This document shows positions 1-64,000 of a stretch of 64,000 bases of DNA, one piece after another. The stretch covers positions 3,776,001 through 3,840,000 of the forward strand of contig CBDCTK010000002.1 of assembly GCA_965222225.1 (NCBI GenBank). Reading direction: 5' to 3'. Within the stretch, counting starts at the first letter, position 1. Each line of letters starts with the position of its first letter. The notes beneath the pieces are model-generated. The model searched no databases and was not told the origin of the DNA. It was given only the letters and a program-made list of their open reading frames with translations. The position numbers and the translations under genes were made by a program. The DNA comes from Candidatus Poribacteria bacterium (GTDB lineage Bacteria > Poribacteria > WGA-4E > JAJDTR01).

Positions 1-804
1 CTGTCGTACATCCACGTTCGCAAAGAGATTCTCGAACGCGGCTATCACCGCGTCATGCGCGAACTCCAAAACGACGCGCGCGACCCCGCGATGTCGCTCT
101 TCAAGATGAATCAGGCCGTCACCTTCTCCGTCATCGAGGAAGGCTTTCGCCGCAGCGACGGGCATGTGGTTCCGTGGCACGATATTGGCGGATTCACCAC
201 CTACCTCGACACCATGGGCGGACGCGATGCGCTTGCCAATAGCTACGCCTGCGCTGTCGTCGTTTGGGAGCCGCTGCCCGGCGGCGGATCCATGAACCCC
301 GACTCACTCTCCGGCGTGAACGGATATATCCTGTCGGCGTGGATGGATCGCGTCGCATTGACCGAGCAGATGGAGAACGCCATCCTCCTCGCACAGCGCG
401 CCGAGGCGATGTTGGCGCCCGCGTATCCCAAATCCCACTTCGTTTGCGAACAGCGGCCTGACAAAGACGGCACCATCAAGATGTCAACCGACCACGCCTT
501 CCGTACGATGAAAGAGCGCTACCGCTTTGAACGCAGAATCATGTATCACAAACAGCACCAGAACAAAGAAGATCGAATCGGTACGCTTGAACCCGCGATA
601 GCCAATGGATGGCTCGCGCTCAACGAGCAGGACTTGCCCGGCGAGTTCTGGACGCAGTTCAGGCAATTCCCCTCCGCCGATCACAACGACGCGCCCGACG
701 CCGTGCAAGGCGCTTGCCGCTCTCGCATCACGACCACCGCGCAGCAGCGGGTAAACTTGTCCGCCGCCCGCAAATTCCACCGCAACCTCGTCGTGAGACT
801 GTAA
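1..804 (+). CDS. Phage terminase large subunit, C-terminal nuclease region (5' part lies outside the window)
   Basis: The frame is open from base 1 (LSYIHVRKEILERGYHRVMRELQND...). The C-terminal motifs NKEDRIGTLEPAIANG and FRQFPSADHNDAPDAVQGA match the K-x-x-RI...FP...HDD-x-PDA pattern of TerL nuclease domains. Visibly more GC-rich than the downstream DNA. Confidence 0.75.
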   Translation: MSYIHVRKEILERGYHRVMRELQNDARDPAMSLFKMNQAVTFSVIEEGFRRSDGHVVPWHDIGGFTTYLDTMGGRDALANSYACAVVVWEPLPGGGSMNPDSLSGVNGYILSAWMDRVALTEQMENAILLAQRAEAMLAPAYPKSHFVCEQRPDKDGTIKMSTDHAFRTMKERYRFERRIMYHKQHQNKEDRIGTLEPAIANGWLALNEQDLPGEFWTQFRQFPSADHNDAPDAVQGACRSRITTTAQQRVNLSAARKFHRNLVVRL

Positions 805-961
805 CGGCTACTACCCGATGTGGGAGGAGATCAAACGAGTGAATAGCGAGTGATCAAAGGAATGAATAATGACTGCGATAGTCAATCCTGATAGAAATTC
901 TTTTATCTTGCCCCGATTAACCAAGCAGCCGTCAACTGACTGGACAAGGAAGGCGATTGTT

Positions 962-982
962 GTAGGGTGCGCACTGCGCACC
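962..982 (+). repeat. GTAG-type REP palindrome, empty form (GTAGGGTGCGCACTGCGCACC)
   Basis: GTAG followed by the hairpin GGTGCGCA-C-TGCGCACC. The same REP carries an inserted module at 14929-14983 and 56422-56476. Confidence 0.8.
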
Positions 983-1107
983 AGCCTTTTGTTTCTGTCG
1001 TATGATAGCACATTCCTTGCAACAGAAATCCCCGCCAACGCTTCAACCGATTTATAGTCGGGTCATCTTGCCCCGATTAACAGAGGTGCATTTAACCGAG
1101 ACTATGT

Positions 1108-1132
1108 GTAGGAGCGATCTCCAGGTCGCGAT
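1108..1132 (+). repeat. GTAG-type REP, GTAGGAGCGA family
   Basis: GTAGGAGCGATCTCCAGGTCGCGAT. Related minus-strand copies at 1511-1534, 14640-14663 and ~39643-39673. Confidence 0.65.
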
Positions 1133-1598
1133 TCCATAAACCCAAACGTTGTAGGAACGTTCAACTGACTGAACAAGGAAGGATCAAGCGAGTGGATAAC
1201 GAGCGCGATAGAGCCCAAGGCGATAGCTGATCCCGATAGAGATCCTGCACCAGCCCTTGGTTTCTGTCGTACGATAGCAAATCCTGATAGTGAATCCCGA
1301 TACAAAATCCCGTGCGATCAAGCGACTGGATAAGGAGCGATCAACTGAGCGAATAGTGAAGGCGATAGAAACTCAGGATAGAAATTCCTCACGCGACACG
1401 TATCAGGGGATCAAAGGAATGGACAATGGCTGCGATAGAGATCCCTTAATCCGCGATTCAGACAATGCGATAGAGTCCTTATAGACGTCTTCTACCGGTC
1501 ACCGCTTCCTGTCGCGAGCAGCGCTCGCTTCTACAACTCTGTCTCGCGTCGCGAGAAATCAACTGTGTGTTGCGTCTTGCTCAAACGCATATTTTTTG

Positions 1599-1627
1599 TT
1601 GCAAACAATATAGATCTGATATATAAT
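1599..1627 (+). promoter_or_regulatory. Sigma70-type promoter of the nuo operon
   Basis: TTGCAA (1599-1604), 17-nt spacer, TATAAT (1622-1627), ~85 nt upstream of nuoA. Confidence 0.75.
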
Positions 1628-1669
1628 TTAACCTGCTTCAATTTGCAAACGGCTTCTCAATATCCGATT

Positions 1670-1687
1670 TTGTGAAGTTTTTCACAA
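1670..1687. promoter_or_regulatory. Rex (NADH/NAD+ redox-sensing repressor) operator
   Basis: TTGTGAA-GTTT-TTCACAA is an exact match to the TTGTGAA-N4-TTCACAA Rex consensus and lies between the promoter and the nuoA start. Confidence 0.8.
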
Positions 1688-1711
1688 TCACTTGGAAAGA
1701 TAGCAGGGACA

Positions 1712-2116
1712 ATGTTTTTTAACTTCGCAAATGTACTGATTTTCCTTATCGTCGGTTCCGTTTTCGTGGCGCTGAACCTCGCCGTGTCTCGCCTGCTTCA
1801 AACGAAACTTTTCATGGAGGAGAAATTTATCCCGTATGAGTGTGGAGAGGATCCGATTGGCGATACGCGCATCAAGTTCAATACCCGCTTCTATGTCATT
1901 GCCCTCATTTTTTTGATTTTCGACGTTGAGGTGGTATTCCTGTTTCCGTGGGCGGTTGTTTTCCGCGGAATCGGTCTGCTTGCGTTTGTCGAGATGTTAA
2001 TCTTCATCGCCGTGCTGCTGGTTGGACTCGCCTACGTTTGGGCGAAGGGGGATCTTGAATGGATTCGTTCGATTCAGCAGGAGATTCAGGAAAAGCGTGA
2101 AGAAACTGAAGCCTAG
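1712..2116 (+). CDS. nuoA: NADH-quinone oxidoreductase subunit A
   Basis: PYECGEDP and [22 protein letters not shown] motifs, 3 TM helices, first gene of the operon. Confidence 0.97.
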
Positions 2117-2139
2117 CCGGGCGCGGAGGACGATTCGCT

Positions 2140-2730
2140 ATGATTTTTGATGAGAAACTTGACAAAAACATTTTCGTCACATCTGTGGACGCCGTTGCGA
2201 ATTGGGCGCGGGCTTCCTCATTGTGGCCCATGACCTTCGGACTGGCATGTTGCGCGATTGAGTTTATGGCAACGGCGGCTTCCAACTATGACCTGGATCG
2301 GTTTGGGGCGGGCGTCCCGCGTGCGACTCCACGGCAATCGGATCTGTTGGTGATTTCCGGCACCGTCACCCTGAAGATGGCAACGCGAATTAAGCGGCTC
2401 TACGAACAGATGCCCGAACCCAAATACGTAATCTCGATGGGGAGTTGCGCCACGAGTGGCGGTCCCTACTGGCAGCACGGTTATCATGTGCTCAAGGGCG
2501 TCGATAGAATTATCCCTGTTGATGTCTATGTGCCCGGTTGTCCTCCTCGTCCCGAAGCCTTGATCGAAGGCTTGCTGAAGCTCCAGGAGAAGATTAAAAC
2601 ACAAACCGTCGCCAAGCGGTCGTACATTCCGTTCCTGCGAAGGCTCTATACCAAAACCGATCTTGAGGATCAAGAGATTGCGGCAGCGGTGGAGGAAGGC
2701 GCCGAGGAGAAGGAAGAAGCGACTAGCTGA
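2140..2730 (+). CDS. nuoB: NADH-quinone oxidoreductase subunit B
   Basis: [19 protein letters not shown] and VPGCPPRPE (cluster N2 ligands). Confidence 0.98.
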
Positions 2731-2809
2731 CAAACACCCCGAATGAAGCGCGAAAGGAGAGTTGCAACGCAATAGGTTGGTTTCCAGTTCCAAATGCGTT
2801 GATTTATCT

Positions 2810-3292
2810 GTGACATCGGAAGAAATTTACACAAAACTCAAAGGGGTGTTTGGAGACTCTGTCCTGTCCATTCAGGAGGTCGTTCTAGATTCGTTTATCC
2901 TCATCGCACCCGAGGCAATCGCCGAGATTGCCCGTTTTCTCGCCGAAGATAGCGAGTTGGCGTTCGATTCGTTGATGTGCTTAAGCGGGGTTGACTTGAG
3001 CATTAAAGAATCGAACCTTGAAATCGTCTACCATCTCTTCTCAATGACCCACCGTCACACAATCGTCCTTAAAGTTAACCTACCCAAGGAAGATCCGCAC
3101 ATTCCCTCCGTCGAAGATATCTGGAAGACAGCAAATTGGCACGAGCGGGAAGCGTACGATCTCTACGGAATAACCTTTGAAGGACACAGTGATCTGCGGC
3201 GAATCCTGATGCCGGAGGACTGGGAGGGGCACCCGTTACGCAAGGATTACAAGGATCCCGAATTCTATCGGGGGATGCGCGTGCCGTATTGA
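2810..3292 (+). CDS. nuoC: NADH-quinone oxidoreductase subunit C
   Basis: ANWHEREAYDLYGI and RRILMPEDWEGHPLRKDY. The GTG at 2810 is preferred over the TTG at 2762; the start is uncertain. Confidence 0.95.
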   Translation: MTSEEIYTKLKGVFGDSVLSIQEVVLDSFILIAPEAIAEIARFLAEDSELAFDSLMCLSGVDLSIKESNLEIVYHLFSMTHRHTIVLKVNLPKEDPHIPSVEDIWKTANWHEREAYDLYGITFEGHSDLRRILMPEDWEGHPLRKDYKDPEFYRGMRVPY

Positions 3293-3322
3293 TGAATGAG
3301 GATTGCTGTTGCGACTCCTATT

Positions 3323-3384
3323 GTAGGGTGGGATCAAGGGAGCGAATAGCGAATAGCGACTGCGATAGAGATCCACCGCCCACC
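3323..3384 (+). repeat. GTAG REP carrying one inserted module
   Basis: GTAGGGTGGG[ATCAAGGGAGCGAATAGCGAATAGCGACTGCGATAGAGATC]CACCGCCCACC. The empty counterpart GTAGGGTGGGCACCGCCTACC is on the minus strand at 63863-63883. Confidence 0.85.
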
Positions 3385-3619
3385 ATTCCTTATTGAAGAG
3401 GTAAACCACCACTATTTGGGAACGTTTTGTGATATTGACTGCTGGTTCGTCAATACCTTAGGAAGAAATTATAGGCTTGCCGACGGATTAACTAATCGGG
3501 AATCACCAACACGAAATAGTTGTGTTTTTTCCTCAATGAATCGCCGAGCTACGAAGCCAAGAGGCCTCAACCGCCAAAGTCGCAATGTTATTATTCCTTG
3601 TTTCCGAAAGGAGAATATC

Positions 3620-5314
3620 ATGGTGCGCAAAACATCATTAATCGCTATTTTACTATGCCTAACCCTTCTTCTGCTGGGAAGAACCGCCGTGGCCAACATC
3701 CTTACGACCGAAGAGATTGCCGAGAAGGCGCTAAGTGCGACAGTTCTGCTAACGATGAGAGATGCGGACGATAGAGTAATCGGATATGGGAGCGGATTCT
3801 TTGTTTTACCGAATGTTATTGCAACCAACTTTCACGTGATTGAAGGTACACACCGAGGCACCGCCCGTCGCGTTGCTCAAAACAAATCGTATACCCTCAA
3901 ACAGCTTCTTAAGAGCGATGAAAAACAAGATTTGGCGCTGTTCGAAGTATCAGCTCCGGATGTCGAACCGCTTCCCATCGGCGACAGCGGTAGTAGGTCG
4001 TTACGAATCGGCGCGACAGTTTATGTTGCCGGTAATCCGCTGGGTTACTGGTGGGGGACCTTCTCCGAGGGTATTGTTAGCGCCCGTCGAAGTTGGGATG
4101 ATGGAGTGGAGAGGTTACAGATGACAGCTCCGATTTCGCCCGGAAACAGTGGCGGCCCCGTACTTAATAACAGAGGCGAAGTAATAGGTGTTTCCGTCGC
4201 ATCAAGTTCAGATGACAGGGCTCAAAATATCAACTTCGCCGTTCCATCTAGCGAACTCAAGAAACTCGTCGCAGAATTGAATCCCCCGACTGTGAGCCTT
4301 GTTCTCCCTCGGCGATCGAATTGGAATATTGGCGACACAGTTGATGTTTCTCTTAAAATCGACAACGGGACGGACATTGCAGGTTTTCAGGTAACCGTAG
4401 GATTTGATGGTTCCGTTCTTAAATATGTGGAGGCTTTGAAGGGTGATTACATCCTCAGAGGGGATGAGTTCGCACGTAAAATAGACGGCGAAAATCAGGT
4501 GACATTGGCGGCAACGGGCTTCCCCCAGGTAATGGATGACGATGGCGTACTTGCTGTAATTAAGTTTGAAGTTACTGCTTTCAAGCCTTATGGATGGGTA
4601 CTATCCGACCTAATTCTGTCCCGAGCGATTCTCGTGAATCCAGATGGAGGTCGTTCATATCCTCTTGTATCTCATGCGAAGGTATGGGCGCGCCCACTGG
4701 GATTCCAAGAAGATGTAAACGGTGATGGTGATGTAAATATTCTGGATTTACGATCTGTTTTCACCAATTTTGGGGTCCGGGGGAGGAATCATGCGGATGT
4801 CAATAAAGATGGTGTCGTTGATGTCGTTGATTTGGTAAGGGTTGCCTCTGCCATACACACTCCTCTGGGAGCTCCTCCATTCGCTCAAGAAGTTCTTGCG
4901 GGATTCACTGCCACAGAGCTGAAGCAATGGTTGACACAAGCCTCGCAGCTCGGTCTGACGGATCCCACTTCGCTGAAAGGCATTTTCGTTTTGGAGCAAC
5001 TCCTCAAAACATTCGTCCCGAAAGAGACGGCGCTGTTACCCAATTTTCCAAATCCCTTCAATCCGGAGACATGGATTCCGTACCACCTCGCCAGTGCCTC
5101 CGACGTGCAGATTGCGGTATACAACACAAACGGCGCGATGGTACGTCAATGGGACTTGGGACATCGAGAAGCTGGATTCTACACCGATAGAAGCAACGCC
5201 GTATACTGGGACGGACGTAATCGACACGGCCAGTTTATCGCAAGCGGCGTTTATTTTTACTCGTTAACTGCCGGTGATTTTACGGCTACCAGGAAAATGA
5301 TAATCGGAAAGTAA
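3620..5314 (+). CDS. Secreted trypsin-like (S1C) serine protease with cohesin-like, dockerin-like and C-terminal FlgD/T9SS-like sorting domains
   Basis: AAGGAG RBS before ATG 3620 and a signal peptide. Catalytic triad in TNFHV, QDLAL and PGNSGGP. Cohesin-like beta region (IAGFQVTVGFD), dockerin repeats DVNGDGDVNILDL / DVNKDGVVDVVDL, C-terminal NFPNPFNPETWIPY...YWDGRN...SGVYFY. Confidence 0.88.
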   Translation: MVRKTSLIAILLCLTLLLLGRTAVANILTTEEIAEKALSATVLLTMRDADDRVIGYGSGFFVLPNVIATNFHVIEGTHRGTARRVAQNKSYTLKQLLKSDEKQDLALFEVSAPDVEPLPIGDSGSRSLRIGATVYVAGNPLGYWWGTFSEGIVSARRSWDDGVERLQMTAPISPGNSGGPVLNNRGEVIGVSVASSSDDRAQNINFAVPSSELKKLVAELNPPTVSLVLPRRSNWNIGDTVDVSLKIDNGTDIAGFQVTVGFDGSVLKYVEALKGDYILRGDEFARKIDGENQVTLAATGFPQVMDDDGVLAVIKFEVTAFKPYGWVLSDLILSRAILVNPDGGRSYPLVSHAKVWARPLGFQEDVNGDGDVNILDLRSVFTNFGVRGRNHADVNKDGVVDVVDLVRVASAIHTPLGAPPFAQEVLAGFTATELKQWLTQASQLGLTDPTSLKGIFVLEQLLKTFVPKETALLPNFPNPFNPETWIPYHLASASDVQIAVYNTNGAMVRQWDLGHREAGFYTDRSNAVYWDGRNRHGQFIASGVYFYSLTAGDFTATRKMIIGK

Positions 5315-5449
5315 CTTGGACTGCAAGACAGGCACAGACCGGGGTAATCGCACCAGACTCCAAACCCGAGCTTGGATAAGTGGTGCTTTCAAATCATTAC
5401 ACTGTTGACGAAACGCTAATATTGAGAAACACAATCGAGCGGATTTATT

Positions 5450-5483
5450 ATGGCAGCGCCACAACTTGAAAGCAAATTCATAG
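5450..5483 (+). repeat. 34-bp exact copy of the nuoD 5' end
   Basis: ATGGCAGCGCCACAACTTGAAAGCAAATTCATAG is identical to 7649-7682. Confidence 0.95.
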
Positions 5484-5490
5484 TACAATT

Positions 5491-5599
5491 GTAGGGTGGG
5501 ATCAAGGGAGATCAAGCGACTGAATAAGGAGCGATCAACTGACTGGTTAAGGAAGGCGATAGTAGATCCTGATAGAAGATCCCGTGCGATAGAGATCCC
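5491..5599 (+). repeat. GTAG REP half followed by triply nested modules
   Basis: Three GATCAA left ends are followed by three GATAG..GATCC(C/T) right ends in bracket order. Confidence 0.9.
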
Positions 5600-5731
5600 G
5601 TGAAGGATGATGAGTATGAGGCATGGTTGAGCCTATCAATTCGGGGCTTGGGAGAAGCGTACGGGAAGGATGAACCGGAGTATTCTACCAACCTTATTAA
5701 AGAGGTAAACCCTCAGTATGAGGGAAGGTAA
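5600..5731 (+). pseudogene. 3' fragment of a small acidic protein, probably a type II antitoxin
   Basis: Translates VKDDEYEAWLSLSIRGLGEAYGKDEPEYSTNLIKEVNPQYEGR*, which resembles (from recall) C-termini of small proteins found upstream of PemK/MazF toxins. Begins directly after the module cluster, with no RBS. Confidence 0.45.
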
Positions 5732-5796
5732 TGTCATCTAGACCCCAGTTCTCTCAGATTAGTTGAGTTAGAAAGCGGTTAAACAAGACAGAAGAT

Positions 5797-7617
5797 ATGG
5801 ATGCAAATATAGTTAATCTACAGAAACTATTCCATCAACAGGTCTCCTATCGAATTCCCCAATTCCAGAGGCCCTACGCATGGAAAGAAGAGGTCCAATG
5901 GAAACCCCTTTGGGCTGACATACTTAGTCTTGCTGCACGCGTTCTCAACAGGGAAGAGGACGACAGAATACTCCCGCACTTCATGGGAGCTATCGTACTT
6001 CAACAACAGAGAAGCAATACAGGTGAAGTAACTAAAAGACTCGTAGTTGATGGGCAACAGCGACTCACTACCTTGCAACTTCTTATAAAGGCAACAGAAC
6101 AGGTATTTGAAATTCAACAGGATCCGGTAAGAGCCTCCCGATTGCGCGCACTAATAATTAATCAGAACAGCCATTGGGGCGCCGGTGGCGGTGACAACAA
6201 GACCAAAATCAAGCAGTCCAACTTCAACGATCAGAAAGCATTTCACGAAGCTATCGCGGCACCTCATATTGGTGATGAGAACCAATCGTGGGCACTTAAT
6301 GCTTTAAGTTACTTCAAAGAAGAACTGAGCAACTGGCTAAACTACGCCCCGGAAAGCATGAACGGCCGAGCCGATGCGTTCGAAGAAGCGCTGACTCAGC
6401 ATCTAAAAATAGCGGTAATTGACTTGGACGAAGACGAAAAACCTCACGTCATTTTTGAGACTCTGAACGCTAGGGGTGAACCGCTAAAGCAATCAGACCT
6501 TATTAAAAACATAGTTATGTACGAGGCAAATGTCATAGATGATGACGAGCAAGCGAAAAAACTTTGGGGCTTCTTTGACCACGAATGGTGGCAACAAGAT
6601 AGCAAGGAAAGTAGATCATCACCCACAATCCACATCGACAGATTCCTTCGCTACTGGATGGTCATGCGGTCGTTGAAAGATGTTACCGCAAATAGAGTCG
6701 CGTCGGAGTTCAGAAACTACTTAGGAGCCACACAATCATCCATTAAGACTGTTACCTCAGATATCCAAATGGCTGGAGCATGCTACGTGCTAATAGAAGG
6801 AAATTTTCGAGGTTTCCGAAAAAATCCAGAAAGGGAGATTTTCTTCAAACGACTGAAAACCATTGAATTAGGCGTAGTTACCCCTGTGCTTTTATGGCTA
6901 TTCACATCCAAGGTACCGGACGAGCGACAGCAGCGCTGCATTGAGATACTGGAAAGCTACGGGGTGAGGCGGAAACTCTGCGGCTTGCAGACCCAAGGCC
7001 TGAATAAGGTTTTTATCGGTTTACTTCAGGTGCTTGACAGTGAGGGGCCGGATTGCGCCGACATGACTGTTTTACGCTTCTTGAGACGTCAGCACGCTGA
7101 TAGCAGTATATGGCCCAATGATCGTATGCTGCGCGAATATCTTACTACCAGTCAAATGAAGGGTAATTCTCCTTGGAAGAAGATGGTACTAGAAGCCATT
7201 GAAGTACACTTGCGAAGTGATAGATCTGAGCAGCTCGGGTCAACCAGTAATTTAGAGATTGAACATGTTATGCCACAGACGTGGCAGACGGAGCACTGGC
7301 CGCTGTGGCCTGAAAATTCAAATCAAGATGAAGCTGAAAGCGCCAGAGACGAAGCTATACAAAAAATCGGAAATCTAACTCTGACGTCTGAAAAATTAAA
7401 TAAAATCCTAAGGAACGGCCCATGGCATGAAAAACGGCTAACGCTGGCTAATCATAGCAGTCTGTTTCTTAACAAGACATTACTTGATGATGCCCCCGGT
7501 GTTTGGGATGAAGCAGCCATTCAAAGACGCTGTCAATGGATAACTGAAAAAATCTTGCAGATTTGGCCCTCTGCTGAAGAGTTCGCCGAATCAGCCGCAC
7601 AATCTTCACAAATCTAA
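5797..7617 (+). CDS. DUF262 + DUF1524 (GmrSD-like, type IV restriction family) protein
   Basis: IPQFQRPYAW, VVDGQQRLTTL and IFETLNARG (DUF262). EIEHVMPQ...IGNLTL...LN (DUF1524 HNH-like). More AT-rich than the nuo genes. Confidence 0.92.
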   Translation: MDANIVNLQKLFHQQVSYRIPQFQRPYAWKEEVQWKPLWADILSLAARVLNREEDDRILPHFMGAIVLQQQRSNTGEVTKRLVVDGQQRLTTLQLLIKATEQVFEIQQDPVRASRLRALIINQNSHWGAGGGDNKTKIKQSNFNDQKAFHEAIAAPHIGDENQSWALNALSYFKEELSNWLNYAPESMNGRADAFEEALTQHLKIAVIDLDEDEKPHVIFETLNARGEPLKQSDLIKNIVMYEANVIDDDEQAKKLWGFFDHEWWQQDSKESRSSPTIHIDRFLRYWMVMRSLKDVTANRVASEFRNYLGATQSSIKTVTSDIQMAGACYVLIEGNFRGFRKNPEREIFFKRLKTIELGVVTPVLLWLFTSKVPDERQQRCIEILESYGVRRKLCGLQTQGLNKVFIGLLQVLDSEGPDCADMTVLRFLRRQHADSSIWPNDRMLREYLTTSQMKGNSPWKKMVLEAIEVHLRSDRSEQLGSTSNLEIEHVMPQTWQTEHWPLWPENSNQDEAESARDEAIQKIGNLTLTSEKLNKILRNGPWHEKRLTLANHSSLFLNKTLLDDAPGVWDEAAIQRRCQWITEKILQIWPSAEEFAESAAQSSQI

Positions 7618-7648
7618 ACGTGTTTCATAAGGTCTAAACGAGTTCACC

Positions 7649-8827
7649 ATGGCAGCGCCACAACTTGAAAGCAAATTCATAGAACTACAGCCGTTTTGTG
7701 ACGAGATGATTGTCAACATGGGACCTCAACATCCGAGCACGCATGGCGTGTTGCGGCTTGAGTTGAGACTTGACGGCGAGGTTGTCCGGGAAGCCATTCC
7801 GCATATCGGCTATCTGCACCGCTGCTTTGAGAAACATTCCGAGAACTTGTCTTATCCGCAAATCATCCCGTTTACCGATCGGATGGACTACATCGCCGCC
7901 ATGAACCAAAATTGGGGATTCTGCTTGGCGGTGGAGAAGCTGATGGCGGCGGATGAGAAGAAGACCTTTGAAGTCCCCGAACGTGCGGAATATTTGCGTG
8001 TGCTCATCTGTGAACTGAATCGAATCGCAAGTCATCTTCTGGCGTTTGGAACCTACGGCATGGATATTGGCGCCTTTACGCCGTTTCTGTACGCCTTTCG
8101 GGACCGCGAAAAGATTCTGCTGCTCTTCGAAAAAGTCTGCGGCGCACGCTTGACGTACAACTATGTCCGTATCGGCGGCGTTTCCAGAGATCTGCCGCCT
8201 GAATTTCTTGACGAAGTGAAAGAATTTATTGATTACTTTGAGCCGAAGATTGATGATTATAATGACCTTCTTTCGGGCAACAGTATTTTTACCGAACGCA
8301 CCACCGGGGTCGCGGTGATGTCCCAGGAGATGGCGATCGACTACGGAGCAACGGGGCCAAACCTGCGCGGCGCCGGAATGCAGTGGGATCTGCGGGTGGA
8401 TGAGCCGTATTCAATTTACGACCGGTTCGACTTCGACATCCCGGTCGGCAAGGATATACCAGAGATTGGCGCGGTCAAAGGTGACTGCTGGAATCGGTAC
8501 AAGGTGCGGATGGATGAGTTGAAGGAGTGCGTTAAGATTGTCCGACAGATACTTGAGGGCGGCATTCCCGATGGACCGATTGTGGCAGAATTCAAAGCGG
8601 TGCGCCCACCCAAGGGGGAAATCTTCTACCGGAGCGAGGCGCCGCGCGGTGAGTTGGGATTCTACATCGTGAGCGATGGCACGCCGAAACCGCTTCGCCT
8701 GAAGGCGAGGTCGCCGTGCTTTAGTGCGCTGAGCGCATTGTCGGAATTGAGCAAAGGATTGATGCTCGCCGATATCATTGCGATTATCGGAAGTATCGAT
8801 ATTGTGATGGGAGAGGTTGACCGCTAA
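7649..8827 (+). CDS. nuoD: NADH-quinone oxidoreductase subunit D
   Basis: NMGPQHPSTHGVLRL, GYLHR, EAPRGE, DIVMGEVDR. Confidence 0.98.
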   Translation: MAAPQLESKFIELQPFCDEMIVNMGPQHPSTHGVLRLELRLDGEVVREAIPHIGYLHRCFEKHSENLSYPQIIPFTDRMDYIAAMNQNWGFCLAVEKLMAADEKKTFEVPERAEYLRVLICELNRIASHLLAFGTYGMDIGAFTPFLYAFRDREKILLLFEKVCGARLTYNYVRIGGVSRDLPPEFLDEVKEFIDYFEPKIDDYNDLLSGNSIFTERTTGVAVMSQEMAIDYGATGPNLRGAGMQWDLRVDEPYSIYDRFDFDIPVGKDIPEIGAVKGDCWNRYKVRMDELKECVKIVRQILEGGIPDGPIVAEFKAVRPPKGEIFYRSEAPRGELGFYIVSDGTPKPLRLKARSPCFSALSALSELSKGLMLADIIAIIGSIDIVMGEVDR

Positions 8828-8862
8828 AACCGGTGAAGAGCGCAGAACCGATTTAACTCGCC

Positions 8863-8882
8863 AAGGAGTGCGATAGAGCTCC
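8863..8882 (+). repeat. Right half of the module in the nuoD-nuoH spacer
   Basis: AAGGAGTGCGATAGAGCTCC. Confidence 0.6.
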
Positions 8883-8920
8883 ACTAGCCACTGTTTTTAT
8901 ATCTTCCAACTAGGAGTTGA

Positions 8921-10186
8921 GTGTTGGACGCGATACAGCAAATTATTGCGAGTTTTTCACGAGTATCCTCCCAAGCCGCGGGAAACTGGGCGGAGGAATT
9001 TGCCCGGAACCGATTGATTCCGCTTTTGGAACATCTCCCGTTTGTTCCGGCGGGGGTCGCCGAACACTTTCCGGTTTCGCTGGGCACGATTCTCGTGATG
9101 TTTGGAGCCTGCGCCGTTTTTGCCGCCATTGTGCCGCTTATCCCGCTAGTTCTGGTATTGGCGGAGCGCAAGGTTTCCGCCCAAATTCAGAACCGGACAG
9201 GTCCCATGCGCGTAGGCCCGTGGGGAACCCTTCAAACGCTGGCGGACGGGGTTAAGTTGATTTTTAAGGAGGATTTCGTCCCGCCTCAGGGCGACAAACT
9301 ACTTTTTGTCCTCGCGCCGTACATCATCTTCGCGTGTTCGTTCGCCGCGTTCGCCGCCATCCCGTTTGGCCAGGGAATCCTAATCAGCGACCTGAATATC
9401 GGCATCTTCTATATTATGGCGATTTCCTCCGTGGTTGTGATGGGCGTCATTATGGCGGGCTGGTCGTCCAACAGCAAATGGTCGCTTTTGGGCGCGCTCC
9501 GATCCGCCGCGCAAATCGTGAGCTACGAAATCCCGCTGGGGCTTTCCATTCTGGTTGTTGTGATGCTGGTTCAGAGCCTGAGAATGCAGGACATCGTCGC
9601 CAGTCAATCCGACGGACTGTTTAGCTGGTTGATTTTCCGCACGCCCTTTACGTTTATCGCCTTTTTCGTCTTTTTTATCTCATCAATCGCCGAAGTGAAT
9701 CGCACTCCTTTTGATTTGCCGGAGGCGGAATCGGAGATCGTCGCAGGCTTCCACACCGAATACAGCGGGATGCGGTTCGCGCTTTTCTTCATTGCGGAAT
9801 ACGCAAACATGTTCGCCGTGAGCGCCATTGCGGCAACGTTGTTCCTTGGCGGTTGGGAGGGCATCCTGCCGGGATACGACTTCCTCGGCGGAATGCCGGG
9901 CTTTGTGCTTAAGACGCTGTTCCTGGTTTTCATTATGATGTGGTTGCGGTGGACGCTGCCGAGGCTGAGAGTTGACCAACTGATGAACCTGTGCTGGAAA
10001 TATTTCCTGCCAATCGCATTCTTCAATATTCTGGGAGTCGGGATATGGGGATTGATTTTCCCGGAGGACTCCACGCTAAGCATAATCATCAGCATGGTTC
10101 TCATCCTTGCGGGGATTATCGTCACCTACGCCGTGGCGGGGAAGAGTCTGTCCAAACGCCCCGAACCTCAGCCGAGTTCGGCATAA
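8921..10186 (+). CDS. nuoH: NADH-quinone oxidoreductase subunit H
   Basis: ERKVSAQIQNRTGP, NRTPFDLPEAESEIVAGFHTEYSG, RWTLPRLRVDQLM. The start is uncertain (N-terminal extension). Confidence 0.97.
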   Translation: MLDAIQQIIASFSRVSSQAAGNWAEEFARNRLIPLLEHLPFVPAGVAEHFPVSLGTILVMFGACAVFAAIVPLIPLVLVLAERKVSAQIQNRTGPMRVGPWGTLQTLADGVKLIFKEDFVPPQGDKLLFVLAPYIIFACSFAAFAAIPFGQGILISDLNIGIFYIMAISSVVVMGVIMAGWSSNSKWSLLGALRSAAQIVSYEIPLGLSILVVVMLVQSLRMQDIVASQSDGLFSWLIFRTPFTFIAFFVFFISSIAEVNRTPFDLPEAESEIVAGFHTEYSGMRFALFFIAEYANMFAVSAIAATLFLGGWEGILPGYDFLGGMPGFVLKTLFLVFIMMWLRWTLPRLRVDQLMNLCWKYFLPIAFFNILGVGIWGLIFPEDSTLSIIISMVLILAGIIVTYAVAGKSLSKRPEPQPSSA

Positions 10187-10207
10187 CATAGGGAGGCATG
10201 GTTCACG

Positions 10208-10861
10208 ATGAATAAGTATTTCTTTAATATCTATAGAGCGCTCTATACGGTGCTCATCGGCATGCGCATAACGTTTAAGCAGATGTTCCAGCACGCAGTT
10301 ACGCACCAATATCCCTATGAACATCCGTTCGAGAAAAAGCGAAATGTACGCGAGATTCCCAAGGGCTATCGGGGACAACTGTTCAATCGGATTGAGGACT
10401 GTATCGGTTGCAAGAAGTGCGAAATGATCTGTCCTGTTGACTGCATCGCCATCACGACCCAAAAACTTCCCAAAGGCGAACGGCTTTGGGATAGCATGAA
10501 TGTGCTCCATCTTACGGATCGCACGGAGGTTGTCGGTTTCGTCGAAGGCGAGGAAAAGGTTGCTCCAAACACAACGGTTACCGTTAAAACTCGCGATGGG
10601 GAGACACTGACAATCCCGAGCGACGATATAAATCGTGTCGTCGAACGGAAACCTGTCATCTTCTATCTTGACAAGTTTGACATTGATATGTCGCTCTGCA
10701 TGTACTGCGGGCTTTGTACCGAGGTTTGCCCGACGGAGTGCTTGATAATGATAGATGAGATGAGGGGCATTGCGTATTCAACGTTTGACAGAATGGACTT
10801 GATATTTCCGTTCGCCAAGCCCGATATGTACGATCAAGCGAGTGATCAAGGGAGTGAATAA
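10208..10861 (+). CDS. nuoI: NADH-quinone oxidoreductase subunit I with an internal insertion
   Basis: CIGCKKCEMICP and CMYCGLCTEVCP are the two [4Fe-4S] motifs. The last residues (DQASDQGSE*) are encoded by the repeat module. Confidence 0.93.
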   Translation: MNKYFFNIYRALYTVLIGMRITFKQMFQHAVTHQYPYEHPFEKKRNVREIPKGYRGQLFNRIEDCIGCKKCEMICPVDCIAITTQKLPKGERLWDSMNVLHLTDRTEVVGFVEGEEKVAPNTTVTVKTRDGETLTIPSDDINRVVERKPVIFYLDKFDIDMSLCMYCGLCTEVCPTECLIMIDEMRGIAYSTFDRMDLIFPFAKPDMYDQASDQGSE

Positions 10862-11058
10862 CGACCGCGATAGAACTCCCATAGAGATCCCTCAAGCGAG
10901 TGAATAACGACCGCGATAGCTAATCCCGATAGTAACTCCCTCAAGCTACTGGAAAAGGAGCGATCAACTGAACGGATAGTGAAGGAGCAACTGACCGATA
11001 GGGAAGGCGGTAGAGATCCCATAGAAAGTCTTGATAGTGAATCCTAATAGCAAATCCC
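10832..11058 (+). repeat. Cluster of nested modules overlapping the nuoI stop
   Basis: About 6 left ends and 8 right ends. Clean copy at 10844-10880. Stacked right ends (GTAGAGATCCC-ATAGAAAGTCTT-GATAGTGAATCCT-AATAGCAAATCCC) at 11010-11058. Confidence 0.9.
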
Positions 11059-11127
11059 TCGGGATAAAGTTCCCTTTTCAAGAAAAATCTCGGTTTCGAC
11101 CTACTATTTACCAAACACTTACAGATT

Positions 11128-11655
11128 ATGGATTTCGTCGGCATTAAATCTCTGATATTCTACGCTTTCGCTCTGTTGACGGTCGTATCCGCGCTGCTCG
11201 TGGTAACCGTGCGGAATATCGTTCACGCCGCGTTTTCGTTGATGATTACACTTTTTGGCGTTGCGGGGCTTTATGTGTTTCTACAAGCGGACTTCCTCGC
11301 CGCCACACAGGTGATTGTCTACGTCGGCGGAATTTTGGTGCTCATCCTTTTCGGCGTCATGATGACGAGCGGCCGCCTCCAGATGAGGATTCAAATTGAG
11401 CGGGGACAGTTAATCCTCGGTGGATTGGTCGCGCTCCTGATTCTGCTGCTGCTGCTCGGCGTGATTGCGAACACGCCTCAATGGGACGGGCTTAAAGACG
11501 ACGGGGCAACCTTGGAACCGACAACACGCCATATCGGCGAGATGATTATGCAGGGAGAGTTCCTGCTGCCGTTTGAAGCTGTCTCAATCCTTCTGTTAGT
11601 GGCGCTCATTGGAGCCGCATTGATTTCTCGCAAGGAGGTCAGAGACGAAGAATGA
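11128..11655 (+). CDS. nuoJ: NADH-quinone oxidoreductase subunit J
   Basis: NIVHAAFSL, QVIVYVGGILVLILFGVM, LPFEAVSILLLVALIGA. Confidence 0.96.
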   Translation: MDFVGIKSLIFYAFALLTVVSALLVVTVRNIVHAAFSLMITLFGVAGLYVFLQADFLAATQVIVYVGGILVLILFGVMMTSGRLQMRIQIERGQLILGGLVALLILLLLLGVIANTPQWDGLKDDGATLEPTTRHIGEMIMQGEFLLPFEAVSILLLVALIGAALISRKEVRDEE

Positions 11656-11960
11656 CGCTGCAGCACTATCTGGTTATCAGCGCGGCTCTGTTCGCGCTTG
11701 GCGTATTTGCTGTCTTGACCCGCCGAAACGCCATTAGTATCTTGATGGGGATTGAACTAATCCTGAATTCCTGCAACCTGAACTTCGCGGCGTTTTCACG
11801 CTTTGTAACGCCTGCCGAAGACATCAATGGCCAAATCATCTCCATCTTTGGGATTGTGCTTGCCGCTGCGGAGGCGGCAGTGTTTTTGGCTATTATTTTG
11901 GCGATTTACAGGGAGTTTGGCACCATTCAGCCCAATGAGACGGATACGTTGAAGGGGTAA
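11652..11960 (+). CDS. nuoK: NADH-quinone oxidoreductase subunit K
   Basis: RRNAISILMGIELILN and AAAEAAV. ATGA overlap with nuoJ. Confidence 0.97.
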   Translation: MTLQHYLVISAALFALGVFAVLTRRNAISILMGIELILNSCNLNFAAFSRFVTPAEDINGQIISIFGIVLAAAEAAVFLAIILAIYREFGTIQPNETDTLKG

Positions 11961-11964
11961 TAAG

Positions 11965-12359
11965 ATGTGCCGGATTTTGGTTGACCTCAGGCTGACAAAT
12001 AGTCAAGATATGCTCCGTGCAGAAGATCTGCCTCCTGAGCACATTCGTCAGACAACAGCTCACGCGGGGCGGCGCGACTGGTAATTACCGCCGCAGTGGC
12101 TGAACAGTTGGGGCTGCCCGAAACTGGCGAAGTGGGAATTCGTTATGCGGACGGACGGACGGGAACACGCAAGGTCGTCGAAAATATCCGGGTGGCACTC
12201 CTGGGCAGCGAATTCACGTTTCGCGCTATTGTCGAGCCAGACCGAGACACAGCTCTTATCGGCGCGATTGTCCTTGAAGAACTTGAGTTTGTCGTGGATT
12301 GTGTTTCCCAGAGGTTGTATCCAAGAGATCCAAATCGTATCATCGCGGAGATTGAATAA
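11965..12359 (+). pseudogene. Clan AA (retropepsin-like) aspartic protease, frameshifted, catalytic motif deleted
   Basis: The frame from ATG 11965 reads MCRILVDLRLTNSQDMLRAEDLPPEHIRQTTAHA... and stops at ~12084. A second frame continues GAARLVITAAVAEQLGL...ALIGAIVLEELEFVVD. The expected LVDTGA is missing at the junction (~12067). Confidence 0.7.
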
Positions 12360-12371
12360 GGAAAGGGGCGT

Positions 12372-14588
12372 ATGGTCGTACCTTTAATCAGCATTATTCT
12401 GCTTTGTCCGCTCGCGGCGTTCGCGTTCTTCGCGCTACTATCACTGACCGGTCGAAATTATTCGCGCCAAGATCTCATCTCGACCGCGGCAATGCTTATC
12501 GCCGCAATCTGCTCCTTCCTCCTTCTGCCGCAGATTTCTTCTCGCCCGGAACCCATCTCGCTCACGTGGATTGAAATCGACGAAATCAAACTGTCGATGG
12601 GCTTCTATTTCGACAGCGTGACCGCGATGATGTTGCTCGTCGTCACGATTGTCAGTAGCCTCGTTCATATCTTTTCCATCGGCTACATGCACAGCGATAC
12701 CCGTTACCCCCGGTTCTTTGCCTTCCTCTCGCTGTTCTCCTTTTCAATGTTATTCCTCGTCGTTTCCGACAACCTGTTGGGCATCTATATCGGCTGGGAG
12801 CTTGTCGGATTGTGCTCGTATCTGCTCATCGGGTTCTGGTTTGAGAAGGACTCCGCCGCGAACGCATGCAAGAAGGCGTTCCTGACCACTCGTGTGGGCG
12901 ATGTGGGGATGTTCGTGGGCATGATGATGTTGTTCACGAAATTCCATACGTTCGCACTTTACGGCGATGGCGGCATCTTCGCATTGGTCGCTGGATTAGG
13001 GTCCGGGGACATCGTTTGGTTATCCATAGCGGGCGTTCTCATTTTTTGCGGGGCTATCGGTAAGTCTGCGCAGTTTCCGCTGCACACGTGGTTGCCCGAC
13101 GCCATGGAGGGCCCCACACCCGTCAGCGCGCTCATCCATGCGGCGACGATGGTGGCAGCCGGCGTCTACTTGACGGCGCGGATGTTTCCCATTCTAACGC
13201 CCGATTCCTCTCTCACGATTGCCTACATCGGAGGTATCACGGCAATAGTCGCCGCCACAATCGCCATTGTCCGGTTTGACATCAAGCGGGTGCTCGCCTA
13301 CTCGACAATTAGCCAACTGGGATTTATGATGCTGGGAATCGGCGCCGGGAGTTATGTTGCGGGTCTCTTCCACCTCACGACGCACGCGTTCTTCAAAGCG
13401 CTGCTGTTCCTCGGATCTGGCAGCGTTATCCATGCGTTGGCTGTTCATAACGGCTCTCACGATGACGAGCACGAACATGAATCGGAGCACCATGAAACCG
13501 AACACCATGACCATGGGCAGTTTGACAGTTTCGGTATTCCGGCTGAACAGGATATGCGCCACATGGGCGGGCTTCGGCGCAAGATGCCCATCACCTTCCT
13601 CACGATGCTGATTGCAACCTTGTCAATTTCGGGGGTGCCGTTCGTGTTCTCCGGGTTCTGGAGCAAAGACGCCATCTTGGGTGGTGTTCTGGAAAGGGCG
13701 ATGGGATGGGATTCAGTGCATTATTACATTCTTTTCATAATCGCGCTCGGTGCCGCGGGCATTACCGCCTTCTATATGTTCCGTCTCATCTTCATGACCT
13801 TCTTCGGCAAACCGCGCAACCGGGAGATGTACGACCATGCCCACGAATCGCCGGGCGTCATGGCGGTTCCGTTGATTATCCTGGCGGTTCTCAGTTTTCC
13901 GATTGTCAACACGTGGTCCTCCAATCCGTGGTCTTTTGACAAATATGTGAAGGCGCCGAAACAACCCCACGTGCATGCTCCCTCACATGCGAGCGACGAG
14001 CGTCCGGTCCTATACGCACTGGCAGGTGCTTCCAACGCGTACGCCGACGACGAGGACGCCGGGCATGGCGAACATGGCGCGGCGCACGGGGAACACGCCT
14101 CGGACGACCATCATGCTCACAGCCCCGCTCACAAGATTGCGATGGTTCTCTCCATTATTGTTGCCGGTTGCGGCATTTTGCTATCCTATCTGTTCTATCA
14201 TCTGAGGGTATTCTCCGCGGAAGGCGTGGCATCGCGTTTACGTCCGCTATACAATCTCTTCTGGAACAAATACTACTTCGATGAATTTTATAACGGGGTG
14301 ATTGTCGCATTTTTCGTCGCCTGGGCAGGGGCTCTCAAGGTCTTTGACCTGCGCGTGATTGACGGCATTGTGAATCTGGTTGGATTTGTCACGCGGGCGG
14401 TGGTCGCCGCGTTCACGGGTTGGTTCGATAACAAATTTGTTGATGGGCTTGTCAATTGGGTGGCGCAGATTACGTGGTTATTCGGCGGGAGGGTTAGACG
14501 GCTTCAAACCGGAGCAATCCAGAATTATCTGCTGGTCGTTTTGGGCGGTGTTGTGCTATTGATTTTGATTTTCCGGCGGTTTCTGTAG
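12372..14588 (+). CDS. nuoL: NADH-quinone oxidoreductase subunit L
   Basis: GKSAQFPLHTWLPDAMEGPTPVSALIHAATMV, DIKRVLAYSTISQLG, THAFFKALLFL. Two His/acidic loops. Confidence 0.98.
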   Translation: MVVPLISIILLCPLAAFAFFALLSLTGRNYSRQDLISTAAMLIAAICSFLLLPQISSRPEPISLTWIEIDEIKLSMGFYFDSVTAMMLLVVTIVSSLVHIFSIGYMHSDTRYPRFFAFLSLFSFSMLFLVVSDNLLGIYIGWELVGLCSYLLIGFWFEKDSAANACKKAFLTTRVGDVGMFVGMMMLFTKFHTFALYGDGGIFALVAGLGSGDIVWLSIAGVLIFCGAIGKSAQFPLHTWLPDAMEGPTPVSALIHAATMVAAGVYLTARMFPILTPDSSLTIAYIGGITAIVAATIAIVRFDIKRVLAYSTISQLGFMMLGIGAGSYVAGLFHLTTHAFFKALLFLGSGSVIHALAVHNGSHDDEHEHESEHHETEHHDHGQFDSFGIPAEQDMRHMGGLRRKMPITFLTMLIATLSISGVPFVFSGFWSKDAILGGVLERAMGWDSVHYYILFIIALGAAGITAFYMFRLIFMTFFGKPRNREMYDHAHESPGVMAVPLIILAVLSFPIVNTWSSNPWSFDKYVKAPKQPHVHAPSHASDERPVLYALAGASNAYADDEDAGHGEHGAAHGEHASDDHHAHSPAHKIAMVLSIIVAGCGILLSYLFYHLRVFSAEGVASRLRPLYNLFWNKYYFDEFYNGVIVAFFVAWAGALKVFDLRVIDGIVNLVGFVTRAVVAAFTGWFDNKFVDGLVNWVAQITWLFGGRVRRLQTGAIQNYLLVVLGGVVLLILIFRRFL

Positions 14589-14717
14589 GTGGGGAATATC
14601 TGGTTTAGAGCCTGTTTGGTCATTTGAAAGGGGCTTTTGTCGCGAGCTGGAGTTCGCTCCTACAAACCAGACACGAAGCAGAGAAGATTTCACCTTCGAT
14701 TTGATTTGATGATCAAG

Positions 14718-14769
14718 GTCGGTCTGGATTGCCAAATCCAGACCGACCGTCGGACTTGGCAATCCGACG
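14718..14769. repeat. Two adjacent inverted palindromes (REPIN-like pair)
   Basis: GTCGGTCTGGATT-GCCA-AATCCAGACCGAC followed by CGTCGGACT-TGGC-AATCCGACG. The same GGATTGCCAAATCC core is at 54151-54164. Confidence 0.6.
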
Positions 14770-14796
14770 GGCGCAGAGATGTGTCGGTCAGACTTA

Positions 14797-15167
14797 GAGC
14801 CTGTTTGAAAATTCATTTCGGGTAGAACTTTTGCCCTGAAACCGATCAAATGAGCGAATAGCGAATGTGATAAATGTGATAGAAATCCCTATTTTCTTGA
14901 AAACTCCGTTTCTTTCTTGCGCAATCCCGTAGGGTGCGATCAAAGGAATGAATAATGACTGCGATAGAGATCCCCTGCGCACCAGCCTTTGTGAGCCCCA
15001 GCGGGGATCAAGCAAGTGGATAACGATCGAGCGACTGAATAAGGAGCGCGATAGAAATCCCGTGCGATTAGGAATCCTATAGGTGTATAGCAGGCGACCA
15101 CAAAAGCATGAAAAAGCCGCGCCCAAGGTGACCGAAATTGCTTTGCCACCTATTTTCAAGCAGGCTC
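14797..15167. mobile_element. MITE / internally deleted IS (IS5-like ends) in the nuoL-nuoM spacer
   Basis: TIRs GAGCCTGTTTGAAAAT (14797-14812) and ATTTTCAAGCAGGCTC (15152-15167) match at 15/16. TTA on both flanks (14794-96, 15168-70). No transposase. A further left-end-like TTAGAGCCTGTTTG is at 14605-14618. Confidence 0.75.
14844..15077 (+). repeat. Module copies inside the MITE
   Basis: One copy at ~14844-14889, one at 14938-14974 inside REP 14929-14983, and a nested pair at 15006-15077. Confidence 0.88.
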
Positions 15168-15244
15168 TTAAGGGAAATGAACTAGACCTGACAAGAGGAT
15201 GTATTTCAATTTTTGCAGTGGTGTAATTGGGAGGTATTTATTAG

Positions 15245-16756
15245 ATGTTATTAACGTTGATGATTTTTGTTCCGCTGATCGGCATGGTTGTCGTGCTATG
15301 TCTACCGAGGAACTCAGAGGAAACAGTTAAACGCACAGCGCTTGTCTTCACGCTAATCCCGCTCATATTGGGAGTGATTCTCCTTGCCGGGTATGATCGG
15401 GAGAGCGTAGCCCCTCAGTACGCCGTTGACGTCGTATGGATTCAGGCGTTCAATATCCACTACCACGTCGGAATTGACGGACTGAGTGTGACGCTGATAC
15501 TGTTGACTGTGCTGTTAGGGCCAATATGCGTGATTGCATCTTGGAGGAATATCGAAAAGGGTATCAAAGCCTATATGGCATTGTTCCTGCTGCTAGAGAC
15601 GGGAATGATTGGATTCTTCGCGGCGCTCGACCTTTTCCTCTTCTACGTCTTCTTCGAACTGACGTTGTTGCCGATGTATTTCCTTATCGGCGTCTGGGGC
15701 GGTCCTCGACGCGAATATGCGGCGATAAAATTCTTCCTGTATACCCTCTTTGGCAGTGTGCTGATGCTTATTGCGATGATCGCTGTTTACCTCAAGGGGG
15801 AGACATTTGACATTCCGACGCTGATTCAGTTGGCTCAGCAAAAGGGACACCTGTTCGCCAACCCCGTGTTTCAGATTTGGGTGTTCCTCGGTTTCTTTAT
15901 CGGATTCGCCGTCAAAGTCCCGATATTTCCCTTCCACACGTGGCTACCGGACGCGCACGTCGAGGCGCCGACAGCCATCAGTGTTATCCTTGCGGCTATT
16001 CTATTGAAGATGGGAACTTACGGGCTTATTCGGGTCAATTTTGCCATGCTGCCAGCAGGGATGGCTTTTTTCACGGACCCAAACGCTGCATTGGCGCTGG
16101 GGCGATCGGCGACATGGGGGTACGGGCTGGCAATCCTCGGTTTTATCAATATCGTTTACGGCTCATTCTGCGCGCTGGCGCAAACCGATTTCAAGAAGCT
16201 CGTCGCGTACTCCAGTATCGGGCACATGGGATTCGTCATATTGGGACTTGCCGCGCGTAACGTGAGCGGTGTGACGGGCGCGATTCTGCAGATGTTCAAC
16301 CACGGCGTGATTAGCGCGATGTTGTTCCTACTCGTCGGCGTCGTCTACGACCGGGCGCATCACCGCGAAATCAACGGGTTCGGCGGGCTTGGAAGCAAAA
16401 TGCCAATCTACACCGGCATCACCACATTGGCGTTCATGGCATCGCTTGGGCTGCCGGGACTGAGCGGATTTGTCGGGGAGGCGTTCGCCCTTTTGGGGGC
16501 ATACAGCAAGTATCAGGTGTTGACAATCCTTTCGACAATCGGTATTGTCGTTGGCGCCGCCTATTTCCTCTGGACTCTGCAGCGGGTGTTTCTCGGTAAG
16601 TTAAACCCGAAGTATGAGGGTATTTCCGAAATAAACGGGCGAGAAATCCTGACGCTCGTACCGCTGGGTATTCTCACCATTGTTTTTGGTGTTTGCCCGT
16701 CTCTTCTAATTAACATGTTCAGTCAGGCGGTAAGCATGTTACCGCTCGTGCCGTAG
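15245..16756 (+). CDS. nuoM: NADH-quinone oxidoreductase subunit M
   Basis: AAIKFFLYT, KVPIFPFHTWLPDAHVEAPT, DFKKLVAYSSIGHMG. Confidence 0.98.
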   Translation: MLLTLMIFVPLIGMVVVLCLPRNSEETVKRTALVFTLIPLILGVILLAGYDRESVAPQYAVDVVWIQAFNIHYHVGIDGLSVTLILLTVLLGPICVIASWRNIEKGIKAYMALFLLLETGMIGFFAALDLFLFYVFFELTLLPMYFLIGVWGGPRREYAAIKFFLYTLFGSVLMLIAMIAVYLKGETFDIPTLIQLAQQKGHLFANPVFQIWVFLGFFIGFAVKVPIFPFHTWLPDAHVEAPTAISVILAAILLKMGTYGLIRVNFAMLPAGMAFFTDPNAALALGRSATWGYGLAILGFINIVYGSFCALAQTDFKKLVAYSSIGHMGFVILGLAARNVSGVTGAILQMFNHGVISAMLFLLVGVVYDRAHHREINGFGGLGSKMPIYTGITTLAFMASLGLPGLSGFVGEAFALLGAYSKYQVLTILSTIGIVVGAAYFLWTLQRVFLGKLNPKYEGISEINGREILTLVPLGILTIVFGVCPSLLINMFSQAVSMLPLVP

Positions 16757-16769
16757 CGGGGAGGTTGAC

Positions 16770-18239
16770 GTGTCGCCGTTGACAAATATCCAAAGCATTC
16801 CCTACTTTATTCCCGAACTGATTCTCGTGGTTTTTGCGGTGAGCGCCATTTTGCTCGATCTGGTGAATAAGGGCAAGAACACCGAGCGGGTCGCTTATCT
16901 TGCGCTTATCGGCGTGGCGGCGACGCTGGTTGCGGTCATTGCCGTCGGATCGTCGGAACACCGGCTCTTCCTCGGCATGATTCGGCTCGACAGTTTCGCG
17001 GTGTTCTTCAAGACCCTCATCTTGACAGCCACGGCGGTGACGATTGTGTTCTCCATCAAGTCGGAGGAACTTGACGCGCGAATGAAAGGGGAATACTACG
17101 CGCTCCTGATTGCCGTGACATTCGGGATGTTCCTCATGGTGTCGTCAACGAATCTGTTGATGATTTTTATCTCGCTAGAGACGGTGAGTCTGACCTCCTA
17201 CATCTTGGCGGGATTCTTGACACATAACCCGCGCTCAAGCGAAGCGGCGTTCAAGTATATCACCTTTGGGGCAGTGGCATCGGGGACAATGCTGTTCGGT
17301 TTTTCACTTCTGTTCGGGTTGACGGGCACGGGGGATGTGGTGCAGATTAGCAGCCGACTAACGGAGATGTTTAGCGCGGGCGAAGTTTATCCGCTTGTCG
17401 TATTGGTAATTATCACGTTTATCCTTGCGGGCGTCGGCTACAAGATGGCGTCGGTGCCGTTCCACATGTGGTCGCCCGATGTTTACGAAGGCGCGCCGAT
17501 TCCTATCACCGCGTTCCTATCGGTGGCGTCGAAAGCCGCCGGGTTCGCGCTGTTCATTCGGCTTTTCTATTCGACGTTCCGAGAGTCAAATATCGTCGGG
17601 GCTGTCGATTGGTCGCTTATGCTGGCGATTGTCTCCGCACTGACGATGACTGTGGGTAATCTTGCCGCACTGCCGCAGCAGAACGTCAAGAGGCTGCTCG
17701 CGTATTCAAGCATAGCGCACGGCGGATACCTACTCATGGGCGCAGTTTTGCTCACGCCCGAAGGCCTCCAAGCCATTCTCTTTTACCTGATTGTCTATCT
17801 GTTTATGAACTTGGGGGCATTCTTTGTCGTTATCCTGGTCGCGAACGAGCTGGGGAGTGAAACGATTGACGGTTACCGGAATCTCAAATCCCGTGCGCCG
17901 TTCGTGGCGGTAGCAATGGCAATCTTTCTATTCTCGCTGACCGGCCTCCCTCCCTTTGCCGGATTTTTCGGCAAATGGCTGCTTTTTTCGGCAGTCATCA
18001 AACAAGAACTTTACTGGCTGGCGGTTATCGGCTTGCTGAACTCGGTTGTCTCGCTTTACTACTACGCACGAATCGTGAAGGCGATGTTTCTGGAGTCCTC
18101 CGATGAGACGGAGACGATTTCTTTTTCGCGCGGCAATCTTGCGCTGCTGATTGTGTTCGTTGTGCCGACGCTGGTTATCGGTTTCTGGAACACCGTTTAT
18201 GAGGTGTCAAGAGCTTCGCTTGGGAGGATTGTTGGTTAG
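16770..18239 (+). CDS. nuoN: NADH-quinone oxidoreductase subunit N
   Basis: SEAAFKY, PFHMWSPDVYEGAP, KRLLAYSSIAHGGY, GLPPFAGFFGKW. Confidence 0.98.
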   Translation: MSPLTNIQSIPYFIPELILVVFAVSAILLDLVNKGKNTERVAYLALIGVAATLVAVIAVGSSEHRLFLGMIRLDSFAVFFKTLILTATAVTIVFSIKSEELDARMKGEYYALLIAVTFGMFLMVSSTNLLMIFISLETVSLTSYILAGFLTHNPRSSEAAFKYITFGAVASGTMLFGFSLLFGLTGTGDVVQISSRLTEMFSAGEVYPLVVLVIITFILAGVGYKMASVPFHMWSPDVYEGAPIPITAFLSVASKAAGFALFIRLFYSTFRESNIVGAVDWSLMLAIVSALTMTVGNLAALPQQNVKRLLAYSSIAHGGYLLMGAVLLTPEGLQAILFYLIVYLFMNLGAFFVVILVANELGSETIDGYRNLKSRAPFVAVAMAIFLFSLTGLPPFAGFFGKWLLFSAVIKQELYWLAVIGLLNSVVSLYYYARIVKAMFLESSDETETISFSRGNLALLIVFVVPTLVIGFWNTVYEVSRASLGRIVG

Positions 18240-18278
18240 AAGCTGGCGGGGTGTATGGTTGTGATAAGGCAATATCCG

Positions 18279-18305
18279 AAAGCGAGCGCATGCGCTCGCT
18301 TTTTT
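18279..18305 (+). terminator. Probable intrinsic terminator of the nuo operon
   Basis: Perfect palindrome AAAGCGAGCGCATGCGCTCGCTTT followed by a T-run, 40 nt after nuoN. Confidence 0.8.
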
Positions 18306-18402
18306 CTTTGCTGCAAGATATTCTGTAAATCTCATCCCAAGAACGGATCCGGAATTCACTGTGTTATCTGATTAAACGAGCTAGAAAAAAGAGGATATAC
18401 TC

Positions 18403-18963
18403 TTGCAGCAAGCCCTCCATTCCCCAGACTCAAACATCGTCTACTTCGATCTTGAGACGCAGAAGAGCGCCGCCGAAGTCGGTGGTTGGACGAATATCCG
18501 CCGCATGAGACTCGCTGTCGGTGTCACTTATAGCACCGCCTCGGGGCGGTATGAAACATACTACGAGGAGGCAGCGGATGCGTTAGTTGAAGAGCTATCG
18601 GGAGCGGATCTTGTCGTCGGTTTCAATGTCAATCGATTCGATTATACCGTGCTTTCGCCATATACCTCGGTTCCGCTCTGGCGACTGCCAACGTTCGATA
18701 TGCTGGAGCACGTCACTCGTACACTCGGATTTCGTTTGAGTTTGGATGCTTTAGCCCGTGCGACGCTGAATGAGGCTAAATCCGCCGACGGGTTGCAGTC
18801 GCTGCGATGGTGGAAGGCCGGTAAGCGCGATCTGGTGACAGAATACTGTCGAAAGGATGTCGAAATTACGCGGCGATTGCACGAATATGCGCGTGAAAAG
18901 GGTTATCTGTTATATATTGGTCGAGATAGACTGAAAAACCGGGTTGATACAAAGCATTGGTGA
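18403..18963 (+). CDS. RNase H-like 3'-5' exonuclease domain protein (type seen at the C-terminus of some DEAD/DEAH helicases)
   Basis: VYFDLETQK, VVGFNVNRFD and EYCRKDV match DEDD ExoI/II/III motifs. Confidence 0.85.
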   Translation: MQQALHSPDSNIVYFDLETQKSAAEVGGWTNIRRMRLAVGVTYSTASGRYETYYEEAADALVEELSGADLVVGFNVNRFDYTVLSPYTSVPLWRLPTFDMLEHVTRTLGFRLSLDALARATLNEAKSADGLQSLRWWKAGKRDLVTEYCRKDVEITRRLHEYAREKGYLLYIGRDRLKNRVDTKHW

Positions 18964-18977
18964 GAGGCAACCGACTA

Positions 18978-20198
18978 TTACAGTTTTATAATTCCGAGAT
19001 TTTTCTCCGCAATAATCTCTGTCCCCCACTTCTGTGAAAGCGTTCGCATCTCATCAATCGCAGCCCCTGCCGCATCACCCGATAACGGTCGCGGTTGAAA
19101 TTGCACCTCACGGTTGTTAACGTTTATCGGGATAATCTCCCCCCGTTTTGTCTCTCCATCCCTAAAGGTAACGCGCAGGATTGCACCCGTGTGCTTACTC
19201 TTGCTACAAGATCCGAACACGAAATTCCCCAAGCTATAGGCGATGATTTTGTCCTTATAAACCTCAATCCCCTGCAAGACATGAGGGTGATGACCAAAAA
19301 CGAGGTCCGCGCCGGCATCAATGACCCCCCTGCCCAGCCATTCTTGATATTCGCGCGGTTCGGTAACGAGTTCGCCACTCCAATGGAAGGAGACAACGAC
19401 GAGGTCCGCCCATTCCCTCGCCGCCTTGATGTCGGGAACAAAAATCTCCGCTACTCCATTTACTGTCCCCGGACTAGCTTCATCGGCAAAGAATTCAAAC
19501 GGATATGTCTTGGAGTACGCCAGAACCGCAATTTGTGTGTCCTTTGATTTCACAATTGCGGGCAGTCTCGCCGTTTGGAGATTAGGTCCGGCGCCACAAT
19601 ACCGAAGTTTGAAGGTGGTTAAAACCTCCAGCGTTTCCAGCAGTGCATCATCCCCATAATCGCCCATGTGATTATTGGCGAGCGCAAGCACGTCAAAACC
19701 TGCGTTGGCAATGCCCTTAGCAAGCTTGGGTTCACCGATAAACGTGAAATCCTTTTCCGGTAAAGGGGCGCCGGTCACGCCGAGGGGCATCTCAAGATTT
19801 CCGATCGCGAGGTCCGCCGCCGCAATAATTGCGCGCATGCCGTCGAACGGGTAATCAACGCCATGTTGCTCGATTATCGGCTTAGCGCTGCCCACCAACA
19901 TAATGTCCCCTACACAGAGGATGCTTGTTTCTCCGGGTTGGAAATCGAATTCGTGATTTCCAGCTTTCGAGTGCGGAGCCGATTCGATGTAAGGTGCACT
20001 TTCAGGAACACTAGAACCGTTCAACGCCAGTTTGCCATTGAGCGGTGATGCTTCCTCGACACACACGGTTGAGGAGGATTTATGCACGGAATCTACAGCG
20101 TTGTCTGTCTTAGCCGGTGTAGCAATGGAGAGTTCAGCATAAGCAATCATAGTGAGCGAGACAAACTGCACGCTATGCTTAATTTTCAGCATCGGCAT
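18978..20198 (-). CDS. CapA (PGA_cap) family metallophosphoesterase
   Basis: VGDIML, GNLEMP, LANNHMGDYG, SFHWSGE, GHHPHVLQ, YSLGNFVF. Confidence 0.92.
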   Translation of the reverse strand: MPMLKIKHSVQFVSLTMIAYAELSIATPAKTDNAVDSVHKSSSTVCVEEASPLNGKLALNGSSVPESAPYIESAPHSKAGNHEFDFQPGETSILCVGDIMLVGSAKPIIEQHGVDYPFDGMRAIIAAADLAIGNLEMPLGVTGAPLPEKDFTFIGEPKLAKGIANAGFDVLALANNHMGDYGDDALLETLEVLTTFKLRYCGAGPNLQTARLPAIVKSKDTQIAVLAYSKTYPFEFFADEASPGTVNGVAEIFVPDIKAAREWADLVVVSFHWSGELVTEPREYQEWLGRGVIDAGADLVFGHHPHVLQGIEVYKDKIIAYSLGNFVFGSCSKSKHTGAILRVTFRDGETKRGEIIPINVNNREVQFQPRPLSGDAAGAAIDEMRTLSQKWGTEIIAEKNLGIIKL

Positions 20199-20507
20199 GT
20201 CTCATGTACTAATTCTTGCCTAGGTTTGTTTGTACCGGATCTGTCGTATTCGGATCGTCGGCTATGATTGATTGCACCCACCTCATTCGACCACTCTTTC
20301 AGCCTTCCCATCTTTCTCCTTCTTGATTATGCACTATTGCTAGAATATCACAGTTTGATTGGCAATTTTCATGCCTTTTCTTTGCCGGCAGCTTTTTATT
20401 GCTTTGCTACCCCTTGTCTGCTATACTTACACTTGATGTAGAGGTCTACCCTCCGTGCGTTCCATCATACGTCCATTTCATCTGGAACCGCAGAAAGGCA
20501 TAAACCT

Positions 20508-21053
20508 GTGACCCTAGCAGAGGTATTTAACGCATGTCAGGATATTGAGCTGAGACAAGCAAAGTTGTACGCCGCGCTATCCTTACTCTTGGGCGAAGTC
20601 GACGAACGCATCGCCCGGTTTTGGGAGCAGATGAGTACAGAGGAGTGGCAACACTATATGCTCGTCGACTTTGGTCGGTCACTATGCGCTCAGACAATTG
20701 GCTTGGACGCGCCTGCCGTAGGGCTTCCCGGGGTGCCCATTCAACAGATTACTGACGCGTTGAGCGAGCATGAGCAGCAAGTTGATGGTGGGCGAATAAC
20801 GCTGAATGGGGCTTTTGAGATTGCCATTGCTATTGAAGGCAGCGAGGCGGACACTATCTACATGTATTTGCTCTCTACTATCAAAAGAGCAATTTACGAA
20901 AGTGACCAGCCGTACCTGATTAGCCGTATCTCACAGGTGGAGAAGGATATGGCGGCGCACATCGACCTTTTGATCGACTCTACCCGGCGGTTTTCCAAAA
21001 TTCCAGAACTGGTTCGAAGGGCGCAGGCGCTGAAGGAACACCACGCCCATTAA
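20508..21053 (+). CDS. Ferritin-like (rubrerythrin-fold) protein
   Basis: DIE...LY, EEWQH, AIAIEG and a final H, giving a four-helix di-metal pattern. Confidence 0.55.
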   Translation: MTLAEVFNACQDIELRQAKLYAALSLLLGEVDERIARFWEQMSTEEWQHYMLVDFGRSLCAQTIGLDAPAVGLPGVPIQQITDALSEHEQQVDGGRITLNGAFEIAIAIEGSEADTIYMYLLSTIKRAIYESDQPYLISRISQVEKDMAAHIDLLIDSTRRFSKIPELVRRAQALKEHHAH

Positions 21054-21159
21054 TTTAGGAATCAAGCTGGCGATGGACGGAATGCGAGAATTGCCGGGAG
21101 TCAAGTCAGGCTAGCGGAATTGCGTAGTTAATCTCACAGAATCAGTTTTGCGAGGGTAA

Positions 21160-21807
21160 TTACGCATTGACTGCCCATTCCAACGGCTCGTTTTGCAGAT
21201 AAGGGCGTAAGAGGGTTTGGAGGCGGCGGTGCGCATGATGAAGATGTGCCTTGATTGTTCCTTCGGACCTATCCAACCGAGCGGCAATCTCTTTTAGTTG
21301 GAGACCTTCATGATAACGAAGATTAAAGACCCGTTGTTGCCCCGGGGGAAGCTGGCTAACCGCTTTGCCTATAATTTGACCGAGTTCGCTTGATTCCGCT
21401 TGGTCCGGCGGACGTGGTCTTGAATCGTTGAAAATGAGTTCGTTTTCGGCGATTGTCGGGTTCAAATCATCAAACGATACGGTTCGCTTTCGGTTTTGTT
21501 GACGAATAAAGTCAATACAACGATTGATTGCGATCCGATAGATCCAGCTATAGAATGCCGATTCCTGCTTAAAATTGGGTAGGGCTTGGTACGCTTTGAT
21601 GAATATCTCTTGACAAAGGTCTTTGGCAGTCTCGGGATTGGACACGTGTTTATAAACCAAACTGTAGATTCTGCCTTGGTATCGGACGATCAATTCATTG
21701 AAGACACTCCGCTCGCCGCACTGGAATCGGTCAATAAGTGCGTACTCGTCGATAGGATTTGGATCCAACGGTAAATCGACCACGGATATACGATTGGAAT
21801 TAGCCAC
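21160..21807 (-). CDS. ECF (sigma-70 group 4) sigma factor
   Basis: AKDLCQEIFIKAY, FYSWIYRIAINRCID (region 2); LKEIAARLDRSEGTIKAHLHHA (region 4). Confidence 0.93.
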   Translation of the reverse strand: MANSNRISVVDLPLDPNPIDEYALIDRFQCGERSVFNELIVRYQGRIYSLVYKHVSNPETAKDLCQEIFIKAYQALPNFKQESAFYSWIYRIAINRCIDFIRQQNRKRTVSFDDLNPTIAENELIFNDSRPRPPDQAESSELGQIIGKAVSQLPPGQQRVFNLRYHEGLQLKEIAARLDRSEGTIKAHLHHAHRRLQTLLRPYLQNEPLEWAVNA

Positions 21808-21853
21808 TTTTTTGCTCCCTAATACCGGTCAAATCCCCTGATTGTCGAGTTTT

Positions 21854-21930
21854 CGAACAAGTTCGTTGGTCAACAGATGTCCCCTAATTGAACACCTAGA
21901 TCGAACAATCGTTCCGAAATTCGGAACAAT
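21854..21930. promoter_or_regulatory. Candidate operator array in the divergent sigma / kinase spacer
   Basis: CGAAC-AA-GTTCG (21854-65), GAAC-AATC-GTTC (21903-14), palindrome GTTCCGAA-A-TTCGGAAC (21911-27). Confidence 0.4.
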
Positions 21931-22065
21931 TATAGGCACTCAGAGGTAGGGTTGAATGCACGAGCTCCCGTAATGAAGTAACTTTGCGGCTTTCCAATAT
22001 ATTGCCCATCAATCCGATTCCCTTCCGGCACGAATCTTGCCATTCGAGTTGTTTTGACATGTCCC

Positions 22066-23442
22066 ATGCCTCGATATAGCATTCAGAACAAAATTGTCTT
22101 GCCATTCCTGGTACTTTTCATCGCCGTTCTCCTCGTTGTTCCGCTTATCACCATTGCCCTCTTCGATCAAACATACAATAGGCAGTTCAGCCGTGAAACC
22201 GAGGGATGGTTAAAGGTCATTAAAACCACGGGTTACGTCGTAATGCCAGAGCAAGTTCAACAAGCGTACGGCGTGGAAGTCATGGTCTTCGGCGCAAGCA
22301 ACGCTTTGAACTTCACCACACTCGACGACTTGTCGGATGACGGTATGGTTAATTTGACAACCGATATGAAATTGCGGGCAGCCCGACAGAAGATTACGGA
22401 ATCGGGCGACGCGCTGGTGTCGCAAAACGTCGTTCTTGATGGCAAGCCCTATAAGGTCATCTATGACTCCCTGGCACAGGGACGGCTGTATTGCTTGCTC
22501 CGACCGATGGACGACATAGCGGAAGGGAAGCGCCGACTGACGTGGTTGATTTCGGGAATCGCCGTCGTTGTCATTTCATTAGTTGCGCTTACCAGCCATT
22601 TAATTGGGCGAAATCTCTCAAATCCGATCAAAATTTTGGTGCAATTTACACGTCAGGTCGCCGAGGGCAGGCTGGATGGCCAGTGCAACGTGAAAAGCGA
22701 CGATGAAATCGGTGACTTAACCACCGCCTTCAATCAAATGACTCGCGACTTGCGAGATTCACGGAACGAACTTATCCGCGCCGAGCGGCTTGCCACCGCT
22801 GGAAGAATGGCGGCGTCGTTTGCACACGAAATACGGAATCCGTTGTCCTCTATGCGGATGTTAGCCCAAATGTTGATGCAGAGGAAAGATTTACCGGTCT
22901 CAAAGCGCGAACAGTCGGTAGGCTATATCCTTGAAGAGATAGAACGGATCGATGTCATCGTGAGAGGATTTATGAATTTTGCCCGGCCGGCAGCGCTTGA
23001 ACTTGAAACGCACAATCTCAACCAAGCGCTTGAAGAAGTACTCAATGTTATGGGAGCGAACTTAAATCATCACCAGATCACGCTTGTCAAGAAATTTGAA
23101 TCGGAACTCCCTCCAATTCGGTTTGATCGGGACAAAGTGAAACAGGGGTTCATGAACATCGTGCTGAATGCGATGGAGGCAATGTCAGAGGGCGGTACCG
23201 TGGAGGTAGAGACCTCACGCCATGACAACCGTGTTCAAGTTGATGTGGTTGACCCCGGAACTGGCATCGCCTCCAAGGATTTGGAGCAACTGTTTGAACC
23301 GTTTTTCACGACCAAGCTGCAGGGATCAGGACTTGGACTGGCGAACACAAAGCGGATTCTGGAGCAACACGGCGGAGGAGTGACCATCCAAAGTTCAGAG
23401 GGGAAGGGGACGAGAGTGTCTTTTTGGTTGCCTTTAACGTAA
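22066..23442 (+). CDS. HAMP-domain sensor histidine kinase (NtrB-like)
   Basis: 2 TM helices, HAMP (DDEIGDLTTAFNQM), H-box AHEIRNPL, N-box, FEPFFTTK, GSGLGL. Confidence 0.95.
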   Translation: MPRYSIQNKIVLPFLVLFIAVLLVVPLITIALFDQTYNRQFSRETEGWLKVIKTTGYVVMPEQVQQAYGVEVMVFGASNALNFTTLDDLSDDGMVNLTTDMKLRAARQKITESGDALVSQNVVLDGKPYKVIYDSLAQGRLYCLLRPMDDIAEGKRRLTWLISGIAVVVISLVALTSHLIGRNLSNPIKILVQFTRQVAEGRLDGQCNVKSDDEIGDLTTAFNQMTRDLRDSRNELIRAERLATAGRMAASFAHEIRNPLSSMRMLAQMLMQRKDLPVSKREQSVGYILEEIERIDVIVRGFMNFARPAALELETHNLNQALEEVLNVMGANLNHHQITLVKKFESELPPIRFDRDKVKQGFMNIVLNAMEAMSEGGTVEVETSRHDNRVQVDVVDPGTGIASKDLEQLFEPFFTTKLQGSGLGLANTKRILEQHGGGVTIQSSEGKGTRVSFWLPLT

Positions 23443-23544
23443 AGGCGATCTCGTGCCGGTTATAGCCATTGTAACTAAGAATTATACATACAGGATTTAC
23501 GCAGTTCGGCTGTATAGTGAAATCCAACGTTCCAACCCAACTGA

Positions 23545-23641
23545 AGCGAGCGAATAGCGAGTAGGATTTTCTATCGCGTTGGGATCTCTGTAGGATCTCT
23601 ATCGCGGCCGCTATCCACTCAGTTGATCGTTCCCTTGATCC
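23545..23641 (-). repeat. Nested modules on the minus strand plus one partial plus-strand copy
   Basis: The reverse complement of 23564-23640 reads GATCAAGGGAAC[GATCAACTGAGTGGATAGCGGCCGCGATAGAGATCC]TACAGAGATCCCAACGCGATAGAAAATCC. Confidence 0.85.
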
Positions 23642-23926
23642 CTCCGTCGTGCCGTAAGGTGCACAAGGGTTACGGCATATGGAGTATGCCTACTACTGGC
23701 AAAATATGTCAAAATGAATGTGAATGACTATAGAAATTCATGGGACATTATGGCAGGCTGACATTAATTCGTCAAGCAACAAGCAGTAGTCAGTGGCTGG
23801 TTGCCTGTAGCCAGTAAACACCCGGGCGGGGAATTATAGAAACCGATTTTTCGAGAAAAGATTCGGTGATTTAACGATTGCCTATCATCCGAGATCTGAT
23901 GATTGACGATTGCCGGCAGTTCTCCC

Positions 23927-26662
23927 TTAACGTATTGACGGTTTCTTGACTTTTTGCCGGTTTAACGGCAGCACCGCGAGGACGCAAGACGCGCCAATCC
24001 ACTGCCACTCCCTCAACATTAGAGGAGTTGTTCCGAAAATCTTGGCTGCCGGTTCCAAGTAAACAACCGCCGCATGCAGTCCCATACAAACAAGGATAAT
24101 AACGAGCAAGGGGAGGTTAGCCGCTATCCTTTGAGGGAGGGATTCCCAAGCGTAACGGCGATACTGGAAGTTGGAGAATAATTGCGTGAAAATGAGAATG
24201 GTGCACGCCGTGGTTTGAGCAACCGTCTCGGTTTTTGCCCAGTTCCCGGAGGTAACCCCAACCATTACAAGAAAACCGACAATTGCGAGACCGCTGATGA
24301 ACAAACTGCGGAACAGATCGGAGCGGTGAGATGTGTGCAGGAACGGAGGGACTTTCCGAGATCTGCTGTATCTGTATCGTTCTTGGATCCGGTCACTGCC
24401 CAAGTAGATGAGCGGAACGAGGTTAACAAGGAAGTGAATCCAGATAATCTGGTGCAGAGTCAGCGGCATCGGCAGACCGTATAACTGATGCAGGACAAAT
24501 CCCGCGACAAGCGTGATCAGTTGAGCAAGCGTAGATGAGAGCAGCCACCGCATCGAGTTTCTGAGGTTGTCATACGCTTCCCGGGTATGGTGCAACAAAG
24601 CCTCGATTACCGCAAAGCCCTCCTTAAGCATTAAACAACCCGCATGTTTCTGTACCACGTGACAGGCATGCGATGCCGAAGCGAAACCCACGTCGGCGGC
24701 TTTCATGGCGCGCGTGTCCAGAGGTCGCCGCCCCAAAAACCCCAACGTATAACCATGACGTCCGAGATATTGCACAACCCTGAGCCGCTGCGCCGCCGAA
24801 AGTTTGCAATAGACCAAGCAACGACTGATAATAAAATCGTAATCTTCCCCGTGGTCGTCAAAATCGGCTCTCTCCGCGACTGTGTTTCTGTCCTGAGTAA
24901 TACCGGTTTCCTTGGCGAGTTCGGCAGCCATCTGTCGATTCTTGTCCGTGATCATTACTATCTTCATTCCCGCGTCCATGCAAGATTCAACGGACGCCTT
25001 CGCTCTCTCAAGGGCGGATGTTGAAAACGCCACTAGTCCTAAAAACGTGGCGCTACATTTCATTTCGTTTTGCGAATCGGCGACGCCTGAAATCCTATGT
25101 GCTACGCCCAAGACGTGGGCGCCCCTATTGTATAGATGTTCGGCTACCTGCCCAATCAACGCCGCCTGATCCGGAACAATCTCGTGCACGGATCCTTGAT
25201 TTTGCATGGATCGACAAGCTTGCAGCACGATTGCCGGCTCACCAAGTATCATCTCGAGTTGTTTCTCGCCTCCGGTTTCGAACACGAATCCTTTATATGG
25301 ATGATTCGGTGTCTCGGGGATTTCATCAACCAATGGTAGCTCCGTGTCATAACGAGCGAGATCGTAACCGATCCGGAGGGCAACTTCTTTAAGCGCGGTG
25401 TAGACATCTACGCCATGCGAATTGCCGTATTGATACTGCCTACCGCTCGCGCATCGGCTCGCCGCCAATATCAACAGTGGAAATCCGTGCGGTACTTGAG
25501 ACTCCGACGGCGGCACAGGAAGCGTGTTTCCATCCGCTTCGCCGGATGCCGTCTCTAGCATTGCGAGCCACTCTTCCCAGGAGGCATGCTCGACCAATTG
25601 ATCGTCCACGAACACATGAGAGAGAGAGAGCCGTGCTTTCGTGATAGCGCCTATTTCGTCTACACAAACGGCAGTGAGGTTATTCAGCGCCTCCAGCGTA
25701 TTCAGACGCTGAATCGCAACTCCCTTTCTCAGCATCTTATTAGCGTTGTCGGCAAGAATTGATCGGGCGGTCAAAGCGATGCCGTCCGGAACGGAAGCGA
25801 TAGCAAACCCCAATCCTAGAAGAAGCAACTCGGGCCATTCCGGTGAGACATCGGCGGCTCTATTCAGCCCCCAAGTAATCGCGATGACAAGGGTGGCAAT
25901 GATTAGACCGGCAAAACTGAAACAGTTGTAGAAAAAGCGCATCTGTCGCTCAGCTTCCGTCGGACGGTCCGGTGGTGGAAGTTTCCGTTTGCTAATCTTA
26001 CGGAGCTCGAGATTTTTGCCCGTCTTCACTACGATTGCCCGTCCGTTGCCTGCGGTCACATACGTCCCTCCAAAAACCATATTTCTTTGCTTCTCAGGTG
26101 GTACGGCAACGGCTTCCGGCATGCCTTCGGCACGTTTCGGGACCGATACGGCTCCATCGAACAACGGTGTTTCATCAACAACCAGTGAATCCACTTCGAC
26201 GATGCGAGCATCGGCGGGGATATAGTCTCCTTCGTCAAGAATGAGCAAATCTCCCGGTACAACATCTTTGGGGATAATCTTGGTTAGTAAGCCGCCGCGA
26301 ATGGCGGAGAGGTGTATGTCGGAGTGTTTATGGATGGATTGTAGATGATTTCGAGTTTTGGCGGCTTGGGCAAACCTCCAAAGGACATGGAATCCCAGGA
26401 TAGCAGCGATCACAATCGCCTCGCGGCTCGCCTGTTTAGAATACCATAGCACGGCAACGGTAACCGCCAGAAGCAACACGGGAATATTCGCAAATTGCTT
26501 CAGGAAGAGTAGAGGCAGGCGAGATTCAGGTGTCGGGTCTACTTCATTATCGCCGAAGTTTTGGCGTTGGGTTCTTACCGCATCATTGGTAAGCCCACGT
26601 TCAAGATCTGTCCCGAACTCGTGTAAAATGTGTGGAATGGTCTGAGTGTGCCAGTCTGGCAT
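23927..26662 (-). CDS. P-type ATPase homolog (P2-like) with degenerate catalytic motifs
   Basis: VPGDLLILDEGDYIPADARI, NMVFGGTYVTAGNGRAIVVKTG and KAADVG place it in the family. DKTGT reads DEIGA, TGES reads FDGA, TGD reads TDK, GDGVND reads GRRPLD. Confidence 0.9.
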   Translation of the reverse strand: MPDWHTQTIPHILHEFGTDLERGLTNDAVRTQRQNFGDNEVDPTPESRLPLLFLKQFANIPVLLLAVTVAVLWYSKQASREAIVIAAILGFHVLWRFAQAAKTRNHLQSIHKHSDIHLSAIRGGLLTKIIPKDVVPGDLLILDEGDYIPADARIVEVDSLVVDETPLFDGAVSVPKRAEGMPEAVAVPPEKQRNMVFGGTYVTAGNGRAIVVKTGKNLELRKISKRKLPPPDRPTEAERQMRFFYNCFSFAGLIIATLVIAITWGLNRAADVSPEWPELLLLGLGFAIASVPDGIALTARSILADNANKMLRKGVAIQRLNTLEALNNLTAVCVDEIGAITKARLSLSHVFVDDQLVEHASWEEWLAMLETASGEADGNTLPVPPSESQVPHGFPLLILAASRCASGRQYQYGNSHGVDVYTALKEVALRIGYDLARYDTELPLVDEIPETPNHPYKGFVFETGGEKQLEMILGEPAIVLQACRSMQNQGSVHEIVPDQAALIGQVAEHLYNRGAHVLGVAHRISGVADSQNEMKCSATFLGLVAFSTSALERAKASVESCMDAGMKIVMITDKNRQMAAELAKETGITQDRNTVAERADFDDHGEDYDFIISRCLVYCKLSAAQRLRVVQYLGRHGYTLGFLGRRPLDTRAMKAADVGFASASHACHVVQKHAGCLMLKEGFAVIEALLHHTREAYDNLRNSMRWLLSSTLAQLITLVAGFVLHQLYGLPMPLTLHQIIWIHFLVNLVPLIYLGSDRIQERYRYSRSRKVPPFLHTSHRSDLFRSLFISGLAIVGFLVMVGVTSGNWAKTETVAQTTACTILIFTQLFSNFQYRRYAWESLPQRIAANLPLLVIILVCMGLHAAVVYLEPAAKIFGTTPLMLREWQWIGASCVLAVLPLNRQKVKKPSIR

Positions 26663-26690
26663 AATTGACTCAACTAGAAGGGTGGGTTGT

Positions 26691-27368
26691 TTAGTCTTTT
26701 TCAGGCAGAATGCACTCGGGTGAGTCGTTCCTCGGTTGATTAACCAGACGTGAAACCGTGTAGGCAGTCATCTCCTCCGCAGGATATGGCTCAAGAACGA
26801 GATCGAGATTGGAAGGAGTTTGTTCGGCCGGATTCAACCACAACTCATATGCCTCTTCGTCCAGAATTACTGGCATCCGGTGGTGAATCTGCTCCAACAT
26901 TTCGTTGGGCGGACAGGTGATGATTGTGCAAGACAGCAGACTATCTTCTTCCCCCGGGGGCCGCCATGCTTCCCAAAGCCCAGCGAATGCGAAGGGTTTG
27001 TTAGATGCCATTCGGATGTAAAACGGTGTTTTCGGTTCGCGACCCGACTCTTGTCGCCACTCATAATAACCGTCGGCTAGGACGAGACAACGCCGACGTT
27101 TATATGCAGTTCGGAAGGAAGGCTTCTCAGCAAGTGTCTCCGACCTCGCATTGATCATTCGATTCCCGATTTTCGGGTCTTTTGCCCAAGCAGGGATCAG
27201 CCCCCACTGAAAGAACTCGATTCTGTTCTCACCGTTGTTTGGGGCTACCGCGACGCTCTGGGTTGGCGCGATATTATAACGCGGCGAAAACTCGTCGGGA
27301 ATATCGAATTCAGGCAGTATCTCTGCTATGCTAACAGGTGTCGCTGCGAGCGTGTAACGTCCACACAT
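26691..27368 (-). CDS. SOS response-associated peptidase (SRAP/YedK/HMCES family)
   Basis: N-terminal MCGRY (start 27368), RYNIAPTQ, INARSET, GYYEW, IHHRMPVIL. Confidence 0.95.
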   Translation of the reverse strand: MCGRYTLAATPVSIAEILPEFDIPDEFSPRYNIAPTQSVAVAPNNGENRIEFFQWGLIPAWAKDPKIGNRMINARSETLAEKPSFRTAYKRRRCLVLADGYYEWRQESGREPKTPFYIRMASNKPFAFAGLWEAWRPPGEEDSLLSCTIITCPPNEMLEQIHHRMPVILDEEAYELWLNPAEQTPSNLDLVLEPYPAEEMTAYTVSRLVNQPRNDSPECILPEKD

Positions 27369-27999
27369 AAGCATCTCTGTTTTGGTCGAAATAATTGTTA
27401 TTTTTTTTAGCGCATCTATTTCCGGAGGAATTCATTATAGCACATCCAAAAATTCATGCCGAATTTTTTCTTGACTAACTTAACGTATGTATGGTATTGT
27501 GTCGGTATTATTGGTTGGAGTGGAGGGAAAACAACCATATTTACACGTGCTTAAAGCGGAGATTGGTTATGTTCGCGTGCCTGCTCATTTATAATTGTGA
27601 CGAGTGCTCTATTCAAATCGGCGAATTACTAGCTTTCTATTCATCAAAATGGGAACTTGGGGATGGTGGCGTCATCTATACAGATTTCGGCAGTATCGGC
27701 GATCGAATTCAAGTGTTGATTTATGAACTAAAACTCAGGGAGATGCAAGCCCGTATAGGTGTTGCCCCCTCGCGTTTTGCCAGCTTCGTCGCCGCCCACG
27801 CTGTCGACGTTGAAACGCCTCTCTTCATATCGCCGGTGCAGCTTGAGGCCTTCCTGGCTGACCAAAGCGTTTCATATCTCCCAATCTCCGGCAAGAACCA
27901 AGAACGTTTGGGGATGTTGGGACTACGGACATTAGGTCAGGTCGCACGCATTGATGTCCGTGAACTCGTAAATCAATTCGGACGGGAGGGCCAATTCAT

Positions 28000-29043
28000 T
28001 AGGAGTTACGCAGTTGGCTGAAGCGTATAAAGAGGTTGTGCCAAATAAGCCCGTACCGCATCTCTGACAATAGAGAGTTTTGCATCAAACCAACTGATAC
28101 CGGTATGATAGCAATAGTGCTCAATTCTCAGAAAGGCTCTCAGCGCTAAACCGATATGATTTCTTTGAGTGCGAGCAGAGCGCACTTGTGCGCGTTCAAT
28201 GCCAACAAATTGCTTAATCCCGCGATGATATTCTTCTATTGTCCAAGACCATTCGGCATATTTGAGACGCGTCAATTCGTCCATCTGTAAATCATTCGTT
28301 GCCCAATATTCAATGTCACCTTCTGGAGTGTCAACCTTAAATACTCGAATCAATCCATAGCCTTTGAGATGGACAATTGTACCTGTTGATTCACTCGGAA
28401 GCGTACTCACCGGACGGTTACCGGAATAATCTTTACTGACAAGTCGGTTGGCAGCTAGACGAGTAAGCCACTTCCAACCATGACCTCGCACCGCTTTTAG
28501 ATTCTTTAGACTGGCATACCAACTATCAAAACACACACATTCAGGAGCAAAACCGCGTGTTTTCGCTTCTTCAAGCATGGCGCGGAAATGCTCATTCTTC
28601 GTCAAGCCGTCTTTGGCTTTATCATAGATTCGATAATCACACGGAATATGTCTATCGCCATCCGTCCAGAGCAAAGTGACCAAGTTAATCCCATTCACAA
28701 CTCGGTGGTGTTTCCCTGACCAGTGTTTTGTCACGAGTTCAATCTTTTGTGAATAAGGTTTATCCAGAGTCGAGTCATCTATAACTAAAATTCCGGATTC
28801 TAATTTCACCTGATTTCTCGATTCTTGCCACAGTTTGCCAGTATCGGGTTCCTCTCGATGCAAGAGCCGTGTTATCGAATCGTGAGCCGGAGGATTATCA
28901 GCTTGGGGTTGAACTTTTTCCGATTCAAGACAACTGTAACTTTTCTGAGCGGCTACCAAGAAATCAATATAGTCAGTGTCAGTATATTTAGGGGGATTCA
29001 TACTCAAATTATAACCTATTTTCACTCAACTGCGTAACTCCTA
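28000..29043 (-). mobile_element. IS701-family insertion sequence (1044 bp)
   Basis: Perfect 17-bp TIRs TAGGAGTTACGCAGTTG (28000-28016, 29027-29043). 5-bp TSD TTCAT (27995-99, 29044-48). Confidence 0.93.
28006..29001 (-). CDS. IS701-family DDE transposase
   Basis: ILVIDDSTLDK, CFDSWY and WTIEEYHRGIKQ (DDE triad). Intact ORF; ATG of MNPPK at 29001. Confidence 0.9.
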   Translation of the reverse strand: MNPPKYTDTDYIDFLVAAQKSYSCLESEKVQPQADNPPAHDSITRLLHREEPDTGKLWQESRNQVKLESGILVIDDSTLDKPYSQKIELVTKHWSGKHHRVVNGINLVTLLWTDGDRHIPCDYRIYDKAKDGLTKNEHFRAMLEEAKTRGFAPECVCFDSWYASLKNLKAVRGHGWKWLTRLAANRLVSKDYSGNRPVSTLPSESTGTIVHLKGYGLIRVFKVDTPEGDIEYWATNDLQMDELTRLKYAEWSWTIEEYHRGIKQFVGIERAQVRSARTQRNHIGLALRAFLRIEHYCYHTGISWFDAKLSIVRDAVRAYLAQPLYTLQPTA

Positions 29044-29414
29044 TTCATGTCGGAATTGGCGCGGGGAATAGACTCGACGCCGCTGCCATCCCAACGGCCA
29101 CCCGCTGACGCGGACGAAGGCATGTGGCAGATGGGCATATGGGACAGTCGAGAAGGCACTGAAACTCATCGGCAACCTGCCCCAACAACCATTGTCTCTG
29201 ACGACGCGGGTTATCCACAGTCACTTCTTATTAATGGCATGGAAGTCTTTATTACCGATATTGTCGACCTCTGGACAATCGAGAATCGATGGTGGACGGA
29301 GCAAAGAACAAATTGCGAATACTTCGAGGTAGTTGAATTGGGGGCAAAATCAACTTCCATTCTCTGCCACGATCTTGACCATGGCGAATGGTACATACAC
29401 TAAGATGGGACTCT

Positions 29415-32400
29415 ATGAAATACGCTGAACTTCACTGTCACAGCCATTACTCCTTCCTGAATGGGACATCCAGTCCCGCCGAACTCGTAGAACAGGCGGT
29501 TAAGCTAGGGTTGAAAGGCCTCGCGCTAACAGATGACGACGGGCTCTACAGCGTTATACCCTTCGTAAGAAAATGCGAAGAACTCGGGTTGCCATATTGC
29601 GTCGGAGCATCAATTACAGTAGGACAGGATAACACGGAATTGGAGCCACAGACAGGGCAACACAATGACGATTATATTATTCTGCTATGTCAGAACCTGA
29701 CGGGCTATCACAATCTGTCGCAACTGATTACCCGCGCCCGACACGCCCGACCAAAGGGCGAAGCCAGAGCGACGCTTGAGGCAATCAACGAACTGTCGGA
29801 AGGGCTGATATGCCTCGTGGGCGGGAAGGAAGGCAACATCCCTAAGCTGATCCTAGACAATCAGATAGGAAGAGCGAGCGCAGCCATCGAGATCTACCGT
29901 GAAATCTTTAGCGACAATAGGCTCTATGTCGAACTCGTCAACCACCGTGAACCTGGCGATTTTGCTCGGTGTAGGAAGTTGTATCAACTAGCGTCCGAAT
30001 TAGGCTTAGAATGTGTTCCCACAAACGGCGTTCGCTACGCCAGCCAGGATAAAGCCACGCTATACGACGTGTTACGGTGTATTGCACACAAAGTGACGCT
30101 GGATAAATCCGATGCCATCCGTCCGCAAAACCACCAACGCTATCTCAAAAGTGCTAACGCCATGGGAAAGCTGTTCGCTGAAATACCGAACGCACTAAGA
30201 AACACAGGACACATTCTCGATCAATGTCAGCTCGACCTGGATTTTACCGAATACCGATTCCCCGACTTCCCGACGCCGGAAGGGAATACCGATGAATCTT
30301 ATTTGATAACTTTGTGCGAGGAGCAGCTCCCCAGAAAATATGCTGTAGTAACCGCTGAGGTTAAGGAAAGGCTCAAGGAGGAGTTGAGTCTCATTATACG
30401 ACTCGGCCTCGCGGGTTACTTTCTCGTGGTCTGGGATATTGTGGCGTTCGCACGGTTACAGCGAATCCCCGTTCAGGGCAGGGGTTCCGCAGCGAATTCG
30501 TTGGTGGCGTATCTCCTTGATATCACGCCTGTTGACCCTATCAAGTACAATCTGTTCTTCGGGCGATTTCTGAACGACGCGAAAACCACCATCCCCGACA
30601 TCGATCTTGACTTCGCCGCCTCGCGGAACGCGCACCTCGCTGATAGAGAAGATGTCATTCAGTATGTCCATAAGAAATACGGGTTCCAATGCGTGGCGTT
30701 GGCGTGCACCTTCATCACGTACCAAGTGCGCGGGGCGATTCGGGAAGTGGGAAAAGTGTTCGGCATTCCCAATCGTATTTTAGACAAGATGTCACGCTTG
30801 GCAGAGGGGCAGAATGTGTCCTCCGCTTTTGATAAGATTGATGAACTAGAAGAATTTGCGTCCTACGCTAGTCGCCCGATCTGGAAACACTTTCGGGAGC
30901 ATGTCGAAGCGATTATCGGGACACCTCGCCACCTGTCGATGCACCTAGGAGGCATGGTGGTTACTTCCCGCAATCTCTCAACGCTCGTGCCGTTAGAACC
31001 CGCACGTATGCAAGGTCGGCGCGTCTGTCAGTGGGATAAAGATATGATTGAGGACGCAGGCCTGATCAAAGTTGATCTCCTCGGCTTGGGCATGCTTGCT
31101 GTCGTGCGGGAGACCGTGGGCTTGATTGCTGATGCCCACGGCGTTGACATTGACCTCGCCGCCATCCCGCCCGGCGACCCAAACGTCTATGATATGCTCG
31201 CGGTTTCTGATGTCATCGGCGTGTTCCAAGTCGAATCTCGCGTACAGATGTCCACTTTGCCGCGCATCAAACCAAGATCGGTAGACGAACTGGCAATCCA
31301 AATAGCGCTGATCAGGCCAGGGCCGGTACAGGGGAACATGGTGTCGCCCTATCTCCTCCGGAGAACGAACAGAGAGGCGGTTCGATATTCACACTCGGAA
31401 CTTGAGAGTATTCTTAAGGAGACCTTGGGAGTAATCCTCTTTCAGGAACAAGTGCTTCAAGTCATCTGTCGCATCGCCGGATATTCGCCAGGTCAAGCAG
31501 AAAATCTCAGACGCAATTTGAACAAGACTCGGTCTAAGAAAGCGGTTGCCGAAATGCAAGGTGCATTTGTCGCGGCAGCCATGCAGAATGACGTATCACG
31601 CCACGACGCCACAGAGATCTTCGGCTATGTCGCAGGGTTTGCGGGATACGGATTTTGCAAGTCCCATGCACTGTCGTTTGCACATCTCGTTTATCAAGCC
31701 GCCTGGCTGAAATATTATTATCCTGACGCTTTTCTCGCGGCCCTCTTGAACAATCAGCCGCTCGGCTTTTATCCGACCGATGTGCTCATTAACGATGCAA
31801 AACGCCGATCCATTCGAATCTTGCCTGTAGACGTGAACCAAAGCAAAGCGCGTTGTACTGTCGAAAGCAAGGGAACTGTGCGTTTGAGTCTTACTTGCGT
31901 CAAAGGACTCAGTTTACCCAAGGCTCAGCAGGTGCAAACTGCTCGTCGCACGGGGGAATTTGTGTCCATAGAGGACTTTGTGCGACGCACCGAACTCGAT
32001 TGTGCGGTAATTGAACGGTTGGTTGCCGCCGGTGCCTGCGACGGTTTTAACCTGCCCCGACGGAAAATGCTCTGGCAGCTCTGGATACTCGATCGCTGGC
32101 GTGAACACAACCTCGCCATTGAACCACAACTCGCGTCTCCAGACCTTCCGAAACTAGACGCTTGGGAGGAACTCGATTGGGAATACGCTGCTCAGGGGTG
32201 TTCACCGCGCTCTCATCCAATGCAACTCATGCGAGCGAGGCTCAAGAACAACGTATGTCCGAGTGATAAATTGAAGGCACTGAGGGACGGTATCAGGATA
32301 TGTGTGGCTGGGCTCGTGATCTGTTTGCAGCGGCCGCCTACCGCCAAGGGGTTCGCATTTCTAGTACTAGAGGACGAGAACGGCTTACTGAATGTAGTTA

Positions 32401-32537
32401 TTACGCCACAGGTCTATCAACAGTATCGCTCAATCTTCAAACTTTCACCCTTCGTGTCTGTGCGCGGTTTTGTGCAACGTCGGGACGGAATAATTCATGT
32501 GAAAGCCCGATCGTTTGAACGGTTGGTTTGGGACTAA
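29415..32537 (+). CDS. dnaE2: Error-prone DNA polymerase DnaE2 (ImuC)
   Basis: YAELHCHSHYSFL (PHP), GRGSAANS, PDIDLDF, FAGYGFCKSHA, ALLNNQPLGFY, QRPPTAKGFAFLVLEDE (DnaE2-type OB fold). imuB context. Confidence 0.93.
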   Translation: MKYAELHCHSHYSFLNGTSSPAELVEQAVKLGLKGLALTDDDGLYSVIPFVRKCEELGLPYCVGASITVGQDNTELEPQTGQHNDDYIILLCQNLTGYHNLSQLITRARHARPKGEARATLEAINELSEGLICLVGGKEGNIPKLILDNQIGRASAAIEIYREIFSDNRLYVELVNHREPGDFARCRKLYQLASELGLECVPTNGVRYASQDKATLYDVLRCIAHKVTLDKSDAIRPQNHQRYLKSANAMGKLFAEIPNALRNTGHILDQCQLDLDFTEYRFPDFPTPEGNTDESYLITLCEEQLPRKYAVVTAEVKERLKEELSLIIRLGLAGYFLVVWDIVAFARLQRIPVQGRGSAANSLVAYLLDITPVDPIKYNLFFGRFLNDAKTTIPDIDLDFAASRNAHLADREDVIQYVHKKYGFQCVALACTFITYQVRGAIREVGKVFGIPNRILDKMSRLAEGQNVSSAFDKIDELEEFASYASRPIWKHFREHVEAIIGTPRHLSMHLGGMVVTSRNLSTLVPLEPARMQGRRVCQWDKDMIEDAGLIKVDLLGLGMLAVVRETVGLIADAHGVDIDLAAIPPGDPNVYDMLAVSDVIGVFQVESRVQMSTLPRIKPRSVDELAIQIALIRPGPVQGNMVSPYLLRRTNREAVRYSHSELESILKETLGVILFQEQVLQVICRIAGYSPGQAENLRRNLNKTRSKKAVAEMQGAFVAAAMQNDVSRHDATEIFGYVAGFAGYGFCKSHALSFAHLVYQAAWLKYYYPDAFLAALLNNQPLGFYPTDVLINDAKRRSIRILPVDVNQSKARCTVESKGTVRLSLTCVKGLSLPKAQQVQTARRTGEFVSIEDFVRRTELDCAVIERLVAAGACDGFNLPRRKMLWQLWILDRWREHNLAIEPQLASPDLPKLDAWEELDWEYAAQGCSPRSHPMQLMRARLKNNVCPSDKLKALRDGIRICVAGLVICLQRPPTAKGFAFLVLEDENGLLNVVITPQVYQQYRSIFKLSPFVSVRGFVQRRDGIIHVKARSFERLVWD

Positions 32538-32752
32538 TGCTGACTCTGTTGGCACAGAAAGGAATGCGTCGCGCTGCAGAAGTATTTTGGAAAGACGCCT
32601 AATCAAAAGCTAGTTGAATGGCGTAAACGCAGCGGATAGGTTCGGGGCAATCGCAGCTGGCTTCGGCCAAGAAGAGAGTCCTCTACCTCGCTAGAAAACA
32701 TGGATTAGAATTGGCATCGCGAGGGAAATCAATGGAAAGCGAGTTCGTTGAC

Positions 32753-33673
32753 TCAATGCACTGATTGGACGAGTCGTACCGTTGCCCCTGTTGCGTCAAT
32801 AGGCAAAATCTTGACATCACAAGCAACTTGATGTCGGGCGAAAGCCCGAGACATCTTCTCGGCAACCTCATGCATCGCGGTTGTGCAATAGGCGGCAACC
32901 GACGGTCCTGCTCCACTCAGCGCAACGCCAAACGCACCTGCCTGCGTTGCCGCTTCCGCGATTTCATCGTAACCGGGTATTAGCGGAATTCGGTAGGGCT
33001 GATGGAGTCGATCGTTCATCGCTTGTGATAACATCTCGAAGTTCCGCGTCGCAACGGCGGCGACCAGCAATGAACTACGACTCACATTAAAAACCGCATC
33101 GTTGAATTCGACCGATTTGGGCAAAAGCCGGCGTGCGTCCTTGGTTGACAGTGGGAAGTCCGGAATTGCCAGCACAACATGGAGATCCGTACCGCAATCC
33201 AACTTGAGCGTGTGGACGACATCCGAGTCCATTACGGAAACAACCAAACTCCCTAGCAGCGAGGCAGCTACATTATCGGGGTGCCCATCAATTTCGCACG
33301 CGAAATTGAGGAGTTCGGAGTTCGAGAATGGCTCTCCACAAAGCACGTTTGCCGTCAACAGACCGCCAAGGATGGCAGTCCCGCTACCTCCCAACCCACG
33401 GGTTGCCGGAATTCCGTTCGTTAGAGATAATCTAAGCCCTTTGGGTTGGTTTCCGCTGCGTTTGTAGATTAGTTCTGCCGCTTGGAAGCTGATATTTTCG
33501 CTAGTGCCGGGAATCTTGTCCGCGTCGATCCCGGATACAACAACTTCCTTGCCGCTTGCCGTTTCTTCTAACTCGACACTGCTATACAGTTGGAGCGCAA
33601 GCCCAAGCACGTCAAAGCCGGGGCCAAGGTTGGTCGTACTAGCAGGGATACGCGCAATCGCTTTACGAGACAT
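32753..33673 (-). CDS. thrB: Homoserine kinase
   Basis: PASTTNLGPGFDVLGLAL, IPATRGLGGSG, GHPDNVA, LSGAGPS. Confidence 0.95.
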   Translation of the reverse strand: MSRKAIARIPASTTNLGPGFDVLGLALQLYSSVELEETASGKEVVVSGIDADKIPGTSENISFQAAELIYKRSGNQPKGLRLSLTNGIPATRGLGGSGTAILGGLLTANVLCGEPFSNSELLNFACEIDGHPDNVAASLLGSLVVSVMDSDVVHTLKLDCGTDLHVVLAIPDFPLSTKDARRLLPKSVEFNDAVFNVSRSSLLVAAVATRNFEMLSQAMNDRLHQPYRIPLIPGYDEIAEAATQAGAFGVALSGAGPSVAAYCTTAMHEVAEKMSRAFARHQVACDVKILPIDATGATVRLVQSVH

Positions 33674-33677
33674 ACAC

Positions 33678-34844
33678 CTAGGTTATTTTTGCAATCCCTG
33701 CTTCCATACGGTTTAGGGCTTCATGGATATTTTCCAAGGAGTTTGCGTACGAAAGTCGTAAATACCCGTCGCCGAACTTTCCGAACGCCGTTCCCGGCAA
33801 AAGCGCGACGCCAACTTCATTGAGCAGATGGTCGGCGAGATCGCGACAAGAAAGCGGGAGTTGCGTCACGTTAGGGAATACGTAAAACGCCCCGAGCGGC
33901 TTGCGACAACTGATTCCCTCAAGTGCGTTTAGACCGTCGACAATGGCGTCGCGACGAATCTTGAATTCGGCAGCCATATTCGCCACAAAGTCTTGTGGAC
34001 CTTTTAGGGCTTCAATACCCGCAATCTGAATAAACGTGGTTGTACAGGAAGTGGAGTTAATTGTCAACTGGGTGATCTTATCGGCTATGGGCTTAGGCGC
34101 GATGCCGTAGCCTAACCTCCAGCCGGTCATTGCGTAAGTCTTCGAGTGCCCTTCAATCATGATTGTTCGTTCTTTCATGCCGGGACGATTGATTACGCTG
34201 TCGTGTGTGCCTTCGTAGAGTAGGCGAGAATAGACTTCGTCGGTGAGGACGTAGAAATCGTGTTTGATTGCCAACTCCGCAATCGCGTCGAGATCTTCCT
34301 CTAAAAGGATCCCGCCCGTCGGGTTTTGGGGCGAATTGATAATTAGCAGTTTTGTCTTGTCTGAAATAGAACTAACGAGGTCATCAATACGAAAACGGAA
34401 ATCAACTTCCTCGCGGAGCGGGAGCGCGACGGGGGTGGCGCCAATGAAGTTGATAACGGACTCATAGATTGGAAATCCCGGCTCCGGATAGATGACTTCG
34501 TCGCCCTCGTCAACCAACGCCAAGATGGTGAAGAACATAATCGGTTTTGCACCGGGTGTCACCGTAACCTCGTCCGGATGAATCTCGACACCTCGAGTTT
34601 CCGAGATATGTTCTGCCACGACTTCGCGAAACTCCAGCAATCCCGCAGACGGACCGTAGCCCGTATGCCCATCCTTCATTGCCTTGAATGCTGCCTCACA
34701 GATGTTCATTGGTGTTATGAAGTCGGGCTGCCCAATCTCAAGGTGGATAATATCTCGTCCTTGGGCTTCAAGGGCTTTCGCTTTGGCGAGTACCTCGAAC
34801 GCCGACTCAGTCCCCAGACGGTCCATACGAGCCGCAAAATTCAT
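33678..34844 (-). CDS. PLP-dependent aminotransferase class I/II (aspartate aminotransferase-like)
   Basis: IGQPDF, NSPQNPTG, DEVY, SKTYAMTGWRLG, GAFYVFP. Confidence 0.95.
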   Translation of the reverse strand: MNFAARMDRLGTESAFEVLAKAKALEAQGRDIIHLEIGQPDFITPMNICEAAFKAMKDGHTGYGPSAGLLEFREVVAEHISETRGVEIHPDEVTVTPGAKPIMFFTILALVDEGDEVIYPEPGFPIYESVINFIGATPVALPLREEVDFRFRIDDLVSSISDKTKLLIINSPQNPTGGILLEEDLDAIAELAIKHDFYVLTDEVYSRLLYEGTHDSVINRPGMKERTIMIEGHSKTYAMTGWRLGYGIAPKPIADKITQLTINSTSCTTTFIQIAGIEALKGPQDFVANMAAEFKIRRDAIVDGLNALEGISCRKPLGAFYVFPNVTQLPLSCRDLADHLLNEVGVALLPGTAFGKFGDGYLRLSYANSLENIHEALNRMEAGIAKIT

Positions 34845-34992
34845 TTGGTTGTCTTCCCCCTCACACAATTTATGAATGTAGGTCGTAGCCGCAATGACTC
34901 AGGTAACCATGACAGACTTGATCTCGCGGGCACGACAAACGCAGAGCCATCTCCGACTGTCCGTTTTCGTGGCGGTCAAATTCTGAAGAGGC

Positions 34993-36024
34993 TTACCTAT
35001 ACTGCATAACCAGGCCGTTGTTACCGGTAACCCAAGCTCTTTCGCCTCTTACGAAAATGTCCTTTACGGGGACTTTGGAAGCGTCGGGGTCACTTATATC
35101 TTGCTTTTCCCATGTTTTACCGCCATCCATGGTGTGAATGATTACGCTAACCCCGAAATCTCCACCAACTGCCCACCCCGCGGTGTCCCTGGCAAACTGG
35201 ACACTCAGAAGGTGTTCCTCTGTGCCGCTGCTCTGGCTCTCCCATGTATCTCCACCGTTGGTGGTGTGAAGAATGACGCCATTCTCCCCAACTGCCCAAC
35301 CTGTTGAAGCGTTAATAAAGAAAACGTCTTTCAGGATATCCTCAATGTGGGTTGGCTGGTCTACCCAATTTTGGCCGCCATCGACCGTTTTTTGGATTAA
35401 GCCATCTTGGCCTCCCGTACGCGGACTGAGCCTCACGCCTGCCACCCAGCCTGTGGAATTATCGGCAAAGTGAATCACATTGAAAACGCTTGTATCGTCT
35501 TCGCCGACTCCGCTGCCAGCTTCACCGCCGCGAAGAATCTTCCACGTATTGCCGCCATTCGTCGTTTGAAGAATGGTTTCGCCCATTCCGACTACGAAAC
35601 CGTTCGTCGGGCTCACAAAAAAGAGGCTGTAGAGGTCGTTACCAACCTTGCTAGTTTGAATGTCCCAGCGCTCACCGCCATCCTTGGTGGCGACAATCGT
35701 GCCCTCGGCGCCAATCGCCCAACCGTGTTTTTCGTCGTAAAAGTAGACAGCCGACAAATTCTTATTGACATCAACCTCGGCTTTCGACCATGTTCTGCCG
35801 CCGTCTTTCGTGTGACCGATGAACCCCGGGTAGTCCATGTCAAAGACAGAACTTCCAACTACCCATCCCTCTTTTGAACCAGTGAACGCGATCGAGAAGT
35901 AATCCCTTATTTCGGGGTCCTGCTTCTGCATCACACCCCACTCTCCCTCCGCGTAACAGAATCCGCAACTGATTACGAGCAATATAATGGCTCCGGTTTG
36001 AAGCCATCCCCGTTGGTGTATCAT
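34993..36024 (-). CDS. Secreted YCF48-like / BNR (Asp-box) beta-propeller protein
   Basis: Signal peptide; repeated GWAVG..G.I.HT.DGG.TW blades. Confidence 0.88.
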   Translation of the reverse strand: MIHQRGWLQTGAIILLVISCGFCYAEGEWGVMQKQDPEIRDYFSIAFTGSKEGWVVGSSVFDMDYPGFIGHTKDGGRTWSKAEVDVNKNLSAVYFYDEKHGWAIGAEGTIVATKDGGERWDIQTSKVGNDLYSLFFVSPTNGFVVGMGETILQTTNGGNTWKILRGGEAGSGVGEDDTSVFNVIHFADNSTGWVAGVRLSPRTGGQDGLIQKTVDGGQNWVDQPTHIEDILKDVFFINASTGWAVGENGVILHTTNGGDTWESQSSGTEEHLLSVQFARDTAGWAVGGDFGVSVIIHTMDGGKTWEKQDISDPDASKVPVKDIFVRGERAWVTGNNGLVMQYR

Positions 36025-36326
36025 TAGAATTTACCCCTTCCTTAATTTTTGCCTTAGTATAGCACTCATTCAAAAATAGTGTCAACGCAAAAAAACCTTA
36101 GTAGTAAGGCAATCGCGTCTGATATTGGGTGGAAGGATGGAAGCTGAGAAACGGGAACGATATGAAGGAAAGAATGGACGCGAATCACACAGTAGTAAGC
36201 TGCCCACCAACTTTTTTTCCCTTCTTAGGAGGAGATTTTCAATCATCAAATCGCAGAAGAGAGATTCGACAGTTGAGTGAAAGGGCGAAGGAGGATTTGA
36301 CGACTGTCAATCTCTGTCCCTTAATG

Positions 36327-37724
36327 CTATTTGGCGACGATTATCGTACCCGTTTTGAAGCTGTCACCGATCTGCATCTGGTATACATACACGCCGCTTT
36401 CAACGACCTCGCCGTCTTCGTCCTTACCGTCCCATTCCAATTCGTTGTCGTCGGGACCTCCTCTCAATTCCTTGACCATTGCTCCGTCAATATCGAAAAT
36501 CAGTACAAAGAATTCGCCCTCGGCCCCCTCAATCACACGGGCGGGGAACACAATGCGGTTGAAGGCGGAATTATCCGATAACGGCAGGAACGGATTCGGC
36601 GCGGGAGAATCAAGGATGCGATGTTGCTCAGCCTTCGACGGAGATTCGTTTCCCGCCTCGTCAATGGCTTCGACAGCATAGAAAAAGATACCGACTCCGA
36701 GTATACGATTGTCGGAAACCTCGTATTCTGTCCTGTCCGGGTCGGCAAGAATTTCTCCGTTGATTAGCGGGGTTAACTGATTAATCGACGAACCGAAAGA
36801 AACCCGATATCTTGTCACGTCAAGGCTTGGACTACGAGACCATGTTACTTTGATTGCATTGCCGGCGCTAACAAGATTCAACCTTGCAGGCGGTTGGGGG
36901 GCAGCGGTATCGGGACGAACGGTGATGTTGTTATTTCTTGAGCGGTCAGATCGTAACAGTGGAGTCTTATATGCCTCGATAGCATACGCGTGGAGACCGG
37001 GTGAAACATCAATATCGCGGAAAACAGTTGACAACCGATCGTCAATATTGATTAACAGCTCGTTGTCACGATAAATAAAGTATCCAATCACATCAAGGTC
37101 TTCCGATTCTCTCCAGTTGGCAATAACATCATTCTCCCCTGGTGCATCTCTTTTAACGGTAAGTCCTTGGACGGCGGCGGGCGGTACATTGGGAATGACT
37201 TCGAGGGTAAAATCATCATTATTCACCTTTCCGTCAGCTTGTCCCGGTTTAATGAACTCCCCGATAGGGTGATCCGCCGGGTTTCTCAACCGCGCCTTGA
37301 AAGTCACCGTTTGGGTGACCGGACTGGGTGTCTGGCAATCAAAGGCAATTTGATATACAGAGTTACTAAAATCGGCAATCGGCGTACCGAAAACAATCCG
37401 CAGGGAATTCCCGCTGAATTCGGCAGTTACAGTCTGTCGCTCTCCATCGCGCAGAATCCACCGAATATCGGCTGTTTCAGCGATAAATTCGTTTGGCAGT
37501 AAAATGTCGATAGTCCGAATTTCCTCTCCCGGCTCCGCCTGAGATCGATCAATGATCATCGTCACTATCAGCGCCACGGTTGAATTTGCAACCACGACCC
37601 CCTGATCGTCGCCCACGACGTTGATTTCACCCACCGAGGTGACTGCGGAATTGCCACTTGTCACGGCTATGAGCATTAGAATTGGGATGAGGCGGGTGAA
37701 GGATTCTCGCTGTGTCTTCGTCAT
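36327..37724 (-). CDS. Secreted protein with two FN3-like domains and a type-B-like T9SS / FlgD C-terminal domain
   Basis: Signal peptide; PPAAVQGL...W...DVIGYFIYR; DTAAPQPP...AIDEAGNES; PNPFLP...IFDIDG...EWDGKDEDG...SGVYVYQ...GTIIVAK. Confidence 0.75.
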   Translation of the reverse strand: MTKTQRESFTRLIPILMLIAVTSGNSAVTSVGEINVVGDDQGVVVANSTVALIVTMIIDRSQAEPGEEIRTIDILLPNEFIAETADIRWILRDGERQTVTAEFSGNSLRIVFGTPIADFSNSVYQIAFDCQTPSPVTQTVTFKARLRNPADHPIGEFIKPGQADGKVNNDDFTLEVIPNVPPAAVQGLTVKRDAPGENDVIANWRESEDLDVIGYFIYRDNELLINIDDRLSTVFRDIDVSPGLHAYAIEAYKTPLLRSDRSRNNNITVRPDTAAPQPPARLNLVSAGNAIKVTWSRSPSLDVTRYRVSFGSSINQLTPLINGEILADPDRTEYEVSDNRILGVGIFFYAVEAIDEAGNESPSKAEQHRILDSPAPNPFLPLSDNSAFNRIVFPARVIEGAEGEFFVLIFDIDGAMVKELRGGPDDNELEWDGKDEDGEVVESGVYVYQMQIGDSFKTGTIIVAK

Positions 37725-37820
37725 TTATTTCCCCTTGATAACTATACGAGATTAGAGATTGCCGAAAAACCAAACCTAAAAACCAACCGTAAACCCCTCA
37801 TGATTGTGCATTCTTCTCTG

Positions 37821-38768
37821 TCAAAATATCAGGTTGAATGAAACGCGCTGTGTCGTATTGTCCTCAAGGTGGCCCGTGAGAATTTGAAACGCATAATCAA
37901 GTTGCACGTAAGTTGCAATTTTCACACTTCCACCCAGAGCGAGAGTCGTCGCGCTGTTGATGGTGTTCTTGATGCCATAGCCAGCGCGAACGGCGACGGA
38001 TTTGTTTAACCATACTTCCGCGCCGGCGCGAACGTGATTTTCACCGTTCCGAATCTCTACTTCAACAAGCCCTAGCCCCGACCTCAAAATCTCACGCAGA
38101 GATTCCTGCTGAGTGTTATCGGCTATCCCCGCAAGGTTGTATGCGAGACCGATTCGGAAACTGACGGGAACACTATCCGCATTGGTCGAATCAAAAACGC
38201 TCACATCCGCGGGCACTAGGTTTTCCGCTGACAAACCGAGACTTAAACCTGCCGACGATTTTACGATGACACCCACATCCGCGGAGAAAGCGGAGGCAGA
38301 TGTGCCGCTTCCCGCAGACAGTTGTCTCACGAATTCTTCATACTCGTCAAAGTTGATTCCGAAAGACTTCAGGTTCAAGCCTATCGCGAATTTTTCGGTA
38401 AAAGCCTTCCCGTAGGAGAATTGCAGAGTCCGTTCAGTATAAATTTCCGAGTTCTCACTCAGAATTCCGATACTTGCTCCCAGCGTACCCGCGCCGCCGA
38501 GTGGTAGGACACTACCGAAATACTGGTAATTTATCAGCCCCTGGAACCGTTGGGCTAACGTTGCGTTGACGTAGGTTTTGTCAATGAAACCTAACCCCGC
38601 AGCGTTATAATTCGCCGCACTGCCATCATCCGCAAGTGCAACAAACGCTCCTCCCAGTCCGAGAGGACGGGCACCCACTCCAATGTCTCGGAATGCACCA
38701 AGAGCGGTCGACGTGTAGGTGCAGGCGATCAAGCCAACTGCACAGACGACAACTTTCAAATTCGCCAT
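37821..38768 (-). CDS. PorV/PorQ/PorP-like outer-membrane beta-barrel
   Basis: GVGARPLGLGGAFVALADDGSAANYNAAGL N-terminal motif, amphipathic beta strands, terminal Phe. Confidence 0.78.
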   Translation of the reverse strand: MANLKVVVCAVGLIACTYTSTALGAFRDIGVGARPLGLGGAFVALADDGSAANYNAAGLGFIDKTYVNATLAQRFQGLINYQYFGSVLPLGGAGTLGASIGILSENSEIYTERTLQFSYGKAFTEKFAIGLNLKSFGINFDEYEEFVRQLSAGSGTSASAFSADVGVIVKSSAGLSLGLSAENLVPADVSVFDSTNADSVPVSFRIGLAYNLAGIADNTQQESLREILRSGLGLVEVEIRNGENHVRAGAEVWLNKSVAVRAGYGIKNTINSATTLALGGSVKIATYVQLDYAFQILTGHLEDNTTQRVSFNLIF

Positions 38769-38892
38769 GTCTTGCTCCTTAACTGAGGTTCAACGTATTT
38801 CTATACGCGACTATGTTGCGTGGATATCCTAAATCTTCACAGATTGTGGCGTGGCGTCTCCCACAATCTCGTGCGGAAATCGTAACTGATGA

Positions 38893-39579
38893 TTATGCGT
38901 TCGCTCCGGTCATCGGCACAAAACGGACTCCGGTGATTACTGTCTGTTTGATTCCCCGTTCCGTCTTTCGAACCAGGACAAGCTCTTGATTCAAAGTACC
39001 AATCGGGAGTACTAACCTGCCGCCGATTGCAAGTTGATTGATGAGCCGATGCGGAACTTCCTTTGGTGCCGCTGCCACAAGAATCCCGTCGTAGGGTGCG
39101 TGCTCTTGCCATCCGTAGTAGCCATTGCCAATCTTCAGATGAATATTCTGATAACCAAACGTGTTGAGACGCTGTTGCGCATCTTTCGCGAGATTCTCTA
39201 TGATTTCTACGGTGTAAACCTGCTCAACGATTTCCGCTAACACAGCAGTTTGATAGCCGCAACCGGTGCCGATTTCGAGCACTTTGAAAGCCGGCTGCAG
39301 TTCGAGAAGCTCTGTCATCTGAGCAACGATGTAAGGTTGAGAAATGGTCTGGTTGTCAGCAATCGGCAAGGCATGATCGGCATAAGCCTCGCTCAGAAAC
39401 GATGGCTCAACAAACCGATGTCGAGGAACCTTGCTCATCACCTCCAACACGCGTGGATTGGCAACTCCACGATCGTGAATCTGCTTACGAACCATCTTGT
39501 GCCTTAATTTGGCATAGTTATTCTCTGCGACGTGAGGCGTGTTCCGGGACTTTCGGACATTGAAGCGCATTGTCATCAC
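38893..39579 (-). CDS. pcm: Protein-L-isoaspartate O-methyltransferase
   Basis: VPRHRFV, QTISQPYIVAQM, VLEIGTGCGYQTAVL, VRFVPM. Confidence 0.96.
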   Translation of the reverse strand: MMTMRFNVRKSRNTPHVAENNYAKLRHKMVRKQIHDRGVANPRVLEVMSKVPRHRFVEPSFLSEAYADHALPIADNQTISQPYIVAQMTELLELQPAFKVLEIGTGCGYQTAVLAEIVEQVYTVEIIENLAKDAQQRLNTFGYQNIHLKIGNGYYGWQEHAPYDGILVAAAPKEVPHRLINQLAIGGRLVLPIGTLNQELVLVRKTERGIKQTVITGVRFVPMTGANA

Positions 39580-39735
39580 CTCGGGACTTACGCACTTCGG
39601 TTTGCAGTAGATTGTCGATTTACCCCTGCTATGGAATCTTCTCGGCGATTTGATGGTCGAAGATCGCTCCTACAACAGAAGATCTCATCTTTGATTGCCC
39701 AGAGATGGCTTTGCCGATCATTGTTTAGACAATCT

Positions 39736-42075
39736 CTAATCATTGACCTCTATTGCGTAGGGCGTCAAGAGGAAGGTCCGGTGTCCTTGCAGTAGGCCCA
39801 AAAGAGATCTGCGCTGTCTGCCATCGGAACTGCTAACCAATGTCTTTGCGGAGTTGTAAGCCGTGATCCATCGGGTAAGCCAATTTTCGCGCGGTAATCG
39901 GACAAGTTCAACCTCTCGTTTTTCTAATCCGGCTTTCTTCCGTGCGACCGAGAGTGCGAGATTCAGCCCGCCCAGTTCATCAACGAGTCCATTTTCCAGC
40001 GCTTGTTTGCCTGTCCAAATACGACCTCTGGCAATATGATCGACCTCCTCCTTTGTCATGTCTCGAGCCACCGCCACTTTCATGACGAAGTCGTCGTAAA
40101 TCTCGGCAATCTGCTGGCGAACAATGGTGCGTTCCTCCGGCGGATAGTCTCCGTAGTCCGTGTAGAAATCGGCGTGCTTTCCGCGCTTGATGATTTCCTT
40201 GTGAACGCCAATCTTGTCGTACAAACCTTTGAGGCTGTATTTCCCGCCAATAACGCCGATCGAGCCGGTGATTGTTCCTGGCTCGGCAATGATAACATGC
40301 GCTGGGACAGCGATATAATAGCCGCCCGATCCGGCCACATCACCCATTGAGACAATTAACGGTTTAGCCTCTTTCAGGTGCGTCAATTCCCGCCAGATAA
40401 TGTCCGCTGCGATGACCAACCCTCCGCCGCTGTCAATCCGCAAAACAACCGCCTTGATTGAAGGATCTTCACGCACGGATCGAATTGCACGCGCAATTGT
40501 GGAGGAACCCATGGCATGGGTTCCCGTGAACGGATCCGAAAAACTATCGCCGGTAACCATCGTTCCGTGGGCTTCAATGATTGCGATCTTGGGCAATGGG
40601 ACCTCCCAGTCGGGTTGGTATATCTCGGTGTTCAGATATGCCTTTGCTTTCACCAGTGAATACGTTTTGCCCGTCAATTTTTCTATTATGGCTTCCAACT
40701 CATCGCGATACACAAGCCGATCGACGACACCATTTTCAACCGCCTGCTTTGCCGTAAAGGGGCCCTGATCAATTTGTTCCTTTATTTGGTCTTGCGTTAA
40801 GTTTCGATCGGCGGCGATTGAGTCGCACACTTGACTGTACAGATCGTCCAGAATCGAGTTTTGGACTTCCCGGTGTGCATCGGACATGCGCTCCCGAGTA
40901 AAAAGATCCGATGCCGATTTGTAGTCGCCGATGTGTTCAAGATTCGCTCGGATGCCCAGCTTGTCCAGTGTTTCTTTGTAGAACGAACTCTCGGATCTCA
41001 GCCCAATTAACCGTACTTCTCCAGACGGATGAAGGATGATTTGGTCACACGCCGAGGCGACAATGTAACTCCCCGTGGAATAGTTGTGCGCATAGCAAAT
41101 CGTACGTTTGCCAGCTGCTTTGAAATTCATAACCGCGTCGCGAATCTCCTGCAACCGCCCAACGCCGTAGTCACTGCTCCCAATCCTGATGAGTGCCCCC
41201 GCGACGTCAGGATCGCGCTTTGCAATCCTCAGTGTTTTTGTGACATCGCGCATCTGAGTCTCAAGGAAGATTTTGCTTCGCATCCGAGGTTTGTTTTGAT
41301 CGACGTTGGAGAAGTGAATGTAGCCAAGGCCGTCTTGATGTTCCCGATTGTCATTGAAACGATTATAGGTTCCCAATCCTGTCTGACCTAACGTCAAACC
41401 GAAACGGATGTCGAAGGCACCATGCCTGTTTAGACTCGCTCGCACTAGCACTGCTTGCATCGGACGGAGTTCAACGGAGTAGTCAAGATCCACACCTTTG
41501 GCATTCTCCGTCTTGCGAGCGTCAAAGGAGAGGGTTACGCGCCAAGTCCTTGGTCGGATTGCCAATCCGAAATCATACGACCGATTTTTGTCGAGGAGCT
41601 TCGGTCGATTCAAATCTCTCGCAACAAAACCAAGCGAAAGAAATCGGCGACGCAACATCAGTCCGAGCGACAGGGAAGAGAACTTGTCGTAGCTTTCCTC
41701 ATCGGAATTTATCCAACTATAACCCGTTCCCCAATAAAGTGAGCCCCAGAGGCGGCTTCCGCTAGAAGCGGTATATCGAGTAAAATCAACATTTCTAGGG
41801 GCACCTGCGAGCTCTATGCCGAACCCCATATTTGGGCTGGAGATTAAGAAGGCATCATCCCCGCTTGAGGCGCCGCTGTAGGTGCGCAGGTAATATAAAC
41901 TGTACCCTCTGCTGACGGCAAGCCCCGCAGGATTGAAAACGGTTGCCAGCGAATCGTCACTCACGGCGACGGAATTAGAGGGAAGTGGTGTCTGTGTTTT
42001 GGGTGTGGCAGCTGCGAGGTGGGGGATAGCCAATATAAGAAGTGCGGCAATAATGACAGTTTTCGGACGACTCAA
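39736..42075 (-). CDS. sppA: Signal peptide peptidase SppA (S49) with an N-terminal beta-barrel-like domain
   Basis: Two S49 domains (GDYKSA; LRIDSGGG, SMGDVAGSGGY, ITGSIGV, GRIWTG). The N-terminal ~250 aa contain SDDSLATVFNPAGLA and beta strands. Confidence 0.9.
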   Translation of the reverse strand: MSRPKTVIIAALLILAIPHLAAATPKTQTPLPSNSVAVSDDSLATVFNPAGLAVSRGYSLYYLRTYSGASSGDDAFLISSPNMGFGIELAGAPRNVDFTRYTASSGSRLWGSLYWGTGYSWINSDEESYDKFSSLSLGLMLRRRFLSLGFVARDLNRPKLLDKNRSYDFGLAIRPRTWRVTLSFDARKTENAKGVDLDYSVELRPMQAVLVRASLNRHGAFDIRFGLTLGQTGLGTYNRFNDNREHQDGLGYIHFSNVDQNKPRMRSKIFLETQMRDVTKTLRIAKRDPDVAGALIRIGSSDYGVGRLQEIRDAVMNFKAAGKRTICYAHNYSTGSYIVASACDQIILHPSGEVRLIGLRSESSFYKETLDKLGIRANLEHIGDYKSASDLFTRERMSDAHREVQNSILDDLYSQVCDSIAADRNLTQDQIKEQIDQGPFTAKQAVENGVVDRLVYRDELEAIIEKLTGKTYSLVKAKAYLNTEIYQPDWEVPLPKIAIIEAHGTMVTGDSFSDPFTGTHAMGSSTIARAIRSVREDPSIKAVVLRIDSGGGLVIAADIIWRELTHLKEAKPLIVSMGDVAGSGGYYIAVPAHVIIAEPGTITGSIGVIGGKYSLKGLYDKIGVHKEIIKRGKHADFYTDYGDYPPEERTIVRQQIAEIYDDFVMKVAVARDMTKEEVDHIARGRIWTGKQALENGLVDELGGLNLALSVARKKAGLEKREVELVRLPRENWLTRWITAYNSAKTLVSSSDGRQRRSLLGLLQGHRTFLLTPYAIEVND

Positions 42076-42533
42076 ATTCTTTCCTTCCTAATCAGGTCGT
42101 TTGCACAGCGGGCGGGCCCTTGCACTTAAAGTTACTACCCGATTAAACCCGTCGACGGAGACACCGTCCCGTGTGATGTGGCGCATGATTGACTTCTCGC
42201 GCATTATACCACCAAAGCCGGGTGTTAGCAATTCAAATTTCTTACGCATTCCCGTGAAATGCGCGCCGGATCGCCACATTAAGATGGGGGCCTTGCTATC
42301 ATCAAATTCGCGACTTCTTGTCTTTTGGGTTTCTCCTCTTTGGATCAACCTCGCGCCAATCTCACCATGCTCTTATTTCTACGGATTTTGCGCAGGGCAT
42401 GTCACCGCACATTGCAGAGCAGCTTGTTGATGTGCTAAAATTCATCAGGCATCGGTAATTCTGCTCTCCGGGGATAAATCGCTGATTCACCTAGCATTAA
42501 AACCTTCGACGGAACGGGACCTAGATTTGAGAA

Positions 42534-43607
42534 ATGGATAGGAATTTCACCGCTCTACCAATCATTAGCTTGTTTCTGTTGCTTGGGCGCATCCCAAGTG
42601 CGGGCGACATCCGTGCCATCGCGGCAGAAGTAGATTATTCACGGGACTCCATTCAGACACTACTACCTTTTGATGCGATTCCGGCAATCAGGAATCCACG
42701 GTTTGTAACTGCGAATGAAGCGAAATTGGGCGATGATGCTCCGGTTATCGGAGTGAATTTCAACGGCGAGCAGCATGCCTACTCGATTTATCTGCTAAAC
42801 GGACACGAAATTGTCAACGATGCTGTCGGCGGAATTAAGATTGCGACCACGTGGTGACCGTTGTGTAATTCGGCTATCGTGTATAGCCGCGAACTTGACG
42901 GACAAACCTACACATTCGGTGTCTCCGGCAAACTCTGGCGTGATGCACTTGTCATGTACGACCATCAAACTCGATCGCTTTGGTCTCACATCACGGGCGA
43001 AGCCATACAGGGAAAACTAAAAGGAAAAAGCCTAAAGACATTGGCGGCGATGCCCAAAATCAGCTGGAAAACATGGCGCTTGAATTTCCCGGCGACAAAG
43101 GTACTTTCTGTGCCGGTCAATTATTCCGATAAATCTTTCTTGATTGAGGAACAAAGGCGCGACAGCTACGCGGAATATCACGTCGGTCCAGAGACAGGCG
43201 TGAGCGGTATGCAGTATTCCGACACCCGTCTAAACAATAAGGAACTGGTAGTAGCCGTGAAACATCATGACCAGCACCGGGCTTACCCATTTTCGGTGTT
43301 TGAACCTAAGCCAATCGTCAATGACGATATCAATAATATCCCGATACTGGTGTTTCACGATCAAAACTCCGGCGCTACCGCTGTGTACAAACGCACACTT
43401 GATGGATTGCCGTTAGTCTTCGAGTGGTCCAAAGATTATTTTGCCGTGGATAGCTCCGAAACGATCTGGAACCTCATCACCGGTCTTGCAACAGAGGGTA
43501 AGTACAAAGAGAAGCAGCTGGAACGGTTGCCTTCAATCAACCTTTACTGGTTCGCTTGGGCACGTTACCATCCCGAAACGACGGTTTACAATCAACGAAA
43601 TCGATAA
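42534..43607 (+). CDS. DUF3179-family selenoprotein (in-frame TGA 42855-42857 read as Sec)
   Basis: ORFs 42534-42857 and 42861-43607 are in the same frame. Read-through gives HEIVND...ATTW-U-PLCNS...FGVSGKL...MYDHQTRSLWS, placing U at the first Cys of the family CPLC motif. Confidence 0.88.
42869..42893 (+). promoter_or_regulatory. Candidate bacterial SECIS hairpin
   Basis: CGGCTAT-CGTGT-ATAGCCG perfect 7-bp stem (42871-42889) beginning after a 13-nt spacer from the UGA, with G-containing loop. Confidence 0.65.
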
Positions 43608-43627
43608 CCTATTGAGTGATACAGGCC

Positions 43628-43658
43628 GTAGGTTGGGTTGAACGCAGTGAAACCCAAC
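43628..43658 (+). repeat. GTAG-type REP, GTAGGTTGGGTTGAA family
   Basis: GTAGGTTGGGTTGAACGCAGTGAAACCCAAC. Copies at 46456-46486 (+) and 60018-60048 (-); degenerate copy at ~57666-57690 (-). Confidence 0.8.
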
Positions 43659-43751
43659 TGTTTTCACTGCCAAATGCGCAATTGCGCTACTATTACAACC
43701 TATCACCCAAGGTAAAGCAATGAGTACGTAGGATTGTGAGGCAAGATTGAA

Positions 43752-44711
43752 TTGATGAATGCATTTGAAAAGGAAATTGCACGCTACAACGGAAACGGAC
43801 TTGGTGCCTTAGACATCAATACGATTCAGGTCAATATTGGTCTACGGTGTAACTTGGAGTGCGTCCATTGTCACGTCGTGTCCTCTCCACGTCGAAAGGA
43901 GGCGATGGATTGGTCTACGATGGAGCATGTGATAGCGGCTGCGGAGAACGTGCGTGCCAAGCTCGTCGACATAACCGGAGGCGCCCCGGAAATGCATCCT
44001 CACTTCCGGCGATTTATTGCTGCGTTGCGCGGAAAGAACCTACCCGTAATGGTGAGGACGAATCTGACAATCTTGCTTGAAAGCGGGTTTGAGACCTTGC
44101 CGGGGTTTTTCCGTGACCATCAGGTCGAACTTTGTGCATCGCTGCCCTGTTACTTGGAGGAAAACGTGGATTCACAACGCGGCACCGGAATTTTCAAAAA
44201 AAGCATCCAAGCGCTAAGAATACTCAACAGCTGCGGATACGGCAAAGTCGCTCACCTGCCCTTGAATCTCGTCTATAATCCGATAGACGGCACGCTCCCG
44301 CCAAATTCCCTCGAACTTGAGGCGGATTATAAGCATGAACTGCGGGAGAGATTCGGGATCGAATTTTCCCGTCTGCTGACCATTACGAACATGCCAATCG
44401 GTCAATTTCGCAGCGATTTGAAGCGGGAGAATAAACTCGAAGATTATAACCGACTGCTTCGAGACTCTTTTAATCCGGGGACATTGGACGGATTGATGTG
44501 CCGTCACCAGATTCATGTGGGCTGGGATGGACGGTTGTACGATTGCGATTTCAATTACGCGCTGAAACTGCCTGTAGGTGAGGGACTTCCTCAAACTATT
44601 AAAGAGTTCAATTCGCACTTGCTGATGAATCGAGCGATTCAAACGGAATTCCACTGTTTCGGATGCACGGCAGGCTGCGGATCGTCCTGCGGCGGCGCAT
44701 TGGTCGAATAA
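43752..44711 (+). CDS. arsS: Radical SAM protein with DUF3641 domain (ArsS family)
   Basis: QVNIGLRCNLECVHCHV, DITGGAPE, LMCR...WDG.LYDCDFN, HCFGCTAGCGSSCGGAL. Confidence 0.85.
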   Translation: MMNAFEKEIARYNGNGLGALDINTIQVNIGLRCNLECVHCHVVSSPRRKEAMDWSTMEHVIAAAENVRAKLVDITGGAPEMHPHFRRFIAALRGKNLPVMVRTNLTILLESGFETLPGFFRDHQVELCASLPCYLEENVDSQRGTGIFKKSIQALRILNSCGYGKVAHLPLNLVYNPIDGTLPPNSLELEADYKHELRERFGIEFSRLLTITNMPIGQFRSDLKRENKLEDYNRLLRDSFNPGTLDGLMCRHQIHVGWDGRLYDCDFNYALKLPVGEGLPQTIKEFNSHLLMNRAIQTEFHCFGCTAGCGSSCGGALVE

Positions 44712-44723
44712 CCGGACAAAGAA

Positions 44724-46307
44724 TTATTCGTAGATATTCCTCATCTGCCACGCGTCGAGCGAATTCAGCGTCATGTCTTGACTTTGGGAACGTATCGAGA
44801 CGCCGGTGCTATCCTCCCGCCCGGGATATACGCGTACCGCGACACACTGTTTGCCGTTGACGAATACCTCGACGACGCTTCTGTCAACAAACACGCGCAG
44901 CTTGAGCGACTCCTCTGTTCCGATTAACACGGGCGCCGTCTCGGGAGGCCGAGGACGTGCGTCGGGAAGCGTAGACGAATAGGACGAATCGATTGTAATC
45001 ATGCTGTGGCGCAGATTTCCTCCTGTGTCCCGATTCCTGAAACCTCGGTTTCTGAAGAACACGATTCGAGTAAACTCCTCTTTGTCCGGTGACCGAAAGA
45101 CGTTGAGCTCAACCATACCGGTTGTTGGTGCGTCTGTCGGCTCGATTTCAGCGATGAGTTCCATTGAATTTCCACGGATTTCGTCAAACACAACTTCCTG
45201 ATTGACAGGGAGTTTCGTCCTGCCAACGTGCTGATGGTTGTATCGCAACGATTCGATGTCTCCCGCGGGTTCCATCCCCAGATCGTTCTCTCCTATCAAC
45301 GTCAAACGCCGCGGCAACGACATAATTTGATTCCAGCCTTTGGTGTCTCTGCCCGGATTCATGTTGAAGATGATAATCAGACCACCGTTGCCGTCTGGGG
45401 TAGCTGATGGCGCGTGCGATGCGGAAGGGGTTGATGCTCCGAAAGTGAATTTACCGTGGGCAGTGACGACGAATTTGTCCCGATCCTTATCGTAATCGCC
45501 CAATAGGTACTGTCCGCCGCTCATGTGGCTGAAGAACGGTAAGATATGGCGATCGCCGATTTGCCAGAAATACGGACAGGCGCCGTCATCTCCCACCAGT
45601 GTGAAGCGGTCGTCTTCGACGAACGGATGCAGATATTCCCACGTTGCCAAGTCCTTGGAGCGGAACAGGAAATTGGCGCGCACAGACGCGCCGCCGGGAC
45701 CGTTCGGCAGCGTCCCGCCCGAAAGGGAGTAGTACATTCCATCTTTTTTCCAGATGCACGGATCGAATACTCGATACGGGAGCGGCGACCCGTCGGGGCT
45801 TTTGTTCGGAATAACAGCTTTGCCGGTAACCTTCTCCCAATTCAACAAAAGGGGATCGCTGGACACGGCAACCATGTTGCCCACCTCTGTTCCGTGATAC
45901 ATCGCGATAACCCGATCTTCCTCAACGAACGCAGAGCCGGAGTAACAGCATCTTTCAGGGTTGGGGTAGATTGCATAGGGCAGATCTCGCCAGTGGATTA
46001 AGTCATCGCTGATGGCATGCCCCCAATGTTGGCGCGAATCCTCCGGAGGATAGGCTTGATAGAAAAGGTGCCAGCGTCCCTTCCAGAAACAGATGCCGTT
46101 TGGATCGTTGAGAGTGTGCTCCGGGTTGACGTAGTGATAGATTGGTCGGTGCTTGTCCCCGGAGAATGCTTTGCGTGCCTCGATTAGCCTCAGCATCAGC
46201 GGATTGGTTTTGAGTTGCGCTTCCTGCTCTTCAATTGTGGTGGCAAACGTATATTTCGGAACTTTTGAGATGTAGTCGGGTTGTGTTGCCGTTTCAGCTT
46301 GTTTCAT
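44724..46307 (-). CDS. Glycoside hydrolase family 32-like protein
   Basis: LNDPNG, HLFYQ, HWGHAISDDLIHW, SGSA, C-terminal LRVFVDRSVVEVF. The RDP and EC motifs are altered. Confidence 0.85.
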   Translation of the reverse strand: MKQAETATQPDYISKVPKYTFATTIEEQEAQLKTNPLMLRLIEARKAFSGDKHRPIYHYVNPEHTLNDPNGICFWKGRWHLFYQAYPPEDSRQHWGHAISDDLIHWRDLPYAIYPNPERCCYSGSAFVEEDRVIAMYHGTEVGNMVAVSSDPLLLNWEKVTGKAVIPNKSPDGSPLPYRVFDPCIWKKDGMYYSLSGGTLPNGPGGASVRANFLFRSKDLATWEYLHPFVEDDRFTLVGDDGACPYFWQIGDRHILPFFSHMSGGQYLLGDYDKDRDKFVVTAHGKFTFGASTPSASHAPSATPDGNGGLIIIFNMNPGRDTKGWNQIMSLPRRLTLIGENDLGMEPAGDIESLRYNHQHVGRTKLPVNQEVVFDEIRGNSMELIAEIEPTDAPTTGMVELNVFRSPDKEEFTRIVFFRNRGFRNRDTGGNLRHSMITIDSSYSSTLPDARPRPPETAPVLIGTEESLKLRVFVDRSVVEVFVNGKQCVAVRVYPGREDSTGVSIRSQSQDMTLNSLDAWQMRNIYE

Positions 46308-46595
46308 AAGGCAGTCTTCCTCTCGTTAGATATTCGCTATCGTTGGTTCGCGTGCTACCGTGGGCGGCTCGCGGTCTAGATATTATCTTCCAGAATCTAG
46401 CAAATGACAATCACAAAATGATGCTCCTCATCTCAAGAGCATGGGTACCAATCCCGTAGATTGGGTTGAATACAGTGAAACCCAACAATTTAACTTGCCA
46501 TTTTTGCTTGGTAAAGAAACCTCAGAATCAGGTAGAATATGCGATAATTTCAACTTGTCGAATGAATGAGGTCAACTTTCACGCGGAGAGAACCG

Positions 46596-47648
46596 ATGAT
46601 TGAAGTTGAAAATCTCACGAAGAATTACGGGCCGTTTCGTGCATTAGAGGACGTTTCGTTTCGTATAGACAAGGGAGAAGTGGTGGGTTTTCTCGGTCCC
46701 AACGGCGCAGGCAAGACCACCACCATGCGTATCTTGACGTGTTTTATGCCCGCGAGTAGCGGGAGAGCGGCTGTTGCCGGATACGACATTTTCAAGGAAT
46801 CTCTGGACGTTCGCAAGCGTATCGGCTATCTGCCCGAGAACATACCGCTCTATCCGGAGATGACCGTTTCCAAGTATCTCAAATACATCTCGAAGATTAA
46901 GGGGTTGCCGCGCAGCCGTCGTGCAGATCGATTGGATACGGCGATTGAGGCTTGCGGTTTGACGGAACGTCGGCATCAGATTATCGGTCAGTTGTCCAAG
47001 GGATACCGACAGCGTGTTGGCTTGGCACAAGCCTTGATTCATGATCCGGATGTGATGATATTCGACGAGCCGACATCCGGTTTGGATCCTCGCCAAATCA
47101 TCGAAATCAGGGAACTCATCAAGGAACTTGGCAAGGAACATACAATCATCCTCAGTACGCATATTCTGCCGGAAGCGAGCATGACCTGTGAACGTTTGAT
47201 TGTGATTAACGAGGGGCGAATCGCGGGCGATGTCAAATTGGCGGAGGGGAGGCCCATCTCAGTTGATACAGGCGCGGATGTTGAATCGAATCTCATTGAG
47301 GGGAAAACGCTCTACCTTGAGGTTAGCGCACCGGTTGAAGAGGCCACGACCGCCCTCGAATCTGTGCCGAGTGTGAATCGAGTAGAAAACCGAGGAACGA
47401 GTGAAAGCAATAATCCCGTCTTTCACGTGAGTTACACTGCGGAGACGGATGTTCGTGCGGAAGTCGCCGCTACGATTATTCGAAACGGGTGGAGTTTACT
47501 GGAGATGCGCTCAATCGAAATGACACTTGAAGAGGTTTTTCTACGCTTGACGACGAGCACCGACAATGAATCGGAACAATTGAGCGAGGATGTGAATCAT
47601 CCTGAAAATGACCAGAATCAAACGGCACAAGTAGACATCGAAGATTAG
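46596..47648 (+). CDS. ABC-2 type transporter ATP-binding protein (GldA-like)
   Basis: GPNGAGKTT, LSKGYRQR, FDEPTSGLDP, STH. Confidence 0.94.
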   Translation: MIEVENLTKNYGPFRALEDVSFRIDKGEVVGFLGPNGAGKTTTMRILTCFMPASSGRAAVAGYDIFKESLDVRKRIGYLPENIPLYPEMTVSKYLKYISKIKGLPRSRRADRLDTAIEACGLTERRHQIIGQLSKGYRQRVGLAQALIHDPDVMIFDEPTSGLDPRQIIEIRELIKELGKEHTIILSTHILPEASMTCERLIVINEGRIAGDVKLAEGRPISVDTGADVESNLIEGKTLYLEVSAPVEEATTALESVPSVNRVENRGTSESNNPVFHVSYTAETDVRAEVAATIIRNGWSLLEMRSIEMTLEEVFLRLTTSTDNESEQLSEDVNHPENDQNQTAQVDIED

Positions 47649-47696
47649 ATGGTGTAAAATACGGCTTGCTAGTGAATCGGAGAGCTAGGAGATTAA

Positions 47697-47999
47697 ATGC
47701 CAACGTGGGAAGAGAAAATTTGGAAATTGCCGGCAATCATCATTTTCATGGCTGGGTTGATGTTGCCCTTGATGGTCGCAGTGTTGGCGATTGACGATCA
47801 GTCTACGGGACTAGGTAAACATCTACACATGCTATTTGGAATTGCGATTGCGCTTGTTGGTTTAACCACCGTGGGGATTGTCGTTCCACACATAATCATT
47901 GTTTTCCGCGAACGAAAATCTGCCGACTGGCAAAGGGAGATCGGGGACCTGAAACAGGAAATTGAAACGCTTAATCAGAATCAGGTTGCGAAGTCTTAA
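47697..47999 (+). CDS. Small membrane protein (2 TM + coiled coil)
   Basis: AGGAG RBS and two hydrophobic segments; fits between co-oriented genes. Confidence 0.65.
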   Translation: MPTWEEKIWKLPAIIIFMAGLMLPLMVAVLAIDDQSTGLGKHLHMLFGIAIALVGLTTVGIVVPHIIIVFRERKSADWQREIGDLKQEIETLNQNQVAKS

Positions 48000-48001
48000 C
48001 G

Positions 48002-50845
48002 ATGAAAACGTGGGCGAAGTTGTCGTTTATCGGGTTTCTCGCTCTGCTGATTAACAGCGCTTACCTCATCAGTTCCGGGGAGCCGACCCTATTTTACATC
48101 TTCAACGTCCTACTCCATGTCGTGATCGGGTTGGTGTTGGTGATTCCGTTTGTCGTGTATGTCGGCAGATATATCACGGGTATGCCAATCCTTGGCAAGG
48201 CGAGTGCGTCATGTTTGGCGATCGGCGTCATCTCCGGCGGATACCTGATGGTTGTTGGCGCGACACGGCCCTATCGGTGGCTACTTATCTTGCACATCGC
48301 CACAACAACGCTTGGCGTGCTCCTGTTCATCGTCCACCTAATTGCGTTATCAAGGCGACCGAACGCGACAATTTCCCTACAAAAAGCCGCAAAAACCGCG
48401 GGCGCAATTCTCGTTATCTGCATTCTTTTTTCCGTCGTCGCAAGGATTGCGGGACATTATCGCCCAAACCCCGACTATCTCGTAAAGAATCCATCTTCAC
48501 CCCCAACCAGCATGTATGAAGAGGGCGGAGGCAGCGGTGGGCATTTTTTCCCCGGCTCCGTCGAGACCTACGCCGGAGGCCTCATTCCCACCGATTTCTT
48601 CCTAACTTCGCATACCTGCGCCGAGAGTAACTGCCATACCGACATCTACAACCAGTGGAATGAATCGGCGCATCACTTTGCTTCCTTCAACAATCAATGG
48701 TATCGCAAGTCGATAATGTACATGCAAGACGTGAACGGCATTCAACCGTCGAAGTGGTGCGGTGGGTGCCATGACCTCGCTGTCCTGCTCAACGGCGTGA
48801 TGGATAAACCGATTCGGGAAAATCTGCATACGCCCGCAGCGCAAGCCGGATTGACATGTGTGGCATGCCACTCCATCGAAAAGGTTAAAGACACGATGGG
48901 CAATAACGGATACGTGATGAAATATCCGCCGTTGCACAAGATAGCAGCCAGCGAAAACCCGTTGGTCCGCAAGTTCCATAACTATCTTATCCGTCTCGAC
49001 CCGGAACCCCACAGGAAGAGTTTCCTGAAGCCCTTCCATCGCGAGAATACCGCCGAATTCTGCTCTACCTGCCATAAGGTGCATCTGGATGAACCGGTTA
49101 ACAATTTCCGTTGGTTCCGCGGTTTTGACGACTACGACCAGTGGCAATCCAGCGGCGTCTCCCATCAGGGGGCGTTGTCCTTCTATTACCCTGAAAGCCC
49201 CAAGAAATGTACTGATTGCCACATGCCGCTTGTCGCGTCGACAGATGCGGGAAACGTTGATGGCAAAGTCCACAACCATCGCTTTCCAGGTGCGAACACC
49301 GCGCTGCCCTTTGTAAACAAGCATGATGAGCAACTGAAAACCGTTACGGAGTTCTTGCAGAATAAGCAGGTGACTGTGGATATCTTTGCGTTAAGTGGCG
49401 CAACGCCGATTCAGCTCGCAAAAGAGAATCGTGCAGTAAATCGTCCATCCGTGCTAAGTATGACAGGAGAGGAAGATACGCACGGACATGCCGCCGGGAC
49501 GCTAACGGACATATCGACAATCGTCGCACCGATTGATGAATCTAATGCAACAGTGAAGCGTGGCGAGGAGGTTCGAGTAGACGTGGTGGTTCGCACGAGG
49601 GGGGTGGGCCATCGCTTCCCAGCCGGAACAATTGATGCTTTCGATATCTGGTTGGAGCTGAAGGCGACCGATGAAAATGGGAGAGTTATTTTCTGGAGCG
49701 GACAGGTGGAGGCCAAAGACGGGGACGGTCCGGTTGACCCAAGCGCGCACTTCTATCGAGCGTACATGTTGGATGAACATGGAAATCTAATCAACAAACG
49801 CAACGCGTGGGCAACGCGGACGGTTCTTTACGCGCGAACGATTCCTCCGGGGGCGGCGGATACGGTGCACTATCGCCTAGCGGTGCCGCCCGACTGCGGT
49901 GATAAGATTTATCTCCACGCGAAATTAAACTATCGCAAATTCAATTGGTGGCATACGCAGTGGGCGTATGCGGGCGTTCGAGATCCCGAGGACACCGATT
50001 TTCAGGTCGATAAGGGATACGATGACGGGCGATGGGTGTTCACCGGCGATACATCGGATGTTGGCGGCAAAATCAAGGCGATTCCCAATTTGCCGATTGT
50101 TGTCATGGCGGAAGACAAAACGACGCTAACGGTTATCGGCGCCGATGCAATCAAGCCCAAGGACGAGGTTGCCGCCGGAGAGGGGCTGAGTGAGCGTTGG
50201 AACGATTACGGAATCGGCTTATTCCTTCAAGGCGATCTCAAGGGGGCGGAAGCCGTGTTTACCAAAGTTACGGAACTTGAACCGAATTACATGGACGGGT
50301 GGGTCAACATCGCGCGATGCCGAATTCGGGAAGGGGATATGAGGGGTGCCGACGAAGTACTTCTCAAAGCCTCTGAGATTCAGAAGACGCTGCCTGCGCA
50401 CAGCCCGCATCGCGCAAAGGTGCATTACTTTTATGCGCTCACCAAAAAAGCCGCCGGTGACTATGATGAAGCGATTCGGCATTTGCGAATCGCCGCGGCG
50501 CAATTCCCGCGAGACCGAACCGTGCGTAATGAAATTGGACGCCTGCTCTTCCTACAGCGCAAGTACGAGGAAGCGATTGAGGAATTTCAGAAGACGGTAG
50601 CAGTTGACCCGGAAGATTTGAATGCGCACTACAACATGATGCTCTGCTATCGTGCCCTGAAGAATTCGTCAATGGCGGCGAAGGAACAAAAATTGTACAT
50701 GCGGTTTAAGGCGGATGAATCCGTTGATTCGATTACCGGTATAACGCGCCGCGCAGACCCCCATGCGAATCTTGAGCGCCAGCGAATCCATGAACACACG
50801 TCGGCATTGAAAGCGCCATTGAACACTCACAATTCAAGTTACTGA
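48002..50845 (+). CDS. Membrane-anchored multiheme cytochrome c (c554-like) with C-terminal TPR repeats
   Basis: About 5 N-terminal TM helices; CAESNCH, CGGCH, CVACH, CSTCH, CTDCH; HRFPG; TPR helices at the C-terminus. Confidence 0.85.
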   Translation: MKTWAKLSFIGFLALLINSAYLISSGEPTLFYIFNVLLHVVIGLVLVIPFVVYVGRYITGMPILGKASASCLAIGVISGGYLMVVGATRPYRWLLILHIATTTLGVLLFIVHLIALSRRPNATISLQKAAKTAGAILVICILFSVVARIAGHYRPNPDYLVKNPSSPPTSMYEEGGGSGGHFFPGSVETYAGGLIPTDFFLTSHTCAESNCHTDIYNQWNESAHHFASFNNQWYRKSIMYMQDVNGIQPSKWCGGCHDLAVLLNGVMDKPIRENLHTPAAQAGLTCVACHSIEKVKDTMGNNGYVMKYPPLHKIAASENPLVRKFHNYLIRLDPEPHRKSFLKPFHRENTAEFCSTCHKVHLDEPVNNFRWFRGFDDYDQWQSSGVSHQGALSFYYPESPKKCTDCHMPLVASTDAGNVDGKVHNHRFPGANTALPFVNKHDEQLKTVTEFLQNKQVTVDIFALSGATPIQLAKENRAVNRPSVLSMTGEEDTHGHAAGTLTDISTIVAPIDESNATVKRGEEVRVDVVVRTRGVGHRFPAGTIDAFDIWLELKATDENGRVIFWSGQVEAKDGDGPVDPSAHFYRAYMLDEHGNLINKRNAWATRTVLYARTIPPGAADTVHYRLAVPPDCGDKIYLHAKLNYRKFNWWHTQWAYAGVRDPEDTDFQVDKGYDDGRWVFTGDTSDVGGKIKAIPNLPIVVMAEDKTTLTVIGADAIKPKDEVAAGEGLSERWNDYGIGLFLQGDLKGAEAVFTKVTELEPNYMDGWVNIARCRIREGDMRGADEVLLKASEIQKTLPAHSPHRAKVHYFYALTKKAAGDYDEAIRHLRIAAAQFPRDRTVRNEIGRLLFLQRKYEEAIEEFQKTVAVDPEDLNAHYNMMLCYRALKNSSMAAKEQKLYMRFKADESVDSITGITRRADPHANLERQRIHEHTSALKAPLNTHNSSY

Positions 50846-50889
50846 TCCCTTCATGAACTTATTTCTGCTTTCACGATTCTATCCCCACC

Positions 50890-52437
50890 ATGTTTACTAA
50901 AATGCAGTTCAGGTTAGCGTGCGTGATTATCTTGGCCGCGCTTGGAATCTCATACGCGGCTCACGCCGATAGGGGTGATGATATACTCTCCTTAATCCAG
51001 CCTGAAGCTCTCGAAGCCCACATCGTCGCGCTACAGGAGAATATAAAACAGGGACGGTCGCAAATCGCGTTCCGTACACGGAGTGCCTATAATCGTGAAG
51101 CTTCGGACAACGCCACCGAATATATCGCTTCCCAATTTCAGAGGTCGCTCAAGCTAGATGTTAGCTTTGAAGATGTCGGTGGCTTGAAGAACGTTGTCGC
51201 CACATTACCCCCTCGCCTCGAACCAACAAGCAATCGGATTTTTGTCCTCTGCGCTCATTACGACTCAAAGGCGGATCGTGACCGCGAGTGGAATCCCTTG
51301 ATTTCAGACGCACCGGGTGCGGACGACAACGCAACGGGAGTTGCGGCGATGCTTGAGATTGCGCATGTTTTAAGCCAGTTCGACTATGAACACGAGTTGC
51401 GATTTATCGCTTTTGCCGGAAAAGAGGTCGGATTGTTAGGTAGTAAATACCATGCCCGACATGCATCGGAGGCGAACCAAAATATTATGGCAGCGCTTAA
51501 CCTTGATATGATCGGTTTCAATTGGAAAAGTGATCAGGCTGTGGTCGTCCAGGACGCTCCGTCCCGATGGCTTAGCGATGTGTTTCGGCTTGCTAACAGA
51601 TGGTATGCTCTTGGATTGGAGATTCGAGATGCACGGGCTGAACTGGCTGAAAATGGAGATCACACATCGTTCTGGGCAAACGACTACCGCGCGATAACGC
51701 TCACTGAGAGCGAAATTCCACGGATCGATTCAGAAGGATATCGCGCCAATCCGTTTTATCACACGCCAGACGATACCGTTGACAACGTGAACGTCGAACT
51801 GGTCCAAAAAGTCGCTCAACTTACACTCGTAACACTAAATTGCCTGGCAAGCATGCCATCCGAACCCCATGCGGCAATGCCACGAGTGATGGTCGACCCG
51901 CAACCCTTGGTCAGGCAGAATCCAATGCAAATCACCGGTCAATTTGAAGCCCCTTTTCCAATCTACATCATCGTGCATCCGGGCAACATAGCGGCTCAAG
52001 TTGATCGGGAGAGCAGTACCTTCACGGCAACAGTTCCCTTGAAAGCCGGAGCAAACCAAATTCGTGTCGCGGCAATACATGCGCTGGGCGCTCGTTCGGT
52101 TGAACAGACTATCGTATTCGAGCCCGATTTTGAATGGGAAAGTGCACTCGTCTTTCCGAATCCGTCGCGGAAGACGGATGAATTGGTAGTATTCCGGGCG
52201 GAGGCAAATTTGCCAATTGAAGAAATGAAGGTGTTCGTTTATTCGTCGGACGGCACGCTGGTAAAGCGAATTACCGGAGTTCCCGATCGAGCGGATTCGC
52301 GACTTTGGCGTGCGTGGTGGAACCGAAAGATTGTCTACGGTCTTCAGGCAGCAACAGGAATTTATGTCTGTCGATTCGAAATCCTCGCGAAAGGCAATAC
52401 ATATTGGCGGCATCGAAAGCTGGCGATTCTCCAGTAG
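50890..52437 (+). CDS. M28 family peptidase with Ig-like and C-terminal T9SS/FlgD-like domains
   Basis: CAHYDS, PGADDNATG, LNLDMIG, GDH, YHTPDD; VFPNP...GIYVCR C-terminus. Confidence 0.87.
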   Translation: MFTKMQFRLACVIILAALGISYAAHADRGDDILSLIQPEALEAHIVALQENIKQGRSQIAFRTRSAYNREASDNATEYIASQFQRSLKLDVSFEDVGGLKNVVATLPPRLEPTSNRIFVLCAHYDSKADRDREWNPLISDAPGADDNATGVAAMLEIAHVLSQFDYEHELRFIAFAGKEVGLLGSKYHARHASEANQNIMAALNLDMIGFNWKSDQAVVVQDAPSRWLSDVFRLANRWYALGLEIRDARAELAENGDHTSFWANDYRAITLTESEIPRIDSEGYRANPFYHTPDDTVDNVNVELVQKVAQLTLVTLNCLASMPSEPHAAMPRVMVDPQPLVRQNPMQITGQFEAPFPIYIIVHPGNIAAQVDRESSTFTATVPLKAGANQIRVAAIHALGARSVEQTIVFEPDFEWESALVFPNPSRKTDELVVFRAEANLPIEEMKVFVYSSDGTLVKRITGVPDRADSRLWRAWWNRKIVYGLQAATGIYVCRFEILAKGNTYWRHRKLAILQ

Positions 52438-52552
52438 AAGATTACATTCCCGCTTCTACGCTGCAATCCTTGTTCAGTCGCTTGATGTATCCGTTCTCCC
52501 GATCTTGACCAAAGAACCAATCGACATAAGCCTATGAGGCTCAAGACAGACT

Positions 52553-54010
52553 CTAAAACCAGCGTTCGACCACAACTTTCTTCTGCGTGAAGAAATCAAT
52601 CGCGTCACCCGCCTGACCGTGGAGGTCGCCGAAGAAACTTTCCTTCCACCCGCTGAACGGGAAGAACGCCATCGGCGCTGCGACGCCGACATTTATCCCG
52701 ATATTTCCAATCTGGGCTTCGTAGCGGAATTTGCGTGCCGCAGCCCCGCTACTGGTGAAAAGACACGCCATATTCCCGTATTTTCCGCTGTTTATCAATT
52801 TAATCGCATCGTCAACGGTTTCCGCATGGATGAGACCTAGCACGGGACCAAAGATTTCGGTGGATGCAATGTCGCCATCCGGATTCAAGTTCTGCAAGAC
52901 CGTCGGACGCACAAAATTTCCACCCTCAAAGCCCGAGATGAGTGGATGCCGCCCGTCCACCAACACGTCGGCGCCTTCGTCGGCGCCCCGCTGAATCAAC
53001 CCCTCGATACGAGTTTTGCTTTCTAGCGTTATCACGGGCCCCATCTCAACACCTTGCTCTAACCCGTATCCGACGGCTCGAGACGCAGCCGCATCGGCGA
53101 TGGAGTTCGTGAACCAACCCTTCGCCTCACCGACAGTGACGGCGAGAGACGCCGCCAGACACCGTTGTCCCGCACACCCGAAAGCGCTTTCACCCACGGC
53201 ATGGATGACCTCCTTCTCGTCAGCGTCGGGAAGGACAAGAATCGGGTTTTTCGCGCCGCCTTGGCATTGGGCGCGCTTGCCGTTCGCCGTTGCTCGCGCG
53301 TACACATACTTGGCGGTAGCCGTTGCCCCGACAAAACTGATAGCCCGTATAGTGGGATGATCGAGGATGGCATTGACAGTATCCGCGGCGCCGTTTACGA
53401 GATTCACCACGCCCATGGGCAAGCCTGTCTGTTCCAGTAGGCGAAAGACCTTCTGCATGGTTATGGGTACTTTTTCGGACGGTTTGACGATATACGTATT
53501 TCCGCAGGCTATGGCATACGGCAAAAACCAGAACGTAATCATGCCTGGAAAGTTGAAAGGCGCGATTGCCGCACACACGCCGACCGGCTGCCGAATCATG
53601 AACTCGTCAATTCCCGAGGCGATGTCCTCCAAATTCGTGCCCTGCATCATTGTCGGAATGCCGCAGGCGACTTCCACATTTTCGATTGCCCGGCGCATCT
53701 CACCCTTAGCCTCGACGAGCGTTTTCCCAGATTCCATGGTAATCGTGCGGGAAATGTCGTCAAGATTGTCTTCGAGCAACTGTTTCAGCTTGAAGAGGTA
53801 CTGTATTCGCTCCGTCGGTGGCGTATGCCGCCACTCGTCAAGCGCCGACGCGGCTGCTTGTGCGGCGATGTCCACCTCCGCCGCCGGGGATAGCGGCACC
53901 TTGGCTAACACCTCAGCGGTCGCCGGATTCGTGACATCCAGAAATTCATGATTGGCGGGTGTCAGCCACTCATTGTTGATATAGTTTTGTAGTGTATTTT
54001 CTGCTGCCAT
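52553..54010 (-). CDS. mmsA: CoA-acylating methylmalonate-semialdehyde dehydrogenase
   Basis: [46 protein letters not shown]. Confidence 0.93.
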
Positions 54011-54256
54011 GGGTAATCTCCTCAATTCTTGTTATCTCACCCAAGTTGCCAACCTTTCTCGTAGGTCGGGCTTCTATCCCGACCCACTCAACGAGGAACA
54101 TTGCAAACTGAGACTATGCGATCGAAATCAAGTCAAATATCGCCCGCAGTGGATTGCCAAATCCACTGCCTTAGGTGCGGGAAACTGGTAATTAGAACGA
54201 AATACAATACTCGAAAAGTGAAAATCCCGGAATCTCTGAATTGGTAGCAACTTGGG

Positions 54257-55213
54257 TTATCTCAGTATCGACTTTAGAGTTTCGGTATCGAGGTTTGCTC
54301 CGGTCACCACCATTACCACATCCTCGTTTGCAAGGTCGCTTTTGAGTTTACAGGCGGCGACAAGTGTCGCCGCGGCTGCCGCTTCAACTAAATTGTGTGT
54401 GTATCGCAGCATCATCCGAATTGCCTCCCGCATTTCCTCCTCGCTAACCAAAACGATTTGGTGAATTCCATCTTTGAGAATTGAAAACGGGAAATCGGAC
54501 GGCACGCGCGTCGCCAATCCATCGGCAATGGTTTGGCACGAGTCAGTCTGAATCTTCCTCCCCGCCTTCCATGAGAGGTAAATCGCGGGTGCGTTTTCCG
54601 CCTGCACTCCGATAATCTTTACGTCTGGATTGACCACGCGAGCCACCGTAATCGCTCCACAAGCGCCCGATCCTCCGCCAATCGGCACGATAATCGCGGT
54701 CACATCCGGGAGTTCCTCAAAGATTTCGAGAGAGTATGTCCCTATGCCGTGGAAGAGCGCCGGTTCGCTGAGCGGGTTGACATAGTAGTGCCCTCGTTCT
54801 GCTTGCAGTTCCCCGCACAACTCGCGAGCTTCATCAAAATCGGCGCCTCTCTCAATTAGCTCGGCGCCAAGGGCACGCACTGCACTATTTTTCTCCGGAT
54901 TGTTTCCGTACGGCAGGACAACGGTTGCATGAACGCCGAACTGTTTTGCCGCATACGCAATGGATTGCCCGTTATTCCCGCTGGTAACGGTTATCACGCC
55001 TCGCCGTTTCTGCGGTTCCGGAAGCTGGCTCATGAAATTTAAGCCGCCTCGAACTTTGAAGCTTCCTGTCGGTTGATGGTTTTCGTGTTTGATATAGGCG
55101 TTAAAACCTAGTAAGTCGGACAACTCCGAGTAGCGGACTAAAGGGGTCGGTTTAAGGAAGCGGTAGACAACCCGACGTGCGGCGACGATGTCATGAAATG
55201 TGACAGAATTCAA
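54257..55213 (-). CDS. PLP-dependent threonine/serine dehydratase family protein
   Basis: KHENHQPTGSFKVRG, SGNNGQ, PIGGGSG, TIADGL. TTG start at 55213 with an AGAGGGG RBS. Confidence 0.9.
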   Translation of the reverse strand: MNSVTFHDIVAARRVVYRFLKPTPLVRYSELSDLLGFNAYIKHENHQPTGSFKVRGGLNFMSQLPEPQKRRGVITVTSGNNGQSIAYAAKQFGVHATVVLPYGNNPEKNSAVRALGAELIERGADFDEARELCGELQAERGHYYVNPLSEPALFHGIGTYSLEIFEELPDVTAIIVPIGGGSGACGAITVARVVNPDVKIIGVQAENAPAIYLSWKAGRKIQTDSCQTIADGLATRVPSDFPFSILKDGIHQIVLVSEEEMREAIRMMLRYTHNLVEAAAAATLVAACKLKSDLANEDVVMVVTGANLDTETLKSILR

Positions 55214-55417
55214 TGAACCCCTCTTGACTGGCGGCGGCGATGACCTAACGATGGCTGTGTGTCCGCGAGGATGGTTCTTGTAAGTGCAGGCGATGTTTGA
55301 TACAATGATAGCAGTTATCGAAAACGGTGTCAAACGAATTGATTATCACGGATTGTGTGGGATGGAGTGTTGGGTTTCACTCGGATTTCGGCGCTTTTTG
55401 GGCGAAGGGGAGAAAAA

Positions 55418-56398
55418 ATGCGATTCAAGTTGACACCTAGATCTATACTGTTTGCGGTGCTGTGTGTCTGTCTGACGAGTGGGGAGCTGTGGTTGAGAAA
55501 CGGACTCGCCTTCAACACAGGTCGAATTGTTTTTACATCCATGAGAGATGGCACCAATGAAATCTATGTAATGGATGCCGATGGAGGAAACCAAGAAAGA
55601 CTGACAAACCATCCAACGTATGACTTCGATCCGGATTGGTCTTCTGACGGGAAGAAGATTGCATTCGTTTCCACCCGAATCGGCAACGGTTTTAAAATCT
55701 ACGTAATGGACGCCAATGGAAAGAACCCGATTAGACTGACAAGTGAACTGTCGGAGAAGCAGCCAGACTGGTCTCCCGATGGGCAAAAGATCGCTTTCAC
55801 CGTCCTCCCAGATAAAGAAGATTTGGTACCTCATATCGCCGTGATGGATGCTGATGGAAATAATCGTGTGAGGCATGAAGACCACGCGATGGAGCCATCA
55901 TGGTCTCCCGATGGGGAAGCGATTGCATTCGTATCCTGGAGACATGGGGGCAATGAAATTTACATGATAGGCGCTGACAGACAGGGGCTTAAAAGGGTGA
56001 CGCGCGATTTGGAACCTAAAAACAGGCCATCGTTTTCTCCCGACGGACAACGGATTGCATACTATGCCTGGCACGAAGGCGAAGGATTCGATCACATCTA
56101 TGTGGTGGACACTGATGGTAGAAATCGCAAAAGGCTTACGCACAATCAAGAGCATCATTCGCAGCCCGCATGGTCTCCTGATGGACAGACGATTGCATAT
56201 GTGATGTCTAACGATATTTTTTTCGGCGGAGCAACGATTCACTTGATGACCGCCGATGGAAAATATCTTAAGCAACTTAGCGATGTCCATGATGCACACG
56301 ATTATCAGCCCGACTTTAGCCCGATAGGACTAGCTGTGTCCCCCACTTCCAACAAAATCACAATCTGGGGGAGGCTTAAGCTCGACATTGTGCAATAG
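55418..56398 (+). CDS. TolB-like PD40-repeat beta-propeller protein (paralog 1)
   Basis: Signal peptide; repeated P.WSPDG..IAF and IYVMDADG blades. Confidence 0.92.
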   Translation: MRFKLTPRSILFAVLCVCLTSGELWLRNGLAFNTGRIVFTSMRDGTNEIYVMDADGGNQERLTNHPTYDFDPDWSSDGKKIAFVSTRIGNGFKIYVMDANGKNPIRLTSELSEKQPDWSPDGQKIAFTVLPDKEDLVPHIAVMDADGNNRVRHEDHAMEPSWSPDGEAIAFVSWRHGGNEIYMIGADRQGLKRVTRDLEPKNRPSFSPDGQRIAYYAWHEGEGFDHIYVVDTDGRNRKRLTHNQEHHSQPAWSPDGQTIAYVMSNDIFFGGATIHLMTADGKYLKQLSDVHDAHDYQPDFSPIGLAVSPTSNKITIWGRLKLDIVQ

Positions 56399-56421
56399 TA
56401 CACTTCATGAATTGCCATCTT

Positions 56422-56476
56422 GTAGGGTGCGATCAAAGGAACGAATAATGATTGCGATAGAGATCCCCTGCGCACC
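56422..56476 (+). repeat. GTAG REP carrying one inserted module (56431-56467)
   Basis: Near-identical to 14929-14983; empty form at 962-982. Confidence 0.9.
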
Positions 56477-56632
56477 AGCCTTTGAAAGCGCCAGCGACGC
56501 GACGGGTCATTGAAAACCTCGCCAGCGTTGAGGGCGTCGCTTAATGGTTGGAAGTGCGTCCAAACAACTCACGTTATTGCGCTCTAAACCAGATTTTCAC
56601 CGCTCATTTTATCCACAACTAAGGAGGGCAAA

Positions 56633-57607
56633 ATGCAATTCAAACTGACACCTAGACTTATACTGTTTGCGGTGCTGTGTGTCTGTCTGACGAGTGAGGA
56701 ACTGTGGTTGAGAAACGCACTCGCCTTCAACACAGGTCGAATTGTTTTCACTTCCCTGAGAGATGGCAACACTGAAATCTATGTAATGGATGCAGATGGA
56801 GGAAACCAAGAAAACCTGACAAACAATCCAGCGTACGACCATGTTCCGGATTGGTCTCCTGACGGGACGAAGATTGCATTCGTTTCCGACCGAAACGGCG
56901 GCGCATCTCAAATCTACGTAATGGATGCCGATGGAAAGAACCCGATTAGACTCACGGACGGACGGCGGCATAAGTCACATCCAGACTGGTCTCCTGATGG
57001 ACAAAAGATTGCATTCACCGTCAACCCGGGTTGGATAAACGATTGGGTACATCATATCGCCGTGATGGATGCTAATGGAAATAATCGTGAGAGGCTTGAA
57101 GACCAGGCGTCGGGGCCATCGTGGTCTCCGGATGGAAAACAGATTGCATTCGTGTCCTGGAGAGACGGGAACGGTGAAATTTACGTGATAGGCACTAACG
57201 GACATGGGCTGAAAAGAGTGACGCACGATTTAGTAGGTCAACACAGACCGTCGTTTTCTCCCGACGGACGACGGATTGCATACATTGCGGAGCACGAAGG
57301 ATTCCTTCACATTTATGTAGTGGACTCCAATGGAAAGAATCTACAGAGGCTTACGCACAATGAAGAGAATCATTGGGGGCCCGCATGGTCTCCTGATGGA
57401 CAGACGATCGTATATTACGTCTGGGACGGCATCTTGGAGGGAAATCTTCACGGCACGATTCACTTGATGGCCGCCAATGGAAGATATATTAGACAACTTA
57501 GCGATGCGCGCGATCATAATCCCGACATTAGCCCGCTAGGATTAGCTGTGTCCCCCGCTTCCAGCAAAATCACAATCTGGGCGAGGCTGAAGAACCTGTT
57601 TGAATAG
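56633..57607 (+). CDS. TolB-like PD40-repeat beta-propeller protein (paralog 2)
   Basis: Tandem duplicate of 55418-56398 with long identical nucleotide tracts at the 5' end. Confidence 0.92.
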   Translation: MQFKLTPRLILFAVLCVCLTSEELWLRNALAFNTGRIVFTSLRDGNTEIYVMDADGGNQENLTNNPAYDHVPDWSPDGTKIAFVSDRNGGASQIYVMDADGKNPIRLTDGRRHKSHPDWSPDGQKIAFTVNPGWINDWVHHIAVMDANGNNRERLEDQASGPSWSPDGKQIAFVSWRDGNGEIYVIGTNGHGLKRVTHDLVGQHRPSFSPDGRRIAYIAEHEGFLHIYVVDSNGKNLQRLTHNEENHWGPAWSPDGQTIVYYVWDGILEGNLHGTIHLMAANGRYIRQLSDARDHNPDISPLGLAVSPASSKITIWARLKNLFE

Positions 57608-57748
57608 TGGAAAGTCATTTCTGGTTGTAATGAAAGCGCGAATGCCCTCTTGTATGATTTCTCACGGATTTCAGTTTAATCCAACCTACGCACCAAGTAA
57701 TAACCTACTCAAATTCAATATTGAAAAAAACCATCAAGGAACTTCAAT

Positions 57749-58783
57749 ATGCCAAGAGAACTTGTTGCTATCTCTTTACGAAACCCGGTCCTCCGCGAGT
57801 ATGAGGAGTCGGAACTCAAGCCCGAAGAGGTCAGGATAAGAAGCCTCTTCTCGGCGCCCAAACACGGGAGTGACCTTCGCACCTATCGGGCGGATACCAA
57901 AGATTATTCGAAGCCGTTTGATAAAGAGCGGCGCCTCCATGCCGGAACACCAAAATCCCCGACGTTTCCAATGAAATTGGGGAATATGACGGCAGGACAC
58001 GTTGTTGAAGTCGGGGGAGAGGTGACCGATTTTGAGGTAGGAGACCGCGTATTCGGATACCTGCCCATCCGTGAAACCCATACCGTTGATGCGCAGAGAT
58101 TGAAGAAAGCGCCCGATGGAATGGCACCCGAAGCCATCGTCTACTCGGATCCGGCCGGAGTAGCGCTCGGAGCCATCCGCGAGAGCAAACTGCGTATCGG
58201 CGATCGTGTTTCCGTGCACGGACTCGGCGCTATCGGGCAGATGGCGCTGCAGCTTGCTCGACTTCAAGGCGCGCGGTGGATAGCGGCAACCGATCCAATC
58301 CCGCTGCGCTGTGAGCTCGCCAACAAGCATGGCGCCGATCTTGTCGTTAATCCGGTCGCTCAAGACGCGGGCTTCGTCATCAAAGATCAGACGGACAAAA
58401 TCGGCGTAGATGTTGCCCTTGAGACGAGCGGGAACTATGCCGCTTTGAACGATGCATTGCGTGCCGCGGGTTATGGCGGGACGATTGTCTCGTCGGCGTA
58501 TTATACCGGCGACTCCCACGCTCTGAGTCTTGAAGGCGAATGGCACCGAAATCGGCTCACGATTATCTCCAGTCGAGATGTGAGTCAGCCCCTTCGTGAC
58601 CATCCGCTGTGGGATTCCAAACGCATCCATCAAGAGGCGTTTGCGCTGCTGCAGGAGGGGCGGCTTTCGGTGGAGGGTTTAATCCATCCTATCGTCACCT
58701 TCGACGAATCGGCTGAAGCCTACCGCGAAATCGACGAAGCGCCGGAGCTTAGCATTAAGCTGGGAATTCGGTACGATATCTAA
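57749..58783 (+). CDS. MDR (zinc-binding alcohol dehydrogenase-like) oxidoreductase
   Basis: G.VVEVGGEVTDFEVGDRV (GroES-like), VHGLGAIG Rossmann motif, GVDVALETSG. Confidence 0.85.
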   Translation: MPRELVAISLRNPVLREYEESELKPEEVRIRSLFSAPKHGSDLRTYRADTKDYSKPFDKERRLHAGTPKSPTFPMKLGNMTAGHVVEVGGEVTDFEVGDRVFGYLPIRETHTVDAQRLKKAPDGMAPEAIVYSDPAGVALGAIRESKLRIGDRVSVHGLGAIGQMALQLARLQGARWIAATDPIPLRCELANKHGADLVVNPVAQDAGFVIKDQTDKIGVDVALETSGNYAALNDALRAAGYGGTIVSSAYYTGDSHALSLEGEWHRNRLTIISSRDVSQPLRDHPLWDSKRIHQEAFALLQEGRLSVEGLIHPIVTFDESAEAYREIDEAPELSIKLGIRYDI

Positions 58784-58799
58784 CAAAGGAGATCATGAT

Positions 58800-59843
58800 T
58801 TGCAACTTCTATCGAATGAAGTCATCTATCACGATGGCAAACACAACGCGTTTACGTCCATGGTGCGTTGGAATGACAAATACTGGGTAGCCTTCAGAAA
58901 CGGCGCCTCTCACAAATCCGATGACGGTCGCCTCATTGTCATGAATTCAAGCGATCTGGTGACGTGGTCTGAGCCGCAGGAGGTCATCGACACCGATATC
59001 GACGACCGGGATCCGGCTGTATTCGTTTGCGATGATCGGTTATTCCTTGTCAGTATGTCCTACGAACGCAAGCTGCATGAGGGGGAAAAGCAGCGGCGCC
59101 TCGTTAGTATGAGAAGCTACGTCGTCAGCAGCAGCGATGGCGTAAACTGGACGCAACCGCAAATGGCTTTGCCGGAGCATCGGGTCATCTGGTGGGTATC
59201 GTCTGGTCCCGACGCACTCTATGGGTCTGTGTACGGTGCGGGTACGGCGAACGAAGGCGCCGATTATTTTCGGTGGACGGAACTCTGGCGGAGTACGAAC
59301 GGATTAGAATGGGAGAAGGTTGGCATCATTTCCGACGAAAATCGGGCGACGGAGTGCGCGCTGGCTTTTCTACCGGACAAGCGGTTGGTTGCTTTTGTAA
59401 GGCACGATGAACACGACAAGCCGGAGATCAAGATTGCTTCGCCCCCATATCGTGAATGGGAGACCGCCGTGGAACTCGGTTTCAGGAACAATGGACCCGC
59501 TATCGGACGTGTCGGGGATAAGCTGGTAACCGCGACCAGAGCCATATTCGAAGATCCCAACACACCACTCGCGGATGACCTCTGCAGAGAACGGCGAAGG
59601 GGCATGATTATGGGCGTGTTCGATCCGGATACGCTCCAATGGGAGCCTGCCTTGGCGATTCCCCACGCCCGCGGGGTTATGAGTCCCAACGATCCGGACG
59701 GTCACGCGGACTCGGGCATGAATTGGCCCGATGTGTCGTATGCCTCTATCATGGACTTGGGCGATGGAAACTTCGTGATGATTTATTATGAAGGGTTTAA
59801 GGGCCCGCCCTCCGATATTCGTGCGGCAATGCTAAGGATGTAG
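58800..59843 (+). CDS. Sialidase-like / BNR beta-propeller protein
   Basis: HNAFTS, DDRDP, Asp-boxes SSDGVNW and STNGLEW, DVSYAS. Confidence 0.7.
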   Translation: MQLLSNEVIYHDGKHNAFTSMVRWNDKYWVAFRNGASHKSDDGRLIVMNSSDLVTWSEPQEVIDTDIDDRDPAVFVCDDRLFLVSMSYERKLHEGEKQRRLVSMRSYVVSSSDGVNWTQPQMALPEHRVIWWVSSGPDALYGSVYGAGTANEGADYFRWTELWRSTNGLEWEKVGIISDENRATECALAFLPDKRLVAFVRHDEHDKPEIKIASPPYREWETAVELGFRNNGPAIGRVGDKLVTATRAIFEDPNTPLADDLCRERRRGMIMGVFDPDTLQWEPALAIPHARGVMSPNDPDGHADSGMNWPDVSYASIMDLGDGNFVMIYYEGFKGPPSDIRAAMLRM

Positions 59844-60134
59844 GTAAGTTTTAATACTAAGGTTGGTCTACTGAAGCGACTAGGAAGGCTGGGGTTGGAA
59901 GCATGGAAGAGGGGAAGAGTGGAAGGTTCGCTCCGACGGGGCCCTCAAACCTCTGGAGCGGCATCATGGGAGCCAAAAGCTAGATAAAGCCTAACTAAAT
60001 GTGTCAAGCTAGCTAGAGTTGGGTTTCACCGTGTTCAACCCAACCCACAGGCTACACATCTCTTTTGATGTCTTCCCAACGGAACGTCTTGCCTTCAGCT
60101 AGATGCTTCTTTGCAGCTTCAAGAAATGAAATTT

Positions 60135-60182
60135 GTACCGCAATCTGTTAGTTTGCGTTCACAATCTAACAGATTGTGTTAC
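60135..60182. repeat. REPIN (inverted REP pair) upstream of the RAYT gene
   Basis: GTACCGCAATCTGTTAGTTTGCG followed by the inverted partner CACAATCTAACAGATTGTGTTAC. Confidence 0.85.
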
Positions 60183-60206
60183 ATTCCGTGTAGAATAGAG
60201 AAACGG

Positions 60207-60929
60207 ATGAGCCATTTTGATCGCAAACTGTTCTACCAGCGTAACCTGCCGCATATACAACCGCCGGGTGCAACTTTCTTCGTCACGTTCAACCTTGCAG
60301 GTTCCCTACCACGAGCCGTACTGCAGCAGCGGAACGCAGAGAAACGCCAACTTGACGCAGAAAAATCGCACCTTCTAAAGTTGCACGGTGCCTCTCATTT
60401 CGAGGTGGTCGGAGATATAACATCTGAGCAAAAACAGGAACATCGTGAATGGAACCGGCGGTGGTTCCGAAAGTTTGAAACAGCGTTGGATAATGCACAA
60501 AGTGGGCCTCTATGGCTCAAAGACGAGCGGATTGCTAAAGAGGTAGCAGAGAGCCTGCGCTACCGAGATGGGAAAGTATACCGCTTGGACGCTTATTGCA
60601 TCATGGCAAATCATGTACATGTTGTGTTTGCTCCACTTGCAATACAACCTTCCGAAGAGGCGCAAACTAACAGTTTGCGGTACAACACACTTGCCTCCAT
60701 TATGCAATCGCTCAAAGGTTACACAGCGTGGAAGGCTAATCGTGTATTAGGGCGCAGTAACGCATTCTGGCACCATGAAAGTTACGATCATAGTGTGCGG
60801 AACACAAGCGAGTGGCAACGGATTGTCACCTACGTTCTCAATAACCCTGTAAAAGCGGGTTTAATCAAGGATTGGGAAAAGTGGCAGTGGAGTTATTTCC
60901 GGGGCTTTCACGGTATCGCAAACTGTTAG
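60207..60929 (+). CDS. REP-associated tyrosine (Y1/HUH) transposase, RAYT
   Basis: RNLPH...TFFVTF, AYCIMANHVH (HUH), SLKGYTA, FWHHESYDH, YVLNNPVKAGL...W.WS. Flanked by REPINs. Confidence 0.9.
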   Translation: MSHFDRKLFYQRNLPHIQPPGATFFVTFNLAGSLPRAVLQQRNAEKRQLDAEKSHLLKLHGASHFEVVGDITSEQKQEHREWNRRWFRKFETALDNAQSGPLWLKDERIAKEVAESLRYRDGKVYRLDAYCIMANHVHVVFAPLAIQPSEEAQTNSLRYNTLASIMQSLKGYTAWKANRVLGRSNAFWHHESYDHSVRNTSEWQRIVTYVLNNPVKAGLIKDWEKWQWSYFRGFHGIANC

Positions 60930-61082
60930 TTTGCGGCCACAATCCAACAGATTGTGCTACAGAAAGAGAGACAGTTCAACAGCATGAGTAGCATTCTCGT
61001 ACCGCAAACTGTTTGTGTGCGTTCACAATCTAACAGATTGTGGTACAGAAGAGAGACGGTTTAATAGCATGAATAGGATTCT
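60913..61082. repeat. Two tandem REPIN+spacer units (~86 bp each) downstream of the RAYT gene
   Basis: REPINs at 60913-60960 and 60999-61046, each followed by AGAA(A)GAGAGAC.GTT.AA.AGCATGA.TAG.ATTCT. Confidence 0.88.
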
Positions 61083-61325
61083 TTGATGTCGCCCCAGTAA
61101 TTTAGCTACCGGTTTTTCGCTCCAGAGAAGCAGTGTGTTTGTAAAATGTGCACAGTTTCTATTCTTCCTAGTCAATGCGTAAGATGAACTTCCATATTGA
61201 AACTTGCTCAAATGTTTTAGATGTCAGGATATATGGCATATAGCCCGATTCCCGTCGAATCTCCAAAATCGGCACTGAGTCTGGATGTGTTGTTCAAGAG
61301 GTACAACTAGCAAAGGAGTTAACTC

Positions 61326-62273
61326 GTGAACCAATCATTCAACGTCCCCCGACGCAGGTGGGGCAAAAGCGAAATCTCGATTCCGGTCATCCCGTTCGGC
61401 ACGCAGGGATTCGGCAACAATTTTGGTCATGTCACCGACGACGAAGCCTGCGAACTCATGCGGCACTCGATAGATATCGGAATAAACCATTTCGATACCT
61501 CGCTCTGCTACGGCGACTCGCAGCGCAAGGTCGGCGTCGCGCTCAAGAGCGGCGCCATCAGGCGCGACGAGATCGTCCTAAGCGCGCGAATCTGTTGTAA
61601 TTTCACATACGAGTGGAACGGAACGGATTTCGAGCGGAATTCAAAGGATCCCGACTATTCCTCCGACTACGCTATGGCAAATATCGAGAAACAGCTGGAG
61701 CTAACGGGAACCGACCATTTCGACGCCATGTCTATCCACGACCCGGTCGAAATCGAGCCGACCTTGGCGAAGGAGGGAACGTTCGAATGCCTCAAGAAGT
61801 TGAAATCCCGCGGCATCGTCCGTAATATCGGGTATGCAATGAATCCGCACGATTTCCATCTCACGGCAATGGAAACGGGCGAGGTGGACGTGCTGCTCAC
61901 GTTCAACGACTACAATCTGTTCGGCACGACCGCCGCGGATGATATTCTTCCCGCCGCCGCGGAACGAGACATCGGCGTGCTTAACGGATGGTCGATAAAA
62001 CGGGGGCTTTTGACGGGAATCGATCTCTCCGGACGCGATCGAAGTAATTCGGAGGTCGATCGGGCAATCAAGATGCGTCAGTGGTGCATTGACAACGGCT
62101 ACAGCCTATTGGCGATGGCGCTGGGGTTTTGCTTGCGGGAGGAGCGCATCCACGGCAACCCCATCGGCAGCCTGAACATCGAACAGTTGGAACTGAACGC
62201 GCGAGCGGTGAGCGAACCGTTGCCCGAGGGCGCGCTTGACCGATTTTTGGAACAGGAGTGGGCCAAGTCGTGA
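61326..62273 (+). CDS. Aldo/keto reductase family protein
   Basis: GINHFDTSLCYGDS, IHDP, LKSRGIVRNIG. AAGGAG RBS. Confidence 0.87.
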   Translation: MNQSFNVPRRRWGKSEISIPVIPFGTQGFGNNFGHVTDDEACELMRHSIDIGINHFDTSLCYGDSQRKVGVALKSGAIRRDEIVLSARICCNFTYEWNGTDFERNSKDPDYSSDYAMANIEKQLELTGTDHFDAMSIHDPVEIEPTLAKEGTFECLKKLKSRGIVRNIGYAMNPHDFHLTAMETGEVDVLLTFNDYNLFGTTAADDILPAAAERDIGVLNGWSIKRGLLTGIDLSGRDRSNSEVDRAIKMRQWCIDNGYSLLAMALGFCLREERIHGNPIGSLNIEQLELNARAVSEPLPEGALDRFLEQEWAKS

Positions 62274-62315
62274 GGCGTGTATGTTGAGCGCTTCACTTGA
62301 GGAGGATGCGCAGAC

Positions 62316-62354
62316 AGTTCTATCGCGCTCCTTATTCAGTCACTTGATCCCTAC
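62316..62354 (-). repeat. Single module on the minus strand preceded by GTAG
   Basis: The reverse complement reads GTAGG-GATCAAGTGACTGAATAAGGAGCGCGATAGAACT. Confidence 0.85.
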
Positions 62355-62378
62355 AGTAGAAACTAATTCGAGGAGCAA

Positions 62379-63845
62379 ATGCCAAAAAGACCGAACGTAC
62401 TTCTTATTATCACCGATCAGCAGCGTTACGACACGCTCCACTGCGGCGGACAGGAGGCTATCGAAACGCCGCATATCGATTGGCTTGCCCAGCGCGGAGT
62501 CCGCTTCACGCGAGCGTTTTGCGCCACGCCAATCTGTTCGCCCGCCAGAGCGTCACTCCTGTCGGGGATGTATCCACATCAGCACGGAATGGTAGCAAAT
62601 CATCAGCCTCGACCGGGATGCGATCAGATGCACCTCAGCCCGGATGTCAAGCTAATCGCCGATTATCTGAAACCGGAGGGCTATACCTGCGGCTATACCG
62701 GAAAATGGCACCTCGGCACCGGCAGCGACCGGCGGGGTTTTGGCGACTATGTAGCCCGCCACTTCGATTTCGATACGGATACCCCGGAAGAAAACGAGGC
62801 GATAACCCACGCACGCGCTATCGGGATTGAACTTCCCGGCAGGCGGCAGGGCACCGAGGCGAATCCGGCGACGTTTAACGAAAGGACGCGGGTCGGTCCT
62901 AGCCTGATGCCCCTTGCGGATCACGCGGCGACGCTCATGTGTAATCGCGCCATGACATTCATTCAGGGGCAACAGCACAGCGACGATCCGTTCATGCTCG
63001 TCTACAGCACGCACGAGCCGCACTCGCCATTTGTCTCGCCGCGACCGTTTGACACGATGTACCAGCCCGAGGACATGCCGCTGCCGCCGACCTTTACCGA
63101 CGTTTCATTCCATCCGCACACCAAACGGCGCCAGGACAATCAACTCAAGAAGATAAACGAAATGGGTCTCACCGAGTCGGAGATGCGGGAGATTGTGGCT
63201 GCCTATTTTGGACAGGTGAGTTTCTGCGATCACCTCGTAGGGCGATTGGTTGCCGCTCTCATAGACACCGGACAACTTGATGATACCCTCGTCATCTTTA
63301 CCTCTGATCACGGCGAGATGATGGGCAGGCACAATATGCTGTTGAAGGGAGCGGCGGTGTTTGAGGACTTGGTGCGAATACCGCTGCTCGTCGTGCCGCC
63401 CGGCGGGCTCGATTCGGAGGGCGTAGACCCGGGACTTGTTTCGCACATCGATCTGATGCCCACGATTTTCGACTGGTGCGGCGCGAAAACTCCGACCGGC
63501 TTGGACGGGATGTCGCTGCGCCCGCAAATTGAGGGTTCTCCCGACACGAGAAAGCTTGACCGAGCACGCGCGGGCGTGGTCACCGAGTTTCATTCCTGCA
63601 ACTGGACAAATCCGATTGGACCGTTACGTATGTGGCGCACCGAGGAGTGGAAATATGTCGAGTCGTATCACGGCGATCACGAGCTTTATCACCTCGCCGA
63701 CGACCCGCATGAGTGCCGCAATCTGATTGACGATCCCGCGGCATCCGACGTGCTGGCATCGCTGAGGGATGGCTTGCGCGACTGGTGCGAGCGCACCGGG
63801 GATACCTGGCCCGATGTCGTCATCCCGCCGGAAAAGCCGAAGTAG
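62379..63845 (+). CDS. Formylglycine-dependent sulfatase (S1)
   Basis: RPNVLLIITDQQR, CSPARASLLSG (CxPxR), GKWHLG, FTSDHGE. Confidence 0.95.
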   Translation: MPKRPNVLLIITDQQRYDTLHCGGQEAIETPHIDWLAQRGVRFTRAFCATPICSPARASLLSGMYPHQHGMVANHQPRPGCDQMHLSPDVKLIADYLKPEGYTCGYTGKWHLGTGSDRRGFGDYVARHFDFDTDTPEENEAITHARAIGIELPGRRQGTEANPATFNERTRVGPSLMPLADHAATLMCNRAMTFIQGQQHSDDPFMLVYSTHEPHSPFVSPRPFDTMYQPEDMPLPPTFTDVSFHPHTKRRQDNQLKKINEMGLTESEMREIVAAYFGQVSFCDHLVGRLVAALIDTGQLDDTLVIFTSDHGEMMGRHNMLLKGAAVFEDLVRIPLLVVPPGGLDSEGVDPGLVSHIDLMPTIFDWCGAKTPTGLDGMSLRPQIEGSPDTRKLDRARAGVVTEFHSCNWTNPIGPLRMWRTEEWKYVESYHGDHELYHLADDPHECRNLIDDPAASDVLASLRDGLRDWCERTGDTWPDVVIPPEKPK

Positions 63846-63862
63846 GTTGCGGTTCACGGAAT

Positions 63863-63883
63863 GGTAGGCGGTGCCCACCCTAC
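63863..63883 (-). repeat. GTAG REP, empty form (GTAGGGTGGGCACCGCCTACC)
   Basis: Empty counterpart of the filled REP at 3323-3384. Confidence 0.75.
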
Positions 63884-63912
63884 TACACATGAAGTCGAAA
63901 AGGGGAAGATTC

Positions 63913-64000
63913 ATGCCCATCACCGCTAAAGAGAAACGCGAGCAACTCATTCGCGAAGGCTTCTGCATCTTCGAGAACGTGTTGGGGCCGGAGATGTTGA
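63913..64000 (+). CDS. 5' end of a probable phytanoyl-CoA dioxygenase (PhyH) family protein
   Basis: AGGGGA RBS; MPITAKEKREQLIREGFCIFENVLGPEML resembles the PhyH N-terminal 'GY..L.NVL' motif. Truncated by the window edge. Confidence 0.5.
   Translation, partial: MPITAKEKREQLIREGFCIFENVLGPEML

Follow-up and report, generated by a model that had tools for sequence, protein, structure and literature searches.

The 64,000 nucleotides of Poribacteria DNA analysed here (the window) are strewn with similar sequences of about 36 nt, which raises the question of what these sequences are and how they spread. They are copies of a non-coding hairpin of 34-36 nt that is present at about 1000 copies in genomes of two sponge-dwelling Poribacteria genera and ranks among the smallest known mobile elements. 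We describe its structure, strand specificity, mobility, target choice and distribution with high confidence. In the window the pattern ATCAANNGANNGRNYANNGANNGYGATAG gave 14 matches at ≤2 mismatches (expected 0.00), and 0/100 shuffled windows contained any match. A covariance model trained on 150 distinct copies gave 17 matches at E≤1, of which 15 were full-length (E≤7.8e-4) and 2 partial; with the truncated heads and a remnant these come near the approximately 25 full or partial copies of the original prediction. Genome-wide there were 687 exact and 1124 near matches (≤3 mismatches allowed), and the reversed-pattern control yielded 0. Because the same family occurs in 13 further independent assemblies, and its sequence on contigs of four public runs, the copies are not the assembly artefact that had been considered at the outset. 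High copy numbers were restricted to the two genera, and sister genera are without the element; closed genomes of about 14 species carry it, at roughly a thousand copies per genome. Most copies (811/937) lie outside crude ORFs, many of them between genes of operons such as nuo.

On the top strand a copy reads ATCAA, XY-GA-ZW-GRATA-W'Z'-GA-Y'X', GCGATAG, 2-3 nt, ATC and 1-2 pyrimidines. The central 17-nt hairpin comprises 2 bp, a tandem G.A, 2 bp and the GRATA loop, and the top strand folds into a small rod, with two helices of 2 bp, free in sequence but complementary, the tandem G.A between them and a G.A-closed loop on top. The eight stem combinations first listed all read as stated, and the covariation claimed for the variable dinucleotides was confirmed: a set of 150 distinct copies, taken from several genomes, had 94.8% of cells paired vs. 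63.5% in shuffles and 23-59% in slid-alignment controls, with a covariation score of 0.989 vs. 0.348 shuffled and 0/500 shuffles as high. In 940 copies the four variable pairs were canonical or G.T in 94-97%, against 50-80% expected from column make-up. These copies contain 206 distinct stem combinations, the commonest accounting for 63/940. Among 4496 cells there were 498 G.T vs. 108 A.C, and therefore one strand folds. The G.A positions are 96-99% conserved, the base 5' of each G in the G.A pairs is almost never A, ATCAA is present on the 5' flank in 97-100% of copies, and GATAG sits 3' of the hairpin. Covariation, the excess of G.T and the conserved G.A thus uphold a one-strand fold under structural selection. 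An outer extension of the stem by ATC and GAT gained no covariation support, because these bases are nearly invariant, and pairing of the 5' GATC with a terminal GATC is not general, since only 358/1124 copies have GATC in the tail. Predicted fold stability is low (RNA -2.7 to -11.2, DNA 0 to -5.3 kcal/mol), and for 2/3 top-strand copies folded as RNA the minimum-energy structure was the one proposed. No Rfam family scored at or above its gathering threshold in the window (0 matches), and at E≤1 positions 780-1500 gave a chance match only (15.6 bits vs. a threshold of 90). The statement that this is not a described family accordingly holds for Rfam, but repeats of the same kind, the small dispersed repeats of Nostocaceae, had already been described; none of the literature matches listed concerned such repeats in Poribacteria.

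Full-length model matches lie at 850, 1180, 1337, 1407, 3330, 5531, 10842, 10888, 10983, 14842, 14936, 15023 and 56429 on the plus strand and at 23590 and 62311 on the minus strand, partial matches at 936 and 23546, and truncated heads, recognized by eye, at 829, 1316, 5500, 5510, 10832, 10962 and 15006. A nested pair occupies 829-900 (+), the full inner copy (850-890) lying between a truncated outer head (829-852) and the outer tail TGATAGAAATTC. A degenerate copy, GTCAAC...GCGATTG (936-957, +), adjoins an empty GTAG-type REP hairpin, REP-B, at 962-986. The full copy at 1180-1220 is followed by additional GATAG...ATCC tail units up to 1260 (+), and the segment 1316-1447 (+) contains a head-only unit (1316-1338) and full copies at 1337-1377 and 1407-1447. 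Between nuoC and a protease gene, a full copy with a 7-nt slippage duplication, AGCGAAT (3330-3377, +), lies within a REP-B-like hairpin. Three heads, one of only 10 nt, and then three tails occupy 5500-5602 (+), with a full inner copy at 5531-5571, an order that is read as nested insertions. The nuoD-nuoH gap holds the decayed 3' half of a copy (8861-8882, +), a remnant shared with the closest congener, G005. An array of about 6 heads and 8 tails (10832-11060, +), including the matches at 10842, 10888 and 10983, lies in the nuoI-nuoJ gap; the orthologous gap in G003 and G006 has no element copy. The nuoL-nuoM gap contains a full copy with a degenerate tail (14842-14882, +). The full copy at 14936-14976 (+) interrupts the 5' arm of a REP-B hairpin (GTAGGGTGCG^...CTGCGCACCAGCC), and at 15006-15075 (+) a full inner copy (15023-15063) separates an outer head, cut after its position 20, from the rest of that outer copy, GTGCGAT.... 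The segment 23546-23630 carries a partial copy on the plus strand (23546-23562) and a full copy on the minus strand (23590-23630). The commonest composite form, with stems AG/AT..AT/CT, is represented by the full copy within a REP-B hairpin at 56429-56469 (+), and the full copy at 62311-62351 (-) is inserted 3 nt past GTAG (CTGTAGGG^ATCAA on the minus strand).

The element is mobile, as seen from nested copies, paralogous empty sites and orthologous loci that hold the element in only some species, and its description as a tiny non-autonomous mobile element is borne out. Of 712 cores, 180 are preceded by a truncated copy, always ending in G; the outer remainder comes after the inner copy and is still complementary to the outer 5' half. 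A regular expression for REP-B matched 153 paralogous sites, 101 empty, 15 with an additional 34 nt and 17 with an additional 35 nt, the insertions being located at TGCG^CAC with stems that differ among copies. One strand of the palindromic REP-B stem had received at least 32 insertions and the other 5. Downstream of a RAYT gene, G000, G001 and G005 have the element in the REP; in G002, G009 and G004 that REP is empty. One conserved gene is longer by 36 nt in G002 and, through nesting, by 72 nt in G000, the frame being kept, and has no insertion in G005, G001 or G003. Orthologous nuo intergenic gaps were wholly different in content between species. Insertion takes place directly 3' of G (usually CG or GG), in one orientation; 91% of copies have G at -1, and 87% have C or G at -2. 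The element prefers to land in GTAG-type REP hairpins, in CRISPR repeats, which it has invaded, and in itself; GTAG lies ≤16 nt upstream at 191/710 sites vs. 6.4% of random intergenic SG sites. The 5' junction, G|ATCAA, was exact in every case examined. The 3' junction varies: sites grow by 34, 35 or 36 nt net, 0-3 host bases disappear or give way to pyrimidines, and the outcome often resembles a swap of a single host base for the element. Slippage duplications occur within copies (e.g. window 3341-3359). Comparisons of empty and filled sites revealed neither terminal inverted repeats nor target-site duplications, and a classical MITE was rejected on these grounds.

Orientation relative to flanking genes was near random (298 co-oriented, 250 opposed), but followed local GC skew in 389/563 clusters, the folding strand being mostly on the C-rich strand. 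Empty REP-B copies displayed the same bias (116/157). If the G-rich strand is the leading strand, this preference is opposite to that of IS608, as given in excerpts of PMC3333891.

Our best explanation, which we advance tentatively and consider almost, though not quite, probable, is that these 34-36-nt non-coding insertion elements are moved as folded single-stranded DNA by a host Y1/RAYT enzyme, in trans because the element encodes nothing. We infer here both the single-stranded intermediate and the Y1 catalyst. The most likely route would be folded single-stranded DNA at the replication fork, handled by a host HUH/Y1 enzyme (RAYT or IS200-type) that would recognize the G.A-containing hairpin plus the fixed ATCAA and GCGATAG flanks. 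New copies join 3' of G, prefer hairpin-forming repeats and occasionally land in frame in genes. Excerpts of published RAYT studies describe a required hairpin with non-complementary bases and a flanking motif, action on one single strand of DNA, and catalysis of strand exchange (PMC3333891, PMC8266576). PF01797 was present in 14/14 high-copy genomes searched, and also in 20/27 searched genomes without high copy numbers. None of the Y1 genes tested was specific to, or co-distributed with, the element, and the HUH/Y1 link of the original prediction is for that reason still one that we infer. The RAYT loci have GCCCCAGMGGGGCGACAGGTG or GTAG-type REPs on their flanks in every genus examined, the element being present only as an insertion into those REPs, and RAYT-1 was not found in the element-bearing g4 genomes G021 and G027. 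The five Y1 loci of G000 were rejected as partners, being flanked by REPs of another, GTAG type or having the wrong distribution. Some properties of the element itself speak against a Y1 reading: it is without the 5' GTAG of REPs, it has one hairpin where IS200/IS605 ends have two, its inexact 3' junction is unlike HUH "peel and paste", its folding strand is mostly C-rich, and its predicted stability is low.

Could the element instead be a host regulatory or protein-binding hairpin, not mobile itself, that hitch-hikes on REPs and local duplication? The commonest stem variant does occur within a REP-B composite, which is a repeat in its own right, and the position of many copies between operon genes such as nuo would suit such a role; nevertheless, nesting, independent insertions with different stems at the same REP-B position, and the gene with 0, 1 or 2 in-frame copies by species largely refute it. 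Insertions in CRISPR repeats and the weak co-orientation with transcription likewise disagree with this reading, which we regard as extremely improbable. An RNA intermediate, with the hairpin first transcribed and then entering DNA by reverse splicing or reverse transcription, is a route reportedly proposed for the Nostoc small dispersed repeats. Tandem G.A motifs are frequent in RNA, a point in its favour along with the RNA minimum-energy folds, and the element sequence occurs in contigs of one metatranscriptome run, which does not thereby demonstrate transcription. RVT_1 gave no match in the closed g4 genome G012, however, and a single weak one (27.5 bits) in G000, no ribozyme or other Rfam family matched, and near independence of gene direction combined with tracking of GC skew favours DNA over RNA, so that we consider an RNA route quite improbable.

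At the DNA level, no dedicated enzyme would be required if a nascent strand ending in ...SG switched template to another copy, copied it and returned with little or no homology. Such copy choice, which we think unlikely, would account for the variable 3' junction, for targets that are hairpin-forming repeats and stall replication, for the correlation with GC skew and for the slippage duplications, but hardly for an exact 5' junction, an insert length quantised at 34-36 nt or the strand asymmetry in the REP-B stem, and the strong selection on pairing and G.A bases points to recognition of a defined structure. We judge no more favourably the idea of a non-Y1 catalyst (nuclease/ligase or repair activity, or a family not linked to transposition) by which released single-stranded DNA of about 36 nt is ligated into a nick or 1-nt gap beside G in extruded hairpins, an idea with which the lack of a co-distributing Y1 and the apparent single-base replacements at the 3' junction are consistent. 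A lead here is a multi-copy terminase-like two-gene module with close homologues only in the two element-bearing genera. A 598-aa P-loop and nuclease-like protein at the window's left edge, with Walker A/B-like motifs, weak terminase-large-subunit matches and 2-8 copies per genome, has homologues of ≥60% identity in g1 (8/9 plus G000) and g4 (4/4) and no close ones in 47 other genomes searched, a co-distribution based on two clades only. Yet G008 has hundreds of element copies and no homologue was found there, terminases cut double-stranded DNA, and no Pfam or PDB sequence match backs a catalytic role. That the mechanism lies outside all described transposase families, a free folded strand of about 36 nt being joined beside G in extruded hairpin DNA by host nuclease/ligase activity, the terminase-like module or chemistry of the G.A fold, is a possibility we take seriously while doubting it; if true, the element and the Nostoc repeats would form a distinct class of "oligonucleotide-sized" mobile DNA.

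The original observation is confirmed and its interpretation is supported as largely right, with a Y1/RAYT enzyme as the preferred candidate mover. To our knowledge, oligonucleotide-sized mobile elements have been described only once before, in Nostocaceae in 2008, and a second case in an unrelated phylum therefore suggests that the phenomenon is general. The present element is a cleaner study system, with its sharp structural grammar, unambiguous empty and filled sites and element-free sister genera. It reshapes symbiont genomes by breaking up REPs and one CRISPR array, rebuilds operon spacers between species and adds 12-residue blocks to proteins. The enzyme, once found, could give a tool for insertion of short single-stranded DNA.

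Among known systems the closest are the small dispersed repeats (SDRs) of Nostoc and the REP/RAYT systems. IS1397, an insertion sequence that targets REP hairpins and is named in the reference list of PMC3116915, shares the preferred landing sites, but elements of its type are kilobases long and carry a transposase gene of their own; a search of G000 and G012 for IS110-type genes found none. Like ours, IS200/IS605 elements insert 3' of a short target and duplicate none of it, have a single active strand and a hairpin recognized by structure, and are linked to replication. They differ in having two subterminal hairpins rather than one and a fixed tetra- or pentanucleotide target where ours is only about 2 nt (SG) with an inexact 3' junction, and TnpB-type genes were not found in three element-bearing genomes tested. 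With REPs and REPINs the element shares an imperfect palindrome of 20-40 nt in hundreds of mostly extragenic copies, non-complementary stem bases, a fixed flanking motif and strand specificity; it also has the GC-skew orientation bias of the genome's own REP-B, and several RAYTs are present. However, it has ATCAA 5' and GCGATAG 3' in place of a conserved 5' GTAG (or CGTC), no RAYT gene has it on both sides as a cognate repeat, as in a REPtron, and REPs serve it as landing sites.

SDR1-8 of Nostoc punctiforme and relatives, reportedly described by Elhai et al. in 2008 (Genome Res 18:1484), are said to be 21-27 nt long. The Poribacteria element is longer, at 34-36 nt, but like them it is very short, non-coding and highly repeated, with a hairpin backed by compensatory changes, nested self-insertion and insertion into other repeats. 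A plasmid search made for this comparison gave chance matches only. In excerpts of PMC5861425, PMC4390886 and PMC3116915, SDRs are reported absent outside Nostocaceae, a family distant from the phylum that hosts our element. SDRs target HIP1 or heptamer arrays rather than GTAG REPs and CRISPR repeats. The excerpts place SDR5 between nucleotides 3 and 4 of GCGATCGC, i.e. past GCG (PMC5861425, PMC4390886, PMC3116915), and this precise insertion into short repeats is matched, as far as they describe it, by that of the Poribacteria element after (C/G)G.

The pattern ATCAANNGANNGRNYANNGANNGYGATAG had 14 matches in the window at ≤2 mismatches, where none was expected and none of 100 shuffles held any match, and the motif of the original prediction is thus real. 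Across G000, the 5.70-Mb genome in 2 contigs to which the window belongs, there were 687 exact matches and 1124 at ≤3 mismatches; the reversed pattern, used as a control, had no match in any of the 41 genomes searched. A profile of 940 copies gave the unit as ATCAA, XY-GA-ZW-G-R-A-T-A-W'Z'-GA-Y'X' (XY and ZW are the variable stem dinucleotides), GCGATAG, 2-3 variable bases, ATC, and 1-2 pyrimidines, with a G before ATCAA in 91%. Tails in g4, one of two element-bearing genera, often differ (many read TCTT... in place of AGATCC), so the core that is conserved spans 29 nt, ATCAA through GCGATAG. In the window, a covariance model built on 150 distinct copies detected 15 full copies and 2 partial ones; the remainder of the approximately 25 copies originally counted are truncated heads and tails recognised by eye.

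A scan of 185,579 species genomes yielded at least 80 records, and all among the matches listed were titled Candidatus Poribacteria bacterium. Within a sample of 151 Poribacteria genomes, high copy number was seen only in g1 (8/8, and G000) and in g4 (4/4), a genus of another family than g1; four of the rest had 1-13 matches and 134 had none. The covariance model returned the same distribution over 61 genomes of the order. Low counts, where inspected, were confined to a few contigs (all 22 model matches in G059 were on 4 contigs), and the sporadic copies in G059, G010, G043, and G041 are probably due to binning contamination and not to true presence. No matches were found in viral contigs, and a plasmid collection gave chance matches only (E≥2), none in cyanobacteria.

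The four variable pairs were canonical or G.T in 95.4, 94.4, 96.6, and 97.0% of the 940 copies, where column make-up alone predicts 52.5, 52.6, 49.7, and 79.5%, and 206 distinct stem combinations were present. A formal covariation count was performed on 150 distinct copies, of which 13 came from the window and 137 were a random draw from 190 further distinct copies at loci of other Poribacteria genomes. In this set 94.8% of cells were paired (63.5±1.3% in shuffles), 223 cells had changed on both sides (36 in shuffles), and the covariation score was 0.989 (0.348 in shuffles; 0/500 as high), as anticipated for stem dinucleotides that vary freely and stay complementary. Pairing was only 23-59% in slid-partner controls. 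G.T outnumbered A.C by 498 to 108 among 4496 cells and the two GA dinucleotides were conserved at 96-99%; the written strand is therefore the folding strand, in line with the predicted one-strand fold. Sheared G.A pairs have a sequence-context preference, which the copy profile fits: A is all but absent immediately 5' of each would-be G.A-pair G, and a pyrimidine-purine pair closes the loop in every case. A putative outer ATC/GAT helix is invariant and hence offers no proof by covariation, and R14-T16 was rejected as a pair since the two positions share no mutual information. Pairing of a 5' GATC with a terminal GATC is not general, as GATC occurs in just 358 of the 1124 tails.

Predicted stability was low (RNA -2.7 to -11.2 kcal/mol, DNA 0 to -5.3 kcal/mol), and the proposed fold was the RNA minimum-energy structure in two of three copies folded. 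A weak predicted fold under strong selection suggests that the hairpin is a structure recognised by protein. That the stems might serve as target guides was rejected: stem positions shared ≤0.07 bit of mutual information with flanking bases, compared to 0.44-1.21 bit inside the four stem pairs, and the stems are thus structural.

The element is mobile, as originally proposed, and this was evident from nested, paralogous, and orthologous sites. Among 712 cores, 180 were directly preceded by a truncated copy whose last base was always G (after positions 13, 18-20, 24, or 26); what is left of the outer copy lies after the inner one and is still complementary to the outer 5' half. The REP-B hairpin GTAGGGTG-CGCACTGCGCA-CCAGCC, one family of GTAG-headed repeats (REPs) in G000, had 153 matches, of which 101 were empty, 15 carried +34 nt, and 17 carried +35 nt. 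These insertions lie at TGCG^CAC and use both arms, and they are independent events since their stems differ. Many further filled sites have empty paralogues in G000, where counts of empty/filled pairs are not counts of independent events. Comparison of empty and filled paralogues showed that every 5' junction reads G|ATCAA, and that at the 3' junction a net gain of 34-36 nt is accompanied by 0-3 host bases lost or replaced by pyrimidines.

Orthologous loci showed that copies are not fixed among species. A conserved gene of 530 aa that belongs to no Pfam family (L172, main contig C2:3116353-3117945 in G000) had no insert in G005, G001, and G003, an insert of +36 nt in G002, and one of +72 nt in G000, where a second copy is nested in the first and the frame remains open. 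The REP downstream of a gene for a RAYT (REP-associated Y1 enzyme) was filled in G000, G001, and G005, and empty in G002, G009, and G004. The syntenic nuo operon had intergenic gaps wholly different between species in nine congeners, and the nuoI-J gap was 113-114 nt with no copy in G003 and G006 versus 296 nt with approximately six heads in the window. Four public runs consisted of short-read contigs that break at repeats, with joints of short sides (20-30 nt) mostly linking different copies; their contigs link 14588 with 14724 and 14784 with 15167 (window 14589-15166), a sign of a possible close strain in which the nuoL-nuoM spacer is free of the copy-bearing block (a variant without 14785-15166).

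Other features of these loci were also recorded. Between nuoC and nuoD (window 3416-7617) lie a gene for a trypsin-like protease that is secreted (cohesin, dockerin, Por_Secre_tail) and a restriction gene of GmrSD type; apart from these, the nuo operon is contiguous, with 11 subunits. The nuo intergenic gaps of congeners (L128-L136) contain tandem heptamer arrays (ACTAGCC / ACTGACC / ACTAAAC) flanking gene starts, recalling the heptamer arrays that occur in heterocystous cyanobacteria. By crude longest-ORF calls, 19 further copies are deep inside ORFs of ≥200 aa, including LRR/GHL15/dockerin proteins and a DNA methylase.

Landing sites were classified for 710 cores of the main contig. Copies of the element itself were frequent targets, with 179 cores nested in the top strand of a copy, 31 in the other strand, and 20 after a tail. 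GTAG was present ≤16 nt upstream of 191 cores, with a peak at 6 nt (6.4% at random intergenic SG sites); 8 cores were in CRISPR-repeat sequence, and 281 elsewhere. Insertions in REP-B numbered at least 32 in the GTAG strand versus 5 in the other, though its stem is a perfect palindrome. Outside the crude ORFs were 811 of 937 copies. A CRISPR array beyond the window (L176:600-3000, C2:2705600-2708000), with a 37-nt repeat beginning GTAGCAACC... and adjoining cas3, cas7/DevR, and cas1, holds element copies of both orientations in its repeat stems, and its spacers are several times replaced by composites of two inverted copies around a core of approximately 130 nt.

Orientation was nearly independent of neighbouring genes (298 sites with both co-oriented, 250 with both opposed). 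By local GC skew, the folding strand was the C-rich strand in 389 of 563 single-orientation clusters, and the same bias was found in 162 of 238 copies outside GTAG and self contexts and in 116 of 157 empty REP-B copies. Sharing this bias with empty REP-B, the element behaves like the REPs of the genome, and the pattern is indicative of a DNA process tied to replication. An irregular skew profile in the G000 assembly makes the direction of the bias difficult to interpret.

Y1 (HUH) enzymes of PF01797 were found in 14/14 high-copy genomes, but also in 20/27 others, and none of the five matches in G000 fits as a dedicated partner of the element. RAYT-1 (C2:3080255-3080728) is flanked by its own REP in every genus, with the element only inside that REP, and is also found in genera without the element. 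A truncated RAYT (C2:3560268-3560492) is flanked by inverted element copies, but in its intact orthologues the flanking repeats are GTAG REPs. A 248-aa Y1 was restricted to G000 and G005, apart from a fragment in G009. Another intact Y1/RAYT protein of G000 is encoded at C2:3727535-3728017. G000 has three or more RAYT-type Y1 genes, and each of them has a repeat of its own in its flanks; it also holds several GTAG-headed REP hairpin families, e.g. GTAGGGTGCGCACTGCGCACC, GTAGGAGCGATCTCCAGGTCGCGA, and GTAGGGAACAACGATCGTTGTTCCCTAC, both in the window (962-986, 14928-14990, and 56421-56482) and genome-wide. RVT_1 (reverse transcriptase) had no match in G012, the closed g4 genome, and a weak match in G000; IS110 (PF01548) was not found in either, and a Y2_Tnp search gave no match, with control genomes equally silent.

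The passages on RAYTs in PMC3333891 and PMC8266576 describe enzymes that work on ssDNA, need a flanking motif and unpaired stem bases, choose their cut sites via the flanking motif, and exchange strands. Given these properties a RAYT-like route is the best available analogy, and we consider it slightly short of an even chance that the element would be moved in this way. The main points against it are that the 3' junction is inexact, that the element has no 5' GTAG, and that no gene was found to co-distribute with it.

TnpB-type genes (PF07282) numbered none in the element-bearing G000, G005, and G012, and 52 and 14 in the element-free G018 and G036, which may be coincidence in a comparison of only five genomes. 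A two-gene module (176 aa and 598 aa; window 1-804 and on upstream, L179:6578-8804) is present in 4 copies in G000 and 2-8 in relatives. Its 598-aa protein contains motifs resembling Walker A/B and weakly matches the terminase large subunit; it had no Pfam match, and a PDB sequence search with its profile returned nothing. Homologues at ≥60% identity were found only in the two element-bearing genera, yet none was found in G008, an element carrier.

The original prediction had recognised no described family. Rfam indeed gave nothing at gathering thresholds for the whole window, and at E≤1 a chance match only in 780-1500; among the matches listed in a literature search, no work joined Poribacteria with such repeats. 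Similar objects have nevertheless been described. Since the element lacks defining features of REPs, IS200/IS605-derived elements, and MITEs, it was assigned to none of these. Nearest to it among described objects are the small dispersed repeats (SDRs) of Nostocaceae, which Elhai 2008 reportedly described as 21-27 nt long, with nested insertions and compensatory changes. The passages on SDRs in PMC5861425, PMC4390886, and PMC3116915 place SDR5 insertion exactly between bases 3 and 4 of GCGATCGC, mention none found outside Nostocaceae, and consider SDR origin open. Set against the SDR descriptions, the element is longer, belongs to another phylum, and uses other landing sites, and by this comparison we rated it a new variant of SDR-like kind.

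Follow-up and report, generated by a model that had tools for sequence, protein, structure and literature searches.

The small dispersed repeats SDR4-6 of Nostocaceae, reportedly described by Elhai et al. in 2008 (Genome Res 18:1484) and said to be 21-27 nt long, are the closest known system to the module that we describe here. Like the module, they are very small, non-coding, precise inserts in other short palindromic repeats, and the features reportedly typical of an SDR (Elhai 2008, with accounts in secondary sources) recur in the module: it is tiny, lies within repeats, has no target-site duplication (TSD) and is nested. SDR5 lies between bases 3 and 4 of HIP1, GCG^ATCGC (^ marks the point of insertion; on SDRs see PMC4390886, PMC5861425, PMC3116915), and the module likewise starts with ATC after GCG or GGG. 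According to PMC5861425, no SDR-like repeat was found outside Nostocaceae. Going by descriptions of SDRs, the module is probably unrelated in sequence; it is longer (36-37 nt) and from a different phylum, and a covarying hairpin with tandem G.A pairs is documented for it. Its targets are GTAG REPs, a MITE and itself, whereas SDR5 targets HIP1, which is not enriched in the genome carrying the module (120 occurrences versus 87 expected).

IS200/IS605 elements and PATEs insert 3′ of a short target without TSD, are strand-specific and hairpin-dependent, and have an orientation tied to replication; the module also lies 3′ of a short sequence, without TSD, strand-specifically and with an orientation tied to replication. 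IS200/IS605 miniatures, however, have two subterminal hairpins, two exact junctions and a length of at least about 100 nt, whereas the module packs a single hairpin into 34-35 nt, has an imprecise 3′ junction and leaves no footprints. It does not fit such a miniature: besides the single hairpin, its target ends in G but is no fixed sequence of 4-5 nt, 0-3 target bases are lost, and no Y1 gene matches its distribution. Insertion sequences that target REPs, reportedly including IS1397 in the palindromic units of E. coli and IS110/IS1111-family elements and said to have been treated by Tobes and Pareja in 2006, resemble the module in using REP hairpins as preferred, orientation-specific landing sites, but are full-size and protein-coding, whereas the module is 36 nt long, has no autonomous partner in the genome and nests in itself. 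BIME motifs of E. coli and BOX elements of pneumococci form intergenic arrays of a few short modules in variable number, as do the Poribacteria arrays. The latter, however, are nested (left-left-right-right) and have left junctions that fall exactly after a G, two traits that point to insertion rather than tandem shuffling.

The REP1-REP4 families of this genome resemble REP/REPIN-RAYT systems (REPtrons): they begin with GTAG, their stems covary, and they lie between genes in many copies. The module shares with REPs a single hairpin with conserved flanks, strand specificity and tolerance of G.T pairs, a tolerance that PMC3733652 states for GTAG repeats. Unlike a REP or REPtron member, it lacks a GTAG (or CGTC) where its hairpin begins on the 5′ side, carries a conserved GCGATAG 3′ of that hairpin and lies inside REPs instead of next to a RAYT gene; its distribution among genomes is matched by no RAYT type.

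The window that we analysed, a 64-kb stretch of Candidatus Poribacteria DNA, contains empty and filled copies of REP1 (Table 1), and the strings that a sequence-only reading had quoted from it are all present at their positions. The empty site at 962 is GTAGGGTGCG^CACTGCGCACCAGCCTTT, and the filled copies at 14929 and 56422 read GTAGGGTGCG + ATCAAAGGAA[T/C]GAATAATGA[C/T]TGCGATAGAGATC + CC + CTGCGCACCAGCCTTT, with the CA of the empty site replaced at 14929. At 3323, GTAGGGTGGG is followed by a 41-nt module with an internal 7-nt GCGAATA duplication and then by CACCGCCCACC, an exact insertion with zero bases lost. The empty minus-strand copy is likewise in place (63883-63863), and the copies at 5491 (GTAGGGTGGG, then three nested modules) and 62354 (minus strand; GTAGGG, then a module) do follow GTAG starts. 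These motifs occur beyond chance: GTAGGGTGSG is found 7 times in the window versus 0.12 expected, and GATAGAGATCC with at most one mismatch 12 times versus 1.19 expected. A GTAGGGTGSG match at 39091 is unrelated, lying within an ORF and without a REP 3′ half. Rfam 15 gave no match at gathering score on either strand of the window.

Table 1. Repeats, modules and composites in the 64-kb window.
Feature	Position	Strand	Parts and remarks
Empty REP1	962..982	+	GTAG, 7-bp stem GGTGCGC, loop ACT, GCGCACC
Conserved tail AGCCTTT of the empty REP1 at 962	to 989	+	
Empty REP1, G-variant (GTAGGGTGGGCACCGCCTACC)	63863..63883	-	
Filled REP1	3323..3384	+	5′ arm 3323-3332; module 3333-3373; intact remainder CACCGCCCACC 3374-3384
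Filled REP1	14929..14983	+	5′ arm 14929-14938; module 14939-14972; CC 14973-14974; 3′ part CTGCGCACC 14975-14983
Filled REP1, near-identical composite	56422..56476	+	module 56432-56465, 2 substitutions relative to 14939-14972
REP1 5′ arm with three nested modules	5491..5599	+	arm 5491-5500; left parts 5501-5510, 5511-5533; inner module 5534-5569 (complete); right parts 5570-5583, 5584-5599; REP 3′ arm absent
GTAGGG and module	62315..62354	-	GTAGGG 62354-62349; module 62348-62315
371-nt TIR MITE (GAGCCTGTTTGAAAA ... TTTTCAAGCAGGCTC)	14797..15167	+	TSD TTA 14794-14796, 15168-15170; cargo: filled REP1 of 14929, more modules 14845-14889, 15011-15059
Nested module pair	830..900	+	outer left 830-852; inner 853-887 (+CT); outer right GATAGAAATTC 890-900
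Run of modules and module halves	1183..1443	+	complete module 1410-1443 after GGGG
Array of truncated and complete modules	10833..11043	+	between nuo genes; truncated left part 10833-10844 has 11 extra bases in run X7
Modules beside a long GTAGTAGGCA-type REP (REP4)	23565..23639	-	
REP2 (GTAGGAGCGATCTCCAGGTCGCGA), second GTAG REP family, empty	1108..1133	+	
REP2, second copy	14640-14663	-	

Genome-wide, REP1 has about 330 copies, with the consensus TTGTAGGGTG[C/G]GCACTGC[G/C]CACC derived from 243 empty ones. Positions 8 and 16 of its 7-bp stem covary (compensatory C:G and G:C), its DNA fold has an energy of -8.8 kcal/mol (z -3.3), and of 220 empty copies 29 lie within crude ORFs, so that REP1, with GTAG at the 5′ side of a stem-loop, high copy number and a mostly intergenic location, is a GTAG-tagged REP. 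In 97 copies it is interrupted by one module family, always in one orientation and at two sites (TGCG^CAC). The census of filled versus empty sites that had been proposed gives 243 empty and 90 ATC-filled REP1 starts; for REP2, 30 of 230 starts are filled.

The module itself comprises 34-35 nt plus two pyrimidines: ATCAA, a hairpin and GCGATAG-NNN-TC-YY. We counted 787 simple modules, each beginning with ATC by definition of the search, versus 16 in a reversed-genome control; a strict pattern is matched 627 times in this genome, and its reversal not once across all 61 genomes. The 18-nt hairpin has the form X1X2-GA-Y1Y2, a GRATA loop and Y2′Y1′-GA-X2′X1′ (2 bp, tandem G.A, 2 bp), and the GCGATAG 3′ of it is invariant. 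When 505 in-frame modules are compared, Watson-Crick pairing holds at the four variable pairs in 375, 473, 482 and 432 of them, versus 44-105 in slid controls, and the same modules hold 196 G.T/T.G wobbles versus 19 A.C/C.A, which argues that the structure is selected on one strand, the one reading ATCAA...GATAG. Nearest-neighbour models make the hairpin weak (DNA MFE 0; RNA -2.7 kcal/mol, z +0.4). Of 801 left halves, 655 continue to GATAG, 96 into a nested module and 46 into decayed tails, and the genome has neither a long element bearing the module ends nor an autonomous partner.

A paralogous empty site was available for 261 of the 787 modules. None of these 261 has a TSD, in agreement with the sequence-only reading, and the left junction is exact in 226. 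At the right junction, ATC is followed by CC in 95 cases, C in 32 and CT in 22; since these pyrimidines are independent of the left flank, they are part of the module. The loss of 0-2 target bases seen in the window widens genome-wide to 0-3, rarely up to 5. The insert had also been said always to follow a G, which stands as a majority rule: G precedes 86% of the simple modules, with C (48%) or G (36%) at -2 and G (56%) at -3. No excision footprints were seen.

Orientation is strict. All REP1 inserts are direct (75 in the 5′ arm and 22 in the 3′ arm, 0 inverted), as are 30 of those in REP2 (1 inverted) and all 17 in REP3; for any GTAG followed by N3-9, the count is 160 direct versus 4 inverted. 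Relative to local GC skew, 437 of the 641 modules lie on the negative-skew strand, as do 240 of the 322 REP1 copies. For the modules this bias exists despite a G-rich top strand; the GC skew of the genome is weak, with many sign changes.

The module had been described as a parasite of REPs. It does insert in pre-existing REP hairpins, but that description proved too narrow: a GTAG no more than 16 nt away precedes 174 of the 787 simple modules (22%), about 214 (~27%) sit within other modules, at defined G positions, 55 follow a CCCnGGG hairpin, and other repeats hold most of the remainder. Its parasitism thus extends to repeats of all kinds. Four REP families whose stems are unrelated carry it, as does the REP1 3′ arm. 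The simple inserts in the REP1 5′ arm comprise 14 distinct left-half variants, with 54 distinct 24-mers next to the arm, and one identical 29-nt variant has 47 copies, spread over both arms of REP1 (5′ and 3′), REP2, further GTAG hairpins and no fewer than 12 different outer modules. At least 14 variants at one REP1 site and one variant in at least five unrelated contexts bear out the earlier notion of an element within an element; the latter finding indicates that the module itself is the copied unit. These counts overstate the number of independent events because many copies descend from composites.

One route of such descent is visible in the window, where the idea that a filled REP can spread as a composite holds: the copy at 14929 lies inside a MITE with 15-bp TIRs (1 mismatch), a TSD and presence/absence polymorphism, as expected of a DDE-type MITE. 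The family has 15 full copies with TSD TTA/TAA, in which the internal REP1 is filled in 10 and empty in 5. Contigs of four other studies (runs X3, X7, X10 and X11) lack the MITE and show a precise empty site, in which 14784 is connected with 15167 and each joint has 58-61 nt on its sides; joints with sides below 30 nt were disregarded. In the other runs' contigs a filled/empty polymorphism was seen for the MITE alone, and for no single module at an orthologous site.

The anatomy and covariation of the module, its junctions, its strand specificity, its nesting, the repeated independent hits, the hitch-hiking and the distribution among lineages are all observed, and we read them as signs of a tiny non-autonomous copy-in mobile repeat, handled as a single strand, whose composites are multiplied by their hosts; we lean towards this as the whole explanation. 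On the REP strand that bears GTAG, the 5′ A of a module copy would be joined 3′ of a G, either 5-6 nt past GTAG in the 5′ arm or at the equivalent TGCG^CAC in the 3′ arm, or alternatively after a G within another module or other small repeat. The 3′ end would be resolved less exactly, keeping the two terminal pyrimidines and losing 0-3 target bases without duplication, and composites would then multiply through host mobility, by way of the TIR MITE with its TWA TSD and probably of REPs themselves. We infer that the intermediate is ssDNA and that a nuclease recognising hairpins makes it and joins it in trans.

The leading candidate for such a nuclease, held tentatively, is a REP-associated HUH/Y1 enzyme, to whose chemistry the strict GTAG strand specificity and the replication-strand bias conform. 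The imprecise right junction, the target deletions, the lack of Y1 co-occurrence and the lack of footprints count against it, and small target deletions at the right junction are unlike the products of precise IS608-type cutting and joining. PMC8266576, which also covers the guide mechanism of IS200/IS605, reports that TnpA_REP cuts ssDNA beside REP hairpins, at C^T and C^A, and transfers strands; the module differs, with a left cut at G^A and a target cut at G^C. Across 61 related genomes, the module is present in 10 of 10 members of group g1 and 4 of 4 of g4, and the five Y1 gene types of our genome are present in 36, 9, 26, 32 and 7, occurring in many module-free genomes and missing from some module-bearing ones. 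None of the five co-occurs with the module, for which reason HUH transposition would be plausible and not more. The genome has five PF01797 matches, none with REP1 on both sides; one RAYT-type gene, with an internal TAG, is flanked by REP2 and another by REP4, and REP1 lies upstream of one class-1-like Y1 gene only. Y1 genes that seemed to be flanked by inverted modules are really flanked by, or contain, other REPs, and no TnpB zinc-ribbon match was found. The hosts of the module are sponge-symbiont Poribacteria, in whose genomes it reaches hundreds of copies; the module-bearing genome contigs among the matches listed (at least 99) all belong to Candidatus Poribacteria MAGs.

Movement could also dispense with a dedicated transposase. 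In replication-coupled template switching, a stalled nascent strand ending in G would jump to a module copy, copy it and return, and jumps at 1-3 nt of microhomology would leave insertions with small deletions and chimeras. The variable right junction with its lost bases, the hot spots in hairpin arms, the orientation bias relative to GC skew, the failure to find a co-occurring transposase and the chimeras in which an outer 5′ part is followed by a complete inner element, with the outer 3′ part absent, all suit this model. Ragged segments would be expected from it, however, whereas module boundaries are sharp and constant (a preceding G as a rule, YY after); nor does it explain the 160:4 strand specificity on near-palindromic stems, where both strands offer the same local sequence, or the spread of an identical 29-mer over many contexts. 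We consider it unlikely.

Target-primed reverse transcription, in which a module transcript would be copied into a nick, bases between two nicks would be lost, and non-templated bases with 1-nt microhomology would yield the G and YY junctions, is in our view quite unlikely. Products of template jumping by reverse transcriptases resemble these junctions, in which pyrimidines are added and a few target bases deleted; only one strand tolerates wobbles of the G.U type, and the RNA fold of one module copy matches the covariation hairpin. Yet the sole RVT_1 match in the genome is weak (27.5 bits) and lies in an isolated 670-aa ORF without link to modules, modules show no preferred orientation with respect to the genes beside them (186 versus 188), and the exact side is the wrong one for a top-sense RNA primed at its 3′ end unless extra assumptions are made.

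It is very unlikely that no insertion process exists, filled and empty REP1 being two old subfamilies, long-loop and short-loop, and all apparent mobility stemming from rides in MITEs, from the amplification of REPs and from local duplications or deletions. Filled REPs demonstrably spread within the TIR MITE, 21 of the 24-mers next to the arm belong to the major variant, and a second loop insert of 35 nt (type B), unrelated to the module, is found at the module's position in REP1; against these stand the variants at that one site, the four REP families and the 3′ arm, nesting at defined G positions and the identical copies in different contexts. A conventional cut-and-paste (DDE) MITE with 6-bp TIRs, suggested by the ends GGGATC...GATCCC that can pair in copies after GG, is contradicted by the junction data and extremely improbable, given the 261 sites without TSD, an orientation strictly tied to the target strand, a GG that is variable target sequence and the lack of a long element with module ends.

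A more specific proposal is that of a micro-transposon, in which REP-associated HUH (or other hairpin) nucleases would excise the 36-nt hairpin as ssDNA and paste it into the GTAG-guided REP strand during replication. We regard it as unlikely. If true, it would document for the first time in nature that REP machinery transfers strands between molecules in vivo, and it would explain how mosaic intergenic repeat arrays build up, with the REP as the landing pad.

The module is very probably a very small mobile repeat that is copied into, and parasitises, other repeats. In the window, intact and interrupted target hairpins occur together (see table), and the strings cited by the sequence-only reading were all present at their positions. 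The hairpin tag GTAGGGTGSG occurs 7 times in the window against 0.12 expected, and the 3′ motif of the module 12 times against 1.19 expected. A further look at the tag match at 39091 showed it to be unrelated to the REPs, as it lies inside an ORF and the REP 3′ half is missing.

Target hairpins, module sites and the host MITE in the window, with the ends of three further REP families of the source genome
Feature	Position	Strand	Description
Intact GTAG hairpin (REP1)	962–982	+	uninterrupted
Intact GTAG hairpin (REP1)	63883–63863	−	uninterrupted
Filled REP1	3323, 14929, 56422	+	hairpin broken after base 10; insert begins ATCAA, ends GATAGAGATC
GTAG start, then modules	5491	+	
GTAG start, then modules	62354	−	
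TIR MITE	14797–15167 (371 nt)		TIR GAGCCTGTTTGAAAA; TSD TTA, span 14794–15170; between nuoL and nuoM
REP2			GTAGGAGCGATCTCC..GGTCGCGA
REP3			GTAGGCGGGG..CCCCGCC
REP4			GTAGTAGGCA..

Across the source genome (5.70 Mb in two contigs, the window being positions 3776001–3840000 of contig C2), GTAGGGTG occurs 414 times. The REP1 consensus, TT-GTAG-GGTG[C/G]GC-ACT-GC[G/C]CACC-AGCCTTT, has a 7-bp stem, since positions 8 and 16 covary (C:G 56%, G:C 40%), and its DNA folds at −8.8 kcal/mol (z −3.3). Three further GTAG families, REP2, REP3 and REP4, are present in the same genome. A genome-wide census of filled and empty sites, as the sequence-only reading had proposed, yielded 243 intact REP1 hairpins and 90 continuing with ATC. 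The idea that the module parasitises REPs stands in part: it interrupts 97 of about 333 REP1, 30 of 230 REP2 and 17 of 51 REP3 copies, but GTAG lies within 16 nt upstream of only 174 of 787 modules (22%; random positions 3%; inverse orientation 51 copies). Where GTAG is present, the distance peaks sharply at GTAG+6 (93 modules) and GTAG+5 (36). Other modules are also targets: approximately 214 modules sit behind the left part of another, with hot spots in the outer copy after G23 (82), G19 (36), G12 (35), G17 (20), G18 (16) and G10 (12), and a CCCnGGG hairpin lies upstream of 55 modules. At least one flank is repeated five times or more in 336 of 506 module units; both flanks are unique in 93 of the 506.

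Landing is strand-specific. Within REP1, modules are direct in 75 + 22 cases and inverted in none, and after any GTAG-N3–9 the counts are 160 direct against 4 inverted; this orientation is near-absolute although the REP stems are near-palindromes, presenting the same local sequence on both strands. Relative to neighbouring genes, as placed by a crude ORF map, there is no bias (186 versus 188). Most modules (437 of 641) and most REP1 copies (240 of 322) are on the strand whose local GC skew is negative, despite the G-rich top strand of the module; this replication-strand bias of modules and REP1 is suggestive only, because skew in this genome is weak and patchy. One test of the nesting grammar and two more general landing rules were dropped. 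Iterative peeling of inner modules, the test of that grammar, gave 84–110 new modules against 53–99 in shifted controls and did not discriminate; flanks that pair over at least 5 bp, as a hairpin-apex position would require, are a minority feature (81 of 787, 10.3%, against 4.7% when shuffled); and the 33 ATAG cases at distance 6 among nested inserts do not exceed expectation (58% G there), leaving no RTAG+6 rule.

The unit itself is sharply defined. Searching the source genome with a loose pattern yields 787 simple modules, against 16 from its reversed sequence; the 787 have lengths, excluding the final two bases, of 34 nt in 443 and 35 nt in 260. The two bases that follow are pyrimidines (C 77% or T 19%, then C 56% or T 31%) and are independent of the left flank, and are therefore part of the module, giving 36–37 nt. 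Among the 505 copies fitting ATCAA-X1X2-GA-Y1Y2-GRATA-Y2′Y1′-GA-X2′X1′-GCGATAG, the four variable pairs are Watson–Crick in 375, 473, 482 and 432 copies, against 44–105 in slid controls, and each uses three base-pair types. Wobbles in these copies are G·T or T·G 196 times and A·C or C·A 19 times; thus pairing is kept on the strand reading ATCAA...GATAG. Standard energy models do not show this hairpin to be stable (DNA minimum free energy 0; RNA −2.7 kcal/mol in the covariation structure, z +0.4), and for this reason we infer that it is held by a protein or by an unusual G·A-rich fold. Rfam gave no match in the 64-kb window.

Several individual copies and neighbours are recorded here for themselves. 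The module at 3333–3373, in the REP at 3323, contains an internal 7-nt duplication, GCGAATA GCGAATA, which is heptamer slippage in the hairpin region. At 10843, the truncated left half ATCAAGCGAGTG has 11 extra bases in sequencing run X7 (GAATAGCGAGC), with which the hairpin is complete; truncated halves can thus come from deletions that follow insertion, or the change can run the other way. The nested module array 5491–5599 adjoins an ORF at 5797–7617 with GmrSD N- and C-terminal domains, whose family is a type IV restriction enzyme. Elsewhere, a second insert of 35 nt (ATCGRCRATCRTCAAATCRYCGATTTCCCCTCTTA), with its own 9-bp hairpin and a sequence unrelated to the module, occupies 26 places in C2 (including 2645384, minus, and 5167938, plus). 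About half of these are in REP1-like hairpins, at the same position after G, and like the module it starts with ATC and replaces CA. Positions 1527000–1546000 of C2 hold a dense cluster of chimeras made of a REP1 5′ arm, a module left part, CTATAT and a complete REP1, which may mean that modules are in turn targets of REP1 with a CTATAT leader, or that local recombination has occurred.

Paralogous empty sites, required to match exact 9-mers on both sides, were found for 261 of the 787 modules. None of the 261 shows a target-site duplication, as the sequence-only reading had held, and its rule of insertion after G is borne out by a preceding G in 86% of the 787. Of the 261 left junctions, 226 are exact. 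The right junction is less regular: the 0–2 lost target bases seen in the window widen genome-wide to 0–3, rarely up to 5, and the bases following ...ATC are CC (95), C (32), CT (22), T (10) or nothing (8). At REP1 the commonest outcome, GCG[module]CC-CTGC with the CA of the empty site gone, was observed 15 times with 8 module variants, and an exact insertion, GCG[module]CACTGC or CACC, 3 times. No excision scar was found among 164 intact REP1 loops. IS608-like pairing between a guide and the cleavage site was also rejected, as positions −1 to −3 of the left flank show no association with positions +1 and +2 after ATC (p 0.1–1.0).

The sharp unit ends, the exact 5′ junction after G and the single-strand covariation, along with strand-specific insertion at the GTAG side in REPs with four unrelated stems, the replication-strand bias and the lack of both a TSD and an autonomous partner, suggest that mobility passes through a defined single-stranded module intermediate. 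A nuclease that recognises hairpins would produce this intermediate and join it in trans. A REP-associated HUH/Y1 enzyme is the leading candidate for the transfer, because enzymes of this type cut single-stranded DNA beside REP hairpins with GTAG as a guide and carry out strand transfer in vitro (PMC8266576). Against it stand the imprecise 3′ junction, module cut sites (G|A and G|C) that differ from the reported C|T and C|A, and the distribution of the genes: the five Y1 types are present in 36, 9, 26, 32 and 7 of 61 genomes, and none of the five tracks the module. We therefore regard an HUH step in module mobility as a tentative, somewhat doubtful proposition. Replication template switching, by which the module would be copied during replication, is a less likely rival, which the imprecise 3′ junction and the replication-strand bias favour and which the sharp unit ends and the strand-specific landing speak against. 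Insertion mediated by a reverse transcriptase is a second rival; the genome has one weak RVT_1 match.

The source genome has five PF01797 (Y1) matches. An intact 157-aa gene with motifs DHIH and YIKNQEAHH resembles by these motifs a class-1 subclass that PMC6006769 tabulates as having no REPs, and a truncated gene is similar to subclass 2.4 (NH[IFV]H, YIxNNP), members of which carry REPs within the gene (PMC6006769). Five genomes of the genus hold intact relatives of this truncated gene, and these relatives do have internal REPs, but other ones. At C2 3560268–3560543, a truncated RAYT-like gene (L005/L130, YIKNNP) has had its 5′ half replaced at a module. REP2 flanks one RAYT-type Y1 gene, which has an internal TAG, and REP4 flanks another. 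Flanking by inverted modules at two Y1 loci, L001 and L005, was discarded as a lead, as relatives show inherited context or other REPs. A 247-aa Y1-family protein (C2 2563965–2564705) is 99% identical to its copy in the related genome G005, whereas housekeeping genes of the two genomes are approximately 85–90% identical at the DNA level, which suggests recent horizontal transfer. The TnpB zinc ribbon has no match in the source genome, and the Y2_Tnp (IS91) profile is silent there and equally silent in control genomes.

Pure hitch-hiking, in which modules would move only as passengers, is a third rival and has to accommodate two findings. One identical 29-nt variant, present in 47 copies, lies in both the 5′ and the 3′ arm of REP1, in REP2, in further GTAG hairpins and within 12 or more distinct outer modules, and a single REP1 site is occupied by at least 14 different variants. 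No autonomous or long element with module ends was found among 801 left halves in the source genome, which continue with GATAG (655), a nested module (96) or a decayed tail (46). Composites do spread, as had been proposed for filled REPs: the MITE family (TIR GAGCCTGTTTGAA.., 160–390 nt, TSD TTA or TAA) has 15 full copies, whose internal REP1 is interrupted 10 times and intact 5 times, and the filled REP1 at 14929 lies inside one. Module counts are thus not counts of events, because many copies descend from composites. Such TWA duplications are known for IS5/PIF-type transposases. Contigs of four runs, each from a different study, lack the MITE; in them 14784 is joined to 15167 and a single TTA remains (shorter side 58–61 nt). 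Joints whose sides fell below 30 nt, such as 1383 to 1435 and 5531 to 5571, were excluded as possibly originating from paralogous repeats. The run contigs gave no equally clean strain polymorphism for a single module. Contigs of three of those four runs also skip 14589–14723 (135 nt; sides 61 nt), a stretch directly 3′ of the nuoL stop that contains AGAGCCTGTTTGG, similar to a MITE end, together with an inverted REP2.

Among 61 genomes of the order, one per species, a strict module pattern occurs 407–984 times per genome in all ten genomes of the genus and 133–156 times in all four of one genus of another family, where the tail is mostly GATAGTCTTC and copies likewise lie in hairpins. Elsewhere it occurs 0–2 times, except in G059 (15); the trace counts of G010, G041, G043 and G059 were left out of the distribution. 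The reversed pattern never occurs in the 61. In G059, 13 of 15 copies are on two contigs, C72 and C116, of a genome whose genus is otherwise module-free; these may be mis-binned or a transferred island. Among the matches listed in a scan of one genome per species, at least 99 in number, 99 of 99 were Candidatus Poribacteria MAGs. A cyanobacterial origin or link to HIP1 was rejected: HIP1 is not enriched in the source genome. The orthologous nuoL–nuoM spacer spans 170–672 nt, as extracted, in ten species, with divergence too great for module-by-module alignment.

The nearest described elements, compared through secondary sources, are the small dispersed repeats (SDRs) of Nostocaceae, which the module most resembles in behaviour; SDR5, by these sources, is placed exactly between the third and fourth bases of HIP1, and PMC5861425 reports no SDR-like repeats outside Nostocaceae. 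By their defining features, the REP, IS200/IS605-PATE and DDE-MITE families do not include the module. Literature searches on Poribacteria REPs, on nested inserts of RAYTs and REPs, and on papers citing the SDR work turned up nothing on it. In-vitro reactions of TnpA_REP-type enzymes are known, and to our knowledge natural products of such cleavage and strand transfer are scarce. In the module genus, natural junctions of a 36-nt element are available by the hundred, with landing strictly specific to the strand and the GTAG side. Together with the clearly defined covarying hairpin and the grammar of nested insertions, they make the multiplication of very small repeats testable with oligonucleotides and the few Y1 proteins of these genomes. 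The finding shows parasitism in three layers, module in REP, REP in MITE and MITE in genome, which renders the spacers of the essential nuo operon of an uncultivated sponge symbiont hypervariable, both from strain to strain and from species to species, and bears on the assembly, binning and strain-typing of sponge-symbiont genomes.

Follow-up and report, generated by a model that had tools for sequence, protein, structure and literature searches.

The stretch of DNA examined here, referred to below as the window, comprises 64,000 nucleotides from the genome of a Candidatus Poribacteria bacterium (G000), which has a size of 5.70 Mb in two contigs and a G+C content of 50%. It contains several clusters of a short non-coding repeat, which we call the module. 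Each module is 36-37 nt long and consists of the sequence GATCAA, a covarying 17-nt stem-loop, the sequence GCGATAG, two or three variable nucleotides and ATCC, which is usually followed by a pyrimidine. The right-end motif of the module was found 13 times in the window, compared with an expectation of 1.2±1.1, and 12 of these 13 occurrences are on the + strand. A search against Rfam found no family at the gathering score within the 64-kb window. The features of the clusters are listed in Table 1. Columns refer to a position-weight model with 30 core columns and a tail of 6 or 7 nt; a left partial unit covers columns 0 to p-1, a right partial unit column q to the end, and a caret in a motif marks the insertion joint.

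Table 1. Module units, partial units and neighbouring elements. Coordinates are those of the window unless a contig is named.
Feature	Position	Strand	Basis and remarks
Left part (GTAGGGTGG) of a GTAG-tagged REP-like repeat	5491..5499	+	Sequence and family census; directly adjoined by the outermost module fragment
Outermost left fragment, module columns 0-9 only	5500..5509	+	Sequence, position-weight scan
Level-2 outer left half (GATCAA and full 17-nt stem-loop)	5510..5532	+	p=22 plus 1 filler, 33.0 bits
Innermost intact unit, CT..AG stem type, 7-nt tail	5533..5569	+	48.6 bits
Level-2 outer right half, T then GATAG (column 24 C to T)	5570..5583	+	From column 25 after 1 filler, 18.8 bits
Outermost right end, GT, GCGATAG and tail, columns 21 to end	5584..5599	+	Sequence, right-end motif
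Two-level nest: outer left 829-851, inner 852-888, outer right 889-901	829..901	+	p=23, q=25
Two-level nest: outer left 1316-1338, inner 1339-1375, outer right 1376-1388	1316..1388	+	Position-weight scan
Cluster with nest: outer left ~1163-1181, inner 1182-1217, outer right with 2-nt AG repeat	1163..1310	+	Parsed by eye
Cluster: intact unit 10844-10879, units joined at column 2 from 10891	10844..11058	+	Position-weight scan
Unit 14938-14973 inside a GTAG-tagged REP-like repeat (left 14929-14937, right 14974-14987)	14929..14987	+	Sequence, census, scan
Nest at second GA of outer stem: outer left 15006-15024 (19 columns), inner 15025-15060, C, outer from column 21	15006..15077	+	By eye
IS200/IS605-family tnpA, 157 aa	G000:C2:3080258-3080728	-	Outside the window

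A first-pass annotation of the window, which was made from the letters alone, had read the cluster at 5500-5599 as a bracket of three left ends followed by three right ends. The left ends (5500, 5510 and 5533) and the right ends (5569, 5583 and 5599) are indeed present, but the outermost level is not a concordant bracket. Its left part stops at p=10 and its right part begins at q=21, so that the 11 columns from 10 to 20 are missing; because of this gap, excision at the outermost level regenerates no unit. The matching right half of the GTAG-tagged repeat at 5491-5499 is absent downstream. The same annotation had placed the inner copies of 829-900, 1316-1388 and 5510-5583 at one and the same position of the outer copy, and the scan agrees with this: the left halves comprise 22-23 columns and the right halves resume at column 25. 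A fourth example, at ~10941-11046, does contain stacked halves, but it reads as three degenerate left halves and four right ends (10940-11058), and the innermost unit of this stack, at 10985-11019, is itself decayed. The inner copy that had been located in the second GA at 15006-15077 was found there by eye as a nest with columns 19 and 21. The outer right half of this nest is too decayed for the scan threshold; the class (19,21) accounts for 24 of 159 nests genome-wide when these are sorted by effective left length.

The cluster at 1163-1310 is of a different kind. Its part from 1226 to 1310 contains at least four right ends without a left partner together with a fragment of another repeat, and the runs of right ends have a period of 12-13 nt. 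Taken alone, this cluster is not explained by balanced nesting. Nesting had been offered as the explanation of the runs at 1272-1310 and 11010-11058; it accounts for them only partly, because the halves are often unbalanced. In G000 a left half without a right half occurs beside 100 units, and a right half without a left half beside 132. These unmatched halves may be the remnants of deletions between direct repeats in a stack.

The stem-loop of the module follows the pattern xx-GA-yy-G(A/G)ATA-y'y'-GA-x'x'. The positions 6-22, 7-21, 10-18 and 11-17 are paired in 94.6-96.8% of the units, and each of these four pairs occurs as three or four abundant pair types, i.e. with compensatory change. The tandem GA/AG pairs between the covarying stem pairs are nearly invariant. 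In nearest-neighbour DNA folding the covarying stem does not come out as stable; the ends pair with each other over 6 bp instead, with a z value of about 0. Covariation is hence the evidence for the stem. A pyrimidine-GA-purine context is known to make tandem sheared G·A pairs stable in DNA, and the energy model treats such pairs poorly. The complementarity between the ends of the module is limited to 6 nt (GGGATC/GATCCC).

A search of the whole genome detected 758 strict module cores. With the position-weight model, in which a score of at least 25 bits defines an intact unit, G000 contains 943 intact units, and the same scan found none in 2 Mb of shuffled control sequence. The midpoints of 892 out of 940 units are located outside of crude ORF calls and 48 inside; the module makes up a visible share of the intergenic DNA of these uncultured sponge-symbiont Poribacteria. 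Nests and chains of the module are in direct orientation.

The nesting was analyzed by scoring, for each intact unit, the best left partial unit on one side and the best right partial unit on the other side independently of each other. Partial units were accepted at 12 bits or more; the 99th percentile at random positions was 4.3 bits for left and 11 bits for right partial units. Among the 943 units, 280 have a left partial unit, 312 a right one and 180 have both, and in 140 of the two-sided units the difference q-p is 2, 3 or 4. Concordant break points (q-p from -1 to 5) were obtained for 159 units. When the right flanks were permuted, this number dropped to 41.8±5.5 and did not exceed 60 in any of 2000 permutations. 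Further evidence comes from 70 nests in which the insert cuts the outer stem. The separated arms of these stems pair in 158 of 174 testable cells (90.8%), while permuted arms pair in 71.2±2.3%, and not one of 2000 permutations reached the observed value. The first-pass annotation had recommended the recursive excision of innermost units as a check; carried out genome-wide, with the break columns tabulated, it showed that of 938 blocks 158 lie inside one or more outer units, 19 inside two or more and 2 inside three or more. The same picture is obtained in a second species, G005, which is ~87% identical to G000 in aligned blocks. An unselected 400 kb of this genome contains 74 units; ten of them are two-sided, nine of these ten are concordant, and they fall into the same site classes as in G000. 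The nested arrangement of the units is far beyond chance, and the proposal that the clusters arise by insertion of whole units into other units is well supported by these data.

The site G^CGATAG, which had been proposed as the preferred one, is in fact the commonest. When the effective break column is calculated as the left columns plus filler, 80 of the 159 nests break at column 23, which is directly after the outer stem. The other 79 nests, however, break elsewhere: at column 19 in 24 cases, at 18 in 14, at 17 in 16, at 12 in 17 and at 10 in 3, which makes 74 nests at columns 10-12 and 17-19, and at columns 21, 22 or 25 in the remaining 5. In those 74 nests (effective left length 10-19) the outer stem is cut by the insert. 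A further class, with right partial units starting from column 2, comprises ten cases in which a unit is placed after the GA of the GATCAA of another unit; this class resembles a tandem array. With respect to chains, 95 of 1063 left halves run straight into GATCAA and just 5 into GCGATCAA. The joint of a nest has a characteristic form: the inner unit ends with TCC, one letter follows, usually C or T, and the outer unit resumes one or two columns too late.

The joint was also examined by comparing filled with empty sites. For this purpose 90 nt of each flank of 1388 units were joined, and copies spanning the joint were sought in all analysed sequences. The search resulted in 91 unique events, and in 87 of them the flanks are separated by 0 to 5 letters in the empty copy. 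The partners are 82-98% alike and represent a mix of orthologues and paralogous copies of larger repeats; because many belong to the latter, the 87 pairs, which come from 59 distinct contexts, are not independent events. A G is present at the left joint of the empty copy in 71 of the 87 pairs, and no longer motif is fixed. The two letters after this G are CG (16 pairs), CA (15), GT (11), AT (10) or AG (10). A duplication of the target, which would appear as overlapping flanks, was found in none of the 87 pairs. The insertion is also not clean at the joint, since one or two target letters are usually missing. If the G is assigned to the target and the pyrimidine to the element, one letter has no counterpart in 33 pairs, two in 31, three in 10, four in 8 and five in 1, so that 83 pairs lack one to five target letters and 4 pairs lack none. 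A reading without loss exists for G^A targets, in which the element would start with TCAA after GA; there is none for G^CG, G^CA and G^GT.

Nests make up twelve of the 87 events, and in these the partner copy contains the outer unit in uninterrupted form; the two copies are on different records in 8 pairs and on the same record in 4. In a comparison of loci from two species of the genus (L006 and L007), one outer unit with conserved flanks occurs with the inner copy in one species and without it in the other. An alignment of G000 with G005 contains 115 gaps between aligned blocks, of which 62 hold units in at least one of the genomes, mostly in one only. The counterpart of window 1316-1388 in G005 is a candidate for a deeper nest with ambiguous orthology; since two matchings of the units are possible, the extra level was left out of the count.

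The module does not only insert into its own family. In G000, 59 units are located directly after GTAGGGTG[CG] of the GTAG-tagged REP-like family, and ~25 units occupy a second spot in the same repeat, after TGC^G. Other units are found at GGGG^CGA, next to the GCCCC...GGGGC hairpins with which an IS200-like element begins and ends, and several further hairpin families also contain units; many solo units lie in recurring larger contexts. This has a bearing on the idea that insertion is targeted by structure, which was part of the first-pass annotation. Because units are joined in the same way, after a G and mostly as G^CG or G^CA, to the GTAG-tagged family, to the IS200-like hairpin ends and to other repeats, the targeting looks sequence-based and neither self- nor structure-specific. 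A short sequence context, which happens to be present in the module as well, is the more apt description of the target. A rule according to which units insert just 3' of a hairpin foot was examined and rejected for lack of enrichment: 4-9 of 497 solo units are at offsets 0-2, with ~3 expected.

The GTAG-tagged repeat consists of GTAGGGTG, a 17-nt palindrome and CAGCC.... G000 has 491 GTAGG[GA]TG seeds and ~170 intact copies of this repeat, and many copies are split by the module at two fixed spots; examples in the window are at 964-985 and 14929-14987. In 25 of the copies an identical AG-type unit is present at the identical spot, and therefore the composite of repeat and unit must itself have been amplified. 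At 930-1010 of the window the relation is reversed. Here a stretch of ~45 nt with a GTAG-tagged repeat in it interrupts a unit at GCGAT^..^TGATAG; other repeats therefore also land in this spot of the module.

Three other explanations of the stacks have to be weighed. The one that deserves most attention assumes that there were few real self-insertions and that most nests are copies of a few ancestral doublets or composites, which were spread by transposition, segmental duplication or gene conversion and then diverged. Copying of this kind does occur. One doublet, with outer and inner stems unchanged, is present at five places in G008, one at four in G009 and one at four in G005, and together with the 25-copy composite they indicate that some nests were inherited and not made in place; in addition, the recurring contexts of solo units and three combinations of inner and outer unit that recur in G000 are compatible with it. 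As an account of most nests we nevertheless consider it unlikely. In G000, 154 of the 159 combinations of inner and outer unit are distinct, as are all 52 pairs with a full outer stem. The stem types of inner and outer units combine widely, and divergence from a few doublets could have led to this state only through numerous coordinated compensatory changes in the inner as well as the outer copy. The claim of repeated independent events is supported by the diversity of the combinations for many of the nests; the doublets of the relatives were copied whole. The related claim that inner and outer copies are not local duplicates of each other is borne out: an identical stem-loop is present in 0 of the 52 pairs with a complete outer stem, and the identity of the stem-loops is 10.2 of 17 positions, which compares with 10.6±0.2 for random pairs. 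The CT..AG-type units are enriched among the inner copies (45 of 159, versus 63 of 531 solo units), which is the expected result if one subfamily was recently active.

Stacks could also form without any insertion if neighbouring units gave rise to runs of left and right halves through the GAT motifs that they share, by slippage, unequal crossing-over or illegitimate recombination. One left half is truly triplicated in tandem, at G000:C2:1543616, where a single right end follows the three identical copies; this is a slippage-type duplication and looks unlike the nests. The 100 left-only and 132 right-only halves and the 12-13 nt period of the right-end runs would also fit. Recombination does not, however, account for the agreement of the break columns (159 versus 41.8±5.5), for the complementarity that split stems retain, for the inner and outer stems that are identical in none of 52 pairs or for homologous copies that differ by exactly one unit. 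This explanation was already disfavoured, and there is hardly any probability left for it. Finally, the units could be functional RNAs or protein-binding sites with arrays under selection and nesting as a by-product. The compensatory changes in the stem, the invariant tandem GA and the nearly always intergenic location speak in favor of a function, as does the observation that within 60 nt past the stop codons of crude ORF calls in G000, 104 units are in sense and 41 in inverted (antisense) orientation. On the other hand, the orientation does not follow the flanking genes, an Rfam match is absent in the window, the copies are mostly not conserved at syntenic sites, and 74 of the 159 nests leave no intact outer stem. 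We regard this explanation as very improbable.

In the reading that we prefer, self-insertion, the stacks contain information on the order of events. By geometry an inner copy is younger than the outer copy that it splits, unless the doublet was copied whole. The proposal that the stacks record the order of arrival is valid to this extent; it is weakened by the copied doublets and by signals of decay that are mixed. Outer stems pair less well (183 of 208 cells, 88%) than inner stems (326 of 336, 97%); the value for solo units is 1894 of 1988. The invariant stem columns of the outer copies, however, are not more mutated (16 of 588, 2.7%) than those of the inner copies (26 of 588, 4.4%).

Overall, the units are not oriented according to the flanking genes. 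Two + genes enclose 205 units on the + and 159 on the - strand, and for two - genes the numbers are 145 and 121. The orientation is related to the local GC skew: regions of negative skew contain 337 + and 150 - units, regions of positive skew 185 + and 268 - units. This corresponds to an odds ratio of ~3.3 against the sign of the local skew, and the relation holds within each gene arrangement. The units cannot cause the skew, because the G-rich strand of the unit sits on the C-rich strand of the region. Along the whole contig G000:C2 the skew, calculated in 250-kb bins, flips its sign many times, where one origin and one terminus would give a single change each; many inversions or an unusual layout of replication may be the reason. 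Since the skew is patchy, the direction of replication is taken here from the local skew. The skew-linked orientation and the conserved hairpin together suggest a reaction on single-stranded DNA at replication forks, similar to that of HUH Y1 enzymes.

On the basis of these data the module is probably a very small non-autonomous mobile DNA element, which lands 3' of a G in a motif that every copy carries. Where an empty copy is available for comparison, the element sits 3' of the target G, with CG or CA most often as the next letters, without duplication of the target and usually with the loss of one or two target letters at the right joint. Every copy would carry G^CGA after its own stem and sometimes another target inside the stem. 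Because each copy carries the target, new copies would land inside old ones and build bracket-ordered stacks, which the later loss of halves and the copying of whole doublets would blur. The reaction may take place on single-stranded DNA at forks and may be catalyzed by an enzyme acting in trans, for which one of the HUH/Y1 type is the obvious guess.

The distribution of the module was determined with a nest-junction search, in which a degenerate 53-nt pattern represents a left half directly followed by a second unit. The nest junction is present in at least 104 stretches of public genomes, and all among the matches listed are titled Candidatus Poribacteria. A cyanobacterial origin, which the motif had seemed to suggest, was rejected on this ground. 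Within 176 genomes of the phylum it was detected in 15, namely in G000 and all 9 other genomes of its genus (g1), in 4 of 4 genomes of a second genus (g4) and, with a single match, in 1 of 20 genomes of a third (g6). The search of the remaining 28 genera, among them family f2 with all of its 112 genomes, did not find it, and a reversed control pattern gave 0 matches everywhere. The number of strict cores per genome is 281-768 in g1 and 113-128 in g4; G010 has 2, and 16 other relatives have none. For finding the enzyme this provides a phyletic profile of two genera and, beyond these, the single match in 1 of 20 g6 genomes, with the junction not found in the other 152 genomes searched.

No transposase co-distributes with the module when IS200-like and RAYT-like genes are compared across the relatives. 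G000 has five matches to PF01797. The best of these, an IS200 equivalog with 65.8 bits, is the 157-aa protein listed in Table 1. In the orientation of its gene a module copy is located upstream, and an inverted copy follows 14 nt past the stop codon; this arrangement is found in 6 of 3943 crude genes. Of its 15 loci in the genus, 12 have module copies next to the gene. Flank alignments of G000, G001 and G005 indicate that the module was inserted into the 3' hairpin of the IS200-like element. As the cognate enzyme this tnpA was rejected: the element has its own GCCCC...GGGGC ends, into one of which the module is merely inserted, relatives of the gene occur in module-free g6 (3 of 3) and g3 (2 of 6), and it was not found in 2 of the 4 g4 genomes that have the module. 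At loci L036-L061 the hairpins at the ends of the IS200-like element are followed by GACAGGTG, and in L040 and L043 arrays of hairpin units are located upstream of the gene. A RAYT-like gene was also rejected as cognate; it scores 59.3 bits with a cut-off of 80, is present in 3 of the 9 other genomes of the genus and has no unit within 2 kb. The gene encodes 247 aa and is located at G000:C2:2563965-2564705 on the - strand and at G005:C1:3780663-3781403. The two copies are 99% identical in genomes that are otherwise ~87% identical, and most of the genus lacks the gene, as would be expected after a recent transfer.

A more far-reaching reading, which we find doubtful but worth stating, is that a hairpin-bearing strand of 36 nt is joined 3' of a G and replaces the next 1-2 nt in a reaction not yet described, and that the stacks serve as a relative clock of insertion. 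This reading does without a dedicated HUH transposase because none co-distributes with the module. We know of no transposition chemistry that gives a replacement of 1-2 nt at the joint without a duplication. If the reading is true, each copy renews the target, so that the stacks would be a relative clock that can be read in any poribacterial genome.

A literature search, which covered main texts, found no description of the module or of such repeats in Poribacteria. The closest analogy is provided by the small dispersed repeats (SDRs) of cyanobacteria. According to Elhai et al. 2008 (Genome Res 18:1484), SDRs of Nostoc punctiforme and other cyanobacteria reportedly nest within each other. They are said to be very short (21-27 nt), highly repeated and intergenic, with a hairpin that shows compensatory changes. 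According to PMC4390886, SDR5 sits between the third and fourth letters of GCGATCGC, i.e. after GCG and before AT. Like these repeats, the module is nested, has a compensated hairpin and inserts at a fixed point in a short motif; its commonest joint is also after the G in GCGAT. Unlike them it occurs in Poribacteria, measures 36-37 nt, nests in its own family at several columns and costs the target 1-2 letters, although the two were compared by description only. The module works like an SDR, in another phylum and with a greater length, and could be seen as a variant of this known kind of small dispersed repeat.

Other families of short repeats share some of the properties of the module. IS200/IS605 elements and their miniature derivatives insert 3' of a short fixed sequence, a tetra- or pentanucleotide, without duplication or loss of target letters and in a hairpin-dependent manner, and their orientation bias is tied to replication. 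The module similarly has a hairpin, no target duplication and an orientation bias with respect to GC skew (~3.3). It differs in that it has one hairpin and not one per end, that its target is only a G, that 1-2 target letters are usually lost and that its ends are unlike the GCCCC...GGGGC ends of the IS200-like gene in G000. Plant MITEs and the pneumococcal RUP form self-insertion stacks from which events can be ordered; these elements are 100-400 bp long and have target duplications and terminal inverted repeats, which measure about 15-30 bp in the MITEs of DDE transposons. Self-insertion stacks of the module can likewise order events, but in contrast to MITEs the module has 36 nt, an end complementarity of 6 nt only and no target duplication. 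REP/REPIN sequences are described (PMC3116915, PMC3733652) as short extragenic hairpin repeats with hundreds of copies that are thought to be moved as single-stranded DNA by an HUH Y1 enzyme in trans, with a conserved GTAG or CGTC tag at one end (PMC3733652). REPs are also known targets of insertion sequences. The module resembles them as a short, extragenic repeat with a covarying hairpin and hundreds of copies. It starts, however, with GATCAA and ends with ATCC and a pyrimidine, and it does not have the GTAG/CGTC tag, which here belongs to a separate family that is itself a target. A RAYT that is flanked by the module or co-distributed with it was not found among the genes compared, and the units are single and nested directly, whereas the replicating unit of REPINs is an inverted doublet.

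The spread of very short hairpin repeats of the REP-like or SDR-like type is poorly understood, and most families carry no internal record of their movement. Hundreds of insertions of the module into known sequence, either the module itself or other repeats, provide joints at single-base resolution. The site preference, the absence of duplication, the loss of 1-2 nt and the strand bias constrain the chemistry of insertion. The value of the module is mainly that of a well-resolved system for learning how very small hairpin repeats move.

Every cluster of the module breaks short-read assemblies. A scan of metagenomes with a 25-nt flank of the 5491 cluster gave no match. Logan contigs of four public runs end at the repeats, and the joint sides listed for them are just 20-32 letters long and come from other copies, so that they speak neither for nor against self-insertion. 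In run X12 one contig joins position 14588 of the window to 15167 with 153 letters instead of 578; in this strain the repeat cluster at 14929-15077 is therefore absent or replaced.
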